The translations under genes were made by a program, and so were the position numbers. This document shows, piece by piece, positions 1-64,000 of a DNA stretch of 64,000 nucleotides (its first letter is position 1; every line of letters begins with the position of its first letter). The DNA is taken from contig CBDFMQ010000002.1 of assembly GCA_965249725.1 (NCBI GenBank), positions 640,001 through 704,000 of the forward strand, read 5' to 3'. The DNA comes from Longimicrobiales bacterium. Lineage in GTDB: Bacteria > Gemmatimonadota > Gemmatimonadetes > Longimicrobiales > Gaopeijiaceae. The notes below the pieces were generated by a model that ran no database searches, was not told where the DNA came from, and saw only the letters and a program-made list of their open reading frames with translations.

Positions 1-717
1 CCGTTGGTGCTGTTCTTCGCTGAGTTCTTTGGCGTAACCGCCCTCGCCCTCGGCGGTGACATCGTGTTCGGTTTCGAGGAAGGAAGCGCCGAGGCTTTCG
101 ATCTGCTCCTTCACCTCGGGCCTTACATCGAACGCCTCGACCTTGGCACCGAGACGACGCGCGGTGGCGATGGCCTGTAGCCCGGCCACTCCAGCACCCA
201 GCACGAGGACCTTACCCGGGCGGATGGTTCCGGCGGCCGTCATGAACATGGGAAGAAACTTGCTCAACGCGTCGGCCCCCATGAGTACGGCCTTGTATCC
301 GGCCACGGTCGCCTGCGACGACAACACGTCCATGCTCTGGGCGCGGGTGATACGAGGGATCATCTCGAGCGCGAAGGCCGTCACTCCCGCTTTGGCCAGG
401 CGGCCGATGAGTTCCGGCTCTGTGAGGGGAGAGAGGAGCGAGATGAAGACGGCTCCGTCTTCGAGTCCCTCGATCTCCTGATCGCTCGGAGCCTGGACCT
501 TGCACACGATCTGGGCTCCACGCATCGCTGCCGCCGCGTCCGCGACGACCGAAGCCCCGGCCTCCTTGTACTCTTCGTCCGCAAAGTGTGATGTCACCCC
601 GGCTCCCGAGGCGACCGTTACGTCACACCCGATCTTGGCTAGTTCACGGACAGTTGCAGGTATCAACGCAACCCGGGTCTCTCCGGGTGTGGTTTCACCG
701 AGAACGGCAACATTCAT
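1..717 (-). CDS. pntA: NAD(P) transhydrogenase subunit alpha (part 1), runs off the window start
   Basis: Not in the ORF track. Manual translation from ATG at 717 gives [20 protein letters not shown]...[20 protein letters not shown]...[35 protein letters not shown], which are typical PntA motifs. Confidence 0.9.
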
Positions 718-978
718 CGAGCGCTCCCGCCTTTGTTCTGGTTAGAGTTTAGCGCACTAATCTACCACTCGAATCGGTTGGGTGGTACGGGGCGGACGCA
801 CCATAATTGGCGGTTCTTTTCTCCTCGACGCGGACAAGGAATCAGAGGCGATCCCACCGGTTTCGACGGCCCGAATCCAGGGCCTGAATCGACGCCGAGT
901 CACGACGGTCTCGGGCATGGATTCGCCCGACGTCTTCCGTCAGAGTTATGGACAATCGCCCAATCCCGGAGAACCTCG

Positions 979-2034
979 ATCCTCGCACACGTCCGCTCGG
1001 CTTCCGTACAGGGGGTCGAGAGTTACTCGGTCTCCGTCGAAGTGAATCTGTCCGTGGGGCTGCCCGCGTTCGTCGTCGTCGGGCTCCCACAGGGTGCGGT
1101 CCGTGAGGGACGGGAGCGCGTTACCGCCGCGCTCCACAATGTGGGGCACGCCCTTCCTCCCCGTCGCATCACGGTGAATCTCGCTCCTGCGGATGTGCCC
1201 AAGGAGGGAAGCGCCTTCGATCTACCCATCGCTGTGGGCCTTCTCATCGGAATGGGCGTCATCCCTCAGGATGGAGTAGACGGTCTCTGTCTGGTTGGGG
1301 AGCTCGGCCTGGGTGGACGTCTGAGGGCCGTGCGCGGAGCGCTCCCGATCTCCGCCGGCTGCAAGGAACGGGGTGACGGTGCGCTGATTCTGCCACGGGC
1401 GAACGCGAGAGAGGCAGCCGGAGTCGGGGACCTGGAGGTCTTCGGGGCCGACGACTTGCGCTCGGTCGTAGACCACCTCGTCGGAGGTCGGAGCATCGTG
1501 CCCACCACGGTGGACTCCGGTCGGCTCCTCCGTGACCCTCCACCGATGGCCTCTGACCTCTCAGAGGTACAAGGACAGGAGTTCGCGAAGAGGGCCCTCG
1601 AGATCGCGGCCGCGGGCGGACACAACCTGCTGCTGTTGGGACCTCCGGGGTCGGGGAAGACGATGTTGGCGCGACGGATGCCGGGAATTCTGCCTCCCCT
1701 CACGGTCGCCGAGTCCATCGAGGTGACCAAGATCCACTCGGTCGCGGGGCTGGTTCCCGAAGGGGGATCATTGTTGGTGGGGCGGCCCTTTCGGGCTCCT
1801 CATCACACGGTGAGTGACGCCGGGCTGGTGGGAGGAGGGGCGGTCCCGAGGCCCGGTGAGATCAGCTTGGTGCACCAAGGAGTCCTGTTCCTGGACGAGC
1901 TCCCCGAGTACCGCAGGCATGTACTCGAGGCGTTGCGTCAGCCGTTGGAGGATGGGGTGGTGACCCATGCGAGAGCCCGTTCGGCCCTCCGATACCCTGC
2001 GCGATTCATGTTGGCCGGAGCGATGAACCCGTGT
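979..2034 (+). pseudogene. comM: YifB/ComM Mg-chelatase-like AAA+ ATPase, 5' portion, interrupted by the integrative element
   Basis: [21 protein letters not shown], Walker [39 protein letters not shown], then an unrelated tail to the stop at 2124. The expected start position (GGAG RBS 7 nt upstream) is ATC at 979. Confidence 0.93.
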
Positions 2035-3541
2035 TCCCGCGTTGCCTTGTTGCCACTGTTTGAGGGGAAGAGAGGGAGGGGTTGGGTTCAGTTTCGAGTG
2101 GAAGGTAGGCGAGTTCGATCGTAACCTCGTCTGTACCGATCACGATGGCCTGTACAAGGTTTTCGACGATCTGACGCTTCTCGTCGAACCCGAGTTCACC
2201 CCACCGGCTGTATAGGTTCCGTGCTTCCGACAGGATCTCATCGGAGGAAAGGAATTGAATGCGAAGGAAGTCGACCTCTCCCTGGAGCCTTGGGATTTCC
2301 TCATCCAGCTGTTGGAGGCGCTCATCGAGAGGTCGGTAGAGGGTGCCGAAAGAGTCGACCGTCAGTTCGTCGTTGACATAGGCTCGGTAGATCTTGTCTC
2401 GCTGGGTGTCTACCGTTTGGCGCTCTCGCTCCATTCCTTCAAGAAGCTCTTGTCGTTCCTTGAGGACCCCATCGGCCTGTTCGAGATAGGTGGACATCTG
2501 CTCCGGTGAGAGGAAGAAGCCCTTGAGTTGCTCTTCGAAGACAGCTTCCAGATCAACGATGGGGATCTTGTTGCGACAGCCTGAACAGACGTACTTCGGC
2601 GTGTTGGACGGCACGTACATCTTCCGTCCACAATGGCACCGCGTCACACCGGCAAAGAGCTGCCTGGGCTTCCTGCCACGCTTCTTTCTCGATCGACGCT
2701 GGTCCTGGATGATCGCATTGACCTGGTCCCAGAGTTCTTCAGACACGATGGCGTCAACGGCATGCCACACCCATTCGCTCTCGGGCTTCTTCTTCCACGC
2801 CTGCCCCTCGCCGAGGCTCTTGGTGTAGTTGGCTCGCCTCCAACCCTTGGCCGTGGGGTCCTGGAGGAGCCTATCCACGGTCGTATCGGAGAACCGAGCA
2901 CCCTTGCGGGTTCGGTGACCCAAATCGTTGAGCAATCGTGCGACCGTCTTCTTGCGCTTGTGCTCCAGATAGAGCTCGTACATGAGCCGCCGGACCGGCG
3001 CTTCGTCTGGGTCGGGTACGAGTTTGGCGTCGTCCCAACGGTACCCGAATGGGGCGGCACCCCCCAAGGGCTTGCCCATCTTGGCTCGGACGACAACGGA
3101 GGCAGCGACGCGGTCCGCGATTTCCTCCCGTTCCCATTGGGCCATGGCGGCGATCATCGTATAGAAAAGGCGCCCGGCCGGAGAGCTGGTATCGATGGCC
3201 TCTTGGAGGGAGACGAGATCAGCGTCGTGTTCCCGGAAGTAGTCGGCGAAGTCCAGAAGCTCTCGGGTGTTCCGCGCGAGCCGCGCCAACTTGGAGAAAA
3301 TGAGGCCGGTGATTCGTCCCTTTCGGACATCCTCCATCATGCGCTTGGCTTCCGGATGGGCCATGACGGACTTCCCGGACACGGCTTCCAGGTGGTAGAC
3401 CTCGTGCACCTTCCAGTCCTTAGCCTCGGCGTACATATGGGCGCGACGTTCGTGGTGCTCAGGACTGTCTCCGTGAGCTTGGTCTTCGGTGGAGACCCGG
3501 ATCCAAACCCCGACGGACTTCGGTGCTTCCCGCTGCGTCAT
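2006..3541 (-). CDS. Large serine recombinase (integrase), 511 aa in the integrated state
   Basis: Catalytic WIRVSTEDQ motif, SKLARLARN, recombinase domain (APFGY), zinc ribbon (CHCG...CSGC) and coiled coil. The last codons and the stop come from the antisense strand of comM across the att site. Confidence 0.95.
2031..2055. other. Left att junction: GTGT core plus 21-bp attP arm TCCCGCGTTGCCTTGTTGCCA
   Basis: The reverse complement TGGCAACAAGGCAACGCGGGA matches 22884-22904 at 20/21 nt and starts exactly where comM homology stops. Confidence 0.9.
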
Positions 3542-3703
3542 GAGATTTCCCAGCTACGCATGGGGGATGTGGTGTGTATTCGGCTAATATTCGGTCACGA
3601 TCGTTTGTGGTCAAGCGAGGACGAAAAGCTCACGCGGGTAGAGGATAGTTGCGCCCGCAAAACTGAGGCGCGTTCGTATCGGTCCGATCGGCAGAGACGG
3701 TGA

Positions 3704-3720
3704 GGTACTGTCAACTTGAG
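3704..3720 (+). repeat. IS6-family left inverted repeat GGTACTGTCAACTTGAG
   Basis: GG(C/T)ACTGT-type end just upstream of an IS6-family transposase. No matching right IR was found. Confidence 0.65.
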
Positions 3721-3743
3721 GCCGGTCCCTGCAGACTCCGCGG

Positions 3744-4319
3744 ATGAAGACGAATTCAAGTAGCTATCGCGGCCACCGGTTTCCGACTGAGATCATCGGC
3801 CACGGCGTGTGGCTGTACTATAGGTTCTCCATGAGTCTGCGCGACGTTGAGGAACTCCTGGCGAAGCGGGGCATCACCGTCACCCATGAGACCATCCGGC
3901 AGTGGTGTATGAAGTTCGGTCCCAAGTACGCGCGAAGACTCAAGCACCGCCAGGGCAGGCTCGGCGATATCTGGCACCTGGACGAAGTCTTCGTGAAGAT
4001 CGGGGGCGAGCGTCACTATCTATGGCGGGCCGTGGATAAAGATGGGGATGTGCTCGATATCTTGGTTCAGCGATACCGCAACGCTCGCGCGGCCAAACGA
4101 TTCTTCCGCAAACTACTGAAGGGGCAGGGAAGCCAGCCGTGGCAGCTGGTGACCGATAAGCTGAAGAGCTACGGCGCCGCGCACCGAACCATCATGCCCT
4201 CCGTAGATCACAACACGGAACGCTACGCGAACAATCTGGCTGAAGTCTCGCATCAGCCGACGGGACAGCGAGAGCGTCAGATGCGAGCTACTTCCCGATA
4301 CCGTCGAGCTAATTTCTAA
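3744..4319 (+). pseudogene. IS6-family DDE transposase, 3'-truncated
   Basis: YRGHRFP..II...VWLY.RF..S.RDVEELL, WHLDEVF, YLWRAVD, VTDKL, NNLAEVSH. Similarity ends at RERQMR; 191 aa, shorter than a typical ~230-aa IS6 transposase. Confidence 0.85.
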
Positions 4320-4444
4320 TACTTAGGAATTGGTCGTGCCTCGATGGAGAAAGCCGGAGCGCCGCGCGAACGAAACGGACATAGACTCGCGTACGCCTAC
4401 CGAAAATTCGGTGCCCGTGACCTGCTGGAAGAGGAGGTACGCGG

Positions 4445-6877
4445 ATGGGTGGATCGAGGATGGACGTGAAGGTCGCGGCCCGCACGCTCGTGAGGTCGCC
4501 GGCCTTCGCCGGCTTCGCAGTCGCGACACTGGCGCTCAGCGTCGGAGCGGCTACGCTGCTCTTCTCGGTCGTGAATGGCGTACTGCTCAGCCCGCTGCCG
4601 TACGAGAGTCCAGACGAACTCGTCGCAATCTACCTCACGAACGACGAGTGGCGTGAGAGCAAGAACGAGCTCCTTCGGCGCAACTGGGACACCTACACCA
4701 TGTCGCTCGGTCACATCGAGGCCTTCCGGCAGACGCCCGGGCCCATCGTTGGCGTAGCGGGTTACGCGGGCCGGGTGATGCCGCTCGACAGCGGGGACGG
4801 CGAGGAGGAAACCGCCGAGACGGTGCTCGTGGATGGCGAGATCTTCTCGGTTCTGGGGGTCGTTCCGTCCCTGGGGCGGCTCCCCAGCCCGGACGAGATT
4901 CGCGAAGGGGCCCCGGTCGCCGTGCTGCGCGACAACACCTGGGCCGACCGCTTCCGGCGCGACCCTGACGTGCTGGGCCGCACGTTCGGCCTCGGAGACC
5001 GCACGTACACGGTCATCGGCGTGATGCCGCCGGGCTTCTTCCTGCCGTCCGAGGACGCGTCGGACCTGTGGGTGCCCGTGACGGAAGGAGAGCGACGGTG
5101 GCCCTCGTTCTCCGGGGTTGCACGCCTGGCGCCCGGCGCAACCATCGCGGAGGCGAGCGGCTTTTTCGAGCAGGTCGCACGCCGCGTCGGCGAGGAGGAC
5201 CCCGAGCGCTCCGGGCTCGGCGGGCGTGCGATCTCGCACCTCGAGAAGGTCGTCGGCGGGGTCAGCGGTGGCATCCGACTCCTCTTTGGCACCACGCTCC
5301 TCGTCGTTCTTGTCGCTTGCGTGACTCTCGGCAACCTCTTTTTGGCACGTGCCTCGGGCCGGCGCCAAGAGTTGGCGGTGCGCGCGTCGCTCGGCGCCGG
5401 GATGTGGTCGCTCACCTCTACGGTGCTGGCCGAGTTGCTCTTGATCAGCCTCGTGGGCGGCGGTCTCGGCGTCGCGCTAGCCGCATCCGGCGTCGATCCG
5501 TTCGTCGCGGCCCTCCGCACTTCCCTCAGGCGGCTGCCCCGCCAGGGTGCGATCGGCCTGGACGGATCAGTACTCGTATTCTCACTCGCCGCGACGCTAA
5601 CCGTAGCGCTCGTGGCCGGATTGGTCTCGACGCTCGCTTCGCGAAGGTGGACAACCGCGAATGCCATCACCGACGTGCGCCGATCGGGTGGGAGTGACGC
5701 CACAAGGATCGGGCAGCGGCTGGTGCTTGTCGTGCAGGGCGGCATGACCGTCGTTCTCGTCTCAGCGGCCGCCCTGCTGGGCCGTAGCTTCTTGGCCGCC
5801 ATGTCCGTCGACATCGGGATGAGGACCGAGAGGGTGGCCGTTCTGCGGGTCGACTCGGACCGCGAGACCTACCAAGAGCCTGAGGCGCTCGCGAGGGTCC
5901 AGGAAGCGATCCGCGCCGCTGTGGGGGCCCTTCCCAATGTGACCGCGGCGACTACCGTCTGGTCCCTGCCAGGTACGGGGGGCGTGCTCTTGCGCCCGGT
6001 CCGGCGGGAGGACACCGAGCCGGACGCCGCCGTGCAGGTTACCGCGGTTCCCGCCGGCGAGGGCTACTTCGCCACGATGGGAATCCCCCTCCTCGCCGGT
6101 CGTGGCTTTCGCGCTGGCGACGGCGCTGGCGACCGTCGCAAGACGGTGGTGAGCGAGAGCCTTGCCACCGAGCTCTTCGGCACGCCCGACGTGGTGGGAC
6201 GACGCTTCGTTCAGAGTACCGGTGACGAGCTGAGCACCCTGGAGATCGTCGGAGTGGCCGCCGAGACGCGACAGTTCTCGGTCTTGGCGCAGCCGACCCC
6301 GACGGTTTACGAGCCGATGGAGGGCACGGGCTCGCACAGCTTCTACGTGACGATGGCCGTCGACGGAGACCCGACGACCGTGCTCGGCGCCGCACGGGAG
6401 CGCGCCCTCGCCGTCGACGGGACGCTGGAGATCAACCAGGCATCGACCTTCGATGCGATGCTCCGCGACAGTGTCAGGCACATTCGGTTGCGGATGATTC
6501 TCATGACCTCGCTGGCAGTGCTGGCCGGCGTCCTGGCGATGATCGGCATCTCCGGCGTGGTCGCGCACTTCCTCTCGGAGCAGACGAGGGAGGTCGGCAT
6601 CCGGATGGCGCTCGGCGCTACGCCGCACCGTGAGATCGGTCGGGTCGTGCTCCACGCGTTCCTGCCGACGGCCATGGGTGTGGCTATGGGTGCGGCCGTC
6701 GCAGTGAGTGTGTCCGGCGTAATGGAGGGCTTCGTCTTCGGTGTCGAGCCGAGCGACCCCGTCACTTACCTCGCGGTCGCGATTGTGCTCCTCGCGACGG
6801 CGGCGGTGGCTGCCTTGATCCCAGCGAGCCGCGCGGCCACCGTGGACCCGGCGCGTGTGCTGAACCACGAGGACTAA
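4445..6877 (+). CDS. ABC transporter permease, duplicated MacB/FtsX type (ADOP-like)
   Basis: R.L.RSP.F...AV.TLAL.VGA.T..FSVVNGVLL.PLPY, RRQELAVRASLGA, REVGIRMALGA, PASRAATVDP. GAGGAGG RBS upstream. No ATPase gene adjacent. Confidence 0.9.
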   Translation: MGGSRMDVKVAARTLVRSPAFAGFAVATLALSVGAATLLFSVVNGVLLSPLPYESPDELVAIYLTNDEWRESKNELLRRNWDTYTMSLGHIEAFRQTPGPIVGVAGYAGRVMPLDSGDGEEETAETVLVDGEIFSVLGVVPSLGRLPSPDEIREGAPVAVLRDNTWADRFRRDPDVLGRTFGLGDRTYTVIGVMPPGFFLPSEDASDLWVPVTEGERRWPSFSGVARLAPGATIAEASGFFEQVARRVGEEDPERSGLGGRAISHLEKVVGGVSGGIRLLFGTTLLVVLVACVTLGNLFLARASGRRQELAVRASLGAGMWSLTSTVLAELLLISLVGGGLGVALAASGVDPFVAALRTSLRRLPRQGAIGLDGSVLVFSLAATLTVALVAGLVSTLASRRWTTANAITDVRRSGGSDATRIGQRLVLVVQGGMTVVLVSAAALLGRSFLAAMSVDIGMRTERVAVLRVDSDRETYQEPEALARVQEAIRAAVGALPNVTAATTVWSLPGTGGVLLRPVRREDTEPDAAVQVTAVPAGEGYFATMGIPLLAGRGFRAGDGAGDRRKTVVSESLATELFGTPDVVGRRFVQSTGDELSTLEIVGVAAETRQFSVLAQPTPTVYEPMEGTGSHSFYVTMAVDGDPTTVLGAARERALAVDGTLEINQASTFDAMLRDSVRHIRLRMILMTSLAVLAGVLAMIGISGVVAHFLSEQTREVGIRMALGATPHREIGRVVLHAFLPTAMGVAMGAAVAVSVSGVMEGFVFGVEPSDPVTYLAVAIVLLATAAVAALIPASRAATVDPARVLNHED

Positions 6878-7043
6878 GAGGCGCAGCCGGGCGAGCTCTC
6901 TCCTTCAAGCGGATCGGGGGCGCGACCGACGGCCGGCCGGGGGATGCTGCCCCTCACCCGGCTCGTGCGTCCCCCTGCGGGACCCGCCTACGATTGCCGC
7001 AGGATGGGCGACGCCGGGCCCCTCGACACCCAGACCTACTTGC

Positions 7044-7246
7044 CGGAACGAGGCGCTCCAGTGCCACTACCGGATCGAGAGAGGGTGTGTGCGGGGCGGG
7101 ATGGAGACGCGTATATCTCGCGGAGGATCTTCGCCACGGAGGCGAGCTCGCGCTCAAGGTGTCCGATTCCGGAGTCCGCGCGTTGGCTGACTCGGGCCGT
7201 TTGTTTTGCAGGAGATCAAGATTGTCGCGGGCATCACGCATCCGCC
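7044..7246 (+). pseudogene. Degenerate N-terminal fragment of a Ser/Thr protein kinase
   Basis: Three frameshifted segments: RNEALQCHYRIER..RGGM / VYLAEDLRHGGELALKV / LQEIKIVAGITHP, corresponding to kinase subdomains I-IV. Confidence 0.7.
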
Positions 7247-7777
7247 TGGGCCGTACCGTCGCTATTCGAAAAAAGTAGGCGCATCTTCGTCGAGGCGAGG
7301 CGCTGGAGTGCCGGTGCTAATACCGCAAGCGACGGGTGTTTCCTTTCTTCCGCAGGTGAAGAGGGTGTAGATTGCGGACAACCACAGCATCTTGCACCTC
7401 TGTGTCATTGAGAGCGTCACGGCCACAGACGGCGGCGATCGATTGCCTTAGCTCATTGTACACGGTTGCACCAAATGCACTTCACCGGGGTGTGAAGCGG
7501 ATGAGATTCCAGTATCCTGCTCGACGAGGCAGAGCAGGATATCGGATCGTAGGATGCATCGGCTCAGCAAGAACCTCGCCGTGAAACACAACTGGTTGCG
7601 AGGGTTTGAGTCTTGCGATCCGAGGTTCACCGGTTCTTCGACTAAATGACGATTTCCCCCATTACGCGCTAGCTCAATCCACCGGTGTACCCTTCGCGAG
7701 GGCCCAGCTCCCTGATGGGTCGGGGCGCGTTTTTTTTGTTCCGTGCCGGACGGTGCAGGGTCACAGGAGTTGCTCAC

Positions 7778-10390
7778 ATGGCGAAACGGAAGGCCCGAAG
7801 ACCGGCGAAGGCCGAATCAGCCGTCCGGAAGCCAAATGCGGACGTCCCGCTTTGGCTAGTTGGCGGATCCTTTTTGGCGGTAGCCCTGTTTCTGTTCCGA
7901 GACTTCGTCTTCGGCGGTGGGATGCTGTTTGGGTCGGACACCGAGGCACTCGGGTACATGGCTCGAAAGTTCTTCGCGGATTCACTCAGAGATGGAGTGT
8001 TTCCCCTGTGGAACCCGTTGCTGTTCGGAGGTACCCCCTTCCTTGAATCGCTGGCCGGAGGCGATTCCCTTTATCCGCCGTCGGTCCTCTTGTTGCTCGT
8101 CATGCCGCCCTTTCGAGCGTTGGGATGGAAACTCGTGCTCCATCTTCCTATCGCCGCGTTTGGGATGTACGGGTGGACTAGGTGCTTAAGCCGAACACGT
8201 TCTGCGGCCTTCGTGGCTGGCCTCGGCTTCATGGTCGCACCGTTCTTCGTGACCTTGGTCTTCCCCGGTCACGACGGAAAGATATTCGTGACCGCGTTGA
8301 CGCCTTGGCTCTTCTGGGCAGTCGAGCGGTTCTTTTCTACCGGTACCCGATCGTCGTGGACTGCCGTGGGTGTGGTCGTTGCTCTCGTAGCGCTGACCAC
8401 GCACTTCCAGATGGCGTACTTCCTGTTCGTAGCGGTCGGTCTCTACGCGGGGTTTCGCGCCATGGTTATTCACCGGTCATCTCAAGAGGCAGGCGGTGAG
8501 CCGCGAAGGGTCCGCCGTAGCGGCGTGACCCGTTTCGCACTTTTCCTGACTGCTTCGGTAGTCGGAGCGGGAGCGGCAGGAATCCAGCTACTCCCCGCAG
8601 TCGAATACGTTCAGGCGGACTCTCGACGCTCAGCGACCACGACGGTAGCGTCCGCTGCGGTCAACAAGCAATACGCTGCTCAGTGGTCCCTGCATGCAGA
8701 GGAGGCCCTCGCTTCTCTCATCATCCCAGAGTTCGTAGGGAATTCACAGGCAAACGGGGAGTGGGCGCGGGGTACGTATTGGGGAAAGAACACCTTCAAG
8801 CTCAATCACGAGTACATGGGCTGGATTCTCGTGATGCTAGCCTGTTTCTCGGTGTTCAGCGCTGAGGGGCGTGGGATTCGTATCTTCATGCTAGCCCTCT
8901 TCGGTGTGTCGTTTCTATACACCCTCGGCGCGGCCTCACCAGTGTGGAACGGCCTCTACCACACCCTGCCCGGAATCAAGCTCTTTCGCTCTGCAAGCAT
9001 GGCGATTTTTCTCTCTGGGTTCGCCGTTTCCACTATGGCCGCATATGGCACGGACGCGGTGCTCTCTTGGGCACGCGGAGCTGAGCCGGTGCCCGCCGAG
9101 GCGCTCCGGCTGGTCTTGGGGCTCGTTGGCCTGTGTGCGCTATTGCTAGTCGGGTCTCAGACCGGAGCTCTCTTCTCCGTGTGGACCAGTCTTTTCCACG
9201 CGAATCTGGGGCCGGACCAGCTAGCCTCACTCCAGCGCGCCCGCCCGTTCATAGTCCGAGGAGCTTTCTTGGCGCTTGCATTTACCACAGCGTTTGGCGG
9301 CTTGGTATGGGCGGCGGCGAAACAACGCCTCGGCCCAATGACCATCACGGCCGTATTGGCGGTTGCTGTCGTGATGGACGGTGGACGGATAGACGCGCCC
9401 TTCATTGCGACAACAGACTTTGACGCGTTTTCCGCACCCAGCCAAAATATCCAGGCTCTCGTTGAGAGACAGCGGACCGAGACGCCCTTTCGCGTTTTCG
9501 ATTTTAATCGCCGAGGGGAGGAGACTCGGGCCGCGATGTTCGGTCTTGAGTTGGCAACGGGTCACCACCCCAACGACATGGCTCGCTATCGGGAACTGAT
9601 CGGGATGAGGGGTGGGGGGCTGCCGGAAAACCTTCTTCGGTCGATGAACGTCATGCGGATGTTGAACGTTCGGTACCTGATTTGGCCAGTGCGGCAAGCC
9701 GGGGCCTTAGAGGGAGCGACACCGATTTTCGCGACTCAGCTTGCCGACGGTTCGATCTTTGAAGCCGTCTATCAGATAGACGACCTGCCACGAGCTAGGC
9801 TTGTGGCCAACGCCGTGGTGAGGGCACCGGAAGCCGCCGTTAGCACCCTCATCGACCCCGCTTTTGACGTCACGACTGCTGCCGTCGTGGAGGAGCCTCT
9901 TGCGCTAGATTTAGGCGGGGGTGATGCGGCGGGCAACGTGGATTGGGTGACCCGTTCAACGAATAATGCTCGACTGAACGTGCAGACGGACCGGAACAGC
10001 CTCTTGGTGATCTCACGGAACTACCATCCCGCGTGGAAAGCGTTTGTGGATGGGGTCGAGGTTAAGACTGAGCGGGTGAACCACGCGCTTCTGGGGATTC
10101 CGCTGGCAGCAGGTAGCCATGATGTCGTCCTGACCTATGAATCTGACACCATCTCGGTGAGCCTCGCGGTCTCCATCGCGTGCTTGCTGATCCTAATGGG
10201 TGCTGGCGTGGCCCCGGTTGTTTGCAGCATGCGAGCCACTGCCCCGAAAATGCACCCTGACAAGCCGGATTCAGCCGGACCCACACGGAAAGACCCATCC
10301 CAGAACACCAACGGGGGCGGGCTCCATGAGACTCAGCGGGACGGAAGGCATCAACAGCAAGATCCAATGGACCAAGAACACCGGGCCTAG
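7778..10390 (+). CDS. YfhO-like multi-pass membrane protein (GT-C type glycosyltransferase)
   Basis: PLWNP.LFGGTPF motif, many TM helices, C-terminal LLVISRNYHPAWKAFVDG...VNHALLGI.L.AG.H.V. AGGAG RBS before ATG 7778. Confidence 0.8.
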   Translation: MAKRKARRPAKAESAVRKPNADVPLWLVGGSFLAVALFLFRDFVFGGGMLFGSDTEALGYMARKFFADSLRDGVFPLWNPLLFGGTPFLESLAGGDSLYPPSVLLLLVMPPFRALGWKLVLHLPIAAFGMYGWTRCLSRTRSAAFVAGLGFMVAPFFVTLVFPGHDGKIFVTALTPWLFWAVERFFSTGTRSSWTAVGVVVALVALTTHFQMAYFLFVAVGLYAGFRAMVIHRSSQEAGGEPRRVRRSGVTRFALFLTASVVGAGAAGIQLLPAVEYVQADSRRSATTTVASAAVNKQYAAQWSLHAEEALASLIIPEFVGNSQANGEWARGTYWGKNTFKLNHEYMGWILVMLACFSVFSAEGRGIRIFMLALFGVSFLYTLGAASPVWNGLYHTLPGIKLFRSASMAIFLSGFAVSTMAAYGTDAVLSWARGAEPVPAEALRLVLGLVGLCALLLVGSQTGALFSVWTSLFHANLGPDQLASLQRARPFIVRGAFLALAFTTAFGGLVWAAAKQRLGPMTITAVLAVAVVMDGGRIDAPFIATTDFDAFSAPSQNIQALVERQRTETPFRVFDFNRRGEETRAAMFGLELATGHHPNDMARYRELIGMRGGGLPENLLRSMNVMRMLNVRYLIWPVRQAGALEGATPIFATQLADGSIFEAVYQIDDLPRARLVANAVVRAPEAAVSTLIDPAFDVTTAAVVEEPLALDLGGGDAAGNVDWVTRSTNNARLNVQTDRNSLLVISRNYHPAWKAFVDGVEVKTERVNHALLGIPLAAGSHDVVLTYESDTISVSLAVSIACLLILMGAGVAPVVCSMRATAPKMHPDKPDSAGPTRKDPSQNTNGGGLHETQRDGRHQQQDPMDQEHRA

Positions 10391-10479
10391 CTTCGCCAGC
10401 CGCGCCAGCTTCCGCACTTGCACTGCGGCGGCCTCGACCTCTACCCACACAAGCTCTGATAGAGCCCCAGAATGGCACC

Positions 10480-11256
10480 TCAGTATTTGGGACGCAGCGC
10501 CCTCGACATGAGTAAGCGGGCGACTCGGACGAGCGTGTTCCCAACCCTCATCGACGACGGGGTCGGTTTGCGATCGTAATGAAGGTGAAACGGAACTTCC
10601 GAGATACGGGCACCAGCATCGATGACACGCAGTAGCAACTCGACCGCGGCGGCAAAACCGGGTTCGGTCACAAGTCGACCGTCGCGGCTAACGGCGGCGA
10701 TCCGTCGGAGCACGGACGCGTCGTAGGCACGAAGATTCGATGACAGGTCGGTCGTTACTCGCCCGAGGAGACGACTCACAACGCCGTTAGCCATACGGCT
10801 GACTGTGCGACGCGAAAGGGGAACTCCGACTTGCCTCGAGCCGGGAACATAGCGGGATGCCAATACGACGTCCGAAGCACCCCGCACGATGGGTTCTATC
10901 ATGGTCGGAATCAGACCGACATCGTGCGTGTCATCAGCATCCATCGTGACGATGATGTCCGCCGTTTCCAGGGCTTTCGACAAACCATCGTTCAATGCTA
11001 CGCCGAATCCGCTATTGACGTCGTGCGTCAAGCCACTTACGCGGTCGCCACGATGTTGTACTATGACGTCCGCCGTGCGGTCCGTGGACCCGTCATCGAC
11101 AACCAAGACCGAGAATTCGTACGAGGCCAATCCCGGCGCCACTCGGATCCGGTGGAAGATTCTTGCTAGTCCGTCCGCTTCGTTGTAGGCCGGAAGGACG
11201 AGCACCACGCGGGGGCTATAGCTCCCACGCTGCTGAGGGTCCAAAGCTTGTTCCAT
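10480..11256 (-). CDS. Glycosyltransferase family 2 (polyprenol-phosphate sugar synthase-like)
   Basis: LVLPAYNEA, VVDDGSTDRT, MDADDTH, SRY, EVPF..YDRK. Start uncertain (11256 or 11325). Confidence 0.88.
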   Translation of the reverse strand: MEQALDPQQRGSYSPRVVLVLPAYNEADGLARIFHRIRVAPGLASYEFSVLVVDDGSTDRTADVIVQHRGDRVSGLTHDVNSGFGVALNDGLSKALETADIIVTMDADDTHDVGLIPTMIEPIVRGASDVVLASRYVPGSRQVGVPLSRRTVSRMANGVVSRLLGRVTTDLSSNLRAYDASVLRRIAAVSRDGRLVTEPGFAAAVELLLRVIDAGARISEVPFHLHYDRKPTPSSMRVGNTLVRVARLLMSRALRPKY

Positions 11257-12036
11257 GCGGCCGCCTCGCCAGAGAGAGCGAAAAGGGTAACGGGGCCGGA
11301 CGGGTCTGCGCGAGGTGCTGGCCAACGAAATGACCGAGCCATGATCCTCGGCGTGTTGTTCAACGGCAAGATCCGACGTGACCGAGGAAGGGAAGCCTAC
11401 TCAGCGCTCCTATGGGGGCCTCTGGGTGGACCAGGAAGCACGAGGTTAGGTGAAGTTCACTCTGTCTGACGGTGTGATTGCTGCTGCCGGAGAGACCGTC
11501 ACCGAGATCGTTGAGAGGGTGTCCCAAGCAAGGTTGACCTCAAGTCCTGGACTCCCTTTGGGCTCCAATTCTCCAAGCAGTCTTGGCCGGAGATGCGCAA
11601 ACAACTCGTCTCTCTGACTGCGGCGGTCGTCAGGGGTTGGAAGACTCGAATGGATAACTTGGCCAGTGCTGGTGAGGTTTAGGCTCAGGCGGCCGAAGGA
11701 TCTCAGTAGCAGAAGACCGGTGAGGTGAGCTCGAAGTCGCGACAGCACATAACTCGGGCCTCCGGCTCGGGCCGCTAACAAGCGGCCCTCGGTCAAACCG
11801 GCCGCGACCGGGTGGGCGGCGGTTCGCAGATTCGGTAACTCAGAGGGAATAGACGAAGGAAACGAAGGAGTGGACCGGTTCGGAGGCCCGACCTGCATCG
11901 AACTAGAGTGTTTCTGGACGTCGGACGATTTCACTGGTTGGCATCCTGTCTCCAGTGGATCGGCGAACTACAATGGGTTCCTGGGCATATACATGCCGAA
12001 CTGACACCGCTGACTGAGCTCTCAAGGAGAAACGAG

Positions 12037-12471
12037 ATGTCGTTGCCACGATTAGGTCGAGCGGTGTGCTGGATAGCACTCGTGTTGGTCTCGCTACAGT
12101 CAGCTGCGTGTGTGTCCAACAGTACGGTCCATTGGGAAAGCGACTGGCGGGCGGCATCGACGCGCGCAGAGCAATTGACGGCTAGGCACATTGCAGAGAT
12201 CAAACTCTACTCAGGCCGAACCGTTAACGCTAGAAACGTGTCCTTTGGGCTGAATTCCCTTTGCTGGATGGCCCTTGATGCTGACTCGGTGTCCACCTTG
12301 GCCTTGAGCGACGTTGAACAGATTAGCGTGGGGCTGGGTCGAGCTACACTGCGAACTGCAGTGGCCCTAGGCCTCGCTCCGCTTGTCGTTGTGAGCTTGC
12401 CTTCGTATCTGATGCGTGACGGACGTCGAGTGCGTGTTTGGAGCGACGAACTCACACGGCTCTCAGCATAA
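12037..12471 (+). CDS. Hypothetical lipoprotein
   Basis: AAGGAG RBS, hydrophobic signal ending in a SAAC lipobox-like motif, C-terminal hydrophobic segment. Confidence 0.55.
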   Translation: MSLPRLGRAVCWIALVLVSLQSAACVSNSTVHWESDWRAASTRAEQLTARHIAEIKLYSGRTVNARNVSFGLNSLCWMALDADSVSTLALSDVEQISVGLGRATLRTAVALGLAPLVVVSLPSYLMRDGRRVRVWSDELTRLSA

Positions 12472-12724
12472 CGGGTGTCCTATTGGGTGCGATGCTCGGC
12501 TCTTCGGTTGGGGGTAGGGTTGTGTTTGTCCGCGAATAGGGCCGTTGTCGGATAGGTCACGTCATCTTTGAGGCGGGTCACCCTTCCGGGGTGGCCCGCT
12601 GCTCTCCTGTCGATCGATGGCCACGGGAACGCTCGTATCACACTGTCCCATTGGCGTCACCGGTCCGCACGCGGATGACCTGGTGCCTAACTAGGGTCGG
12701 GCAACAAAGCCATCCCCGGGGACG

Positions 12725-13192
12725 CTATTTCGTGGCCGTGACCTCTTCCGCAGGATCTGGCAACTGTTTCGCGTACTGATGTACTCCAAAGCCCGCCACG
12801 AAGAACGATAGCCACCAGAGGAAATACCCGGGTTGCAGGTTCTCTACATCAACACTCCCTTCAAGCCCGAGCACCCAATGGGCATTGAGGACGCCCGCCA
12901 GCATGCACGCCTGTCCCGCCTGAGCGATCTCCACCCGTGAACGAGTTGTCAGCACGAGGGGCAGGATCAGCACGAACACATTCGTGATGACGCTCGCGAC
13001 GAAGAGTGCGCCGACGAGCCCACCACCCTCGAAATCGACGCCTTCGTCGGGCCAGATGGGAATTAAGGCTGCGCGCACGGCCTCAAGGCCCGGAATAGCA
13101 TCGGGAAGATGGCCAAGAGCGACGTGCACCGGGACGAACCAAGCGATCACGTACATGAGTACGGCTCCGAGCACGACGTTGAGTGATTTCAT
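12725..13192 (-). CDS. Hypothetical membrane protein (about 4 TM)
   Basis: Strong GGGAGG RBS; hydrophobic segments; GYFLWWLSF C-terminal motif. Confidence 0.7.
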   Translation of the reverse strand: MKSLNVVLGAVLMYVIAWFVPVHVALGHLPDAIPGLEAVRAALIPIWPDEGVDFEGGGLVGALFVASVITNVFVLILPLVLTTRSRVEIAQAGQACMLAGVLNAHWVLGLEGSVDVENLQPGYFLWWLSFFVAGFGVHQYAKQLPDPAEEVTATK

Positions 13193-13247
13193 AAGGCCTC
13201 CCTTTCAAATGGTCTGAGCTGTGCTGACAACTCTTCTGGCATCATCT

Positions 13248-13304
13248 CCGGGCGTCGGACTCCGCAAGTGTGAACCTACGGAGCGGGAGGGCACCGACGC
13301 CCGG
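13248..13304 (-). terminator. Long stem-loop directly after the stop codon of the large ATPase gene
   Basis: Perfect 11-bp IR CCGGGCGTCGG/CCGACGCCCGG plus a 9-bp inner stem with G-U pairs on the minus strand. No U-tract. Confidence 0.45.
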
Positions 13305-16300
13305 TCACGCGTCCTTTCCTCGAAGTCTCTTTGTGGCACCCAGGATGACCTTCGCAATGGCCTGGGTGCGAGTACTCTTGTCTCCTTCTTCGAGGGATTG
13401 GAAGCGCGTCTTCACCTTCCAACCACGGATGGTCTCCTCGCCGCCCGCTCCGTGGGCCTCGAGGGCCTCCAGGAATACGAACAGCTCTTCCGGCGTCAGG
13501 AACTCGATCCGAGAGAGGCTCTCTTCCTCAACGGCAGCCTCAACCGCCGCCTGAGCCCGACCCAGCACCTTCCTCTCCGGTGAGACCACCGCGACGGCGT
13601 CAAATCCGGCTGCCAAGCATTTCTGGACGTTCCCGACCTCTTGGTCTGGGGTACTCTTAACGGCTACCTCACAGGCCACTCGCTGCTCCGAGCGTTCAAG
13701 CGATACGTCCACCCGGCCCAGGCCGTCGAGGATCGGCTGCTCTACGGTGACGTGCCATCCTCGGCTTCCCGCCCAGCGCTTGATGAGTTCCTGGAGGTAG
13801 CGGTGTTGGGCGCCACCCCGACCGAGCGGTTGAGGCTCGGCGAGTTTGGTGGCTGCTAGAACCGGACGAGAGGCCCGACGAGGTGCAGGGGCCTCCTTGG
13901 GGATCTCCGGCGCTTCAGGCGGTGATTCCGGGGCCGTGGGAGGTCCAGGAGCTGAGGTGCGGCCCCGCCTGAGAGCCTCTTCCACGACATCGCGGGGTGT
14001 CCCGTACCTGGCGCGGGACAGCGCAACGATCCTCTGGACCCGATCCATTCCAACCGATGGTTCAAGCTCGAGGAGCGGCAGCGTCCTGAGGTTGAAGTCC
14101 CAGTCGGATCGCTCCACTCGACAAATCGCCTCCCCCCGACCCAGGCCGGAGAGGTCCTTCGCCTCAAACGAGGCGAAGCCCTCGGAGAGCTTGCGGGCGT
14201 CGCTGTCGCCAACCCGGAAGCAGACTCGCGTGGCAGGATTGCTGAGCACGGCGCTCGCTAGACCGGTGCCAGCTTGATCGAGTTGCGCGAGGTCCTGGTG
14301 AGCCAAGGTTAGGCCAAGGCCGTACTTGCGGGCGCCGCCCAAGATCTGGGTCATCGAGGGCGTAGCGAAGTGCTGAAACTCGTCCACGTATAGAAAGAAT
14401 GACCGTCGGTCGGCTTCTGCTTGTGCCTGCCGAGCGGCGGCGAGCTGTTGAAACTTGGCGGCTAGAAGCGAGCCAAGCAGATGGGCATTCTCCTCACCGA
14501 TGGCTCCCTGAGAGAGCCGGGCGAGGAAGATCTGCCCCTGGTCCATGATCTCGGCAAAGTCCAGGCGACTCTCACGCTGCGAGACCATCCGGCGAAGCGG
14601 CTTAGGTGCCAGGAAACTATCCAGGCGTGTGAGGAGCGGTCCCTGTGGACGGCCCGAGAGGAGCGGAAACTCACGCTGCCAGAAGTACACAACTTCCTCA
14701 TCCCGAACCGTCTGAAGGAAGGCAGTCCGAAAACCTGGCTCTACGAGGAAGCGCCGTAGATCAGCTAGGGTGCCGCCCTCGTCGGACTCCAGAAACGCCA
14801 GGACGGCATTACGGAGGACGGAGGTCATCTGGTCGCCCCAGCTGGTGGCCAGGCGCCTAAAGGCTGCCACGAGGTCGGAGGCGAGGAGGTTTCGCTCCAA
14901 CTCAGAGTGTGCGGAGAGAATATTGAACGCGATCGGGAAGTCCTCGTCGGCGGGATCGAGCAGAACAACGTCGCCGTGTCGCTCCTCGGGGATCCGTTCC
15001 AGTATCCGGTCGATGAGGTCGCCATGCGGATCGAGGACTCCGACACCCTCTCCGTTTTCGATGTCCTGTAGGATGAGGCTCAGAAGGAAATGTGACTTCC
15101 CTGTGCCGGTAGCCCCAAGAACATGCATGTGGCGCAGGCGGTGGCCGGATGGCAGGTGTACCGTGGCGGTCCGGCCTCGGTGGTCGTTCTCACCCAGCAC
15201 CAAACCCGGACCCTGTGTGAGGGTCGGGGCTTCCCTGGTGGTACGTCGCTCCCTGCGAAGGCTCTCAGAGCGCACTACTGGCGAGGGCAGGTGCACCAGG
15301 GCCACCAGCTCCCCAAGGTTCAAGATCATTCCGCTCCGGTGCGTTGTGCGCTCCAGCAGGTCGAGCTCGTGTTCGTCGTCCGGGTAGTCTGCGTTCGAAA
15401 GCGGGATGAGTTCGTTGGAGCCGGTGCGGGCCAGCGGGCCGAGTGCTCCCCCAACCGAGCGCACGATATCCCACGTTCGATCCTCATCTTCACTGCGCGC
15501 AGCGACCCGAATCACAGCGGCGAAGAGTGGCTCGGATGCTTTGGCACGAGCAAGCGATTTCGGTTCCGAGCCCTCCAGGAGTTCGGCGCCTCGGAGCATG
15601 TTCCCGGACCATGGATGACGGACACGCCGAAACAGCACTTGGAGGACAGCGACTTCTTGTCCTCGAAGACCTTCCATGGCGCCGACGATGCCGACGAGCG
15701 GGTCGGTCTGGAAACTCGTCCCAGTATCAAGCGGAAACAGGAACTCGTTTGAGAGTCCGAAGTCGACCAGGAGGGATGTGCCGATCTTGGCCTCTCCCCA
15801 GGCCTGACGAAGGGCCTCGGAACTCTCTTCGAGGGCGATTTCTGGAAAGTGAGCCAAGAGCTGGCGTTCCACCACGCCGGCGTCCTCACGTCGCGTTGCC
15901 CACTGGACCGTGATGGCCTTGCTGGTCCCGATGAGTTCGAAGCTGACCACATCAAGATGGGCAGGAAGGCTCGCCAAGACCTGACCCGCCACAGCCCCGG
16001 AGACCTTTAGATCTGGGGGTAGCGAGACCGAAAATTCTGTGAGATCTGGATGGGTCGCATCCAGATCGGGCCACGGCTCTTCCCCTTCGCTCGGACCATC
16101 GTCGGTGATGCCTGAGTCCGGCTCGCGCTCCTTCCTGACGAGTGACGCGACGAGCTTGCTGACCAACGTGGGCTTGTGGGCATCGTCGGTAAGAGTCGGG
16201 GCATTTGAAAACTCCGGGGGAAAGGGTCGAAACGGTGGCTCAATCTCCACGGCATGTGGCCACACCCACCACCCGCGTCCGCGGCGCTCCCACGCATAGA

Positions 16301-16361
16301 AATCGACAAGTTGACGCTCCGCTGGCGAGAGCGGGGCCGCTGCCGCGGTCGTGTCGTCCAC
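13305..16361 (-). CDS. VirD4/TraD(TrwB)-like P-loop ATPase with a C-terminal PD-(D/E)XK-like domain
   Basis: Walker A GATGTGKS, LDPHGDL, Walker B LYVDEFQ, ARKYGLGLTLAHQ, FRVGDSDA. Pro-rich linker, then H...E...RVDVSL...ACEVA. Start is GTG 16361 (just after the upstream stop) or ATG 16409. Confidence 0.85.
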   Translation of the reverse strand: MDDTTAAAAPLSPAERQLVDFYAWERRGRGWWVWPHAVEIEPPFRPFPPEFSNAPTLTDDAHKPTLVSKLVASLVRKEREPDSGITDDGPSEGEEPWPDLDATHPDLTEFSVSLPPDLKVSGAVAGQVLASLPAHLDVVSFELIGTSKAITVQWATRREDAGVVERQLLAHFPEIALEESSEALRQAWGEAKIGTSLLVDFGLSNEFLFPLDTGTSFQTDPLVGIVGAMEGLRGQEVAVLQVLFRRVRHPWSGNMLRGAELLEGSEPKSLARAKASEPLFAAVIRVAARSEDEDRTWDIVRSVGGALGPLARTGSNELIPLSNADYPDDEHELDLLERTTHRSGMILNLGELVALVHLPSPVVRSESLRRERRTTREAPTLTQGPGLVLGENDHRGRTATVHLPSGHRLRHMHVLGATGTGKSHFLLSLILQDIENGEGVGVLDPHGDLIDRILERIPEERHGDVVLLDPADEDFPIAFNILSAHSELERNLLASDLVAAFRRLATSWGDQMTSVLRNAVLAFLESDEGGTLADLRRFLVEPGFRTAFLQTVRDEEVVYFWQREFPLLSGRPQGPLLTRLDSFLAPKPLRRMVSQRESRLDFAEIMDQGQIFLARLSQGAIGEENAHLLGSLLAAKFQQLAAARQAQAEADRRSFFLYVDEFQHFATPSMTQILGGARKYGLGLTLAHQDLAQLDQAGTGLASAVLSNPATRVCFRVGDSDARKLSEGFASFEAKDLSGLGRGEAICRVERSDWDFNLRTLPLLELEPSVGMDRVQRIVALSRARYGTPRDVVEEALRRGRTSAPGPPTAPESPPEAPEIPKEAPAPRRASRPVLAATKLAEPQPLGRGGAQHRYLQELIKRWAGSRGWHVTVEQPILDGLGRVDVSLERSEQRVACEVAVKSTPDQEVGNVQKCLAAGFDAVAVVSPERKVLGRAQAAVEAAVEEESLSRIEFLTPEELFVFLEALEAHGAGGEETIRGWKVKTRFQSLEEGDKSTRTQAIAKVILGATKRLRGKDA

Positions 16362-16368
16362 CTGACGG

Positions 16369-17034
16369 CTACTTTCCGAGGAATTCTCGAAGGATCGGCT
16401 TGCGCTCAAACTCCGACATCAACGGGAGTCCTCCGTCCCGAGTCAGATCATCCACCACTTCATTGACGGCTGCCTGGACAGAACTCTGGAACATCAGCGT
16501 GGTGTCGATGCGGTAGTACGTTTCGGGGCTGAACCAGCGCTGATAGAGAGTCCCGAGAAGCGGCATCGCCACCAGGGCATCGTCCCAGCCCGCGACTTGG
16601 GAAGCCACGTAATTAGCGAAGAGCCAGAGGCACAGAGGCACCAAGAATGGGAGCAGGACCAGTGCTAGGAGGACTCCAACCACCTTCGTCATCACCAGGG
16701 TGAGGATGAGGGTTCCGAGGGTCAGCGCGGCAAGCGCCAAGGGGCCATATGGAGACTGGAGCCGCCCCAGCCACCAGGAGACGAAGAAGCCGTTTCCATA
16801 AGGGGCTCCGCAGACGTCGAAGACGAGACGACCTCGCTCGATGCGGAGGTACTCCCGCTTGGCTGAAAGCACTCCACCCTCGTGCCAATCAACCCGGGAG
16901 CGTGACGTCTCTGGGAGTTCACGCCTCTCAACGGCCTGCTCGACAGAGTCGTAGAACCCGAGTGGCGAGGCACTGAGGCCTTCGAAGAGCCGGTACCAGT
17001 GGGAAAGGACGGTGGGAGCGGCGCTGCCAGGCAT
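16369..17034 (-). CDS. Hypothetical membrane protein (about 2 TM) between the two ATPases
   Basis: AGGAAAGGAA RBS, central hydrophobic hairpin, TYYRIDT motif; tightly coupled to the downstream ATPase. Confidence 0.8.
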   Translation of the reverse strand: MPGSAAPTVLSHWYRLFEGLSASPLGFYDSVEQAVERRELPETSRSRVDWHEGGVLSAKREYLRIERGRLVFDVCGAPYGNGFFVSWWLGRLQSPYGPLALAALTLGTLILTLVMTKVVGVLLALVLLPFLVPLCLWLFANYVASQVAGWDDALVAMPLLGTLYQRWFSPETYYRIDTTLMFQSSVQAAVNEVVDDLTRDGGLPLMSEFERKPILREFLGK

Positions 17035-17195
17035 AGTCGGTTCCTTTCCTAATGGAACGTGGCCTGGGGGGTGCTATCTCAACTTGCGCACAAGGTACGT
17101 TGGGGCAGGGCATAGGCGCCAGGAAATTGACGTTGGAGTTGGTCGTGTCACCGCCGTCCGAGTGGACGACGCGGCCAACTCTAGACCGTTATGAG

Positions 17196-18431
17196 TCAGC
17201 GTAAGGAGTCGATCGAGACGGCCGAGAACGGTCGTGACACCTCACCCTCAACAAGAAGTCTGAGGTACATCTCATACCTCGGTAGCCCGATCAGGTCGTC
17301 GGACGAGAACACGGGGGCGAATTCTCGGGCGAGGGAGATCGCGTCCTGACCGCCGACTCGGAAGGACGCCAGGGTGCCCGTGTTGCCGAACACGGCGTCG
17401 CGGATCCCGGGCTCTAACTGACTCAGATGTTGATGGGCGAGAACCATGCCAATTTTGTACTTACGAAGTTCAGACAGCATGTTGGCGAGGGATTGCGTCG
17501 TGAACGTCTGGAATTCGTCGAGGTAGACCCAGAAGTCTGAGCGATCTTCCTCAGGCTGGTCGCCTCGCGAGAGCCCTGCGAGGGCGATGTGGGATAGAAG
17601 GAAGGAACCCAGAATCGTGGCAGGTCCCTCTCCGATCCGGCCTTTGTCCAGGTTAACCAAGAGTATCTTGCCTGAATCCATCAGACGGCGGAGATCCAGC
17701 ATCCTCCCCTGGTCAACTAGAATGCGGCGGAGCAGGGGGTCCACCAGTAGCCCGCCCACCTTGTTCTGGAGGGGCGCGATTACGACGGCCCGGAAGGCTG
17801 GTGAGTACCGGTCGAACTCATCGATCCAGAACCGCCGAACGACATCGTTCTCCAAATCGGCCACCAGATTCTTCCGGTAGTCCCGATCCGTCAAGAGTGC
17901 GGGGATGTCGCCCAAAGTGCCTCCCGGTGCCTCCAAGAGCGTGTAGACGACATTGCGAAGTAAGTGCTCTAGGCGAGGACCCCAGTCGTCGGGCCAGATT
18001 TTCCGGAAACTCTCGACCAGGCCTGCGGCAGCCAGTGGCCGATTCTCCGGCGAGATGCCGGCAAACGGGTTGAAATGCCACTCGAGCCTACGGTCCGGGA
18101 CATCGAGGTAGATGAGATCAGCGTGTCTCTCAGGAGGTATCTGCTCACGGACACTGGCGACTAGGTCTCCGTGGGGATCGAAGAGCGCGAATCCCCCCCC
18201 GGCGGCGGCATCCTGGGCGGCCATGACCCGGAGGAGTGTGGATTTTCCCGTGCCGGTCTTGCCTACCAGGTAGAAATGGGAACGCCTGTCTGCTTGGCGG
18301 ATGCCAAAGAGGGTGCCTGCGTTTCGATGACTGGTTCGGGCGAAGAAAGTGATGCGGCTGTCTGGGGTGGATGACATGGAGTCATCGTGCCTGAGACGGC
18401 CGTCTCCTGAAAGAGGTATGATCCTGCCCAT
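17196..18431 (-). CDS. VirD4/TraD-like P-loop ATPase (short, no TM anchor)
   Basis: DRRSHFYLVGKTGTGKS, FDPHGDL, WGPRLEH, Walker B VYLDEFQ, SELRKY, FRVG..DA. Start may be 18377. Confidence 0.88.
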   Translation of the reverse strand: MGRIIPLSGDGRLRHDDSMSSTPDSRITFFARTSHRNAGTLFGIRQADRRSHFYLVGKTGTGKSTLLRVMAAQDAAAGGGFALFDPHGDLVASVREQIPPERHADLIYLDVPDRRLEWHFNPFAGISPENRPLAAAGLVESFRKIWPDDWGPRLEHLLRNVVYTLLEAPGGTLGDIPALLTDRDYRKNLVADLENDVVRRFWIDEFDRYSPAFRAVVIAPLQNKVGGLLVDPLLRRILVDQGRMLDLRRLMDSGKILLVNLDKGRIGEGPATILGSFLLSHIALAGLSRGDQPEEDRSDFWVYLDEFQTFTTQSLANMLSELRKYKIGMVLAHQHLSQLEPGIRDAVFGNTGTLASFRVGGQDAISLAREFAPVFSSDDLIGLPRYEMYLRLLVEGEVSRPFSAVSIDSLR

Positions 18432-18495
18432 CAGTCACTTCTGGCTCGCGCCCGAGGTTCGGTATGCGAGAAGCTAAGTACCCTGCGGACACGAA

Positions 18496-19566
18496 TCAGG
18501 GGCGAGTAGTAGACCTCAGTTCGGTTACTACACCGGTATTGATGTCGATCTCGACCAGATCAGATCCCGAAAAGCCGAACAGCCTGTCTCCCTTGAACAT
18601 CAGATCCTCGACCTGTGGCAAGGTGCTCAGCGTTGCGGGCGTCAATGCAAATGTGGTCGGGTTCATGGTCATGAGGCTGATCGGAGATCCGGCGTCCGAA
18701 TGGCTTTCTTTCGTAGTGACATAGATCGAGCCCGCCGGGGACCGGGCTGCCCCAAGAAGGAAATCGCTGAAGTATTGATACACCCGCTGTGTGCCCGATC
18801 CAGGCGTGTAGCGATATAGGTCGGTGAAGCCAGCAAAAGTGGTCACAAGCAAGAGTGACCCGGTCGGCTCGCAAAGGGTACTCGTCACATTGGCCGGTCC
18901 GATATCGATCTCTTCTTGAGAGGTGGCAATAGCGGTTGGAGGGTCTACCCGCCACAGAATATCGCCGTGGTACACATTCGAGTTCTCTGTCGCCCAGACG
19001 TCGCCCGTCTCGCATTCGGTCATCGCTGCTAGCAGGGGCCAATTGGACCTTCGCGCGCTCCCTCCACTTAAGTCTGCAGAGGCCACATGGACGATTCCGA
19101 CACGGAGATCCATTCCGCTCCTTGCTGTGTCGACCATCGCGATCGTCGTGGTGGTTATTGGTGTTAGAAGCGTATCGTATCCAAGGGCGAGAATTGAGCC
19201 GGGAATACGCGTCGGGGTCGTGGACACGATATCGACGGAACCGTGAATTCCAGTGACGGTCTCCGTTGCGGTGATCGTCGCTTGACCTGGTGACCTCGCC
19301 TCAATCAATCCACTGGCTGAAACGCCGACCAACATTGAAGCGGTGGATTGCCAACGAAACAGCTTGCCCGTGATTGTCTTGCCTCTGGCATCTCTTGCTA
19401 TGGCGGTGAGAGAGATCGCCTCGCCAACTTGCACGGTCGTCTTAGGTGCTAGGGCTTCGACGTCCGCAACTCCAGCAAGCTCAAACGGAATTGTCGGAGT
19501 TCCATCGTCGCCCCCACAAGCGAGACCGATGAGAAGAATCGAGAGAATGATGGTAGCCCTTTTCAT
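18496..19566 (-). CDS. Lipoprotein with an Ig-like (Big_2) domain and a beta-rich C-terminus
   Basis: GGAGG RBS; MKR...GLAC lipobox; VGEAISLTAIARDARG....FRWQS...VSASGLI.A.SPGQATITAT. Confidence 0.75.
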   Translation of the reverse strand: MKRATIILSILLIGLACGGDDGTPTIPFELAGVADVEALAPKTTVQVGEAISLTAIARDARGKTITGKLFRWQSTASMLVGVSASGLIEARSPGQATITATETVTGIHGSVDIVSTTPTRIPGSILALGYDTLLTPITTTTIAMVDTARSGMDLRVGIVHVASADLSGGSARRSNWPLLAAMTECETGDVWATENSNVYHGDILWRVDPPTAIATSQEEIDIGPANVTSTLCEPTGSLLLVTTFAGFTDLYRYTPGSGTQRVYQYFSDFLLGAARSPAGSIYVTTKESHSDAGSPISLMTMNPTTFALTPATLSTLPQVEDLMFKGDRLFGFSGSDLVEIDINTGVVTELRSTTRP

Positions 19567-19612
19567 GGTCCCTCCAGGAGAACGTCGCGGGGTTGCAGAG
19601 AATTGGGTCGGG

Positions 19613-20098
19613 TCACATCCCCACTTGAATCGAGACCTTGGCCTGAAATCCCTCGACGTTGGGTTCTATGGCGAGGTTCAGTCGCTGGCGAAGCTCTTCA
19701 TTGTGGCGCCTCGCGTAGTCCATTGCCGAGACCACTCCCCACACCCTTCCCCCGAGATACGCCAGGACCCCTCCGATGATGAGAGCGTCATTGCCATCCT
19801 GAATGCAGGAGCCGAGAAACTGCTGCCTACATCCGACTGAGGTCCCGGCGATTGCGAGCACGAGACCTCCAACGCTCACCACCGTTGGCTTCAGGCCGAC
19901 CTTCGCATCATCCACGTAGGCGTGGCCGACAATGGGGATGGCCATTTCGAGCATGATGGCGGCGAGCTCGTCCTTTTTTTCGGCATTGTACCGGGATAGG
20001 GCGTCAGAGCTACCGGTCACCTGACCCACGACGGGGCTTACTGGCAGCAGGGTTGTGGTGGAGAGAACGAGCAACAGGAGTGTGAGTGATCCACGCAT
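19613..20098 (-). CDS. Hypothetical exported/membrane protein
   Basis: GGAGG RBS, signal-like N-terminus, KK...A..L....P..GHAY motif, TM segments. Confidence 0.7.
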   Translation of the reverse strand: MRGSLTLLLLVLSTTTLLPVSPVVGQVTGSSDALSRYNAEKKDELAAIMLEMAIPIVGHAYVDDAKVGLKPTVVSVGGLVLAIAGTSVGCRQQFLGSCIQDGNDALIIGGVLAYLGGRVWGVVSAMDYARRHNEELRQRLNLAIEPNVEGFQAKVSIQVGM

Positions 20099-20251
20099 TT
20101 GGGGCCTCCGTGAAAAGAAGAGGGTGAGAGAGACCAGCTCAGGACACCGTCACCGACGCTGGCTCCTCCACGATGTGCCAATGTCCGTAGCGACAATAAT
20201 GCTACTTCTATGCTGTCGCAAGAATGACGCGCCGACCTCACGGTTGGCGCC

Positions 20252-20548
20252 ATGGCAAAGATCAAGAAGACTCACCTCAGGGTGTCAATCGGGCTTCGAC
20301 TGCGGGCTCTTCGTCAGGAAGCTGGGATAAGCTCACAGGAGGCCTTGGCGCACAGGGCCGGAGTTCACCGGACTTACATAGGACGGCTAGAGCGAGGGGA
20401 GAGCGGGGTGACGGTGGATTCCCTCGCGGCTATTCTCGCTGTGTTTCCGGTTAGCCTAGCGGAGTTCTTTCAACCGTTTAATGAAGCCGTGCGCCCAGCC
20501 ACACCGAGGAAGCGATCGCCAACGGTGCGCCGTACGCCAGATACATAG
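20252..20548 (+). CDS. XRE-family HTH regulator (controller-protein-like)
   Basis: IGLRLRALR...SQEALAHRAGVHRTYIGRLERGE. Confidence 0.85.
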   Translation: MAKIKKTHLRVSIGLRLRALRQEAGISSQEALAHRAGVHRTYIGRLERGESGVTVDSLAAILAVFPVSLAEFFQPFNEAVRPATPRKRSPTVRRTPDT

Positions 20549-20731
20549 ACTCCACAGGATTCGCGAGGAGGGGCGCGATCCCGTAATCACTGGCGAGCGG
20601 AGGAATCTATCGGTCCGGACTTATGGGTCACTTCGGCATTGCAGCGCGATTTGATGCCTACGCTATGAAGTGTGGCCGCTGCCCATCAGTATGGGATTCC
20701 ATGGTGGCCTGAAGTGTGGTACAGTTTGTCA

Positions 20732-21088
20732 ATGGCAATAACTCGATCTGTCTCAAGGCACATGGTTCACTTGGTCCTCGCGATAGCTTTGGTACTCATG
20801 TCGGTATTCGTTCCGGTGGTAGTTGAGACGCGACATGAGCTGTCGGAGGTCAGGTTGGGGTTGCCGTTGCGATTTCTCACGCAGGATCTATCCGTTCTCC
20901 CCTATGGGAGGGGTGGAGACGCGGATCCGCTTCCCATAGAGCGGGCGCTATTGAGTCCGTGGGAGTACCCCTTCAGGGTGTCTCCTTTGAGGTTGGTGCT
21001 GGATGTCTTCATGACCTACTTCGTTATTTCGTTTGTTGCAGACATCTTTCGTGTGGTTATGGGGAGTGGCTCATCGCTTAGGAAGTAG
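20732..21088 (+). CDS. Hypothetical small membrane protein
   Basis: Two hydrophobic segments flanking GLPLRF; start uncertain. Confidence 0.5.
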   Translation: MAITRSVSRHMVHLVLAIALVLMSVFVPVVVETRHELSEVRLGLPLRFLTQDLSVLPYGRGGDADPLPIERALLSPWEYPFRVSPLRLVLDVFMTYFVISFVADIFRVVMGSGSSLRK

Positions 21089-22093
21089 AATCGTCTCGAT
21101 GGGATTGCCCTGAGAGGAGGCTGATCTGCGAAGCCCTTGGGTGATTGTACTGATGGGTTCCACGCTGGCAGAGAGGGGGAGGCTACTGTTCTCAACGAAC
21201 AAGAGCATCATGTAGGCTCGGACCTCTTGTGTGCCGAGCGGAGGCACTCGAATCGGTATCTGGATCAGCTTGTCGAAGTAGCTGGTCACCAGATTCTCGT
21301 TCTCGATACCCTCAAAATGACGCCGGACAGCGTGTTTGATCATCGCGTCGTCCGCCGCGATCACGAAGGCCGTGTTTTCGAGGAACAGGAGGAGCCTGAT
21401 GGCTTCAAGCGTCGAGATCGTAGTGGGCGGCAGACAGCGGTCCAAGTCGTCAATTAGCACGACAAGCGTTACGCCCAGAGCCGAGAGGGCTTCCGTGAAG
21501 CTCTGCCGGATAGCATGAATCTCTTTGGGTGGAGAAGAGCCCTGACTCGGCTTGAGTAGGCCGGAAGCTTCGGCCACGACTTTACCGGCGGTTGTCTCTG
21601 CCGCCTCAAGATCCTCGGAGGCCACCTCCCCAGCGAGCGCAGTCTTGCCAAGGCGCACAGCTTCACCGACGAGTCCGATTGGGGGGAGTCCAAGCGCTAG
21701 GGCTAGAGTAGAGCCTGCTGTCAGCTTCGCTGCTCGGAGCCAGTCAACCCGCCTGATCAGCTCCTGGACCTTATCGAGCCCGGTCTGTTCCTCCTCAGCC
21801 CTTCGCTCCAGCTCCGAGGCGATAACTTCGAGGAGAGAGGCTCTGGCATCGTCGTATCCTTGGTACAGCCACGCATTGAACTCAACGAATACGAACTTCG
21901 AATCGTCATCGTCGTCGCGCCCTTTGAGCGCGTCCCTGATGAGCTTTATCATCGACGACTTTCCGACACCCCAGGCGCCAGACACCCCGATTGACATCGG
22001 CTTGCCCTGCGCCTGGACGATGATCTCCGCGACCGTGTCGGCAACGCCGGTGAAGTTTAGAAAATCGCGTGCTGTCTCATTGTCGTGCCACAC
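21071..22093 (-). pseudogene. KAP-family P-loop NTPase, QatA-like, probably 3'-truncated
   Basis: GTG start with AAAGGAGG RBS; WHDNET..DFLNF, G.WG.GKSS, FNAWLYQGYDDA, IDDLDRC, YFDKLIQIPIR.P. The tail after ENSSLP looks non-homologous and overlaps a convergent ORF. Confidence 0.75.
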
Positions 22094-22474
22094 CGTCCGC
22101 CTCCTTTGAGCCTGCCCCAAAACCGGCCCGCACCTCGTTAGAGCTATCGAGACGCGTGATAAACAAGTTCAACGTTGTTATCTCCGACGTGCGTATAAGC
22201 CTCACGAGGCCGGGGACTTGCGAAGCGGTGCGGATAAGACGCTTATGGTGTGCCCTTGATCTCTCTGCACGTTCTACAATTGACCGGTCACGGACCTGCC
22301 TGCAAGGGGGGAGGGCAGGAAAGGTAAGCGTCGACCGGAAGGGCTTTGGATCCAGCCCAGCGGCGTCAATATGCCGGGAGAGCTCGCACCGCGCCACATC
22401 CCCGCGCTTCTCACTCGGCTAAGGAGTTGCATCAGGCTCCCCGACACTGAGCTGTTCCTGTACAGTCGGCGGCT

Positions 22475-22897
22475 CTAGTCGTCGAGGAGTTTCTTCAACC
22501 GCCCTTCATTCGTGGCGTTCGGTCGTTTCTGGCGGCTCTCCCAGGTTCGGACCGCGAGTTCGTCTACGCCGATGACGTCGGCCAGTTGCCGTTGGGTTAC
22601 CCCGTGCCTCCAGCGGTATGCCTTGAGCCGCTCCGGGAGCGAATCTCCACACTCCAGCGGTACGTATCCAAGAAATTCAGTGATCCCGGGCCCGTGCCGG
22701 AGGGCAGGGGCCACGAGATTCCGTTCCCAATTGCCAATCGTAGTTTTGTCGACTCCGAGCTGGGCACCCACCTCCCGTTGGAGCATGCCCATCTCTGTTC
22801 GCTTCCGTCTGATGTGGTCTCCGATTGTCTGAAGTTGGTTGGGATACCAGGGCGGAAGGGCTCTCGCCGCCCTGAGCGTGACATGGCAACAAGGCAA
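22475..22897 (-). CDS. Tandem XRE-HTH protein lacking a convincing start of its own; in frame with the integrase after circularisation
   Basis: Two HTH units (LQREVGAQLGVDKTTIGNWERN; TQRQLADVIGVDELAVRTWE). The called TTG start lies inside the right att arm with no evident RBS. Confidence 0.85.
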   Translation of the reverse strand: MPCCHVTLRAARALPPWYPNQLQTIGDHIRRKRTEMGMLQREVGAQLGVDKTTIGNWERNLVAPALRHGPGITEFLGYVPLECGDSLPERLKAYRWRHGVTQRQLADVIGVDELAVRTWESRQKRPNATNEGRLKKLLDD

Positions 22898-22908
22898 CGC
22901 AGGAGTGT
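22884..22908. other. Right att junction: 21-bp attP arm TGGCAACAAGGCAACGCAGGA plus GTGT core
   Basis: Inverted copy of 2035-2055 with 1 mismatch; comM coding sequence resumes immediately after it. Confidence 0.9.
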
Positions 22909-23385
22909 CCGTGTGGTTGGTACGGAGACGACTCGGGGCGGTGCGGATGCGATCCGATGCACATAGAGCGTTATCGGTCGAAGGTGTCGGGTCCTCTCCT
23001 GGACCGGATCGACCTCCACGTAGAGGTCCCTGCGGTTCCGTTTCGGGAGCTCGCCGGGGATCGGGCGGGGGAGGGGACCGCCACCGTGCGCGAGCGCGTC
23101 ACCCGAGCCCGCGACCGACAGGTCGAACGACTCTGCGACTCTGCAGGGGTCTTCGCCAACGGCCAGATGGGCCCTGCGGACCTGCGCCGACACTGTCGCC
23201 CCTCCACGGAGGTGGCTCGACTCCTCCGAAGAGCCTTGGACCGATTGCGCCTGTCTGCCCGCGCGTACCACCGCATCCTCAAGGTGGCCCGGACGATCGC
23301 AGACCTCGACGGGAGTGACCGCATCACCACGGCACATGCGGCGGAGGCCGTACAGTATCGGAGCCTGGATCGACAGCGGGCGTGA
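22909..23385 (+). pseudogene. comM: YifB/ComM, 3' portion
   Basis: PCGWYGDDSGRCGC...RYRSKVSGPLLDRIDLHVEV...LSARAYHRILKVARTIADL...AEAVQYR; continues the frame broken at 2034. Confidence 0.93.
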
Positions 23386-23539
23386 GCGGCGACCGCAGCG
23401 TGGCGCTCGACCCCTGCGGGGTACCGAAGCAGGGTCCGCCGCACTACCATCCAATCATGCATCACGAGACCACACCTGAGGACTGTTGCGAGGCCACGTC
23501 GGACGACCCGACGAATCGACCGGGCGAACGGAGTGACCG

Positions 23540-24523
23540 ATGACGATCCCTTGGACCGCCGCCCTGCAGCAGCCCGCCGATAGTACGGCGGGAAGCGCCT
23601 TGACCCAGGGCATCGACTTCTTGAGCCGGGGGTTTCTTCTGGACAGCCTCTCCTGGAGGAAGATCGGCCTCACCGTCATCGTTCTGCTCGCCGTCTGGCT
23701 CGTACGGCGGGTGTTACAGCGAGTGGTCCACGGTATGGTCGAGGACCGGGCGCTCCAGTACCGCTGGGGCAAGACCATCGCGTACGTCACGTGGTTGGTC
23801 GCAGCGCTCTTGGTCGCGTCTATATGGGTCGAGGGTCTTCGACAATTGGGGACCTTCCTCGGCCTGTTCTCTGCTGGCGTGGCCATCGCCCTGAAGGACG
23901 TCATCGTTGACCTGGCCGGCTGGCTGGTCATTGTCACCAAGCCTCCCTTCGTGCTGGGGGATCGGGTGCAGATCAGCGGACACCGCGGCGACGTGGTGGA
24001 CATTTCCGTGCTCCACTTCACGCTGCTGGAAATCGGGAATTGGGTCGAGGCGGATCAGAGCACTGGCCGCGTGGTTCGAATCCCCAATTCCAAGATCCTC
24101 ACCGAGCCGATCGCCAACTACACGTCCGAGTTCCCGTTCCTTTGGAACGAGCTCCCCATCGTGGTGACGTTCGAGAGCGACTGGCGGAGGGCTAAAGAGC
24201 TGTTCATGACAGCCGCGCAGGAGGCGACCGAGGAAACCAGCCAGAAGGCGAGAGAATCGCTCAAGCGACGGCCGAGTAGAATGCTGATCTCGTACGGAAC
24301 CCTCACAGCGACGGTCTACACTTCGGTAGTGGACCAGGGCGTAAGCCTGACGATGCGGTTTCTGACCGAGCCGCGTCGACGGCGGGGCGTCCAGGAACAG
24401 CTTTGGGAAGCGGTCCTGAACGTGATCGACTCGGAGCCCACGATCGACTTGGCGTACCCGACCACGAGAATCGTCAACCTCGGGGCTGCGCCGTTCCCGC
24501 CTCTGGCCCCGGAGCGCGAGTAG
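23540..24523 (+). CDS. Small-conductance mechanosensitive channel (MscS family)
   Basis: 3 TM, PFVLGDRVQI.G..GDVVDI, IPNS.IL. Confidence 0.88.
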   Translation: MTIPWTAALQQPADSTAGSALTQGIDFLSRGFLLDSLSWRKIGLTVIVLLAVWLVRRVLQRVVHGMVEDRALQYRWGKTIAYVTWLVAALLVASIWVEGLRQLGTFLGLFSAGVAIALKDVIVDLAGWLVIVTKPPFVLGDRVQISGHRGDVVDISVLHFTLLEIGNWVEADQSTGRVVRIPNSKILTEPIANYTSEFPFLWNELPIVVTFESDWRRAKELFMTAAQEATEETSQKARESLKRRPSRMLISYGTLTATVYTSVVDQGVSLTMRFLTEPRRRRGVQEQLWEAVLNVIDSEPTIDLAYPTTRIVNLGAAPFPPLAPERE

Positions 24524-24701
24524 CTGTCAGTAAGGCGTTTCACCGGTTTTCTACGACGCCGGGCAGTTGTTAGCACTGGGGCATCCCTGTATTTTTTCCC
24601 CAGGTGCAGCTGCGACACGGCACGCATTGTCGCTTGTTCCGGGAGGGGCCCGACGGAGGGCCCGACTCATTCTCAAACCGTCTGGGGTGTGATCCGCAGT
24701 C

Positions 24702-25262
24702 ATGCGACTCTTCGTAGCCCTCAATCTGCCAAAGAAGGAAAAGGACCGCATCTACCGGGCGGCTCGCGTGCTCCGCGACTCGGAGCTGCCGGTGCAGTGG
24801 GTAGAGCCGGACAAGTTCCACATCACGTTGAAATTCCTGGGTGATGTAGCGGAGGACCGCATCGAGGCCGTGGAGGAAGCGGTGGGCCGAGTGGCGCTGA
24901 CCACGGGTGCCCTCGAGCTGGCGGTGAGCGGTTTCGGCGCTTTCCCGACCATTCGCAGGCCGCAGGTGATCTGGGTCGGAGTCGAACCCACCCCCGCACT
25001 CCGTTGTCTCAAACAGGACCTGGAGTGGGCGCTCACCGACTGCGGCTTCGACCGGGAAACTCGAGCCTTCCACCCCCACCTGACCTTGGGGAGGGCCGAA
25101 GCCAAGAACGGGGCGGGGGCCTTTCGAGGATTGGACGAGAGGGCTGCAGGCCTGACCTACAAGGGAGAAATCAAGGTCCGAAAGCTCGACTTGATGCGGA
25201 GCCGTCTTTCGAAGGCGGGAGCGAGCTATTCCCTCCATCGTAGTTCCACCTTCGAGGGATAG
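24702..25262 (+). CDS. thpR: RNA 2',3'-cyclic phosphodiesterase (2'-5' RNA ligase)
   Basis: MRLFVAL, two HxT motifs (HITLKFLG; HPHLTLGR). Confidence 0.9.
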   Translation: MRLFVALNLPKKEKDRIYRAARVLRDSELPVQWVEPDKFHITLKFLGDVAEDRIEAVEEAVGRVALTTGALELAVSGFGAFPTIRRPQVIWVGVEPTPALRCLKQDLEWALTDCGFDRETRAFHPHLTLGRAEAKNGAGAFRGLDERAAGLTYKGEIKVRKLDLMRSRLSKAGASYSLHRSSTFEG

Positions 25263-25265
25263 GCC

Positions 25266-25929
25266 GTGCTTGGACTCGGCTGCCTCAAGAGCTGCCTTGG
25301 GAAAATCGTTCTCCTGGTACTGCTCGTGGCCGCCGCGTACGGGGGATGGCTATGGGGCCCCTCAGTCTTTCCGCAACTGACGGCTTTCTTCTCCAGCGGC
25401 GAGGACGTCCCCGTCGTTACGGCGTCCCCGGAACTGGCCGAGGCCACGATGGATCGGTTCGAGGCGTTGAGGCGAGGGGAAGTGGGTGGGCAACTCGCTC
25501 TTGGTGCGAGCGAGGTCGAATCCGTGATCCGCTATTCGGTTCCGGGTATCATCCCGGCGGGCATCGGTGCACCGCGCATCGAAATGGAAGACGGCGTGGT
25601 TACGTTGTCGGCCCATGTCGCCCTGGCGTCCTTATCCGGAAATGCCGGATCTGAACGCCATTTTGGGTTTCTTGCCGGACACGCTTGAGGTGTCCTTTGA
25701 GGGTGCCCTCGCACCCTTGGACGATGAGCGTTGGGACGCCCTCGTCATCCACGGGGTGCAGGCCGGGTTCATACCGCTTCCCGATCGGATGATTCCAGAT
25801 ATCCTGGAAGCCCTGGGGAGGGAGTATGTGGGTGGCCTGCCGGAGGATGCCATCGCCATACCGCTTCCCGACGGGCTCAGCTCCGCCTACATCCTCCGCG
25901 ACAGTCTCGTGCTCGTGAGTGATCGTTAG
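25266..25929 (+). pseudogene. Hypothetical membrane-anchored protein split by a frameshift near 25632
   Basis: Overlapping ORFs 25266-25688 and 25567-25929 join into one coherent protein (AHVALAS-YPEMPDL) if one T is removed from GTCCTTATCCG. Confidence 0.7.
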
Positions 25930-25930
25930 C

Positions 25931-27307
25931 ATGTCCCGCATCCTGATCGTCGACGACGAAGAGTCCATTCGCCACGCTCTGAGGCAGGTATTCGAGTACG
26001 AAGAGCACGAAGTGTCGGCGGCCTCTGACGGACCCGATGCCATCGAGCTGTTCCAGTCCTTCGGGCCCGACGTCACGTTTCTCGATGTGAAGATGTCGGG
26101 TCTGGATGGTCTGGAGGTGCTGGCCCGAATCCGGAAGATCGATCCGGGGGCCTATGTGGTCATGATCAGCGGCCACGGCACGATCGATACGGCCGTCGAC
26201 GCCACCCGGAAGGGGGCCTTCGACTTCCTGGAGAAACCGCTCGACACGGACCGGCTTCTCGTCAGCCTGCGCAATGTGCTCGAGCTCCGCGGCCTCTCCC
26301 AGAGCGTCGAACTGCTCCGGAGCGAGGTCGACGACCGATACCGGATGGTCGGGAACTCGGCATCGATCCGTGCGGTCTTGGAGCGACTGGATCGCGTGGC
26401 CGGGACGGATGCTCGCGTGCTCATCATGGGCGAGAACGGAACCGGCAAGGAACTCGTCGCTCGAGGCGTCCATCGTCTCTCGTCCCGTCGCGAGGCTCCG
26501 TTCGTCGAGGTGAACTGCGCGGCCATTCCGGCGGAACTGATAGAGTCGGAGCTTTTCGGACACATGAAGGGCTCCTTCACCGGGGCTGTGGCCGACCGCG
26601 CGGGCACCTTCGAGCAGGCGCACGATGGCACGCTCTTCTTGGACGAAATCGGTGATATGTCGCTGGCGGCCCAGGCCAAGGTGCTTCGGGCCCTCGAGGA
26701 AGGTGTGATCACTCGGGTGGGCGGATCCAAGTCCATACAGGTCGACGTTCGCGTGATCGCCGCCACCAACAAGAACCTCCCTGAGGAGATCTCCGAAGGA
26801 CGATTCCGGGAGGACCTGTTCTACCGACTGAACGTAGTGCCCATCGTCGTGCCCCCGTTGCGTGAGCGCCCAGAGGACATCCGAGCCCTGGTCGCCCACT
26901 TCGTCGGACAGGCTGTGGGGGCCGCCCACATCGCTCCCAAGATCATGGAAGAGGGTGCCCTCGAACGGCTCGAGGGGCTCGACTGGCCCGGCAACATTCG
27001 CGAGTTGAGAAACACGGTCGAACGGCTTCTGATTCTGTCACCGGGCGAAGTCGTGAGACCGGCCGACGTGGACGCCCTGGTCGGCGGGGCCGACCGAGGA
27101 GACGGGCTGGGAATGGCTCTGCTGAGTACGGAGACGTTCGGCGACTTCAAGGAACAGGCCGAACTGGTCTACATCACGCACAAGCTCCGCGAGAACGACT
27201 GGAACGTGAGCGAGACCGCGCGTCAGATAGACATGCCGCGTTCGAATCTCTACAAGAAAATCGAGAAATACGGCCTCACCCGGGATGACAAAGGGGGCCC
27301 CGTCTAG
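25931..27307 (+). CDS. Sigma-54-dependent response regulator (NtrC/NtrX family)
   Basis: Receiver domain ILIVDDE, GENGTGKE, GSFTGA, WPGNIREL, C-terminal Fis-type HTH. Confidence 0.93.
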   Translation: MSRILIVDDEESIRHALRQVFEYEEHEVSAASDGPDAIELFQSFGPDVTFLDVKMSGLDGLEVLARIRKIDPGAYVVMISGHGTIDTAVDATRKGAFDFLEKPLDTDRLLVSLRNVLELRGLSQSVELLRSEVDDRYRMVGNSASIRAVLERLDRVAGTDARVLIMGENGTGKELVARGVHRLSSRREAPFVEVNCAAIPAELIESELFGHMKGSFTGAVADRAGTFEQAHDGTLFLDEIGDMSLAAQAKVLRALEEGVITRVGGSKSIQVDVRVIAATNKNLPEEISEGRFREDLFYRLNVVPIVVPPLRERPEDIRALVAHFVGQAVGAAHIAPKIMEEGALERLEGLDWPGNIRELRNTVERLLILSPGEVVRPADVDALVGGADRGDGLGMALLSTETFGDFKEQAELVYITHKLRENDWNVSETARQIDMPRSNLYKKIEKYGLTRDDKGGPV

Positions 27308-28143
27308 GGCGACCCGGGTTCCTTCCTTATCTCGGCACCGTTGGGCAGTGCATACAACGCGTCGAGCGTTCTGAAGTCCCTCGTCGAGAGACTGCGCGCG
27401 GTGTTGGTGGGGTACATCACGTCACGCTGCGAGTCACTGTGTGGCAACCCCAACGCATGTCCCATCTCATGAGCTGCGGTCAGGAGCACCTGCTGTGGTG
27501 TCAGGGCCTGTCTGTAGTTCGACGGATTTCGGGAGGCCAACACCAGCCTGAGCACCCGGAAGCGCGGCTCCCCTGATTCGAATCGCCATTCGATGCCCGT
27601 TACGCCGAGTTGGGTTCCGTAGAGACCCGTGTTCCACGAGACCGTGATGTCGGCGGGTTCCGCCGACGTCGTGCGAGAGTCGATGACCAACTCGAAGGGC
27701 TTGCGATTCCAGTACTGGAAGCCACGGACGGCGGCGCGTTGGAGGTCCCTTATCTGGCTCTGATCCCTTCCCGGAGGCGGGGGGATGCGGATGCGCAGAC
27801 GGGTGGTCCCGTCAGGCCACCGATAGGCGCGTTGGGAGCCTGATTCCTCTAGCTCAGTGCAGAGGTACCCGACATCCCGGCAGGCTTCACCGGCCTGGAG
27901 AACGACGCGTGCCGCATTGGGGCCCGCCAACACGCCTTCATCGCAGAACGACGGGTCGCCAGCAGGGCAATCACTCGCTGCATCAACACCCGCGCCCTCC
28001 GAGTCGGCGAACATGGGCACCCGCCCGCGCAGCACGTTCACTGCCACGGCAAGGATCCCAATCAGGAGAAGGAATGAGACTGGAGATGGTTTTCCGCGCA
28101 CACACACCGCCTTCGGTACTCTTGACTCGAGTCGGTCCCTCAC
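27304..28143 (-). CDS. Matrixin-family (M10) zinc metalloprotease
   Basis: HEMGHALGLPHS zinc motif and Met-turn DVMYP; N-terminal TM. Start uncertain. Confidence 0.85.
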   Translation of the reverse strand: MRDRLESRVPKAVCVRGKPSPVSFLLLIGILAVAVNVLRGRVPMFADSEGAGVDAASDCPAGDPSFCDEGVLAGPNAARVVLQAGEACRDVGYLCTELEESGSQRAYRWPDGTTRLRIRIPPPPGRDQSQIRDLQRAAVRGFQYWNRKPFELVIDSRTTSAEPADITVSWNTGLYGTQLGVTGIEWRFESGEPRFRVLRLVLASRNPSNYRQALTPQQVLLTAAHEMGHALGLPHSDSQRDVMYPTNTARSLSTRDFRTLDALYALPNGAEIRKEPGSP

Positions 28144-28270
28144 TGTTGTGATACGCCGACTCCTTCTATCAACACTAGGTTCGGATCCCCGTTGGAGGGA
28201 AGGCTCGCGTGCACGAGCGCGCCAGCCCCGAGACTGGAACGGAGGTCGGGCGCCTGTGTATTTTGAAAAA

Positions 28271-28354
28271 CCCGTCAGGTTTTTCGTCGGGTTTCCCGTC
28301 GAGCTTCCCGTCGAGCTTCACGTCGAGCTTTACGTCGAGCTTTACGTCGAGCTT
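28271..28354. repeat. Intergenic tandem repeat, 7 x 12 bp (consensus YMCGTCGAGCTT)
   Basis: Read directly; the first two units are degenerate. Confidence 0.9.
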
Positions 28355-28443
28355 TAAGCGTGACCGGGACAGGGGACCGAGAGGGTCGCCCCCCGGGCGA
28401 GCGGATGTGGTCCATGACCTAACGTGAGAGCGAAGGACGATAG

Positions 28444-29187
28444 ATGGGTGACGAACGGAACACGGCGCGAAAGGAAAAGGGTGCGGGCCCGCTCCGTTTG
28501 ATCTGGGATTGGACGCGGTCGCTCTTCTTTGCCCTGATGCTCTTTCTGGTCGTCCGTACCTTCATCGTAGAAGCCTTCAAGATCCCAACCTCCTCGATGG
28601 AGGGCACGCTCCTCGTAGGCGACTTCCTGCTGGTGAACAAGGTGGCCTACGGTGCCGAAGTGCCCTTGCTAGGGATGAAGTTGCCGGCGTTCAAAGAGCC
28701 ACTCCGAGGCGACATCGTAGTGTTCAACCCCCCGCACGATCCCATCAAGAACTACGTGAAACGGGTCGTGGGCATGCCTGGGGACACGCTAGAGATGAGG
28801 GACAAGGTTCTCTACGTGAACGGGGCCGAGACGAGCGAGGAGTTTGCGCGGTATGTCGACCGCAACGGTGCGGACGCCATACACCCCAATATGAAGTGGC
28901 AGCGCAGTCATCTGTTGGCTCGGGAGACGGTGCGCCGGCGTGGACGCAGAGGCGAGTATCGACCCTCTCGCGACAACTGGGGGCCTCTGGCCGTGCCGGA
29001 CAGCAGTTACTTCGTGCTCGGGGACAACCGCGACAACAGCGAGGACTCCCGGTACTGGGGGTTTGTAGAGAGGGGTGCGATCCGAGGTCAGCCCTGGATC
29101 GTCTATTACTCCTTCGACGCCACGGGGGGGCGACCTGCGTGGTTGCGGGCTGTGCGGTGGAATCGGGTAGGCGGTCTAATCCGCTGA
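28444..29187 (+). CDS. lepB: Signal peptidase I
   Basis: IPTSSMEGTLLVGD, YVKRVVG.PGD, GDNRDNSEDSRYWG. Confidence 0.95.
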   Translation: MGDERNTARKEKGAGPLRLIWDWTRSLFFALMLFLVVRTFIVEAFKIPTSSMEGTLLVGDFLLVNKVAYGAEVPLLGMKLPAFKEPLRGDIVVFNPPHDPIKNYVKRVVGMPGDTLEMRDKVLYVNGAETSEEFARYVDRNGADAIHPNMKWQRSHLLARETVRRRGRRGEYRPSRDNWGPLAVPDSSYFVLGDNRDNSEDSRYWGFVERGAIRGQPWIVYYSFDATGGRPAWLRAVRWNRVGGLIR

Positions 29188-29351
29188 CAGGGCAGTCGTG
29201 ACATCAAAGAGTGACAACCCCCGACTCCTCTGAGGATTCTGCACTGGGGCAGTTGCGCCACGCGCGCCTTGACGTATCATTTGCTTGCTTCGGTGCCCCC
29301 CCCCCGTTCCGGGCGGGGACGCGACCAGACCCACAGACGATGGAGGGCTAG

Positions 29352-30209
29352 ATGAGTTTTCCTTCCCGTCGAGGTTCTTTCCGGGAAGGGTCGCTCGATC
29401 AGTACCTCAAGGAAATCAGCCAGTATCCGCTGATCGACAAGGCTGAGGAGGTACGGCTTGCCAAGGGCATCAGGCGGGGTGAGGAAGAAGCGCTCAACAA
29501 GCTCGTTCGCTCCAATCTCCGATTCGTCGTATCCGTCGCTAAGAAGTATCAGAATCAGGGTGTGCCGCTCTCAGACCTGATCAATGAGGGCAACCTGGGC
29601 CTCATCAGGGCCGCCCATAAGTTCGACGAGACCAAGGGCATCAAGTTCATCAGCTATGCCGTTTGGTGGATTCGTCAGGCGATCCTTCAGGCGCTGGCCG
29701 AGCAAAGCCGCATCGTCCGGGTGCCTCTCAACCGCGCGGGGGCTCTCCACCGCATCGGACGTCGGACGTCGGCCCTTCTCCAGGAGTTGGGCCGTGAGCC
29801 CACCGTGGAAGAAATCGCCCAGGATCTCGATATCTCGGAGGAGGAGGTCGAGCGCACGCTAGCGATTTCTCAATCCCATCTGTCGCTCGATGCACCCATC
29901 ACTCCGGGTGAGGACAACCGGCACCTAGACTACCTGCCCGATCAGTACTCGCCCGGTCCGGAGGACCACGCGTACGAGCATGCGCTCAAGGACAGTGTTG
30001 AAGTCGCGCTGTCCACGTTGAAGGAGCGCGAGGCCAAGATCCTCAGGCTCTACTTCGGACTGGACGATCAGGAGCCCATGATCCTCGAGGAGATCGGCTC
30101 TCTGTTGGGGATCACCAGAGAGCGGGTGAGGCAGATCAAAGAGAAGGCCTTGTTACGACTTCGGCACGCTTCGAGGGCACGCTTCTTGGAGACGTTTTTC
30201 CAGGAGTAG
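29352..30209 (+). CDS. RNA polymerase sigma-70 factor, RpoD/RpoS family (no region 1.1)
   Basis: NLRFVVSVAKKY, DLINEGNLGL, KFISYAVWWIRQ, ITRERVRQI. Confidence 0.93.
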   Translation: MSFPSRRGSFREGSLDQYLKEISQYPLIDKAEEVRLAKGIRRGEEEALNKLVRSNLRFVVSVAKKYQNQGVPLSDLINEGNLGLIRAAHKFDETKGIKFISYAVWWIRQAILQALAEQSRIVRVPLNRAGALHRIGRRTSALLQELGREPTVEEIAQDLDISEEEVERTLAISQSHLSLDAPITPGEDNRHLDYLPDQYSPGPEDHAYEHALKDSVEVALSTLKEREAKILRLYFGLDDQEPMILEEIGSLLGITRERVRQIKEKALLRLRHASRARFLETFFQE

Positions 30210-30227
30210 CCCCCGGCGGCAAGAGGT

Positions 30228-30323
30228 CCGTCGAGACCCCCGTCGAGACCCCCGTCGAGACCCCCGTCGAGACCCCCGTCGAGACCCCCGTCGAGACCCC
30301 CGTCGAGACCCCCGTCGAGACCC
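30228..30323. repeat. Intergenic perfect tandem repeat, 8 x CCGTCGAGACCC
   Basis: Read directly, ~35 bp upstream of the rplM -35 box. Confidence 0.95.
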
Positions 30324-30357
30324 CCGCAACCCCCCGAAAACGCTGCCCTTTCCCCCG

Positions 30358-30386
30358 TTGACACCCCCAACACCCTCTACTATCCT
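30358..30386 (+). promoter_or_regulatory. Sigma-70 promoter of the rplM operon
   Basis: TTGACA - 17 nt - TATCCT. Confidence 0.75.
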
Positions 30387-30422
30387 TGATAGCTCTGTCG
30401 TTCAACAATGCGTGGGAACACG

Positions 30423-30851
30423 GTGAAGACATACACTCCTAAAGCTGACGAAATCGAACGCGCCTGGTGGGTCGTCGACGCAGAGGGGAAAACCCTCGGG
30501 CGTCTGGCCACCGAAGTGGCGCGCATTATTCGCGGCAAACACAAGCCGATGTTCACGCCCCATCTCGACGTGGGCGATTACGTCGTGGTCATCAATGCCG
30601 AGAAGGTCGAGTTGACCGGCAACAAAGCCGATCAGAAGACCTACTTCCGGCATTCCGGCTATATGGGTGGCGAGAAGCACATCCCGTTTCGGCGTATGAT
30701 CGAAAGACATCCGGATCGGGTGATAGAATTGGCCGTTCGGGGCATGCTTCCCAAGAACACCCTCGGACGCCACATGCGTAAGAAGCTGAAGGTCTATGCC
30801 GGTGCGGATCACCCGCATCAGAGTCAGAATCCTCAGCACCTAGAGCTCTGA
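30423..30851 (+). CDS. rplM: 50S ribosomal protein L13
   Basis: [36 protein letters not shown] start. Confidence 0.97.
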
Positions 30852-30871
30852 GCGGAATCGGACACGATTTA

Positions 30872-31264
30872 ATGGCGGAACACAACATTCAGACCGTAGG
30901 CCGGCGGAAGTCTGCCGTTGCCCGCGTAGTGCTCACGCCAGGAAAGGGCGAGTGGTCGGTCAACTCGCGAGACCTGACCGATTATTTTCCCCGTCCCACC
31001 CACCAGCAGCGTATTGAGCAGCCGCTCAAGGCGGTGGAGATGGACGGTCAGTTCGACATCAAAGTGCGTGTGCGAGGTGGCGGACCGACCGGTCAGGCCG
31101 ATGCGGTTCGCATGGGCCTCGCCAGAGCTTTGGTGGAGCACGATGAGGAGCTGCGTCCGGTGTTGCGCGCCGGCGGGTTCCTCACCCGAGATGCCCGGAA
31201 GGTCGAGAGGAAGAAGCCCGGTCGCCCCAAAGCCCGGAAGCGCTTCCAGTTCTCCAAGCGTTAA
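30872..31264 (+). CDS. rpsI: 30S ribosomal protein S9
   Basis: GRRKSAVARV, LTRDARKVERKKPG..KARKRFQFSKR. Confidence 0.97.
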   Translation: MAEHNIQTVGRRKSAVARVVLTPGKGEWSVNSRDLTDYFPRPTHQQRIEQPLKAVEMDGQFDIKVRVRGGGPTGQADAVRMGLARALVEHDEELRPVLRAGGFLTRDARKVERKKPGRPKARKRFQFSKR

Positions 31265-31285
31265 ACCGTCGAGACGAAGAAATAC

Positions 31286-32398
31286 ATGCAGCAGCAAGTG
31301 GGCCTAAACGAATTGCTTGAGGCTGGCGTTCATTTCGGACACCAGACCCGCCGTTGGAATCCGAAGATGCGCAAGTTCATCTTCACGGAGCGCAACGGCA
31401 TCCACATCATCGATCTGCGTAAGACGCTGGATCGCTTGATCGCCGCTCAGCAGGCGGTTCGTGAAGTGGTTCTCGCCGGCGAGCATGTTCTCTTCGTATG
31501 TACGAAGAAGCAGCTCAGGGGCATCATCGAGCAGGAAGCCGAGGACTGCGGCGCGTACTACGTGACCGAGCGTTGGCTCGGGGGCATGCTCACGAATTTC
31601 CAGACCATTCGTAAGCAGATCCGCCGTCTCAAGGAGTTGGAGCGGGGCCAGGAAGAGAGCGCCTTCGAGTTCTACACGAAGAAGGAGCGCCTCTTGCTCG
31701 ACCGCGAGCGTCTGAAACTCGACAAGTACCTGTCGGGTGTGAAGGACATGAGTCGGTTGCCTGGTGCTGTCTTTGTGGTCGACGTCCGACGTGAGGGCAT
31801 CGCGGTCCGTGAGGCGCATCGTCTCGGGATTCCGGTCATCGCCATCACCGACACCAACGCCGACCCGGATCTCATCGAGTATCCGGTGCCCGGAAACGAC
31901 GACGCGATCCGTTCGGTGGGGCTGATCACCAAGGCCATCGCCGAGTCGGTCAAGATCGCGAGCACTCAGGTGCCTGTCGAGCAGAAGCGGGCAGTCCAGG
32001 AAGCGCAGGCGACCACGTACTCGACTGAAACCGGTGAGACCACCGAGGTCCAGAACCGTCCGTCCGCCAGGCGCCGTCCGAAGCGGCATCCCCTCCCCGA
32101 GGCCATCGCAGAGAAGACGGGCGCGAAGGCTGACGGCGCAGAGGAAACGAAGGAGACCGCCGAGGAGATCGCCGAGGAGATCGCCGAGGAGACCGCCGAG
32201 GAGACCGCCGAGGAGACCGCCGAGGAGACCGCCGAGGAGACCGCCGAGGAGACCGCCGAGGAGACCGCCGAGGCTGCCGAGACCGCCGCCGAGTCGAAGG
32301 ACGAGGCGCCGACTGCCGAGGCAGGGGACGAGGATGCGGCCGAAGCGGGGGACGCGACCGCCGAAGCTGAAAAGGGCGGGGCCGAGTCGGAGTCCTGA
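31286..32398 (+). CDS. rpsB: 30S ribosomal protein S2 with a long acidic tail
   Basis: LLEAGVHFGHQTRRWNPKM, RWLGGMLTNF, PGNDDAIRS. Confidence 0.97.
   Translation: MQQQVGLNELLEAGVHFGHQTRRWNPKMRKFIFTERNGIHIIDLRKTLDRLIAAQQAVREVVLAGEHVLFVCTKKQLRGIIEQEAEDCGAYYVTERWLGGMLTNFQTIRKQIRRLKELERGQEESAFEFYTKKERLLLDRERLKLDKYLSGVKDMSRLPGAVFVVDVRREGIAVREAHRLGIPVIAITDTNADPDLIEYPVPGNDDAIRSVGLITKAIAESVKIASTQVPVEQKRAVQEAQATTYSTETGETTEVQNRPSARRRPKRHPLPEAIAEKTGAKADGAEETKETAEEIAEEIAEETAEETAEETAEETAEETAEETAEETAEAAETAAESKDEAPTAEAGDEDAAEAGDATAEAEKGGAESES
32153..32272 (+). repeat. Coding tandem repeat, 10 x 12 bp GAGAYCGCCGAG (ETAE/EIAE) in rpsB
   Basis: Read directly. Confidence 0.95.
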
Positions 32399-32460
32399 GT
32401 CACGGTACCACACCTCGGTCTACGGCCGCGGTAACCCGCCTTGGTTGTCTCAGGGCCGAT

Positions 32461-32498
32461 AGAGGCGGAGCGGTTGGGCGCTCCCGCCTCTTTCTTTT
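32461..32498 (+). terminator. Intrinsic terminator/attenuator between rpsB and tsf
   Basis: AGAGGCGG-AGCG...CGCT-C-CCGCCTCT followed by TTCTTTT. Confidence 0.65.
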
Positions 32499-32535
32499 AG
32501 TCAAAACAACAACTCGAGTAACACGGACCTAACGA

Positions 32536-33135
32536 ATGTCGATTTCAGCGAAAGACGTGAAGGCCCTCCGCGATAGAACCGGTGCGGGCATGATGGATTG
32601 CAAGAAGGCGTTGGTCGAGACCGATGGCGATCTCAAGGCGGCCATCGACCTGTTGAGGGCCAAAGGCGCGGCCAAGGCTGCCAAGAGGGCCGAGAAGTCG
32701 GCGAACGAGGGCACCGTCGGTTCGTACGTCCACTTCGACAACCGCACTGCCGTCATCGTCGAGGTCAATTGTGAGACGGACTTCGTTGCGAACACCGATG
32801 ACTTCAAGCAGCTGGCCAAGGATCTGGCCCTGCATATCGCCTCGGCGGCGCCGTTGGCAGTGGCGCCCGAGGACATCCCTGCCGAGATCGTAGCGCGGGA
32901 ACGCAGGGTCTACGAGGAGCAGGTCAAGGAAGAGGGCAAGCCCGAGAACATTGCCGATAAAATAGTTGAAGGTAAGCTCGGTAAGTTCTTCAAAGAGAAC
33001 ACCTTACTACCGCAAGCCTTCGTGAAGAACCCCGATCAGACGATCGAACAGTTGATCACCGAAACGTCTGCAAAGACGGGTGAGAAGATCGAGGTCGGCC
33101 GGTTCTCCCGGATCAAGGTCGGCGAAGGAGATTGA
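32536..33135 (+). CDS. tsf: Elongation factor Ts (short type)
   Basis: [29 protein letters not shown]. Confidence 0.97.
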
Positions 33136-33143
33136 ACAGCGAG

Positions 33144-33866
33144 ATGGCTGCGAACCCTGATCTGAAATACCAACGGGTCCTACTCAAGCTCTCGGGCGAG
33201 GCTCTCGCCGGGGACCAGGGCTTCGGGATCGAGCCATCGGTGGTCGATCGCCTCACCGACGAGGTGGGGGCGGTTCACGGCATGGGTGTCAGCCTCGGCC
33301 TTGTGATTGGCGGGGGAAACATCGTTCGCGGGGCCTTGGCGAGCCAGAAGGGCATGGACCGTGTTCAGGCAGACTACATGGGCATGCTCTCGACGGTGAT
33401 CAACGCATTGGCGGTGCAGGATCTGCTGGAGCGTAAGGGCGTTGCGACCCGGGTGATGACGGCTATCCGCATGGAGGAAGTGGCGGAGCCGTACATCCGT
33501 CGACGCGCCCTCCGGCACATGGAGAAGGGCCGGGTCGTGATTTTTGCCGGTGGGACGGGCAATCCCTACTTCTCCACCGACACTGCGGCCGTGCTACGGG
33601 CCATCGAGATGAGCTCCGACGTGGTCATCAAGGCCACCAAGGTAAAGGGCATCTACAGTGCCGACCCCGTGCAGGACCCCTCGGCAGAGTTCATTCCGGA
33701 GATTACTTTTCAAGAGGTTGTGACCCGGGAGCTGGGGGTCATGGATGCCGCTGCGGTATCCCTCTGTAAGGAAAACGGTCTTCCGATCATCGTACTCAAT
33801 CTCGAGGACCGTGGAGCCGTTTTCGCTGCGATTCGGGGAGAGCAGGTCGGCACGCTTGTTTCCTAG
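33144..33866 (+). CDS. pyrH: UMP kinase
   Basis: [24 protein letters not shown]. Start 33144 or 33132. Confidence 0.96.
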
Positions 33867-33925
33867 GTTCCGATTGGGATGTCCCGCTGGTCGGGCTCGA
33901 GCAAAACTCACGTAGAGAGGTGGCC

Positions 33926-34474
33926 ATGTCGTTGAAGAAAGCCAAGTCACGGATGGACGACGCCATCGAAGCGTTGCGCCGTGAGTTCGCCACCGTGCGA
34001 ACCGGCAAGGCGACTCCCGCCCTCCTGGATACCGTCCGGGTAGACGCGTACGGTTCGAAGATGCCACTGAATCAGGTGGCGAACGTCGCGGCGCCGGAGG
34101 CCTCTCTGCTTGTGGTTCAGGCCTATGACAAGGGGCTCTTGGCCGACATCGAACGGGCGATCATGGCGGCCGACCTCGGTCTCAATCCGGCCAACGACGG
34201 CAACCTGATCCGGGTCCCGATTCCGCCGCTCAACGAGGAGCGTCGCAAGGAATACGTCAAGCTGCTGCACCACATGGCTGAAGAGGCCCGGGTCTCCGTC
34301 CGGCATGCCCGCAGGATCGGCAACGAGGACATCAAGCAGGCCATCAAGGATCACGAGACGGGAGAAGACGAGGGCCATCGCGAACTCGACGAGGTTCAGA
34401 AAGAGACCGATCAGTACTCTCAGAAGATCGAAGATATGCTCGAGCTCAAGGAGAAGGAGGTGATGGCCATCTAG
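33926..34474 (+). CDS. frr: Ribosome recycling factor
   Basis: VRTGKATPALLD, LGLNP.NDG, PPLNEERRKE. Confidence 0.96.
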   Translation: MSLKKAKSRMDDAIEALRREFATVRTGKATPALLDTVRVDAYGSKMPLNQVANVAAPEASLLVVQAYDKGLLADIERAIMAADLGLNPANDGNLIRVPIPPLNEERRKEYVKLLHHMAEEARVSVRHARRIGNEDIKQAIKDHETGEDEGHRELDEVQKETDQYSQKIEDMLELKEKEVMAI

Positions 34475-34523
34475 AGGGTCGCACCCGGTTCACCGCGACT
34501 CACTCGACTGGCCGCTCTCCCTT

Positions 34524-35270
34524 ATGGTGCCTTCGGACCTGCTTCAGCAAATCCGTGTTCACGGACAAATCCCCCGCCACGTGGCCATCATCATGGATGG
34601 CAACGGACGTTGGGCGAAGCAGCGCCATCTGCCTCGTGTGGCGGGCCACAAGGAGGGCATGAAGGCGGTCCGGGAGACCATCGAAGGCGCTATCGACGCA
34701 GGCATCGAGATCCTTACGCTTTTCGCTTTCTCGACCGAGAACTGGCAGCGTCCGCGCAATGAGATCACGGCTCTTATGGGCTTGTTGCGATTGTACGCCA
34801 CCCAGGAGAGGGCCGAACTCAAGCAGCAGGGCGTCGGCGTTCACGTGTTGGGCAACGTGGATGCGTTGGATGCTTCCACTCGCGCCGCCGTGGACGAGAT
34901 TGTCTCGGAGACGACGGGGGGACTCAATCTCCGCTTGAACCTCATGATCTCCTACTCGGGCCGCGAGGAGATTCTCCGGGCATGCCGGGGTATGGCGGAG
35001 CGCGCGGTCGCGGGCGATCTCGATCCGGGTGACATCGACGAGGAGACCTTCGGCGACAACCTCTTCACCCAGGGTCTGCCCGATCCGGACCTCCTGATCC
35101 GGACCTCGGGTGAACTGCGGCTCAGCAATTTCATGCTGTGGCAGCTCGCCTATACCGAGATGCACATCACTCCCGTCCTATGGCCCGATTTCTCACGGGC
35201 CGATCTCTTCCGGGCCCTCTTGGACTATCAGGAACGCGACCGACGTTTCGGTCGTGTTCCCGTCAGCTGA
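34524..35270 (+). CDS. uppS: Isoprenyl transferase (undecaprenyl diphosphate synthase)
   Basis: HVAIIMDGNGRWA, FSTENW.RP, DLLIRTSGE.RLSNF.LWQ. Confidence 0.96.
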   Translation: MVPSDLLQQIRVHGQIPRHVAIIMDGNGRWAKQRHLPRVAGHKEGMKAVRETIEGAIDAGIEILTLFAFSTENWQRPRNEITALMGLLRLYATQERAELKQQGVGVHVLGNVDALDASTRAAVDEIVSETTGGLNLRLNLMISYSGREEILRACRGMAERAVAGDLDPGDIDEETFGDNLFTQGLPDPDLLIRTSGELRLSNFMLWQLAYTEMHITPVLWPDFSRADLFRALLDYQERDRRFGRVPVS

Positions 35271-35285
35271 GAGCGGCTTCGGCCC

Positions 35286-36161
35286 ATGCCCAAAGGGGAA
35301 CTGGCCAGTCGCTTGACCGTCGCGGCCATCGGGATTCCGGTGGCGGTGATGATCATCTATTGGGGCGGCTGGTTTCTGGGCATCATGATTGCAGCGGTCG
35401 CGGGCCTCTCGGCCGGAGAGTACTACTCGCTCGCAGCAGCAAAAGGAGCCAAGCCACTCCGCTGGGTCGGCATCCCGCTGGCGATGCTCTTGCCGGTCTT
35501 GGCCACGGTCCATCCGACCTATCACGATTTCTCCCAAGTGGCATTCACGGTAGTGCTCGTGGCCAGCATGTTGGCCGTGGCCCTGGTGCTTTGGCTGCGC
35601 TGGCCGGACGGGCAACCTCTTACCGCTGCGGCCACGACTATCGGTGGAGCGCTCTACACAGGGGGCACCCTCTCGTTCTGGATTCTACTCCGGGCCCTGC
35701 CCGAGCAGAGTTCCGCTGCCGCGACGGCTTTCGATGGTGCCGTTCTGCTCATTTTCCCGATCTGGGTGACCTGGCTCGGAGACAGCTTCGCCTACGGACT
35801 CGGTACCCGGTTCGGCAAGACCAAGCTGATCGAGTCGGTGAGCCCGAAGAAGACCATCTTGGGCTCCTTGGGCGGTCTCGGGGGATCGGTAGCGGTGGGT
35901 GCGCTCTATTCGTGGCTTTGGCTTTCCGGTGTCCCCGTCTTCGGCCTCTCCCTGCTCGGAGCCGCTGGGGTGAGCGCCTTGATCTCTCCGATAGGCCAGA
36001 TAGGCGACCTTGCTGAATCGGTTATCAAACGGGAGGCCGGCGTGAAGGACTCGAGTAGTCTGCTACCGGGACACGGGGGGGCGCTCGATCGCTTGGACGC
36101 GCTGTTCTTCACCGTCCCGTTTACTTATGCGCTCCTCATCGTGGTTCAGCACTTGTCGTGA
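35286..36161 (+). CDS. cdsA: Phosphatidate cytidylyltransferase
   Basis: SPKKT, GDLAES.IKR..GVKDS...PGHGG.LDR.D. Confidence 0.95.
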   Translation: MPKGELASRLTVAAIGIPVAVMIIYWGGWFLGIMIAAVAGLSAGEYYSLAAAKGAKPLRWVGIPLAMLLPVLATVHPTYHDFSQVAFTVVLVASMLAVALVLWLRWPDGQPLTAAATTIGGALYTGGTLSFWILLRALPEQSSAAATAFDGAVLLIFPIWVTWLGDSFAYGLGTRFGKTKLIESVSPKKTILGSLGGLGGSVAVGALYSWLWLSGVPVFGLSLLGAAGVSALISPIGQIGDLAESVIKREAGVKDSSSLLPGHGGALDRLDALFFTVPFTYALLIVVQHLS

Positions 36162-37324
36162 TACGCGTCGCCATTCTCGGATCCACGGGTTCCATCGGCC
36201 GCGCCACGCTGTCGGTGATCGAGCGCCACAGCGATCGCTTCCGGGTGGTGGCTCTAGGCGCCAACCGGTCGGTGGCCGCCCTAGCCGCCCAAGTGAAGGC
36301 GCATCAGGTCTCTCGTGCAGTGATCGCCGACCCGGACGGGCTTGCAGGCGAAGTAGATCTGCCTTCCGCGGACTGGAGAACCGGCCCCGACGAGATGCTG
36401 GCGTTGGCTACGGACCCCGATGTGGATGTCGTGGTGAACGCCATCGTGGGGTCCGTGGGGTTGGAGGCCACGCTCGCGGCGCTCGGATCAGGCAAGCGGT
36501 TGGCCCTCGCCAACAAGGAATCGCTCGTAGCCGGCGGTGCGTTGGTCATCGAAGCCGCTCGTTCCGGTGGTGGCGAGCTGATACCGATCGACAGCGAGCA
36601 CTCTGCCATCCTCCAATGCCTGGAAGGGACCGACGTGTCCGCGGTGACTAGGCTGGTGCTCACCGCATCCGGGGGACCGTTCCGAGGGTTGACCCGAGAC
36701 GAGTTGGAGACCGTGGCGCCTAGCCAGGCTCTCCGGCACCCCACCTGGGACATGGGCGTGAAAATCTCGATCGATTCGGCGACATTGGCCAACAAGGCGC
36801 TCGAGGTGATCGAGGCCCATTTTCTATACGACATGGGATACGACGCCATCGACGTGGTGGTGCATCCTCAGTCCGTGGTGCACTCCATGGTTGAGTTCAC
36901 GGACGGTTCGGTGCTGGCCCAAATGGGGTTTCCGACTATGGAGCTCCCGATCCTGTACGCGCTCTCGTATCCGACGCGCGTCGGTGATCCCGAGCTGAGG
37001 ACCTTCGACCCCATTCGCTCGTCTCCGCTGACGTTCGAAGAGGTCGATTTGGAGCGGTTCCCCTTGTTCGCCCTCGGCGTCGAAGCAGGAAGACGAGGCG
37101 GTACCGTGCCGGCGGTCTTCAACGCCGCGAACGAAATCGCCGTAGATTCTTTTCTTGCGGAAGAGGTTGGATTCCTCCAGATGGCAGACGTTGTGGCCCA
37201 CGCGATGGAGAGCGTGCCCCAACGAAACGTCGGGGTCGTAAGCGACGTACTGGAGGCAGATGTCGCCGCGCGAAGAGCGGCACTCGAATTCGTTGGGTCG
37301 GCACGATCATTGGCCGGTGGTTGA
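36158..37324 (+). CDS. dxr: 1-deoxy-D-xylulose 5-phosphate reductoisomerase
   Basis: LGSTGSIG, LANKESLV, PIDSEHSAI, LTASGGPF. Confidence 0.96.
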   Translation: MIRVAILGSTGSIGRATLSVIERHSDRFRVVALGANRSVAALAAQVKAHQVSRAVIADPDGLAGEVDLPSADWRTGPDEMLALATDPDVDVVVNAIVGSVGLEATLAALGSGKRLALANKESLVAGGALVIEAARSGGGELIPIDSEHSAILQCLEGTDVSAVTRLVLTASGGPFRGLTRDELETVAPSQALRHPTWDMGVKISIDSATLANKALEVIEAHFLYDMGYDAIDVVVHPQSVVHSMVEFTDGSVLAQMGFPTMELPILYALSYPTRVGDPELRTFDPIRSSPLTFEEVDLERFPLFALGVEAGRRGGTVPAVFNAANEIAVDSFLAEEVGFLQMADVVAHAMESVPQRNVGVVSDVLEADVAARRAALEFVGSARSLAGG

Positions 37325-37393
37325 TTTGTATCGGGATAATGGTGTGAGCGCCGTTGGGCATGGGGCGCTCGCGAGAGGGATATTGGAGAACGA

Positions 37394-38752
37394 ATGACGA
37401 TTCTGGCGACCATCGTTGTACTCGGTGTTCTTATCTTCGTCCACGAGCTGGGCCACTTTCTGGCGGCCAAGTCCGTAGGCGTCGAGGTGCAGCGTTTCTC
37501 CATCGGTCTGGGCCCGACCATCGTGGGCTTCCAGAGGGGTGAAACCGAGTATGTCGTGAGTTGGATCCCCCTGGGCGGTTACGTGAAGATGGGGGGAATG
37601 GGCGATGAGGTGATGGATCGGCTGGAGGGTGGCGCGGTCAACGAACCGCGGCAGCCCTCCCCCCGCGATTTCGACAGCAAGCCGATTTGGGCCAGGACCT
37701 TCGTGATCTCGGCCGGCGTGATCATGAACATGGCCTTCGCCTTCGCCGTGTACGTCGCCGTGAACGCGGTGTGGGGCCTGGCCGAGATCGCCGAGCATAG
37801 GATCGCGCGTGTGGAAGCGCAGGTGCTTCCCGAGGGAACCGAGATGCTCGCCGGCCTCGCCGAGGGTGCACGAATCGTCCGCGTGGGTGAGCGGGACGTC
37901 GAGCATTGGGGTGACATCCGCGACGGCTTGATCGAGGCGCCTGCCGGACCGCTTGCAGTGGTGACCGAAGAGCCTTCAGCGACCGTCTCTATCGACCTCG
38001 GCATGGACCCCGATGTGAGGGTTCGACTGCTCGGGGCCCTCCGGCTATGGGTCGAGCCCGAGGTGGGGTTGATCAATCCGGGCACGCCGGCGGACAAGGG
38101 CGGTCTCGAGGCTGGAGATCGGGTTTTGACGGCCAACGGCGTGTCGATCACCCACTGGTACGACTTCGTGGACGTCATCGAGTCGAGGCCGGAGATGCGC
38201 ACAGAGTTGGCGCTCGAGCGGGGAGGTCGAGCGCTCACTCGTTACGTCACGCCGGATGCGGTGAGTCAGGAAGATCCGATCACCGGGGAGACGGTCCTGG
38301 TGGGCAAGGTGGGGATCTACCCTGCCAGGACCGAATTCGCGTACCAGTCCGTTTCCTTGGCTCGGGCCGTCCAGCTCGGATGGACCGAGACGGTGGGCAT
38401 AAGTGGGCTGATCCTCGGCTTCTTGCGGGATTTGGTGACCGGCGGGGTTTCGCCCCGTTCGGTGGGGAGTATCGTCACGATCGGTGCGGCATCCGGCCAA
38501 GCGGCGCAGATGGGACTCGAGACCTTCTTGCGATTCATGGCCCTGTTTTCGGTGAACCTCGCGATTCTGAACCTCCTGCCCATTCCCATCTTGGACGGTG
38601 GGCACCTGGTGTTCCTAGGAATCGAGGCGGTGCGGGGCAAGGCCCTATCGATCGAGCAGCGTCTGCGCTGGAGCCACGTCGGATTCCTCGTCGTGATGGG
38701 AATCATGCTCTGGGCCCTGTCCAATGATATTCTGAGGCTCTTCGGTCTCTAA
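37394..38752 (+). CDS. rseP: RIP metalloprotease RseP
   Basis: HELGH, IPLGGYVKM, PDZ region, NLLPIPILDGG. Confidence 0.95.
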   Translation: MTILATIVVLGVLIFVHELGHFLAAKSVGVEVQRFSIGLGPTIVGFQRGETEYVVSWIPLGGYVKMGGMGDEVMDRLEGGAVNEPRQPSPRDFDSKPIWARTFVISAGVIMNMAFAFAVYVAVNAVWGLAEIAEHRIARVEAQVLPEGTEMLAGLAEGARIVRVGERDVEHWGDIRDGLIEAPAGPLAVVTEEPSATVSIDLGMDPDVRVRLLGALRLWVEPEVGLINPGTPADKGGLEAGDRVLTANGVSITHWYDFVDVIESRPEMRTELALERGGRALTRYVTPDAVSQEDPITGETVLVGKVGIYPARTEFAYQSVSLARAVQLGWTETVGISGLILGFLRDLVTGGVSPRSVGSIVTIGAASGQAAQMGLETFLRFMALFSVNLAILNLLPIPILDGGHLVFLGIEAVRGKALSIEQRLRWSHVGFLVVMGIMLWALSNDILRLFGL

Positions 38753-38780
38753 CCCGACCGCGACCCATCGGGATTCGATC

Positions 38781-39602
38781 CTAGAGAAACGTCAGCTGCG
38801 CGGGCCCCATCCGTTGCCGTAGTTCCTCGATGTCGATGAACTCGGTCGGCTGCTCCTGGGGAGCGACTCCCAGGAACCCCTGGTAGCCCGCCGCCCGGAG
38901 AGCGTCTCCCACCACGGTCTCCGCGAGTTCGGGCCGATTGCACTCCTGAGAGAGATGAGCGAGGAGTACGCCGGCCAGCCTCGGGTGCAGCAGCTCGCAA
39001 GCGAAGCGCGCCGCAGCGTGATTCGAGAGGTGCCCATGGCTCGAAGCGATGCGCTGCTGGACTGCCCATGGATAGGGACCGGTCCGGAGGAGCTCCTCGT
39101 CGTGATTGGCCTCGAGGATCAGAAAATCGGCACCCGCCAGTGCCAAGCGAATCTGCGCGTTCGGCCTGCCCAGATCGGTGGCCACGCCCACTCGGGTTTC
39201 CGTCGTCTTATCGACTAAAGCCACGGCCACAGGATCCGCCGCATCGTGCACGGTCAAGAAGGGCTCCACACGGATGGCCCCGATCTCGAAGTGGTGTCCG
39301 GCTCGATACGTCACCGTGGGTTCCTCACCGCGAAACACCTTCGAACAGGCCGACAAGGTGCGCTCCGTCAGGTAGACGGGCGTTCCGTGTCTTCGGCTGA
39401 AGATTCCGGCGCCCCTCGTATGATCACCGTGGTCGTGGCTGATGACGATGGCGTCGATGGCCTCGGGCGTCAGGTCGATTTGGGCGAGGCGCCGTTCGAG
39501 GTCCCGTCCGCTGAAGCCGGCGTCCACGAGCACGCGCGTATCACCGGCCTCGACCAACGTCGCGTTCCCGGCGCTTCCGGTCCCGAGTACACAGACCTTC
39601 AC
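38781..39602 (-). CDS. MBL-fold metallohydrolase (YycJ/WalJ-like)
   Basis: LGTGSAGNA, SHDHGDH, HDA.DP, GHLSN, AHLS.ECN. Confidence 0.9.
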   Translation of the reverse strand: MKVCVLGTGSAGNATLVEAGDTRVLVDAGFSGRDLERRLAQIDLTPEAIDAIVISHDHGDHTRGAGIFSRRHGTPVYLTERTLSACSKVFRGEEPTVTYRAGHHFEIGAIRVEPFLTVHDAADPVAVALVDKTTETRVGVATDLGRPNAQIRLALAGADFLILEANHDEELLRTGPYPWAVQQRIASSHGHLSNHAAARFACELLHPRLAGVLLAHLSQECNRPELAETVVGDALRAAGYQGFLGVAPQEQPTEFIDIEELRQRMGPAQLTFL

Positions 39603-39660
39603 CGGCTAGGCCCGGGCCGCCGGATAGGGTGGATGCCGCGCGTCGCGACGGGCTTGGGTT

Positions 39661-40872
39661 TCACGAACGATCCGACCGTGTGGCCTCCCATGCCCGCGTC
39701 AGGAGCGTGCGGGTCTGGTCGGTAAGGGGCTGGTCTCTACGACCCATCGTGCGCTCGGCGACCTCGAGAAAGCGGTCGAGATCGTACTCCTCCAGTGCGT
39801 CGCCGGACCCCCAGGTGAACGGAGGGACCGACCGAGCGGGGATGAGCCCGCCAAACAGGTTGCTGCCCGCCCCGACGACGCCTCCCGTGGACAGCAGAGT
39901 GCCGATGCCGGTCTTGGCATGATCCCCGATCATGCATCCGACCTTGATGAGGCCCGTGTCAATCCGTCCCGTTGCGGTGGGCACCCGGACCGTGCCGTAG
40001 TTGTTCTTCAGATCACTGTTGGTGGTCAAGGCCCCGAGGTTCACCCACTTCCCGAGATAGGAGTGACCCAGATACCCGTCATGGGCTTTGTTGGAGTACC
40101 CCAGCACCACCGAGCTCGCGACTTCGCCGCGCACCTTGCAGCCGGGTCCGATGCCCACCTCTTGGAAAGCGCCGCCGAGCAGGTGAGTCCCGGGCCCCAC
40201 GAAGGCGGGACCCGCCAGCCGCGTGAATGCCTGCACCTGCACGTCGTCCGAGAGTCGGATGGGTCCGTGGGTAGCGTCCAGGTGGACTCCAGCCTCGAGA
40301 TGCACCCCGTGGCCCACCGAGATGCGTTCGCCGCCCGCGCAGTGGACCCCGTCCGGCAGTGAGAAGCGGCTCTCTGGGAAAATGGTGGATACATCCTGGC
40401 GGATCTGTTCTCCGTTACCGGCTATCAGATCCCAGGGATGTTCGAGTACCCGGCCTTGGATTTCCACGACGGACTCGTCCCCAATCGCTGGATCGGGACC
40501 GAGCAGGTCACTCTCCGAGGGCGGGGGGCCGCCGGGTGGTGTGATCCACCCCACCGTCTGCCCGCCCATCACCAGCCTGGCCGGTACATCGGTAGGAGGA
40601 ACCGGGTTGAGATCGGGGACCGCCCGACTCGAGAAAAACACGAGCGGCTCATCGCCTCCGTCGGGGACGCCATCGACGACCGGCGGTGCTCCGTCTTCGT
40701 CGAACCCGACAAGGGTCGGAGCAGTGAACTGTCCGGTGCAGGGCGTGCCCCAGAACCGTTCTGCGCGCTCCCGCAGCAAAAGGCAGCCGAAGAGCAGCTC
40801 CCCCGCGGGCCTGGTCGTGGCGAACGGCGCCCAACCGCGGGCTTGTGCATCATCGAAGAGGTAGAGGGCCAT
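39661..40872 (-). CDS. GlmU-related putative sugar nucleotidyltransferase with hexapeptide repeats
   Basis: PF..TRP..EL.FG, NKAHDGYLGHSYLGKWVNLGA.TTNSDLKNNY. Confidence 0.85.
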   Translation of the reverse strand: MALYLFDDAQARGWAPFATTRPAGELLFGCLLLRERAERFWGTPCTGQFTAPTLVGFDEDGAPPVVDGVPDGGDEPLVFFSSRAVPDLNPVPPTDVPARLVMGGQTVGWITPPGGPPPSESDLLGPDPAIGDESVVEIQGRVLEHPWDLIAGNGEQIRQDVSTIFPESRFSLPDGVHCAGGERISVGHGVHLEAGVHLDATHGPIRLSDDVQVQAFTRLAGPAFVGPGTHLLGGAFQEVGIGPGCKVRGEVASSVVLGYSNKAHDGYLGHSYLGKWVNLGALTTNSDLKNNYGTVRVPTATGRIDTGLIKVGCMIGDHAKTGIGTLLSTGGVVGAGSNLFGGLIPARSVPPFTWGSGDALEEYDLDRFLEVAERTMGRRDQPLTDQTRTLLTRAWEATRSDRS

Positions 40873-41963
40873 CAGGCGGGCTCCTCGCCCTGCTGCAGTT
40901 CGGGAGGCAGTTGGTCCAAGAGGCCCTTCAGGCTAGGCGCCAGCTCTCTGCGGGTCACGAGCGTCACATCTCCGGAGCGGACGATGACGAGGTCCTCCAC
41001 TCCGTAGGCCACGACAGTGCCCTCAGGGGAGTACACCACGTTTCGCGCGCTCTCGACCAGATGCCCACTCCCTATGAGCACGTTGCCGTCGTCGTCCGGT
41101 TCTTGGCTGCGCATCAATGCCTCCCAGCTGCCTACATCGTCCCACTCGAAGGTCGCGGCGACGGACGCCACCCGACCACTCCGCTCCAGTACGGCAACGT
41201 CGACCGTCGTGATCGGAGCTCGATCGAAGAACTCATCGACCCGACCCTCTTCCAGGAGCGGGAAGAGGTCTGCGATCTCCGGGGCGACGGCCTCGACTTC
41301 TTCCAGGAAAGTCGAGGCTTTCCATACGAAGATACCACTATTCCAGAGGTGCCCCGCGGCCACGTACGACTCGGCTGTCTCGGCATCGGGCTTCTCCCGG
41401 AACGAGGCCACTCGGAAGGCCCTCGCTCCCGAACCGCTCGGAATCGGTTCACCCGGCTCGATGTACCCGTATCCCGTCTCGGGCCGAGTCGGCGGGACCG
41501 CTACCGTGAAGAGGAGGTCCTCTCGGCGGGCCAGGTCCGCCGCCGTGTGCATCAGCTCGACGAAGTCGGATTCCGGCCGAATCATGTGATCGGCGTGGAG
41601 CGAGATCAACACGGCGTCCGGTTCGCGCTTGGCCAGTTCCCACGCGGCCCAAACGAGCGCCGGGGCCGTCCCGCGGGGCTTCGGCTCGATCATGAGGCCG
41701 GCTCGGCCCAGGTCGGGCAGGGCTGCCTGAAAGGCCTCAGCGAGCCTCGGTCCGGTCAGGATCTGCACTCTGTCGGCAGACACTACCTGTTGGGCTCGCC
41801 GATAGGTGTCGACGATGAGGGGGTCGGGCGAAGCAAGCGACAGAAGCTGCTTGGGCCTTGCCGGAGTGCTTGCGGGCCAGAAACGACTTCCGACCCCGCC
41901 AGCCAGAATCGTGATGTAGAGCTGAGGGTCAGGATCCTTGGAGGATCTCTTGGATTCTGGCAA
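40872..41963 (-). CDS. Mannose-1-phosphate guanylyltransferase
   Basis: ILAGGVGSRFWP.S...PKQLL, PTRPETGYGYI, WNSGIF, WDDVGSW. Confidence 0.92.
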   Translation of the reverse strand: MPESKRSSKDPDPQLYITILAGGVGSRFWPASTPARPKQLLSLASPDPLIVDTYRRAQQVVSADRVQILTGPRLAEAFQAALPDLGRAGLMIEPKPRGTAPALVWAAWELAKREPDAVLISLHADHMIRPESDFVELMHTAADLARREDLLFTVAVPPTRPETGYGYIEPGEPIPSGSGARAFRVASFREKPDAETAESYVAAGHLWNSGIFVWKASTFLEEVEAVAPEIADLFPLLEEGRVDEFFDRAPITTVDVAVLERSGRVASVAATFEWDDVGSWEALMRSQEPDDDGNVLIGSGHLVESARNVVYSPEGTVVAYGVEDLVIVRSGDVTLVTRRELAPSLKGLLDQLPPELQQGEEPA

Positions 41964-42330
41964 GAAGCTTCTTCGGGCTGAAGGGCTTGGTCAGGAAGTC
42001 GTTCGCTCCAAGGGAGAACGCCTGCTCCCGGTCTGCATCCTGTCCTTTGGCGGTGAGAATGACAACGGGAGTGGACTTGCGGTGCTCCAACCCGCGCAGA
42101 TGGCTCAGGACCTCTAGTCCGGTGGCTCCGGGCATCATGATGTCCAACAGGATCAGGTCGTAGTGCGATTCACCCTCGAGCGCTTGGATCGCCGCCGTGC
42201 CGTCGGGCTGGAGATCCACTTGGAAGGTGGCTGACTCCAGAAGGGTCTGGAGAATCCGTCGAATATGGGGTTCGTCGTCGGCCACCAGAATGTGCCCGCT
42301 CGGGGCGGAGGACTCGGCCACGTCAGGCAT
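41929..42330 (-). CDS. Single-domain response regulator
   Basis: ILVADDE, LLDIMMP, LTAKG, FLTKPFSP. Confidence 0.9.
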   Translation of the reverse strand: MPDVAESSAPSGHILVADDEPHIRRILQTLLESATFQVDLQPDGTAAIQALEGESHYDLILLDIMMPGATGLEVLSHLRGLEHRKSTPVVILTAKGQDADREQAFSLGANDFLTKPFSPKKLLARIQEILQGS

Positions 42331-42419
42331 CGATTTCGGCTCCTCACTGGGGCGATGTTGGGGCGGGAACCTACCCGCCAAACGGTGTAGAAGTCAAGGA
42401 ACTTCACGGACTTGCAGGG

Positions 42420-42449
42420 TTGACACCCTCGCCTTGATTCGGGTAGCCT
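42420..42449 (+). promoter_or_regulatory. Putative sigma-70 promoter for the lipoprotein-serS unit
   Basis: TTGACA - 18 nt - TAGCCT. Confidence 0.5.
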
Positions 42450-42481
42450 TGGGCCTCCATTTCAACCGAAAAACGCCTTAA

Positions 42482-43066
42482 GTGAACACCCATACTTTTC
42501 CTAGATTTGTGACCGTTGGTGTCGCAGTTGTCACCCTGAGTATCGGGTTGGCGGGCTGTGGAGGACGGGATCCGTTCGACATCGGATGGACATCGAGTCC
42601 GGACACGGCGTTGATCTTCTCCCTCGCTCGCCCCGACTTGAATCTCCCGTCGGCCTTCGACTTCCACCTGGGAGTCGCACAGGTGCTCGAATCGCCTACG
42701 TCGACCGGCCTATGGGACCTCGCCTTGGACACCAGGGGCGGCGAGTTCGTCTTTCTCCTCCCCGAGGTCCTGGGGATTCCGAGTGAGGCGAGGATTCTCG
42801 AGCTTCCCGGCCTGAGCTTTGCCGAGGTACGGGAGGCGCCGGCCGACACGACCACCTACACCGCGGACGAGGCGGTTACGGTGAGGTCGGGCTCGGTATA
42901 CGTCATCCGTACGCACGTCGGCTCGGATCAGTTCGGGTTCGACTGCCTCTTCTACGCGAAGATGGAAGCCCTGGAGCTCGATGTCGCGGGGGGTAGTCTG
43001 CTCTTTGTGTACGATGCGAATCCGCTGTGCAACGACCGGGACCTCATATCCCCGGGCGAGAACTGA
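42482..43066 (+). CDS. Hypothetical lipoprotein
   Basis: LAGC lipobox after a hydrophobic stretch. Confidence 0.75.
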   Translation: MNTHTFPRFVTVGVAVVTLSIGLAGCGGRDPFDIGWTSSPDTALIFSLARPDLNLPSAFDFHLGVAQVLESPTSTGLWDLALDTRGGEFVFLLPEVLGIPSEARILELPGLSFAEVREAPADTTTYTADEAVTVRSGSVYVIRTHVGSDQFGFDCLFYAKMEALELDVAGGSLLFVYDANPLCNDRDLISPGEN

Positions 43067-43067
43067 C

Positions 43068-44345
43068 GTGCTGGATGTTCGGCGTATCCGCAGCGAGCCT
43101 GATGTGGTCAAGGCCGCTTTGGCACGAAGAAGATCGAAGGGACTCGTAGAATCCGTCGACGAGATTCTCATGCTCGACGAGGAACGTAGGGCACGTCTCG
43201 CCGAGGTGAACGAGCTCAAGGCGGAGCGCAACGAGGTCTCGAAGAGGATCGGCGAGCTCAAGCGGGAGGGCGGCGACGCCGAGGACATGATCGTCGCCAT
43301 GCGTGAGGTCGGTGATCGCATTGCCGAGATCGACACCGACGTGGTCGAGGCGGAGGGCCGCATCCACGAGATCCTGATGATGATCCCCAACCTCCCATTG
43401 GACGAGGTGCCCGAGGGGGGTGTGGAGTGCAACGAAATCGTCCGGGTGGTGGGGTCACCGGTCGAGTTCGATTTCGAGCCCAAGCCTCACTGGGAACTCG
43501 GAGAGGATCTCGGACTCCTCGATCTGCCGGGGGGCACCAAGATCGCCGGCACCGGCTTTCCGGTGTTGAAGGGGATGGGCGCTCGCCTCCAGCGGTGTCT
43601 CATCGACTACATGCTCGACATCCACACGGTCGAGCACGGCTATACCGAGCTGCGGGTTCCGTATCTCGTGAACCGGGACTCGCTCACCGGGACCGGCCAG
43701 CTTCCCAAGTTCGCGGACGAGTCATATCAGTCCGAGCGGGATGATCTGTGGTTGATTCCGACCGCGGAGGTGCCCATCACCAATCTCCATCGGGACGATC
43801 TGCTGTCTGCAGACGATCTTCCCGTTCGCTACACGGCGTACAGCCCCTGCTTTCGACGAGAGGCGGGCGCAGCGGGCGCCGATACGCGGGGCCTTCTCCG
43901 GGTGCACCAGTTCGACAAGGTCGAGTTGGTACGATACGAGCCGGCGGCGCGGGGCAGGGAAGCCCTGGAGGAACTCACGGCCGAAGCGGAGTCGATTCTG
44001 CAGCGGCTCGGACTACACTATCGGGTGGTCAATCTCGCCACCGGTGATCTCGGATTCTCGTCGAGCATGACGTACGACCTCGAGGTCTGGGCCCCGGGTG
44101 TGGCGCAGTGGCTCGAGGTGTCGAGCTGCAGCACCTTCGCCGACTTTCAAGCCCGCAGAGCCAACATCCGCTACCGGCCGACGGCCGGAGAGAAGCCCGA
44201 GTTCGTGCACACGCTCAACGGGTCTGCGCTGGCTCTTCCGAGGCTCATGGTGGCGGTCCTGGAGACGTATCAGCGGGCCGACGGCTCGGTGAGCGTACCT
44301 GAAGCCCTTCAGGAACGACTCGGCTTCGCGACCATCGAAGCGTAA
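43068..44345 (+). CDS. serS: Serine--tRNA ligase
   Basis: GTGQLPKF, LIPTAEVP, FRREAG, RVHQFDKVE, HTLNGSALA. Confidence 0.97.
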   Translation: MLDVRRIRSEPDVVKAALARRRSKGLVESVDEILMLDEERRARLAEVNELKAERNEVSKRIGELKREGGDAEDMIVAMREVGDRIAEIDTDVVEAEGRIHEILMMIPNLPLDEVPEGGVECNEIVRVVGSPVEFDFEPKPHWELGEDLGLLDLPGGTKIAGTGFPVLKGMGARLQRCLIDYMLDIHTVEHGYTELRVPYLVNRDSLTGTGQLPKFADESYQSERDDLWLIPTAEVPITNLHRDDLLSADDLPVRYTAYSPCFRREAGAAGADTRGLLRVHQFDKVELVRYEPAARGREALEELTAEAESILQRLGLHYRVVNLATGDLGFSSSMTYDLEVWAPGVAQWLEVSSCSTFADFQARRANIRYRPTAGEKPEFVHTLNGSALALPRLMVAVLETYQRADGSVSVPEALQERLGFATIEA

Positions 44346-44418
44346 TGGACCTCACGTCCCGTAGGGCGGGCAGGACCACGCAGATGGGGATCGCCCGTCG
44401 TACCGGAGAAGCCGCACC

Positions 44419-45657
44419 ATGATGCGGATCAAGTGGCCCGTCCTGCTGGCCACGCTCTTCTTCGCCCTTCTGGCCTGGTATCTCCTCTACACCAAAAGCA
44501 TCGTCGACGCGCTACACCGCAACGAAGAGCTCATCACAGAGGTGTTCACCCTGGCCGAGGAACTCATCCAGAATCCGGGTCAATCCGAAACGCTGGACTT
44601 CGAGGAAGGCATCCGGGATGCGGGCCGCTTCGACCTGGCACTCTTCGAGCTTCAGGGTGTGATCATCCAGTCGGGCATTCCGTTGATCGTAATGGATGCC
44701 GCCGACAGCGTGCTTTCGGTGGAGAACCTCCCGTTCAGCGCGGACATCTACACTCCCGAAGGACAGGAACAGGTCAAGGTGCTGGTCCGACGGCTGGCAG
44801 CGACGGGACACGAACCGATCGTGGGGGCCGGGGGGAACGTCATCCACTTCGGGGATACCCCGGAGTTGTCCGGGCTGAGGTGGATTCCCTACTTCCTGGC
44901 CAGCGGGCTGATGATCACGGTGCTTATTGGCTTTCTCGTGATCCGGTATCAGCGCAGGGCTGAGCAGGAGAAGGCTTGGACGGCCATGGCTCGGGAACTG
45001 GCCCACCAGTTGGGCACGCCGATCTCGTCCCTTCAGGGTTGGCTCGAACTCTTGCGTCTGCCCATGTCAGAGAGGCCGGGAGAGCTCGACGTCGACACCG
45101 TTGCCGGTGGGATCGACGAGGACCTTGTGAGGCTGGAGCGAATCAGCCACCGGTTCGAGCTGATCGGTCGCGATCCCGAGCTGGAGCCCCTCGACATTCG
45201 CGAAATCGTGAGGGAGCTGGAGCGCTACCTTCAGGCACGGCTGCCCAGGCTGACGACCGGCATCTTGATCGTCGTGGATGTGCCCAAGGGCATGCCGAAG
45301 ATCCTGGGCAACGAGGTCATCCTCTCGTGGGCCCTCGAGAACGTCGTGAAGAACGCCCTAGATGCCATGGCGGGACGAGGCGGGGAGATTCGCCTCAAGG
45401 TCCGGAAAGGACTGCCGGGTTGGGTGCATCTTCGCATTCAGGACACTGGTCCTGGAGTCGATCCGGAGGTGCGTGACAAGATCTTCGAGCCCGGGGTCAG
45501 CGGGAAGGATCGTGGTTGGGGAGTCGGTCTGACCCTGTCCCGGCGGATCATCGAGGTGGGGCACAAAGGTCACATCTATTTGCTGGATACCGAGGGTGCA
45601 GGCGCCATCTTCGAGATTCGCCTCCCGGCAGCGCCCCCCTCGGAGCCCTCGCGCTGA
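44419..45657 (+). CDS. Sensor histidine kinase
   Basis: Two TM, H-box ELAHQLGTPISSL, NALDA, DTGPG, GWGVGL. Confidence 0.92.
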   Translation: MMRIKWPVLLATLFFALLAWYLLYTKSIVDALHRNEELITEVFTLAEELIQNPGQSETLDFEEGIRDAGRFDLALFELQGVIIQSGIPLIVMDAADSVLSVENLPFSADIYTPEGQEQVKVLVRRLAATGHEPIVGAGGNVIHFGDTPELSGLRWIPYFLASGLMITVLIGFLVIRYQRRAEQEKAWTAMARELAHQLGTPISSLQGWLELLRLPMSERPGELDVDTVAGGIDEDLVRLERISHRFELIGRDPELEPLDIREIVRELERYLQARLPRLTTGILIVVDVPKGMPKILGNEVILSWALENVVKNALDAMAGRGGEIRLKVRKGLPGWVHLRIQDTGPGVDPEVRDKIFEPGVSGKDRGWGVGLTLSRRIIEVGHKGHIYLLDTEGAGAIFEIRLPAAPPSEPSR

Positions 45658-45671
45658 ACACGTCGGCCGAC

Positions 45672-47978
45672 ATGAGGGACAAACCCGCGGTCCCCTCGGA
45701 CTCCTATCTGGCCCAACTCAACGAGAGTCAACAGGAGGCGGTCGAGTACTTCGAGGGACCGCTTCTCGTCTTGGCAGGCGCCGGTTCTGGAAAGACGCGT
45801 GTGCTCACCACGCGTATCGCACACCTCATTCACGAACGGGGCGTGCCCCCCGAACGTATTCTGGCGGTCACGTTCACCAACAAGGCTGCCGGCGAGATGC
45901 GGGAGCGGATCACGGGCCTTCTGGGACAGGAGCCGCGGGCCATGTGGACGGGGACCTTCCACGCTCTGGGTGCTCGACTCCTCCGTAGGCACGCCCCGAG
46001 CCTGGGCTGGACCAATACGTTCACCATCTTCGATGCCGAACAGAGTCTCAGGCTCATCAAGAAGACGGCCGAGACCGTGGGGCTAGATACCCGACGCTGG
46101 AGCCCCAAGGCCATTCGTGGGCATGTGAGCGGCGCCAAGAACCAGCTCGTCACTCCCCAGCAGTTCGTGGAAGAGAACGAGGGAAGTTTCGACATTTTTG
46201 CTCGCAACGTCGCCCGGGTGTACCCGGCGTACCAGCAGTCGTTGAAGACTCAGAATGCGTTCGACTTCGATGACCTGCTGGTCAAGCCGGTAGAGCTCTT
46301 CGAAGCCGATCCGGGACTGCTCGACCGATATCGGAGGCGGTTCAGCTTCGTCCTCGTCGACGAGTATCAGGACACCAACGCCGCCCAGTTCCGATTCGTC
46401 GAGCTGCTCGCTTCAGAGCACAGGAACCTGATGGTCGTCGGCGATGACGATCAGAGCATCTATGGATGGCGAGGGGCCGATATTCGGAACATCCTCGACT
46501 TCGAGACGGCGTTTCCGGGGGCCCACGTCGTGCGCCTCGAGCAGAACTACCGCTCTTCCGAAGTGATTCTCTCGGCCGCGAATGCGGTCATCGCAGAGAA
46601 CGTGCAGCGAAAGGGCAAGACTCTCCGGACCGACAGGGCGGGTGGCGAACGGATCACGCTTGTGACCTCCTCGGGTGAGACGGACGAGGCGCGCTGGATC
46701 TGCGATCAGGTGGAGGGGCGCCGGGCGGCCGATGCGAGTCTCATGCATCGCGAAGTCGCCATTCTCTACCGTACCAACGCCCAGTCCCGGGCGCTCGAGG
46801 ACGTGTTCCGCCGGAGGGGGGTGCCGTACCAAATAGTAGGCGGTGTCCGTTTCTACGAACGTCGTGAGATTCAGGATGTGATGGCCTACTTGCGGCTCAT
46901 ATCCAATCCGCTCGATGCGGGTGCCTTCGATCGCATCGTCAACTATCCGCGGCGTGGGATCGGTGCGGCCACACAGGAGAGGCTGGCGACGTGGGCCGAA
47001 GCCGAAGGCGTCAGCCTGTTGGAGGCGGCTTCGCGGGCGCAGGAGGCACCGGATCTGCCCCAGGCGGGCGCCCGAGGCTTGGAGCGGTTCGCCATCCTCA
47101 TTCAGAGATATTCGGCGCTGGCCTCTCAGATGAGCGTGGGAGAGCTGCTCGAGAGTCTCGTGGAGGAACTGGAGATCTCGCGGCATCTCGAGGACGAAGG
47201 CCCCGACGGTGAGGATCGAGCGGACAACGTGCGAGAGCTGATCGCGGGGGCGCTCGACTACAATGCCGAACTTCTCGAGGAGCAGGAGGAAGACGACTTC
47301 GATCACTTCACCGAACTCGACCTGTTTCTTCAACAGGTAGCACTGGTCGCCGATGTCGATCGTCATGACCCGGACGCAGACGCGGTGACCATGATGACTC
47401 TGCACAACGCAAAGGGACTCGAGTTTCCGGTGGTGTTTATCTCGGGGCTCGAGGACGGTCTCTTTCCGTTGAGCCGCGCCTACGACGAACCGGCAGAGCT
47501 GGAGGAGGAGCGCCGTCTATTCTACGTCGGGATCACCCGGGCCGAGGACAAGCTGTTCCTGACGCATGCGCGGCAGCGCCGCCGCGCAGGTGACATCATG
47601 TACGGGCGTCTGTCGCCGTTCGTAGAGGCGATTCCCGAGCACCTCGTGGAAGAGGTGGAGACCTCCGTGGTCGGGACATCAGGTGGGTACCTCTCCAGGA
47701 GGGCTCGCCGGGACACTCGCCGGGACAGTCCCCAGGACCCTGGGCTCGAAGGTGATCGGGAGTCGACCGAAGACGCCATCGATTTCGATGCGAGCTTCAA
47801 TCAGGATCTCCCTCGCTTCATAAAGGGGGAGAGGGTCGCGCACGAGACGTTCGGATCCGGGACCGTGGGTGAGGTCTCCGGATTCGGGCGAGACCTCAAG
47901 GTCACGATCCACTTCGACTCGGTCGGCAGTAAGACGTTGCTCGTGCGGTACGCGGGCCTCCGCCGCGATTACGACTGA
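45672..47978 (+). CDS. pcrA: UvrD/PcrA ATP-dependent DNA helicase
   Basis: AGAGSGKT, TFTNKAA, VDEYQDTN, LEQNYRS, EEERRLFYVGITRA, C-terminal Tudor-like domain. Confidence 0.93.
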   Translation: MRDKPAVPSDSYLAQLNESQQEAVEYFEGPLLVLAGAGSGKTRVLTTRIAHLIHERGVPPERILAVTFTNKAAGEMRERITGLLGQEPRAMWTGTFHALGARLLRRHAPSLGWTNTFTIFDAEQSLRLIKKTAETVGLDTRRWSPKAIRGHVSGAKNQLVTPQQFVEENEGSFDIFARNVARVYPAYQQSLKTQNAFDFDDLLVKPVELFEADPGLLDRYRRRFSFVLVDEYQDTNAAQFRFVELLASEHRNLMVVGDDDQSIYGWRGADIRNILDFETAFPGAHVVRLEQNYRSSEVILSAANAVIAENVQRKGKTLRTDRAGGERITLVTSSGETDEARWICDQVEGRRAADASLMHREVAILYRTNAQSRALEDVFRRRGVPYQIVGGVRFYERREIQDVMAYLRLISNPLDAGAFDRIVNYPRRGIGAATQERLATWAEAEGVSLLEAASRAQEAPDLPQAGARGLERFAILIQRYSALASQMSVGELLESLVEELEISRHLEDEGPDGEDRADNVRELIAGALDYNAELLEEQEEDDFDHFTELDLFLQQVALVADVDRHDPDADAVTMMTLHNAKGLEFPVVFISGLEDGLFPLSRAYDEPAELEEERRLFYVGITRAEDKLFLTHARQRRRAGDIMYGRLSPFVEAIPEHLVEEVETSVVGTSGGYLSRRARRDTRRDSPQDPGLEGDRESTEDAIDFDASFNQDLPRFIKGERVAHETFGSGTVGEVSGFGRDLKVTIHFDSVGSKTLLVRYAGLRRDYD

Positions 47979-48012
47979 GCGGCGGTCGCTTCGGATCTGA
48001 TCGAGGAGCGGC

Positions 48013-48930
48013 TCACTCGGTCGTGGCCGGTATCGCCTCCCGCTCGGGCCAGTGGATCAGGTCGTGACTGGGGAGGGGGAAGAACTCGTCGGCCGCTTCA
48101 TGTAGGTGACCCGGATCCTCCACCCCACCACGGGCCAGGGCCAGGCGACGCACCTTCTTCGCCAATCGCAGATTGAGCTCACCCGTCGGGTCGAGGAGTC
48201 CCGGCCGAGACTCTCCGCGGGACACGAGGTAGTCGACCACGTATTCGAACGACAACGCGTGATAGGTCGCAACCGACCCCTCCAGCAGGTCGAAACGCGA
48301 ATTCTGTAGGACGCGGTCGAATACCTGCTGCCAACGGTCGTGATCGCTGAACCGGATCATGCCCGTGAAGATCTTCCGGTTCGTCTGAAAGCTGAACAGC
48401 GTATTGCTGAGAACTCGGTCGAACAGCTGGTCGGCCTCGGTGTGGTCGTTCTCCATGACCAGATGCCGGGCCTTGGCCAAGTAGTCGACGCCGACATGCA
48501 TGTCCATACGATGTTCCCAGTACGCATGTCCGAGCGCCTGTGTCGTGCTCGTTGTAAGGAACCGGCGAGGCAGGAACAGATTGTGGGCCACCGTGTCCGC
48601 CGCCAGATGCGCGAGGTAGCCGTAGCCGACCGACGCCAGTCGCGGGCTGTCGGTCGTGGCGAGGATCTCCTCGCCCACGTGCCAGTGATGGCAGTGTCGG
48701 CCCTCCGGGACGTACTTCTTGGCGAAAGAGATATCGGCGGCGATGGATCCGTACAGGAAGTGCAGGGGGTTCGCCTCGATCACCGCCCGGATCGCCGGAG
48801 GGAGCAGGTAGAGAGACGCCAGCAGGGTCTCTCCGAGCGCGATATGGGTGCCGGGGCCCCAGGCCCAGAGCGGTTCAGGATCGAGAAGTAGCCAACCGAG
48901 CGCTACCGAGAAGGTCCAGGCGATCTTCAC
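48013..48930 (-). CDS. Zinc-dependent phospholipase C family protein
   Basis: AWGPGTH after a signal peptide, [19 protein letters not shown]. Confidence 0.82.
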
Positions 48931-49493
48931 GCGCTCTCGGCGTCTTCCGGGACCATCGCTCCTTCCACATCGGCGGACTCGTCCAAGTCACCGTCGTCGG
49001 GCTCTGCGGCCTGTTCGGCCTCCAGGGCCACGCCTTCTCCCATGTTGCGAGCCCCCGCACGGACTCCGCGGACTGCGGCGGCCGTATCTAGCAAAACGGA
49101 CTCTGCCTCGTCCTGTACCACGTCCATGAGGGCGTTGAACTCGCCGACTCTCTCTTCCATCCGCTCCGAGGCGTCCTTGAGACGATCCGACAGCCCGGCA
49201 ACCGAGGAGTGGATCTTCTGTACGTCCTCCCGGACCACGGCCGAGATGTATTCCACGTTTTCGGCGGCTACTCGGGCCCGGTCGGCCACCGGTTGCACCT
49301 GGCGCTGGAGCGACGCGAGGACCTTCCGGAGCTGGACGAGCAACGCCAGCATCGCTAACAGCAGAACGGCGGAAATCGCAGCTAGGACCACCGACGAGAT
49401 GTCGGCGGCGACCTGTAGGCCTCCCGACTGAGAGAGGGCCTCGGTAGTCCCCTGAAGGGGAGAGAGAGCCGGGAGCATGAGTCTGTAGGCCAT
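48927..49493 (-). CDS. DUF948-like membrane-anchored coiled-coil protein
   Basis: One TM followed by a heptad-rich helical region. Confidence 0.6.
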
Positions 49494-49517
49494 GGCGAAA
49501 GGTATACGTTCAGTACC

Positions 49518-50840
49518 TCAGAGTTCCAGATCCTCACCCGGTCGATCGCCCGGTGTGTGCCGCACGGCGTGGCCCCGGGCCGCCTCGTCGTCGCCCCGCG
49601 CCAGGGCCTTCTCGACCCGGGGGGAGATCTCACCTGCCCGACGGAGTGTGTTGGTCGTGAGGACCGGACCGACCAACTCAGAGATCACCACCCCCAGCAC
49701 GACGACGCTGAACAGCGCCTCTCCCGCGTTTACCCCGGCAACCTCGAGGCCATAGAACGTCAAGAAGGCGGACAACGCCATCGCCAGGGAGATCCCCCCC
49801 TGTGGAATGAGGCCGAGGCCCAGGAAGGAGGGTGTGGCAAAGCCCTGTTTCGCGATCCGCACCATGGCGCTGCACGCCGCGACCTTGGCGCTCCCCCTGA
49901 GGAAAGCGTATCCGAGGGCGAGGGGCAGTATCCAAACCGAGGGAAAGCGGAGGAGTGCCCCGGCGAGCATCAGGAGGACCACGTAGATCGGTTTCTCCCA
50001 CTTGGCCAGGACGCCGTAGACCCTCCTGGGATCCGGCACCACATTGCCGATCACGATGCCCATGACAAGGCAGACGAAGAGGGGTGACAACTGCAGCTGA
50101 AGCGCGGCGCCGGCCGCGAAAGCCGTGATGCCCATCAAGAATAGAACCATCTCTTCCATATCGGTGCGCCTACGGGCCAGCCACACGAAGATGATTCCGC
50201 ACAGAACCCCTAGGCCGGCGGCCAGGACGGTCCAGACGGGAGTAGGGAGCCTCCCGAGTAGAGCGAGGCTCTCACCCGTATGGTGGCTCGAGTAGACGAC
50301 CTGGAGGACGGCGATCCCGATCAGGGCGTCCATGGATGCCGTGAACAGGAGCATTTCCCTTACCGGCCCCCGGATCAGGAAGTTGGATGAGATGATGGCG
50401 ATGCCGGCCGGGGCGGATATGCAGGCGGTCGCCGCCGTCAGGAGCACCAAGAGGACCTCGGTCCGGCCGACCCGGCCCAGGGCCCAGAGGACGCCGATCC
50501 CGAGGGCCGACAGGAGCGCGAAGGCCAGGAGCGCCTGCCCGGCCGCGAACAGGTGTAGCCTGCCCGGGAACGCCCGATATGTATCCCGCTCGAACTGGAG
50601 ACCGAACAGCAGGCCCACCCACCCGAGGCCCAGTGCCACAAAGGGGAAGAGGTGTTCGAGTGCGTCGGCCGTCACGAATCCCATCATCGACGGTCCGAGC
50701 ACGAAGCCGACGAAGATGAAGTGCGTGCCCGTCCGAAAGAGTAGGCGAGGGCCAGACGGAACGTTCTCCGTGGAAAACGTGAATCGAGCGCCCAACAGAG
50801 CCAGAATGATGAGAATGAAGGTGGCCAGGAGCGGATCCAT
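49518..50840 (-). CDS. Cation:proton antiporter family membrane protein
   Basis: About 12 TM, G..LGP, GLGLIPQGGISL, ELVGP. Confidence 0.8.
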   Translation of the reverse strand: MDPLLATFILIILALLGARFTFSTENVPSGPRLLFRTGTHFIFVGFVLGPSMMGFVTADALEHLFPFVALGLGWVGLLFGLQFERDTYRAFPGRLHLFAAGQALLAFALLSALGIGVLWALGRVGRTEVLLVLLTAATACISAPAGIAIISSNFLIRGPVREMLLFTASMDALIGIAVLQVVYSSHHTGESLALLGRLPTPVWTVLAAGLGVLCGIIFVWLARRRTDMEEMVLFLMGITAFAAGAALQLQLSPLFVCLVMGIVIGNVVPDPRRVYGVLAKWEKPIYVVLLMLAGALLRFPSVWILPLALGYAFLRGSAKVAACSAMVRIAKQGFATPSFLGLGLIPQGGISLAMALSAFLTFYGLEVAGVNAGEALFSVVVLGVVISELVGPVLTTNTLRRAGEISPRVEKALARGDDEAARGHAVRHTPGDRPGEDLEL

Positions 50841-50848
50841 GAACCGTG

Positions 50849-51202
50849 CTACTCCGGCTGTTCGCCCAATTCCGTAGCCGACAATCCAACCACTCGATCC
50901 AACGGGAGCGTAAACAGGATGCCCGTTGCGGGGTCCTCCAGGTTTCCGCAGATATCCTGAAAGAGCACGATCACCTCTTCAACCAGGTCATCGTCCAGGA
51001 CCGTGAAGATGGTCCGATTCTGGGGCCTTGATCGATCGATGAGCGTCTGTAGGCCGGCGAAGATTGGTATGTCGTGCGAGAGCACCCGACCCATCCCCTC
51101 GGAGTTGATGACGGTCGCACCGCGCACACCCAGTTCCACGAAACCGGAGAGGATTTCGTCGAGCTTCTCAGGCTGATTGACGACGGCAACTAGTAAGTGC
51201 AT
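50849..51202 (-). CDS. P-II-like regulatory protein
   Basis: GVRGATVINSEGMG, GILFTLP...V.GL. Confidence 0.8.
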   Translation of the reverse strand: MHLLVAVVNQPEKLDEILSGFVELGVRGATVINSEGMGRVLSHDIPIFAGLQTLIDRSRPQNRTIFTVLDDDLVEEVIVLFQDICGNLEDPATGILFTLPLDRVVGLSATELGEQPE

Positions 51203-51208
51203 GGCATG

Positions 51209-51670
51209 TCAGCGTCGGTCGTCCATAGCCCGCAAGGCTTCGGCCAAGAGCTCCTCCGAGCCCGCCGAACGAAGTTGTTCCACGGCGGACGGGTCGGATG
51301 CCAATCGCGCGATCCTGGCCAGAATCCTGATGTGCTCACCGCCCCGGTCGGGCGGAGACAGGAGCAGGAAGAAGACGGAGCAGGGGTCGATCTCGGCCGG
51401 ACCGAAAGCGACCGGGTCACCGGAGACGGCTACCACCAGGAGCGTCTTCTCCAATCCGTCCACCGTGGCGTGGGGAATCGCAACGCCGTTGCCGATGACG
51501 GTGGTGTGCACTTCCTCGGTGCGTGTCAGCCGGTCTATCACGTCCGACTCGTTCTGGATCAGTCCTCTGCCCGCGAGGGTCTGAGCCAAAACCCCGATCG
51601 TGTCGTCGCGGGATTCGGCCGTGAATCCATACAGCATCGAAGTGGCTTGAACGAAATCTGTTAAGCGCAT
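51209..51670 (-). CDS. PTS IIA (Ntr/fructose-type) domain protein
   Basis: TTVIGNGVAIPHA, HIRILARIARL. Confidence 0.88.
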   Translation of the reverse strand: MRLTDFVQATSMLYGFTAESRDDTIGVLAQTLAGRGLIQNESDVIDRLTRTEEVHTTVIGNGVAIPHATVDGLEKTLLVVAVSGDPVAFGPAEIDPCSVFFLLLSPPDRGGEHIRILARIARLASDPSAVEQLRSAGSEELLAEALRAMDDRR

Positions 51671-52001
51671 GATCTGTACATAGTTACGATGCCAGTACGA
51701 AAGGGACAGAGCCCGGTGCAGGACTCGCCACGTAATGCGTAGCCGGAGTGAAACGCCCCCTGAACGGGGTCCCTCCCCACGTCGGCACGCTACGTGCAAC
51801 AGAGTACCGCAAGGTACCGCGACACGCGAGGGGTGACGGCGGTTACCGGCGGGATATCTCTAGCTGGAGGGTGTTACCATGAAGAGCCGGTTGCTGCGTC
51901 GGGGGACGGTGGAATATGTTCGGGGTCGACGTGGCAAAACGGGCACGAGATGGGACACCGAATCGGTGCCGGCCCGCTACTTCGGAGACCGCAAGGAGGA
52001 C

Positions 52002-53285
52002 ATGCCAAGCTTCATCGTCGAGGGCGGCCATACCCTGGCCGGGTCGATTCGACCGGCCGGCAACAAGAACGCCGCGTTGCCTGCAATCGCCGCCACAGTG
52101 CTCGCAACCGAGCCCGTCACTCTGCAGAACATCCCCCGCATCAGAGATGTCGAGACGTTACTCGAGATCGTGAACTCACTCGGTGCCCACGTGCGTTGGG
52201 ACGACGACAACGTGGTCACCGTCGATGCGTCGGCGGTGGCTTCGGCCGACGTCGATCGTGAGCTGGCGGAGCGCATCCGTGCGTCGCTGCTCCTTGCAGG
52301 ACCTCTCCTGGCTCGCTTCGGACGGGTCGATCTGCCACCCCCCGGCGGAGACGTGATCGGTCGCCGTCGGATGGACACTCATTTCCTGGCCTTCGAGGCG
52401 CTGGGTGCCGAGGTCCGCTTGAACGGGGGTTTTCAGATCGAGGCACCCGTCCTCAAGGGGGCGGACGTATTCCTCGACGAGCCCTCGGTTACCGCTAGCG
52501 AGAATGCGATCATGGCGGCAGTCCTCGCTGAGGGCCAAACGCTCCTGCGCAACGTCGCTTCGGAGCCGCATGTCCAGGATCTGTGCCATCTGCTCAACGG
52601 CATGGGGGCTCACATCGAGGGGATCGGCACGAATCAGCTGCGGCTGGAGGGGGTCAAGGAGCTGGGCGGAACCACTTTTGCGATCGGTACAGATCACATC
52701 GAGACGGGGTCGTTCATCGGCTTGGCCGCCGTGACGGGGAGTGAGTTGGTGATCGAGGGAGCTCCGATCGAGCACCTGGACTCCACCCTCCTCGGGTTCG
52801 CCCGCCTTGGGGTAGAGGTGAGTATCGACGGGGATTCCCTCACGGTTCACGGCGACCGGGAGTGTCGGGTAGCCAGCGACGCCTTCGGTGCGGTGCCCAA
52901 GATCGACGACGGTCCGTGGCCCGCGTTTCCGGCCGATCTCACGTCCATAGCGGTGGTCACGGCAACACGATGCCACGGCACGGTCCTGGTGCACGAGAAG
53001 ATGTTCGAGTCTCGCATGTACTTCACGGACAAGCTCGTGGCGATGGGTGCCCAGATCATTCTCTGCGACCCCCACCGGGCCGTAGTGGCTGGTCCTTCGC
53101 GGCTCCGGGGTACCACCCTGGAGAGTCCGGACATCCGGGCCGGCATGGCCATGCTGATCGCGGCGCTCGGAGCGGAGGGTACGAGTCGTATCCAGAACAT
53201 TCGACAAATCGAGCGGGGGTACGAGCGCATCGATGAGCGCCTTCGCGCCCTGGGGGCCCGGATCGAGCGGGTCGAAGCCTCCTAG
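52002..53285 (+). CDS. murA: UDP-N-acetylglucosamine 1-carboxyvinyltransferase (Asp at the Cys115-equivalent position)
   Basis: [46 protein letters not shown]. Confidence 0.95.
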
Positions 53286-53425
53286 GACGGAAACTCGCGG
53301 CCTCGTCCAGTCGTAGGGCATCTGGTGGCTGAGGGGTTCGCCTACCGCTACACTAGACGACGGCGACCGACAAGATCACACCAAACGCGACCAACACGGT
53401 CACCCCAGTGGAGAAGGGCCTCAAC

Positions 53426-53848
53426 ATGTCGGAAGAAAACGCTCCCGAGGAGCACAACGAGGAGCACAACGAGGAGCACAACGGGGAGCACAACGGGGAG
53501 CACAACGGGGACAACGACGGTGCGGGCACCGAGCAGGACTCCGAGGAGAAGAGCCGCGCGGACAGCATCAAAGGCGGTATTCGGCAGGGGATGGGCATGC
53601 TCAATGCCATGAAGGACGCCATTGAGGAGACCCTCAACGAGGCCAAGGAGCGGGGCGACCTCTCCCCTGAAAGAGCGAAGGAAGTCATGCGCTCGACGCT
53701 GGAGAGAGCCCAGGCGAAGGCCGGTGAAGCCCGTGAAGCCCTCGACTTCGTCAAACAGAAGGACTTCGACGGTTTGAAGACGGTCGTGGATGGACTCAAA
53801 GAAAGAGTTAAGAGCGTCGAACGGTCGCTGGGGCTCGAAGCGGAGTAG
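53426..53848 (+). CDS. Phasin-like helical protein
   Basis: ERGDLS.E.AK pattern and C-terminal coiled coil, typical of PhaF/phasin-like small proteins. Confidence 0.55.
   Translation: MSEENAPEEHNEEHNEEHNGEHNGEHNGDNDGAGTEQDSEEKSRADSIKGGIRQGMGMLNAMKDAIEETLNEAKERGDLSPERAKEVMRSTLERAQAKAGEAREALDFVKQKDFDGLKTVVDGLKERVKSVERSLGLEAE
53447..53506 (+). repeat. Coding tandem repeat, 5 x 12 bp GRGGAGCACAAC (EEHN/GEHN)
   Basis: Read directly. Confidence 0.93.
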
Positions 53849-53920
53849 CCCTCCGAGCCGCCGGCCGAGGAGGAATAGTGCGTGTGAGTCGCTGAGTAGG
53901 GGGGTTTAGGGCCCCAAGTC

Positions 53921-53949
53921 TTGAGAAATCAAGGCATTGCGTCTATATT
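53921..53949 (+). promoter_or_regulatory. Sigma-70 promoter of the rimP-nusA-infB operon
   Basis: TTGAGA - 17 nt - TATATT. Confidence 0.7.
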
Positions 53950-53988
53950 ACCGCTCGTAACGGCCGCCCCTGGGCGGCCACTTTTGTG

Positions 53989-54018
53989 AGTGGGGGAGTT
54001 GGTAGCCCCCGCTTTTTT
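53989..54018 (+). promoter_or_regulatory. rimP leader terminator/attenuator hairpin
   Basis: AGTGGGGG-loop-CCCCCGCT followed by a T-tract, in the usual position upstream of rimP. Confidence 0.7.
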
Positions 54019-54060
54019 GTTCTCGGTGGTTTGCGTTTCGAGCCTCCGATAGGGGCGGCC

Positions 54061-54549
54061 ATGGCTGCATCACGGCCCGAAGTCGAGCAGAAGATGGAGG
54101 AGCAGATCGCGACTCTCGGATTCGAGCTCGTCTCGTTGGAGTGGGCCGGGAGCCGGAATCGACCGATCATGCGAATTCGCATGGACCGGCCGGATTCGGG
54201 GCAAGAGTCGACGGTCACCGTGGACGACTGCGCTCAGGTGAGCCGTGCACTGGAGGCATGGCTCGACGAGGACGAAGAGGTGCCGGAGCGCTACGTGTTG
54301 GAGGTCTCGTCTCCGGGAGTCGAGCGGCCGTTGGTACGGCCGCGAGACTGGGAGCGGTTTGCGGGCCTGCCTGTCGTGGTGAAGGGCCACGGGGTTCTCG
54401 CGGAACGATCCAACCGGATCGAGGGGGAGTTGTTGGGATTGGACTCGGGCCCGGAACCGACGGCCCGGCTCCGACTGGAAGATGGTACCGAGGTGAGCGT
54501 GGCCCTTACTGAAATCAAGGGTGCTCACCTCCTGTTCAACTGGAAGTAG
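54061..54549 (+). CDS. rimP: Ribosome maturation factor RimP
   Basis: VTVDDCAQVSR, YVLEVSSPGVERPL. Confidence 0.95.
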   Translation: MAASRPEVEQKMEEQIATLGFELVSLEWAGSRNRPIMRIRMDRPDSGQESTVTVDDCAQVSRALEAWLDEDEEVPERYVLEVSSPGVERPLVRPRDWERFAGLPVVVKGHGVLAERSNRIEGELLGLDSGPEPTARLRLEDGTEVSVALTEIKGAHLLFNWK

Positions 54550-54568
54550 GCGTACGGGTGAGGACACT

Positions 54569-56071
54569 ATGACTGTTGATACCGGCCAAATCGTAGCGGC
54601 GTTCAGAGATGTCGCCGCAACGAAGAGCCTGTCCCCAGACGAGGTGAACGAACTCCTCAAGGATGGGATCAGGGCGGGTCTGGCGCGCATATACGGTCCG
54701 AACGTACAAGCCGAGATCATCATTGACGACGCCATGGGCGGGTTCGAGATCACCGTCTTGAGGCGTGTGGTCGAAGAGGTAGAGGACCCGTCGTCCGAGA
54801 TCAGCCTCGAAGAGGCCCGCTGGGACGATGAGGGCTTCGAAGTCGGTGACGTCATGGAAATCCCAGTCGACTTTGCGGAATTCGGACGCAACGCAGTCAT
54901 GGCCGTGAAGCAGCGTATCGTCCAATTGGTTCGAGAGAACGAGCGGGATCGGATTCGTGATGAATACTCGGACCGGATCGGGGAGTTGCTCTCCGGCGAG
55001 GTGCAGCAGATGGAGCGTGGTAAGATCGTGGTCATGCTCAACCGCTCCGCCGAAGCCGACGCGATCATCCCCTGGAAGGACCAGAACCCACGGGAGCGGT
55101 TCCGGCAGGGTGATCCCATCCGATGCGTTCTCAAGAAAGTCGAGGAAACGCCGAAGGGTCCGCGGCTCATCCTCTCTCGGGGTGACCCTCTGTTCGTCTC
55201 GGCTCTCTTCAACCTCGAGGTGCCGGAGATCCACCAGGGTATCGTGGATATCAAAGAAGTGGCGCGCGAGGTAGGCGGGCGCACCAAGATCGCCGTCTAC
55301 AGCCGGGACGAGTCCATCGATCCCGTGGGTGCTTGCGTCGGCCTCAGGGGTTCCCGTGTACAGGCGGTGGTGCAAGAGCTCGGAGGCGAGCGGATCGACA
55401 TCGTGCCGTGGCATGCCGAGCCAGAAATCTTCGCTCGGCGCGCCCTGGCCCCGGCACGGGTCTCGAAGGTCATGAGTGATCCGGAGCGGCAGGTGATCAC
55501 GGCGATCGTCGACGAGGATCAGCTCTCGCTGGCCATCGGTCGAAACGGCCAAAACGTACGGCTCGCATCTCAGCTCATCGGTTGGCAGATCGACCTGTAC
55601 GGTTCGCGGGAGTGGGTCGAGCTCGGCGCAGACCTGTCGCTGTTCCAGGAGCCCGGAGAGGACGAGTACGAAACTTCGGACTTCTCCCTGGCTGAGTTGG
55701 ATCTTGCCCCGACCACGCTAGCGGCTCTCGGAGCCGCTGGATATAGTACTTTTTTGCAGATTATCGACTTCGATCGCGATAATTTCTTGGCCATCGAAGG
55801 GCTCACGGAGGACGCTGCGGATCGGCTTCTGTCGCTCATCGATGAGCTCACGGTCGTGGCGGATCCGTCCGGCGACCCGTCTGGCGACCCGTCTCGCCCC
55901 GTGAGTGACGGCGCAGAGGGTGCTGCTGTCGAGGCCCACGACCTCTCAGGCGCATCCGAGGAAGATGAGGCGCCGGCGGCAGAGGCACAGGCCGAGCCGG
56001 AGGCTGAAGCGGACGCCGCCACGGACGGGTCAGAGGCCGGGTCGGACGATGATGAACCGGTCGGAGCGTAG
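54569..56071 (+). CDS. nusA: Transcription termination factor NusA
   Basis: FGRNA, EVPEI, RTKIAV, DPVGACVG.RGSR, AIGRNGQNVRLAS. Confidence 0.96.
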   Translation: MTVDTGQIVAAFRDVAATKSLSPDEVNELLKDGIRAGLARIYGPNVQAEIIIDDAMGGFEITVLRRVVEEVEDPSSEISLEEARWDDEGFEVGDVMEIPVDFAEFGRNAVMAVKQRIVQLVRENERDRIRDEYSDRIGELLSGEVQQMERGKIVVMLNRSAEADAIIPWKDQNPRERFRQGDPIRCVLKKVEETPKGPRLILSRGDPLFVSALFNLEVPEIHQGIVDIKEVAREVGGRTKIAVYSRDESIDPVGACVGLRGSRVQAVVQELGGERIDIVPWHAEPEIFARRALAPARVSKVMSDPERQVITAIVDEDQLSLAIGRNGQNVRLASQLIGWQIDLYGSREWVELGADLSLFQEPGEDEYETSDFSLAELDLAPTTLAALGAAGYSTFLQIIDFDRDNFLAIEGLTEDAADRLLSLIDELTVVADPSGDPSGDPSRPVSDGAEGAAVEAHDLSGASEEDEAPAAEAQAEPEAEADAATDGSEAGSDDDEPVGA

Positions 56072-56396
56072 CTCGCTCATGCTGCTAGGGTTGGCCCGAC
56101 GCGCGGGGGCATTGGAGCGAGGGACCGGGGCGACCCAGCGGGCCGTCAAAGACGGACGGGCTCGACTGGTACTTCTGGCCCAGGACGCGTCGGAGGTCCA
56201 ACTGGAGAGGGTATTGAAGTTGATGCGACATCGGGACACTCCCCGGGTGACGTTGGGGAGCCGGGCGGAGCTGGGTGCGGCGGTGGGGTCCGCACCGCTC
56301 TCGGCGGTAGCGGTCACCGATGAGAGTTTTGCGAGTCAGTTGGCCGGCCAATTGGCCGTGAACGTGGGTAGGCACGAAGAGACTGAGCGGAGGTAG
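56049..56396 (+). CDS. L7Ae/L30e-family RNA-binding protein (YlxQ-like)
   Basis: LLGLARRAG, LVLLAQDAS, ELGAAVG, AVTD..FA. Confidence 0.88.
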   Translation: MMNRSERSSLMLLGLARRAGALERGTGATQRAVKDGRARLVLLAQDASEVQLERVLKLMRHRDTPRVTLGSRAELGAAVGSAPLSAVAVTDESFASQLAGQLAVNVGRHEETERR

Positions 56397-56405
56397 GCGA
56401 AGCAG

Positions 56406-59069
56406 ATGCGGGTTGTAGAACTAGCTGACGATCTTGGAGTTTCCTCCAAGGTTCTGCTTAGCCTCCTGAGAACGATGCGCATTCCCGTCCCGGACGCTGA
56501 TGCGCCGATGAGCGACGAGGACGTGTCGCGCATCCTCGCTCGGCTCGAGCGTGAGCGCCGTGCCGGTCACAAGGACGCGGCCGAGGCGATTCAGGCTGCC
56601 ATCGAGGACGCCAAACCCACTGCGGGCAAGCGGCGCAGGCGCCGTGCGAGCGAAATACCGCCGGAACCAGAGCCCGAAGTCGAAGAGGACGCTGGCGAGG
56701 CAGAGGCGGGGGAGACCTCCGAGACGCCCGTCGCAGAGTCCGAAGACGCAGCCGATGAGGCCGCCGATGAAGCCGCCGGGAGTGCCGATGAGGACCAGGC
56801 GGACCCGGATGAGGCTGGGGAGCCGGTAGCCGAAGAAGAGGCGACGGAGGAGACCCCGCCAGAGGAGCTCCAGGCGGAAGAAGAACAGCCGGACGTCGAG
56901 GCGCCCGTCGAGGAAGTGGCTGCCGAGGTGGTTGCCGAAGCACCCCCCGAGCCTGAAGGCCCGCCCGCTCCGCCACCGGAGCCGGTTCGCCAGTCTGCCC
57001 TGGAGGGACCCGCTCGCGTGATCCGTCGGCCAAAGCCCTCCGCGGGTGCAGGAGCAGCCGGTCAAGTGCGGGTTCAGGCGGAAGGCTATACCCCGGACGG
57101 CCAGAGGCAGCAGCGGGCGAAGAAGAAGGGCAAGAAGCGCCAGCGCGTCGATCAGAGTGCCGTACAGGAGAACATCCAGCGGGTCATGGCCGAGCTCAAA
57201 GGCGGCAGCAAGAAGCGTCGCCGGAAGGGGTCCACCCCCTCGAAGGAGGAGAAGGAGGCCGCCGAGCAGGAGGCAGCCCAGGAGCAGGAGCGAGAGCGCA
57301 CGACCGTGCGGGTCAACGAGTTCCTCACGGTCTCGGAGTTGTCCGAGCTGGTGGACGTTTCGTCGACCGAAATCATCGGTTCGGCGTTCAAGAACCTCGG
57401 TATGATGGTCACCATCAACCAGAGGCTCGATTTCGATCAGATCGAGATGCTCTTGGACGAGTTCGATTTCACTGCGGTGCGCGAGGAGGAGTACGTCGCC
57501 CAGGAAGAGACCGTGGTCCAGGAAGAAGACCCCGAGGATCTCGAGCCGCGGGCCCCGGTCGTCACGGTCATGGGTCACGTCGACCACGGAAAGACGCTGC
57601 TGCTCGACAAGATCCGGAGTACGAACGTCGTCGCCGGAGAGTCCGGGGGGATCACCCAGCACATCGGCGCGTACCACGTCGAGCTGGAAAACCAGCGAAT
57701 GATCACGTTCCTGGATACTCCCGGTCACGCCGCGTTCACGGCCATGCGGGCGAGGGGCGCCGAGGTCACGGATATCGTCATTCTGGTGGTAGCCGCGGAC
57801 GACTCCGTCATGCCTCAGACCAAAGAGGCCATCAGCCACGCCCGGAACGCGGGTGTTCCCCTGATCGTGGCGGTCAACAAGTGTGATTTGCCCGCCGCCG
57901 ACCCGATGAAGGTCAAGCAGGAGCTGCTCCAGCAGGAGGTTCAGGTCGAGGACTACGGCGGGGATGTCCTGAGCGCGGACATCTCTGCGAAGACAGGAGA
58001 GGGCATCGACGATCTGTTGGAGAAGGTCCTGCTACAGTCTGACCTGCTCGAACTGAAGGCGAACCCGAACCGCGACGCGAGCGGGATCGTCATCGAGGCC
58101 CAACTCGACATCGGAAAGGGCCCCGTGGTCTCGATTCTGGTGCAAAGAGGGACGCTCAGGGTCGGGGACTCCTTCGTGGTGGGTCACCACGAAGGCCGAG
58201 TGCGGGCCATGCTCGACGAGCGAGGCCATGCGGTCGAGGAAGCGGCCCCGGGGATTCCGGTGCAGCTTCTCGGGACGGCAGGAGTGCCGCAGGCCGGCGA
58301 TACGTTCCAGGCGATGGTGCCCGACAAGGCCAGCGAGGTCGCTCAGAGCCGTATGCGCCTCGAGCGTGAGAAGCAGCTTCGGATCAAGGAGCGAGGCGTC
58401 AAGCTCGGAGACTTCTCCGGACTCCTCGCATCAGGCGAGGCCGACACGCTGCCCCTCATCATCAAGGCCGACGTGGATGGCTCGGTACAGGCGCTTTCCG
58501 ATGCACTCGAGCAGATCGGGACCGACGAGGTGAAGGTCCAGATCGTCCACCGGGCGGTCGGAGCCATCAACGAGGAAGACGTCCTGCTCGCCGGCACGTC
58601 GGGATCGGTCATCATCGGCTTTCGGGTTCGCCCCTACACGAATGCTCGCAAGCATGCCGAGCGTGACGGTGTGGACATCCGGGTCTATGACGTCATCTAC
58701 GAGGCCGTGGACGAAATCCGGGCCGCCCTCGAGGGCATGTTGGCACCGGAGCGGCGGGAGACCGTTCTGGGCACCGCCGAGGTCCGCGAGGTCTTCAAGG
58801 TCGGTAAGGTGGGCACGATCGCCGGCTCGCACGTCCTGGAAGGTGTGATCGATCGGAAGTCCGAGGTGCGCCTGGTACGCGAGGGGATCGTCATCTACCA
58901 GGGCGAAGTCTCTTCCCTCAAGCGCTTCAAGGACGATGCGAAAGAGGTGCGAGAAGGCTTCGAGTGCGGCATCGGGATCGGCAACTTCAACGACATCAAG
59001 GTCGGCGACATCATCGAGTGCTACTCCGTCGAGGAAGTGGCTCGCACGCTTGCCGGAGCCACAGGGTAG
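56406..59069 (+). CDS. infB: Translation initiation factor IF-2
   Basis: [47 protein letters not shown]. Confidence 0.97.
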
Positions 59070-59098
59070 TTTCCGGCAGTCCGTAGGAGGAGCGAAAG

Positions 59099-59380
59099 GT
59101 GTTGGTGGCCGCGTGCTCATGGGAGCTTTCGCTTCCCGGATGCGCCTCCCTTAAGGAAAAGCGGAGGGTCGTGAAGTCGCTCAAGGACCGTCTTCGCAGC
59201 CGATTCAACGTTTCGGTGGCCGAGACCGACCACCAGGACGTTTGGACGAGAGCCCAACTATCCATCGCGCTGGTCACGACCGACGGCCGACTCGCGGAGT
59301 CGACGCTTGCGAAGGTCGATCACCTCATCGAGGGGGAGACCCGCGCCGTGATCCTCTCCAGCAAGAGAGACCTCTTCTAG
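59099..59380 (+). CDS. DUF503 (YlxP-like) protein
   Basis: SLKEKRRVVKSL..RL..RFNVSVAE.D.QD.W. Confidence 0.9.
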   Translation: MLVAACSWELSLPGCASLKEKRRVVKSLKDRLRSRFNVSVAETDHQDVWTRAQLSIALVTTDGRLAESTLAKVDHLIEGETRAVILSSKRDLF

Positions 59381-59384
59381 CGCT

Positions 59385-59840
59385 ATGCCCAACCGACGCC
59401 TCGAACGCCTGAACGAGCAGTTCCGACGAGAAATCACCGGCATCCTGCACCGAAGCGTGAGGGATCCACGGGTGACCGACGTGGTGGTCACGGGCGTCGC
59501 CGTGACGTCCGATCTCTGGCTCGCCCGCGTGTATGTCCGAGTGTCCGGGGAAGATGCGGACCGCGATGAGGCTCTGAAGGGTCTCGAAGGGGCTTCCAAC
59601 TTCATCCGCAGGGAACTGGGGTCCATGCTGCACATCCGCCGGATTCCCGAGTTGCGGTTCCTGGAGGACGAGACGCTCGATCAGGCCACTCGCATCGAGG
59701 AGATCCTGCGCGAGATCGTCCAGGAGGAGCAGGGAGAGCAGGAGCAGGAAGAGCAGGAGCAGGAAGAGCAAGAGCAGGAAGAGCAAGAGCAGGAAGAGCA
59801 GGGGGCGCCGGAGGAGCAGGAAGAGCGGTCGGGGGAGTGA
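59385..59840 (+). CDS. rbfA: Ribosome-binding factor A with an EQ-repeat tail
   Basis: RDPRV, DL..ARVY, R..PELRF..D. 15-bp tandem repeat at 59736-59795. Confidence 0.94.
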   Translation: MPNRRLERLNEQFRREITGILHRSVRDPRVTDVVVTGVAVTSDLWLARVYVRVSGEDADRDEALKGLEGASNFIRRELGSMLHIRRIPELRFLEDETLDQATRIEEILREIVQEEQGEQEQEEQEQEEQEQEEQEQEEQGAPEEQEERSGE

Positions 59841-60820
59841 AGACAGAGACCTTCCGCTCGCCGGAGCGGGGCGGGGCCCTCCTGGTCGACAAGCCGGCCG
59901 GACCTACGTCGCACGACGTGGTTGCCTGGGCACGCAAAGCGCTCGGCACGAGGCGTGTCGGGCACACCGGAACTCTCGACCCGTTCGCATCGGGGCTCCT
60001 CATTCTCCTCTTCGGGCCCGCGACCCGGTTGGCTGAATACCTATCCGGACTGCCGAAGACCTATGTCGCGGAGGCCCGACTGGGGGTCCGAACGGACACG
60101 CACGACTCGGAAGGGAAGATCTTGGAGCTCCCGCCGGCGTCCGAGGCGGACCGGGAGGGGCCCGGCGAGGGGCCCGGCGAGGGGCCCGGCGAGGGGCCCG
60201 GCGAGGAGGGCGAGATGCCCAGCGAGAAGGATCTCGCGTCGGAACTGACACGGTTCCAGGGCTCGATCGAGCAGATACCGCCGCAGTTCTCCGCCAAGAA
60301 GGTCGACGGGGAGGCGATGTACAAGAAGGCCCGCCGAGGTGAGAGCGTGGAGTTGAGCCCGGTGACTGTCGAGATCTCGGCCATCCGCTTGACGGGGTAC
60401 GAGCCACCGGATTTCTCCTTCGAGGTGACCTGTGCGGCCGGGACCTACATTCGGGCCCTGGCCAGGGACATCGGCGAGGGTCTGGGTGTCGGCGCCCATC
60501 TGAGGACACTGCGCCGTACGAGCGTAGGGAGCTTCTCGGTCGATGGAGCGATGCCGGGCGAGGCAATCAGAGAGGGTGTGGCTCCCGCATCGGGGCAGTG
60601 GATCCAGGCGGCGGAGGCGATCCGCCATCTCCCGACCGTCCGGGTTGCGGCCGAAGAGGCGTTGCGGCTCCGCCAGGGGGGCAGCGTCTCATCTCCGGGA
60701 GCCGGGGTGGAGGCCGAGACGCCCATCGCGGTCCTCGACGAGACGGGTCTGTTGGGCATCGCGCAGGTACACGAAGGTCGATTGGCGCCGAAGAAGATGC
60801 TCCAGGGCGCCGGCACGTGA
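59837..60820 (+). CDS. truB: tRNA pseudouridine(55) synthase
   Basis: DKPAGPTSHDVV, GHTGTLDPFASG, PPQFSAKKVDG, GTYIRALARD. Confidence 0.96.
   Translation: MKTETFRSPERGGALLVDKPAGPTSHDVVAWARKALGTRRVGHTGTLDPFASGLLILLFGPATRLAEYLSGLPKTYVAEARLGVRTDTHDSEGKILELPPASEADREGPGEGPGEGPGEGPGEEGEMPSEKDLASELTRFQGSIEQIPPQFSAKKVDGEAMYKKARRGESVELSPVTVEISAIRLTGYEPPDFSFEVTCAAGTYIRALARDIGEGLGVGAHLRTLRRTSVGSFSVDGAMPGEAIREGVAPASGQWIQAAEAIRHLPTVRVAAEEALRLRQGGSVSSPGAGVEAETPIAVLDETGLLGIAQVHEGRLAPKKMLQGAGT
60155..60202 (+). repeat. Coding tandem repeat, 4 x GAGGGGCCCGGC (EGPG) inside truB
   Basis: Read directly. Confidence 0.93.
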
Positions 60821-61770
60821 CGGACTTCGCGATCGACCCGGATCTGCCTTCCGGCCTCCCGTCGGACGGCAAGGGGACCGTCGTCACCATCGGTACGTTC
60901 GACGGGGTGCACCGAGGTCACTGGGAGGTTCTCTCCGAGATCCGCCGAAGGGCAGAGGAGACCGGCCGGCGCAGCGTGCTCGCGACCTTCCATCCACACC
61001 CTCTCACCATCGTCCGGCCGGAACTGTCTCCTCCCATGCTCACGACTCCGGTGGAGAAGAAGGAGATTCTAGCGGAGTCCGGACTCGACTACGCCGTGTT
61101 TCTACCCTTCACTCCGGTGCTGGCGAGCTATACTCCTCGCCGGTTTGTGGAAGAAATCCTCGTTGGCCGACTCGGTGTGAAGGAGCTGGTGGTCGGATAC
61201 GACCATCACTTCGGCAGGGGGCGGGCAGGAGACACCGACACTCTGCGGGCCCTGGGGTCCGAGCTGGGCTTCGAGGTCGATGTCGTAGGTCCGGTGGGGT
61301 CGGGAGAGATCCCCATCTCGTCGACCGGCATCCGAAGAGCCCTGTTGGAGGGCAACGTCGTTGCCGCCGGCGAAGCCCTCGGGCGCCCCTACTCGCTTCG
61401 AGGGCTCGTCGTTCGTGGGGACCAGAGGGGGAGGAGGCTCGGTTTTCCTACGGCCAACCTCGAGGTTAGGAGCGGCGGCATCGGCCAGAAGCTCATTCCG
61501 CCTCCCGGCATCTACGCGGTCAGGGGCATCTTGAGGTCGGGGACGTATGAAGGCGCGCTCCATCTGGGACCGAGGCCAACCTTCAGGGGGTCGCCGCCGA
61601 GTATCGAGGTCCATCTGCTGGATTTCGAAGACGACATCTATGGCGAGGAGATTCGCGTCGATTTCGTGCAGTATATGCGCGAGATCCGGCCCTTCGATTC
61701 TCAGCGGGCCCTGGTCGATCAGATGCGCGAGGATGTCGAGGAAGCGCGAAAGGTCCTCCGGGACTCCTGA
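60817..61770 (+). CDS. ribF: Bifunctional riboflavin kinase/FAD synthetase
   Basis: IGTFDGVHRGH, ISSTGIR, GRRLGFPTANL, G.RPTF. Confidence 0.95.
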   Translation: MTDFAIDPDLPSGLPSDGKGTVVTIGTFDGVHRGHWEVLSEIRRRAEETGRRSVLATFHPHPLTIVRPELSPPMLTTPVEKKEILAESGLDYAVFLPFTPVLASYTPRRFVEEILVGRLGVKELVVGYDHHFGRGRAGDTDTLRALGSELGFEVDVVGPVGSGEIPISSTGIRRALLEGNVVAAGEALGRPYSLRGLVVRGDQRGRRLGFPTANLEVRSGGIGQKLIPPPGIYAVRGILRSGTYEGALHLGPRPTFRGSPPSIEVHLLDFEDDIYGEEIRVDFVQYMREIRPFDSQRALVDQMREDVEEARKVLRDS

Positions 61771-61882
61771 CCGGTGAGCGGCGTTGTTGCCCCACATGGC
61801 TTACGCTATCTTAAATGGCTATTCGTATAAGGACGGATCAGCTTCCCTTGCAGCGCAGACTCTTGCGGAGGCAAACGCAGAC

Positions 61883-62143
61883 ATGACGATCAACAGAACA
61901 GAAATCATTCAGAAGCATCAGCTCCACGACGGAGACGTCGGGAGCGCTCCGGTCCAGGTTGCGCTCCTCACGGCTCGCATCAACGACCTCAGGTCCCACT
62001 TCGACGATCACAAGAAGGACCACCACAGTCGCCGAGGCCTCCTCAAGATGGTTGGACGCCGGCGCCGGTTGTTGGAGTACCTGAGGCGAACGGACGTGGA
62101 ACGCTACCGCGAGCTCATCGCGGACCTAGGACTCCGCCACTAG
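61883..62143 (+). CDS. rpsO: 30S ribosomal protein S15
   Basis: [35 protein letters not shown]. Confidence 0.97.
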
Positions 62144-62157
62144 ACAGAGGCGGATAT

Positions 62158-62195
62158 GAAGCGGCGGCGGCCGGTTGGTCGGTCGCCGCTTCTTG
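62158..62195 (+). terminator. Hairpin downstream of rpsO
   Basis: GAAGCGGCGGC...GTCGCCGCTTC stem followed by a short T run. Confidence 0.5.
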
Positions 62196-62391
62196 TAAGA
62201 CCGGCAGGAACCCTGGAGAATCGGCCCAACCAAACAGCCGCAATTGGTCGGGGCACGCCGTGCCCTGCATTGCGGCGGTCGATCTCTCTCGGAGCCTGCT
62301 GAACCGTCCTGATCGGGAATGCCCCGACGGGCGAAACATGGTCGGACGGGATGGTCCCGTTCGACGACAAAAAAGCAGAGAAAAGAGAGAA

Positions 62392-64000
62392 ATGATTCAG
62401 AGAATCGAACGCCAGTTCGCGGGGCGCACTTTAAGCCTTGAGTTCGGGCGAATGGCCAAGCTGGCACAGGGCTCCTGCCTTGTTCAGTTTGGCGAGACGG
62501 TTGTGCTATGCGCCGTCACGGTCCAAGACCGACCCACACACCTGCCCTTCTTCCCGCTTACGATCGAGTATCGCGAGAAGAGCTATGCGGCCGGGAAGAT
62601 CCCCGGTGGCTTCTTCAAGCGGGAGGGACGCCCCGGTGAGAACGAGGTCCTCGCGGCCCGTCTCACGGACCGTCCGCTTCGGCCCCTGTTCCCCGAGGGA
62701 TTCATGCACGAGACGCAGGTCGCGTGCTTCATCCTGAGCGCGGACCAGGAAAACTCGGCGGACGTACTGGCCATGCTCGGGGCCTCGGTGGCTCTGAACA
62801 TGTCCAAGGTCCCGTTCAACACTCTGGTCGCCTCCGTGCGGATCGGACGTATTAGGGACACGTGGGTCTTGAACCCGACCTTCCAGCAGCTCGAGTACTC
62901 CGATCTAGACATCGTGGTATCCGGGACTGAAGACGCTCTCATGATGGTCGAGGGCGGATCTCTCGAGGTCTCCGAGGCCGAAATTTTGGAGGGACTCGAG
63001 ATCGCCCATGAGGGCATCAGAGAACTCATCGCCATCCAGAAGGAGCTCTTGGAGGGGCACACTGTTCCGGACATGGAGTGGTCCCCGGTAACGCCGGACG
63101 AGGCTCTGGCCACGCGTGTCGGAGAGATGGCTGAGGATCGGATCAAGGAAGCGCTGACGCTTTCAGACAAGGCCGAGAGGAATCAGGCCATGGCCGCCGT
63201 GGCCGAAGACGTGATCAGCCGTCTGGTCGATGAGGACGAGTCCTACTCGGAGCACGAGAAGGACATCAAGGAGGTTCTCCGCACCATCGAGAAGAAGTCG
63301 ATGCGCAGGAGGATTCTGGAGCAGGGTGAGCGAGCCGATGGCCGCAGCCTCGAAGAGGTCCGCCCCATCACCTCCGAGGTCGGGGTTCTGCCCCGCACAC
63401 ACGGTTCGGCGCTCTTCACTCGGGGCCAGACACAAGCCCTCGTGGTGACGACGCTCGGAACTTCTCGGGACGAGCAGCGGATCGACTCGATCGACTCGGC
63501 CGAAGAGGTCACCAAGTCGTTCATGTTGCACTACAACTTCCCGGCGTTCTCGGTGGGTGAGGCAAGGCCTTTCCGGGGGACGACGCGGCGTGAGCAGGGT
63601 CACGGAGCCCTGGCCGAGCGGGCGATTCGTCCGCTGCTGCCGGCCTACGACGACTTCCCCTACACGATTCGGATCGTCTCCGATGTTCTCGAATCCAACG
63701 GGTCGTCTTCGATGGCTACCGTCTGCGGAGCTTCCTTGGCACTGATGGACGCGGGTGCGCCGATCAAGTCGGCGTGTGCAGGTGTGGCCATGGGTTTGAT
63801 CAAGGAGGGCGACGAGGTTGCCATCCTGACCGACATCCTGGGCCTCGAGGATGCCCTGGGTGACATGGACTTCAAGATCGCGGGCACGCGGGACGGCATC
63901 ACGTCGATCCAGATGGACATCAAGTGTGACGGGCTGACCAGCGACATCCTCACGACTGCCCTCGAGCGTGCGCACACCGGTCGTATGCACATTCTCGATG
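62392..64000 (+). CDS. pnp: Polyribonucleotide nucleotidyltransferase, runs off the window end
   Basis: Not in the ORF track. Manual translation: MIQRIERQFAGRTLSLEFGRMAKLAQGS...AAGKIPGGFFKREGRP...HGSALFTRGQTQ...ESNGSSSMA...GDMDFKIAG. Confidence 0.96.
   Translation, partial: MIQRIERQFAGRTLSLEFGRMAKLAQGSCLVQFGETVVLCAVTVQDRPTHLPFFPLTIEYREKSYAAGKIPGGFFKREGRPGENEVLAARLTDRPLRPLFPEGFMHETQVACFILSADQENSADVLAMLGASVALNMSKVPFNTLVASVRIGRIRDTWVLNPTFQQLEYSDLDIVVSGTEDALMMVEGGSLEVSEAEILEGLEIAHEGIRELIAIQKELLEGHTVPDMEWSPVTPDEALATRVGEMAEDRIKEALTLSDKAERNQAMAAVAEDVISRLVDEDESYSEHEKDIKEVLRTIEKKSMRRRILEQGERADGRSLEEVRPITSEVGVLPRTHGSALFTRGQTQALVVTTLGTSRDEQRIDSIDSAEEVTKSFMLHYNFPAFSVGEARPFRGTTRREQGHGALAERAIRPLLPAYDDFPYTIRIVSDVLESNGSSSMATVCGASLALMDAGAPIKSACAGVAMGLIKEGDEVAILTDILGLEDALGDMDFKIAGTRDGITSIQMDIKCDGLTSDILTTALERAHTGRMHILD

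Follow-up and report, generated by a model that had tools for sequence, protein, structure and literature searches.

In the SSV1-type split, the enzyme is a tyrosine recombinase that integration breaks into two parts. In mycobacteriophage BPs, which has a tyrosine-type integrase, attP lies inside the repressor gene, and the integrated form loses a C-terminal degradation tag. Expression in Tn916 and ICEclc depends on circularisation, via promoters reading across the joint. The available parts of the literature report integration-dependent immunity for BPs (PMC4557955) and, for the SSV-type 'suicidal' integrases of archaeal viruses and plasmids, a recombination site within the integrase ORF at which integration splits the gene (PMC7253208). 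Amongst large serine recombinases (LSRs), the Mg-chelatase-like/comM gene is targeted by 12.4% of predicted site-specific enzymes, and competence genes are enriched as targets (Durrant et al. 2022, PMC10083194, available in part). In Wolbachia phage WO, the accessible portion of PMC9203015 places the serine recombinase sr1WO at one prophage end and HTH_XRE regulators at the other, with integration into a Mg-chelatase gene. In engineered integrase-RDF fusions, a C-terminal module on the LSR sets the reaction type (PMC5737554, PMC12286644, both in partial text).

At the locus analysed here, the recombination site also lies within the integrase ORF and integration splits the gene. Unlike the SSV-type enzymes, the integrase is a serine recombinase lacking the tyrosine recombinase fold; integration leaves its catalytic and site-binding core intact and takes away just a C-terminal HTH tail. 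As in BPs, attP lies within a gene whose integrated and free forms differ in their C-terminus, but this gene is that of the integrase rather than the repressor, and the removed part is a folded 2xHTH domain and no tag. As in Tn916 and ICEclc, joined element ends would change expression across the joint, here by joining two halves of one ORF instead of through promoters. Other comM-targeting LSR elements share the enzyme class and the target, and the available part of PMC10083194 mentions neither an attP inside the integrase ORF nor an HTH tail removed by integration. Phage WO is alike in end-to-end gene layout and target, and the accessible portion of its source does not describe a fusion across attP. 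Whereas the engineered fusions are man-made with a known RDF (PMC5737554, PMC12286644, in the parts available), the fusion here would be natural, made and unmade by recombination itself, with a tandem HTH as the module. No description of an integrase gene split by its own attP with an HTH tail was found for serine integrases in the literature searched.

The comM insertion and the integrase gene

The window, a stretch of 64,000 nucleotides from a Longimicrobiales bacterium (contig CBDFMQ010000002.1, positions 640,001 to 704,000), contains a comM gene interrupted at GTGT by a 20,870-bp element (2035-22904). The annotated features are as follows.

733..2034, plus strand: comM 5' part, start codon uncertain, ending ...AMNPC at the crossover (Pfam ChlI and Mg_chelatase, profile positions 1-160 of 207; tblastn; uninterrupted orthologs in relatives)
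2006..3541, minus strand: large serine integrase in its resident truncated form, 511 aa, of which 503 residues are element-coded and 8 come from antisense comM (Resolvase, Recombinase, weak Zn_ribbon_recom)
2031..2034, no strand: GTGT of attL, common to attR, with a central TG at 2032-2033 that reads CA on the integrase strand, from sequence
2035..2055, no strand: P arm of attP, within the integrase CDS, coding for ..ATRQRGN (inverted repeat I6 and homologous arms)
3744..4319, plus strand: cargo, IS240-type DDE transposase ORF, 191 aa (Pfam DDE_Tnp_IS240)
4445-6877, plus strand: cargo, MacB/FtsX-type permease (Pfam)
7685-10390, plus strand: cargo, YfhO-like membrane protein (Pfam)
10480-11325, minus strand: cargo, GT2 glycosyltransferase (Pfam)
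13305..18431, minus strand: backbone, TrwB/TraD-like (coupling-protein-type) ATPases of 1034 aa and 411 aa with a 221-aa ORF between them (Pfam TrwB_AAD_bind, TraG-D_C)
21071..22120, minus strand: KAP-family P-loop NTPase (Pfam KAP_NTPase, 2.1e-61)
22475..22904, minus strand: putative tail exon for the integrase, coding for a 2xHTH (Cro/C1-XRE) domain, open from the crossover, single copy in the genome
22884..22904, no strand: P' arm of attP, coding for ..PALPCCH in the tail frame (inverted repeat I6 and homologous arms)
22905..22908, no strand: GTGT of attR, central TG at 22906-22907, from sequence
22905..23385, plus strand: comM 3' part (Pfam Mg_chelatase positions 177-205 and Mg_chelatase_C; uninterrupted orthologs in relatives)

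The element sits inside the coding sequence, with one half of the gene on either side of it, as expected of a comM-targeting element. The C-terminal part of comM was matched in 20 of 25 relatives searched (19 of 24 without the unpublished genome G063), and in all 20 the open frame that holds it spans 510-640 aa, compared with 167 aa at this locus. The uninterrupted site ...ATGAATCCGTGTCCGTGCGG..., an empty attB, is present in two relatives of the same genus. Additionally, contigs from three other runs are near-identical across comM (0-3 differences) with the fit ending at 2034, and past this position contigs X6 and X7, from the two runs whose record coordinates show it, continue with unlike sequence.

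On the element side, GTGT is flanked by inverted arms of 21 nt (2035-2055 and 22884-22904) that are 95% complementary. The element ends are thus the 21-nt inverted arms of a serine-integrase attP, which, as is typical of large serine recombinases, is short and quasi-palindromic with a 2-bp non-palindromic centre. The symmetry centre CAACRC-N5-CA-N5-GYGTTGCC is kept in seven intact attP-like sites, and 56 of the 82 homologous loci share the junction CA plus NGGRTTCAT. The element is an integrative island, probably mobilisable, belonging to a family with a very wide distribution, and its large serine integrase inserts it into one Cys codon of comM.

The integrase carries a resolvase-type catalytic domain (PF00239, 1.1e-32, residues 13-157) and a Recombinase domain (PF07508, 1.7e-19). 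Its Zn_ribbon_recom match is weak (0.0059, below cut-off), and C302, C304, C319 and C322 are invariant in homologs. S17, in the motif ..RVSTEDQ, is invariant across 20 homologs and from this motif is the likely nucleophile; the coiled coil is a prediction from region 340-470 only. The order of parts, a catalytic domain with a nucleophilic serine and a Recombinase domain followed by a zinc ribbon with an embedded coiled coil, is that of LSRs.

The 140-aa ORF at the other end (22475-22897, minus strand) matches Pfam HTH_3 in two stretches, together with HTH_31. The bit scores, 53.3 for HTH_3 (cut-off 23) and 37.5 for HTH_31 (cut-off 27), place it in the Cro/C1 (XRE) HTH group, and among solved chains the closest to it are the 434 and P22 C2 repressors, MBF1 and ICEBs1 Xre. 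None of the NCBIfam models reached its cut-off on the tail.

An earlier note on this DNA held that the integrase ORF crosses the left att site and takes its tail and stop from antisense comM, and the ORFs and coordinates match this description. It had also predicted that excision would join integrase and HTH in frame to a protein of 646 aa. Rebuilding attP in silico reproduced the joint, ...RQRGN^TPALPCCHVTL..., with 143 open residues past the junction (503 + 143 = 646 aa predicted). Within the integrase gene, attP falls in the linker that joins the catalytic/DNA-binding core to the C-terminal tandem Cro/C1-type HTH tail. Strand exchange at the central TG cuts the integrase gene. A predicted complex of the core (residues 1-503) with the tail scored 0.26, against a mark of 0.32, a value that speaks neither for nor against an interaction.

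Codon phase across the rebuilt attP

Conservation of the frame had been named in the earlier note as the decisive test, and it was borne out in both kinds of locus, with six of six contiguous loci being single ORFs and 28 of 29 rebuilt pairs being in phase. Rebuilding was tried for 32 integrase/tail pairs, with both centres found in 29; the one pair whose codon phase differs on the two sides of the crossover is a decayed element, and 27 rebuilt pairs are open for at least 120 aa. The 56 integrase-side junctions were in phase 0 (47), phase 1 (8, two of them broken genes) or phase 2 (1), and in 54 of the 56 integrated copies the integrase frame runs unbroken to the crossover.

Three phase classes were observed (0/0, 1/1 and 2/2), in which both sides shift together. 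Integrases in phase 1 or phase 2 are matched by tails in the same phase (L075/L109, L073/L119 and L121, L054/L120, L047/L102), and the fused locus L020 is phase 1. A quick, incompletely searched tree gave at least three phase changes, with the phase-0 loci L061 and L071 nested in a phase-1 clade; the phase classes are few. On the tail side, 22 of 27 modules have a linker of 26 codons from the arm to GDH; its K/R-P...Y-P motif is conserved, and its indels are whole codons. The two gene halves, as judged from these sequences, are held in the same codon phase by selection, and we put the probability that the split-gene architecture is real and selected at roughly 85%. A match by chance, at odds of 1 in 3, could not be excluded from the single case of the window, but it was rejected, with practically no weight left to it, on the six single-ORF contiguous loci, the 28 of 29 pairs, the phase covariation and the 28 Harrison-type fusions described below.

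Contiguous forms and a second LSR clade

The search for homologs returned 5631 integrases at E<=1e-20. In the genome_contigs collection, which holds one genome per species, at least 547 of at least 598 pattern-matched stretches encode a relative, and the best 80 loci come from MAGs spanning many phyla. The tail profile was detected in 35 of 41 genomes carrying an integrated integrase. The surroundings of the integrase were scanned for a conserved small gene that might act as an RDF: one group of related ORFs recurs in 23 loci, no more than 4 kb upstream of the integrase (other groups in at most 16 loci), and in L015 its member is an ORF of about 1040 aa ending 23 nt before the integrase.

The earlier note had also proposed a search for full-length LSR+2xHTH proteins, and such proteins exist, both as database entries and in a cultured phage. 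In six of 82 loci (L008, L011, L015, L020, L025 and L058) the HTH comes immediately after the integrase, and these single ORFs measure 641-836 aa; the database protein P0056 (636 aa) is likewise contiguous. The palindromic site is present at the junction in all contiguous forms. They may or may not be free circles: three of them lie on contigs of 91-682 kb, and terminal direct repeats marking circular contigs were found in none of 18 short contigs. An uninterrupted comM is present in three of five genomes with a contiguous form, once on the same contig. Some loci depart from the pattern: L046 has an attP-like palindrome with a stop 7 codons past the centre and no HTH, the tail of L025 breaks off halfway through an HTH and continues as unrelated sequence, L101 and L103 have no recognisable arm, and stops occur in some tail modules.

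With P0056 as query, all matching records in the phage and plasmid collections were below 60% identity (24-30% amongst the matches listed), and the family is absent there; Wolbachia is the first word of three of the 309 matching phage-collection records, all below that identity. Viral contigs gave two distant loci, with the tail in neither. The best 150 representative matches to the tail profile are mostly multi-HTH repeat proteins, and LSR fusions make up four of 35 long proteins scanned amongst them.

In Paenibacillus phage Harrison, a 695-aa Int-2xHTH protein is encoded, and the P. larvae chromosomal protein P0277 (560 aa) is identical to it at 541 of the first 542 residues, after which the two are unrelated. 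An inverted repeat with arms of 20 nt surrounds the break, which falls in the repeat's spacer, roughly one codon off its centre. The tail is present in 28 of the 120 best Harrison homologs (664-722 aa), whereas in the other 92 the match ends at residues 510-542. A second LSR clade thus shows the same integrase/HTH split. Tails are also fused to other LSR clades (P0125, 628 aa; four multi-HTH LSRs measuring 994-1121 aa), and the number of HTH repeats in the tail ranges from 2 to over 6.

Integration does cut the integrase gene, and some copies have decayed (L009/L111, and the modules with stops), as would be seen if integration were a dead end of the SSV 'suicidal' type, with an inactive truncated enzyme and inserted copies as decaying relics. 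We consider this very improbable, since the cut takes off the tail alone and leaves the Resolvase, Recombinase and zinc-ribbon/coiled-coil regions whole, and 54 of 56 integrated genes are open up to the crossover. Near-identical enzymes across many phyla also count against a dead end, because their spread would need repeated excision and transfer.

Alternatively, the HTH could be an ordinary separate regulator, made in both states from a TTG in the arm, with the open attP frame a functionless read-through. The earlier note had described the HTH as lacking a convincing start or RBS and as headless in the integrated form. A loose test gave no SD-like motif at the arm TTG of the window. This TTG (22895-22897) does exist, however, with no other ATG, GTG or TTG from the upstream stop to the first HTH helix, and the HTH may therefore not be headless when integrated. 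Such an in-frame arm TTG is present in 27 of 27 modules and is the sole canonical start in several, the window included. Loosely defined SD-like motifs precede some in-frame start in 12 of the 27 modules and the arm TTG in 10, as purine runs coming partly from comM antisense. Many stand-alone proteins of 140-230 aa in gene-caller lists and the intact HTH modules of integrase-less arrays also fit a separate regulator. The TTG belongs to the conserved arm sequence, however, so that its presence is no evidence of its use, and a separate regulator leaves unexplained both the phase covariation (28 of 29 pairs, three classes) and the absence of a stop between core and tail in the six contiguous loci and the 28 Harrison-type proteins. 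We regard it as unlikely.

Possible roles of the two integrase forms

In the inserted state, the element codes for a core-only integrase that stops a few codons into antisense comM, with the tail coding region stranded at the far end behind a half att site, and joining of the ends rebuilds one ORF, of 646 aa here. The life cycle suggests that full-length Int-HTH must be the integrating enzyme, since a naive recipient holds only the circle, and that the truncated form must be present when excision starts, since the inserted copy encodes only that form. Integration and excision would thus be served by different isoforms, and the tail would be a state-specific regulatory domain.

What the tail does can be suggested tentatively. 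It may bind DNA, for autoregulation or for control of element genes only after excision, or it may instead modulate synapsis and directionality; we hold each of these to be possible rather than probable. It is rather doubtful, but conceivable, that directionality in this large class of serine integrases is set by recombination itself with no separate RDF, the full-length enzyme integrating and the truncated resident form excising or becoming excision-permissive. If so, comM islands would offer, in their stacks of integrase-less 'P'-arm + HTH' cassettes, alternative tails for the single integrase to pick up.

The tail, or a free HTH protein of the inserted state only, could instead be the RDF, which would make the fusion a natural Int-RDF fusion. 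The Pfam search recognised no separate RDF gene in the window, the tail has a weak, below-cut-off match to the Xer activation factor family NF040522, engineered Int-RDF fusions function (PMC5737554, PMC12286644), and some C-terminally extended LSRs may be without a cognate RDF (PMC12286644), as far as the available parts of these papers go. A fused RDF would, however, favour attLxattR, yet the fusion arises only after excision, when integration is due, and the tail is a generic Cro/C1 HTH of variable repeat number. This role for the tail is quite improbable.

Serine integrases are prized for genome engineering because they are strictly directional. For many of them the question is how direction is set without a known RDF, and the available part of PMC12286644 raises it for LSRs with C-terminal extensions, some of which may have 'an alternate solution to directionality'. 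The Harrison phage/P. larvae pair offers a cultured system for direct testing. As comM is the target of so many site-specific LSRs (the share given in the available part of PMC10083194), the split would hold for a large part of the LSR elements in nature. What is annotated as the integrase of a bacterial genome (511 aa here) would then not be the protein that performs integration, and LSR catalogues built from prophages would carry truncated enzymes with host-coded tails. Altogether, the split may give such enzymes a built-in means to tell the inserted from the free state.

Ends of the element and the rejoined integrase gene

The element spans 20,870 bp (2035-22904) inside comM, and the features on which the analysis depends are listed below.

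Features of the integrase, the tail and the element ends in the window
2006-3541, minus strand: large serine recombinase (LSR), 511 aa (ORF and Pfam)
22475-22897, minus strand: two Cro/C1-type HTH domains, 140 aa, here called the tail (ORF and Pfam)
2031-2034 and 22905-22908: GTGT, at both element ends (sequence)
2035-2055 and 22884-22904: inverted arms, 21 nt, 95% complementary, just within the element ends (inverted repeat I6)

Pfam analysis of the 511-aa integrase identified Resolvase (1.1e-32) and Recombinase (1.7e-19) domains and a weak zinc ribbon. The plus-strand comM gene is found in two pieces, with ChlI and Mg_chelatase up to 2034 and the remainder of Mg_chelatase plus Mg_chelatase_C from 22905. 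The comM C part occupies an open frame of 167 aa in the window, compared to 510-640 aa in all 20 of the 25 searched relatives in which it was matched (19 of 24 without the unpublished genome G063). The uninterrupted site ...ATGAATCCGTGTCCGTGCGG... was present in two same-genus genomes. Three sequencing runs of other studies also yielded contigs with near-identical comM (0-3 differences) that stops fitting at 2034; contigs X6 and X7, the two with record coordinates showing it, continue unlike the window past this position. The element boundaries are real, and the 4.16-Mb genome holds one copy each of integrase and tail.

The left arm lies within the integrase ORF, which ends 8 codons into antisense comM. 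Both arms combined form a quasi-palindrome, as expected for a serine-integrase attP. The earlier note had claimed that joining the ends gives a 646-aa integrase-HTH-HTH ORF, and in-silico joining reproduced this exactly: the frame runs ...RQRGN^TPALPCCH... and stays open for 143 more residues, thus giving a protein of 646 aa in total.

Pfam searches of the remaining content revealed a backbone of two TrwB/TraD-like ATPases (1034 and 411 aa) and cargo that included an IS240-type transposase ORF, a MacB/FtsX permease, a YfhO-like protein, a GT2 transferase and a KAP NTPase. The element resembles integrative, mobilisable elements and not phages. The IS240-type DDE transposase ORF (191 aa, 3744-4319) adjoins the integrase promoter region and may mark the entry of cargo between integrase and ATPase backbone. 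Amongst related loci, 23 have a member of one cluster of related ORFs within the 4 kb that precede the integrase; in locus L015 this member is an ORF of ~1040 aa that ends 23 nt ahead of the integrase.

Reading frame across rebuilt attP sites

Database searches returned 5631 integrase homologs at E<=1e-20, most of them about 500 aa long, with 63-84% identity among the best 120 of these. A relative is encoded in at least 547 of at least 598 pattern-matched stretches from one-genome-per-species contigs, and the best 80 loci were in MAGs representing many phyla. Of 82 loci inspected, 56 have antisense comM after the integrase, joined at the same junction, and six (L008, L011, L015, L020, L025 and L058) have the HTH tail directly after it. 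All six of these contiguous forms are single ORFs of 641-836 aa, and protein P0056 (636 aa, 66% identical) is likewise one integrase-HTH protein. The DNA at every contiguous junction reads CAACRC-N5-CA-N5-GYGTTGCC, where the arm-core gap of 12 nt and the CA at its centre, the crossover dinucleotide on the integrase strand, are invariable. Loci L015, L025 and L058 sit on contigs of 348, 682 and 91 kb, and terminal repeats, as a sign of circular contigs, were absent from all short contigs checked (0/18). Uninterrupted comM was found in three of five genomes with the contiguous form, in one of them on the same contig.

For integrated copies, a tail profile that included the arm-coded start gave matches in 35 of the 41 genomes holding an integrated integrase. 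The centre was located on both the integrase and the tail side, and the codon position of its A (the phase: 0, 1 or 2) was compared. Both centres were found in 29 of the 32 pairs tried; in the remaining three, where the pattern match failed, inspection by eye indicated phase 0 on both sides. The L056/L083 pair takes an internal instead of the terminal module, and L073 was counted with two modules from its genome. The proposal that the integrase-HTH frame is conserved when attP is rebuilt was borne out, as all six contiguous loci are open and 28 of the 29 pairs have the same phase on both sides. The frame remains open for at least 120 residues past the junction in 27 pairs; L054/L120 is in phase and open for 112 residues only, and L009/L111 is decayed, with an integrase stop ahead of the centre and three stops in the tail. 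Taken together, the contiguous loci and the pairs confirm the frame observation and pass the conservation test. Stops were also present in several tail modules, and two modules were without an arm.

The majority of pairs are in phase 0, where the arms read ..QRN / ALPF... In phase 1 the arms read ..ATRPH / VAFLPF.. (L017, L041, L050, L054, L073, L075 and the fused L020), and L047 alone is in phase 2. Paired loci were 1/1 for L075/L109, L073/L119+L121 and L054/L120, and 2/2 for L047/L102. A quick, preliminary maximum-likelihood tree built from 75 integrases placed six phase-1 loci in one clade (SH-aLRT 98) together with the phase-0 loci L061 and L071, of which L061 forms a 0/0 pair with L112. 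The same tree set L054 apart from this clade with weak support (83), and L047 among phase-0 Bacteroidota loci. These placements imply at least three changes of phase, each on both sides; changes were counted instead of rows because kin are not independent.

Alternatively, the tail may be translated independently from the TTG within the arm. This in-frame TTG occurs in 27 of 27 modules because it belongs to the arm sequence, and an in-frame ATG ahead of the first helix was found in only six of the 27. By a loose definition, a Shine-Dalgarno (SD)-like motif precedes some in-frame start in 12 of the 27 modules, and in 10 of those 12 the start is the arm TTG, with the motif often supplied by antisense comM; for the tail in the window, no such motif was found upstream of an in-frame start. 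An independent TTG start leaves the covariation of phase unexplained. Between the arm and the GDH at the start of the first HTH, the linker has 26 codons in 22 of the 27 modules; overall it ranges from 24 to 27 codons and varies by whole codons. It lies outside the inverted arms and retains conserved residues (L-R/K, K/R-P, Y-P) at ~35-45% identity overall, from which we infer a constraint at the level of the protein and not of the att site.

Several loci stand out in other ways. The fused ORF of 836 aa in L025 (11483-12503) has a tail broken inside the first HTH and followed by unrelated sequence, probably by a deletion linking the tail to a downstream gene. L046 has the palindrome with a stop 7 codons past the centre and no HTH, and P0007, seen as a protein sequence ending in ..TPAVPLAT*, may be a similar case. 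In L016, two family integrase genes (10001-11443, plus strand; 11498-12979, minus strand) converge tail to tail with 55 nt between them. The contigs of L018 and L033 were assigned to Thermococci and Thermoplasmatales archaea and have integrases of the bacterial family that are nearly identical (branches ~0.04), which could reflect mis-binning or inter-domain transfer. The elements at L009 (8289-9788) and L010 (8430-9929) contain an apparently intact comM on the integrase strand, starting from a host gene that is itself interrupted; this additional comM ends ~70-210 nt ahead of the integrase and may be a replacement copy. Finally, in L030 (3910-4329) and L063 (3142-3516) the integrase is followed by the sense-oriented comM 3' part and not by the antisense 5' part, which points to an element inserted the other way round or to a rearrangement.

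Related layouts and stacked tails

Full-length proteins joining an LSR to two HTH domains, for which the earlier note had advised searching, do exist: besides P0056, they include P0125 (628 aa; with the fragment P0124), from a distant LSR clade with a closely similar tail, and the annotated integrase of Paenibacillus phage Harrison. The tail matches the C-terminus of the annotated integrase in both Harrison and phage Paisley. The Harrison protein (695 aa; NC_028746.1, 27358-29445; locus L136) has Resolvase, Recombinase and zinc ribbon domains and two HTH domains at 573-681, and its linker holds an inverted repeat with 20-nt arms. Harrison is a cultured temperate phage, and its integrase is laid out as core, attP and 2xHTH. 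P0277 (560 aa; 30 member sequences), a P. larvae chromosomal protein that NCBI names a recombinase, agrees with it at 541 of the first 542 residues and continues with 18 unrelated residues; the break falls within the spacer, about one codon off the inverted-repeat centre. Amongst the best 120 Harrison integrase homologs, 28 (664-722 aa) have the tail. In the other 92 (528-641 aa), including all homologs named from isolate genomes, the match breaks off between query residues 510 and 542, and the protein then continues for a median of 18 further, different residues. Some of these added C-termini (..VRAGIG..) resemble the comM CPCGY region in a shifted frame, which suggests that Harrison-type homologs may use the same comM target in the other orientation.

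Four of 35 long matches in a tail-profile search were LSRs, 994-1121 aa in length, each with several HTH repeats. The search was topped by very long HTH-repeat proteins with up to 22 units, such as P0126 (4162 aa), P0133 (2332 aa) and P0168 (2059 aa); a Pfam scan of P0133 and P0168 found no recombinase domain in these two.

Several intact P'-arm plus 2xHTH modules were present in comM islands L113 (G029:C41:12000-31000), L114 (G030:C57), L115/L116 (G035:C4) and L117 (G032:C2). Within an island the modules share one strand, are spaced 3-10 kb from each other and have a single integrase at the far end. Antisense comM directly adjoins the first module, and internal ones are preceded by other sequence and the same CA centre, in G032 by repeated comM 3' pieces. 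These look like integrase-less cassettes piled up by accretion. In L120 (G027:C92, ~1400-1500), the open frame upstream of the phase-1 tail reads ..ALASMN.., like the sense comM 5' part, and comM itself may share a frame with this tail.

A split integrase and the role of its tail

The Mg-chelatase-like/comM gene is favored by LSRs and is the target of 12.4% of the site-specific ones (PMC10083194). In phage WO of the sr1WO type, inserted in an Mg-chelatase gene, a serine recombinase lies at one end and HTH_XRE genes at the other (PMC9203015). An attP within a gene is also known from the integrase ORF of SSV-type tyrosine integrases (PMC7253208) and from the repressor gene of phage BPs (PMC4557955). 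In the portions of the literature covered, including those of a P. larvae phage paper (PMC6070908), no case was found in which a serine integrase is separated from an HTH tail by an attP of its own.

In the present family, attP lies within the integrase gene, integration parts the complete catalytic and site-binding core (residues 1-503 in the window) from the tandem-HTH tail, and the two halves are held in phase. Judging from the life cycle, the full-length integrase-HTH protein would perform integration, since a recipient cell has the circle alone. The inserted copy can make the truncated form only, so that truncated integrase would be on hand at the onset of excision. The tail is of the generic Cro/C1 HTH type, its closest matches being the 434 and P22 repressors, MBF1 and ICEBs1 Xre, and a DNA-binding role limited to the post-excision state, for example in autoregulation or in control of element genes, would therefore be natural. 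The tail may equally act in synapsis or directionality; LSRs with C-terminal extensions may be without a recombination directionality factor (RDF) and may solve directionality otherwise (PMC12286644).
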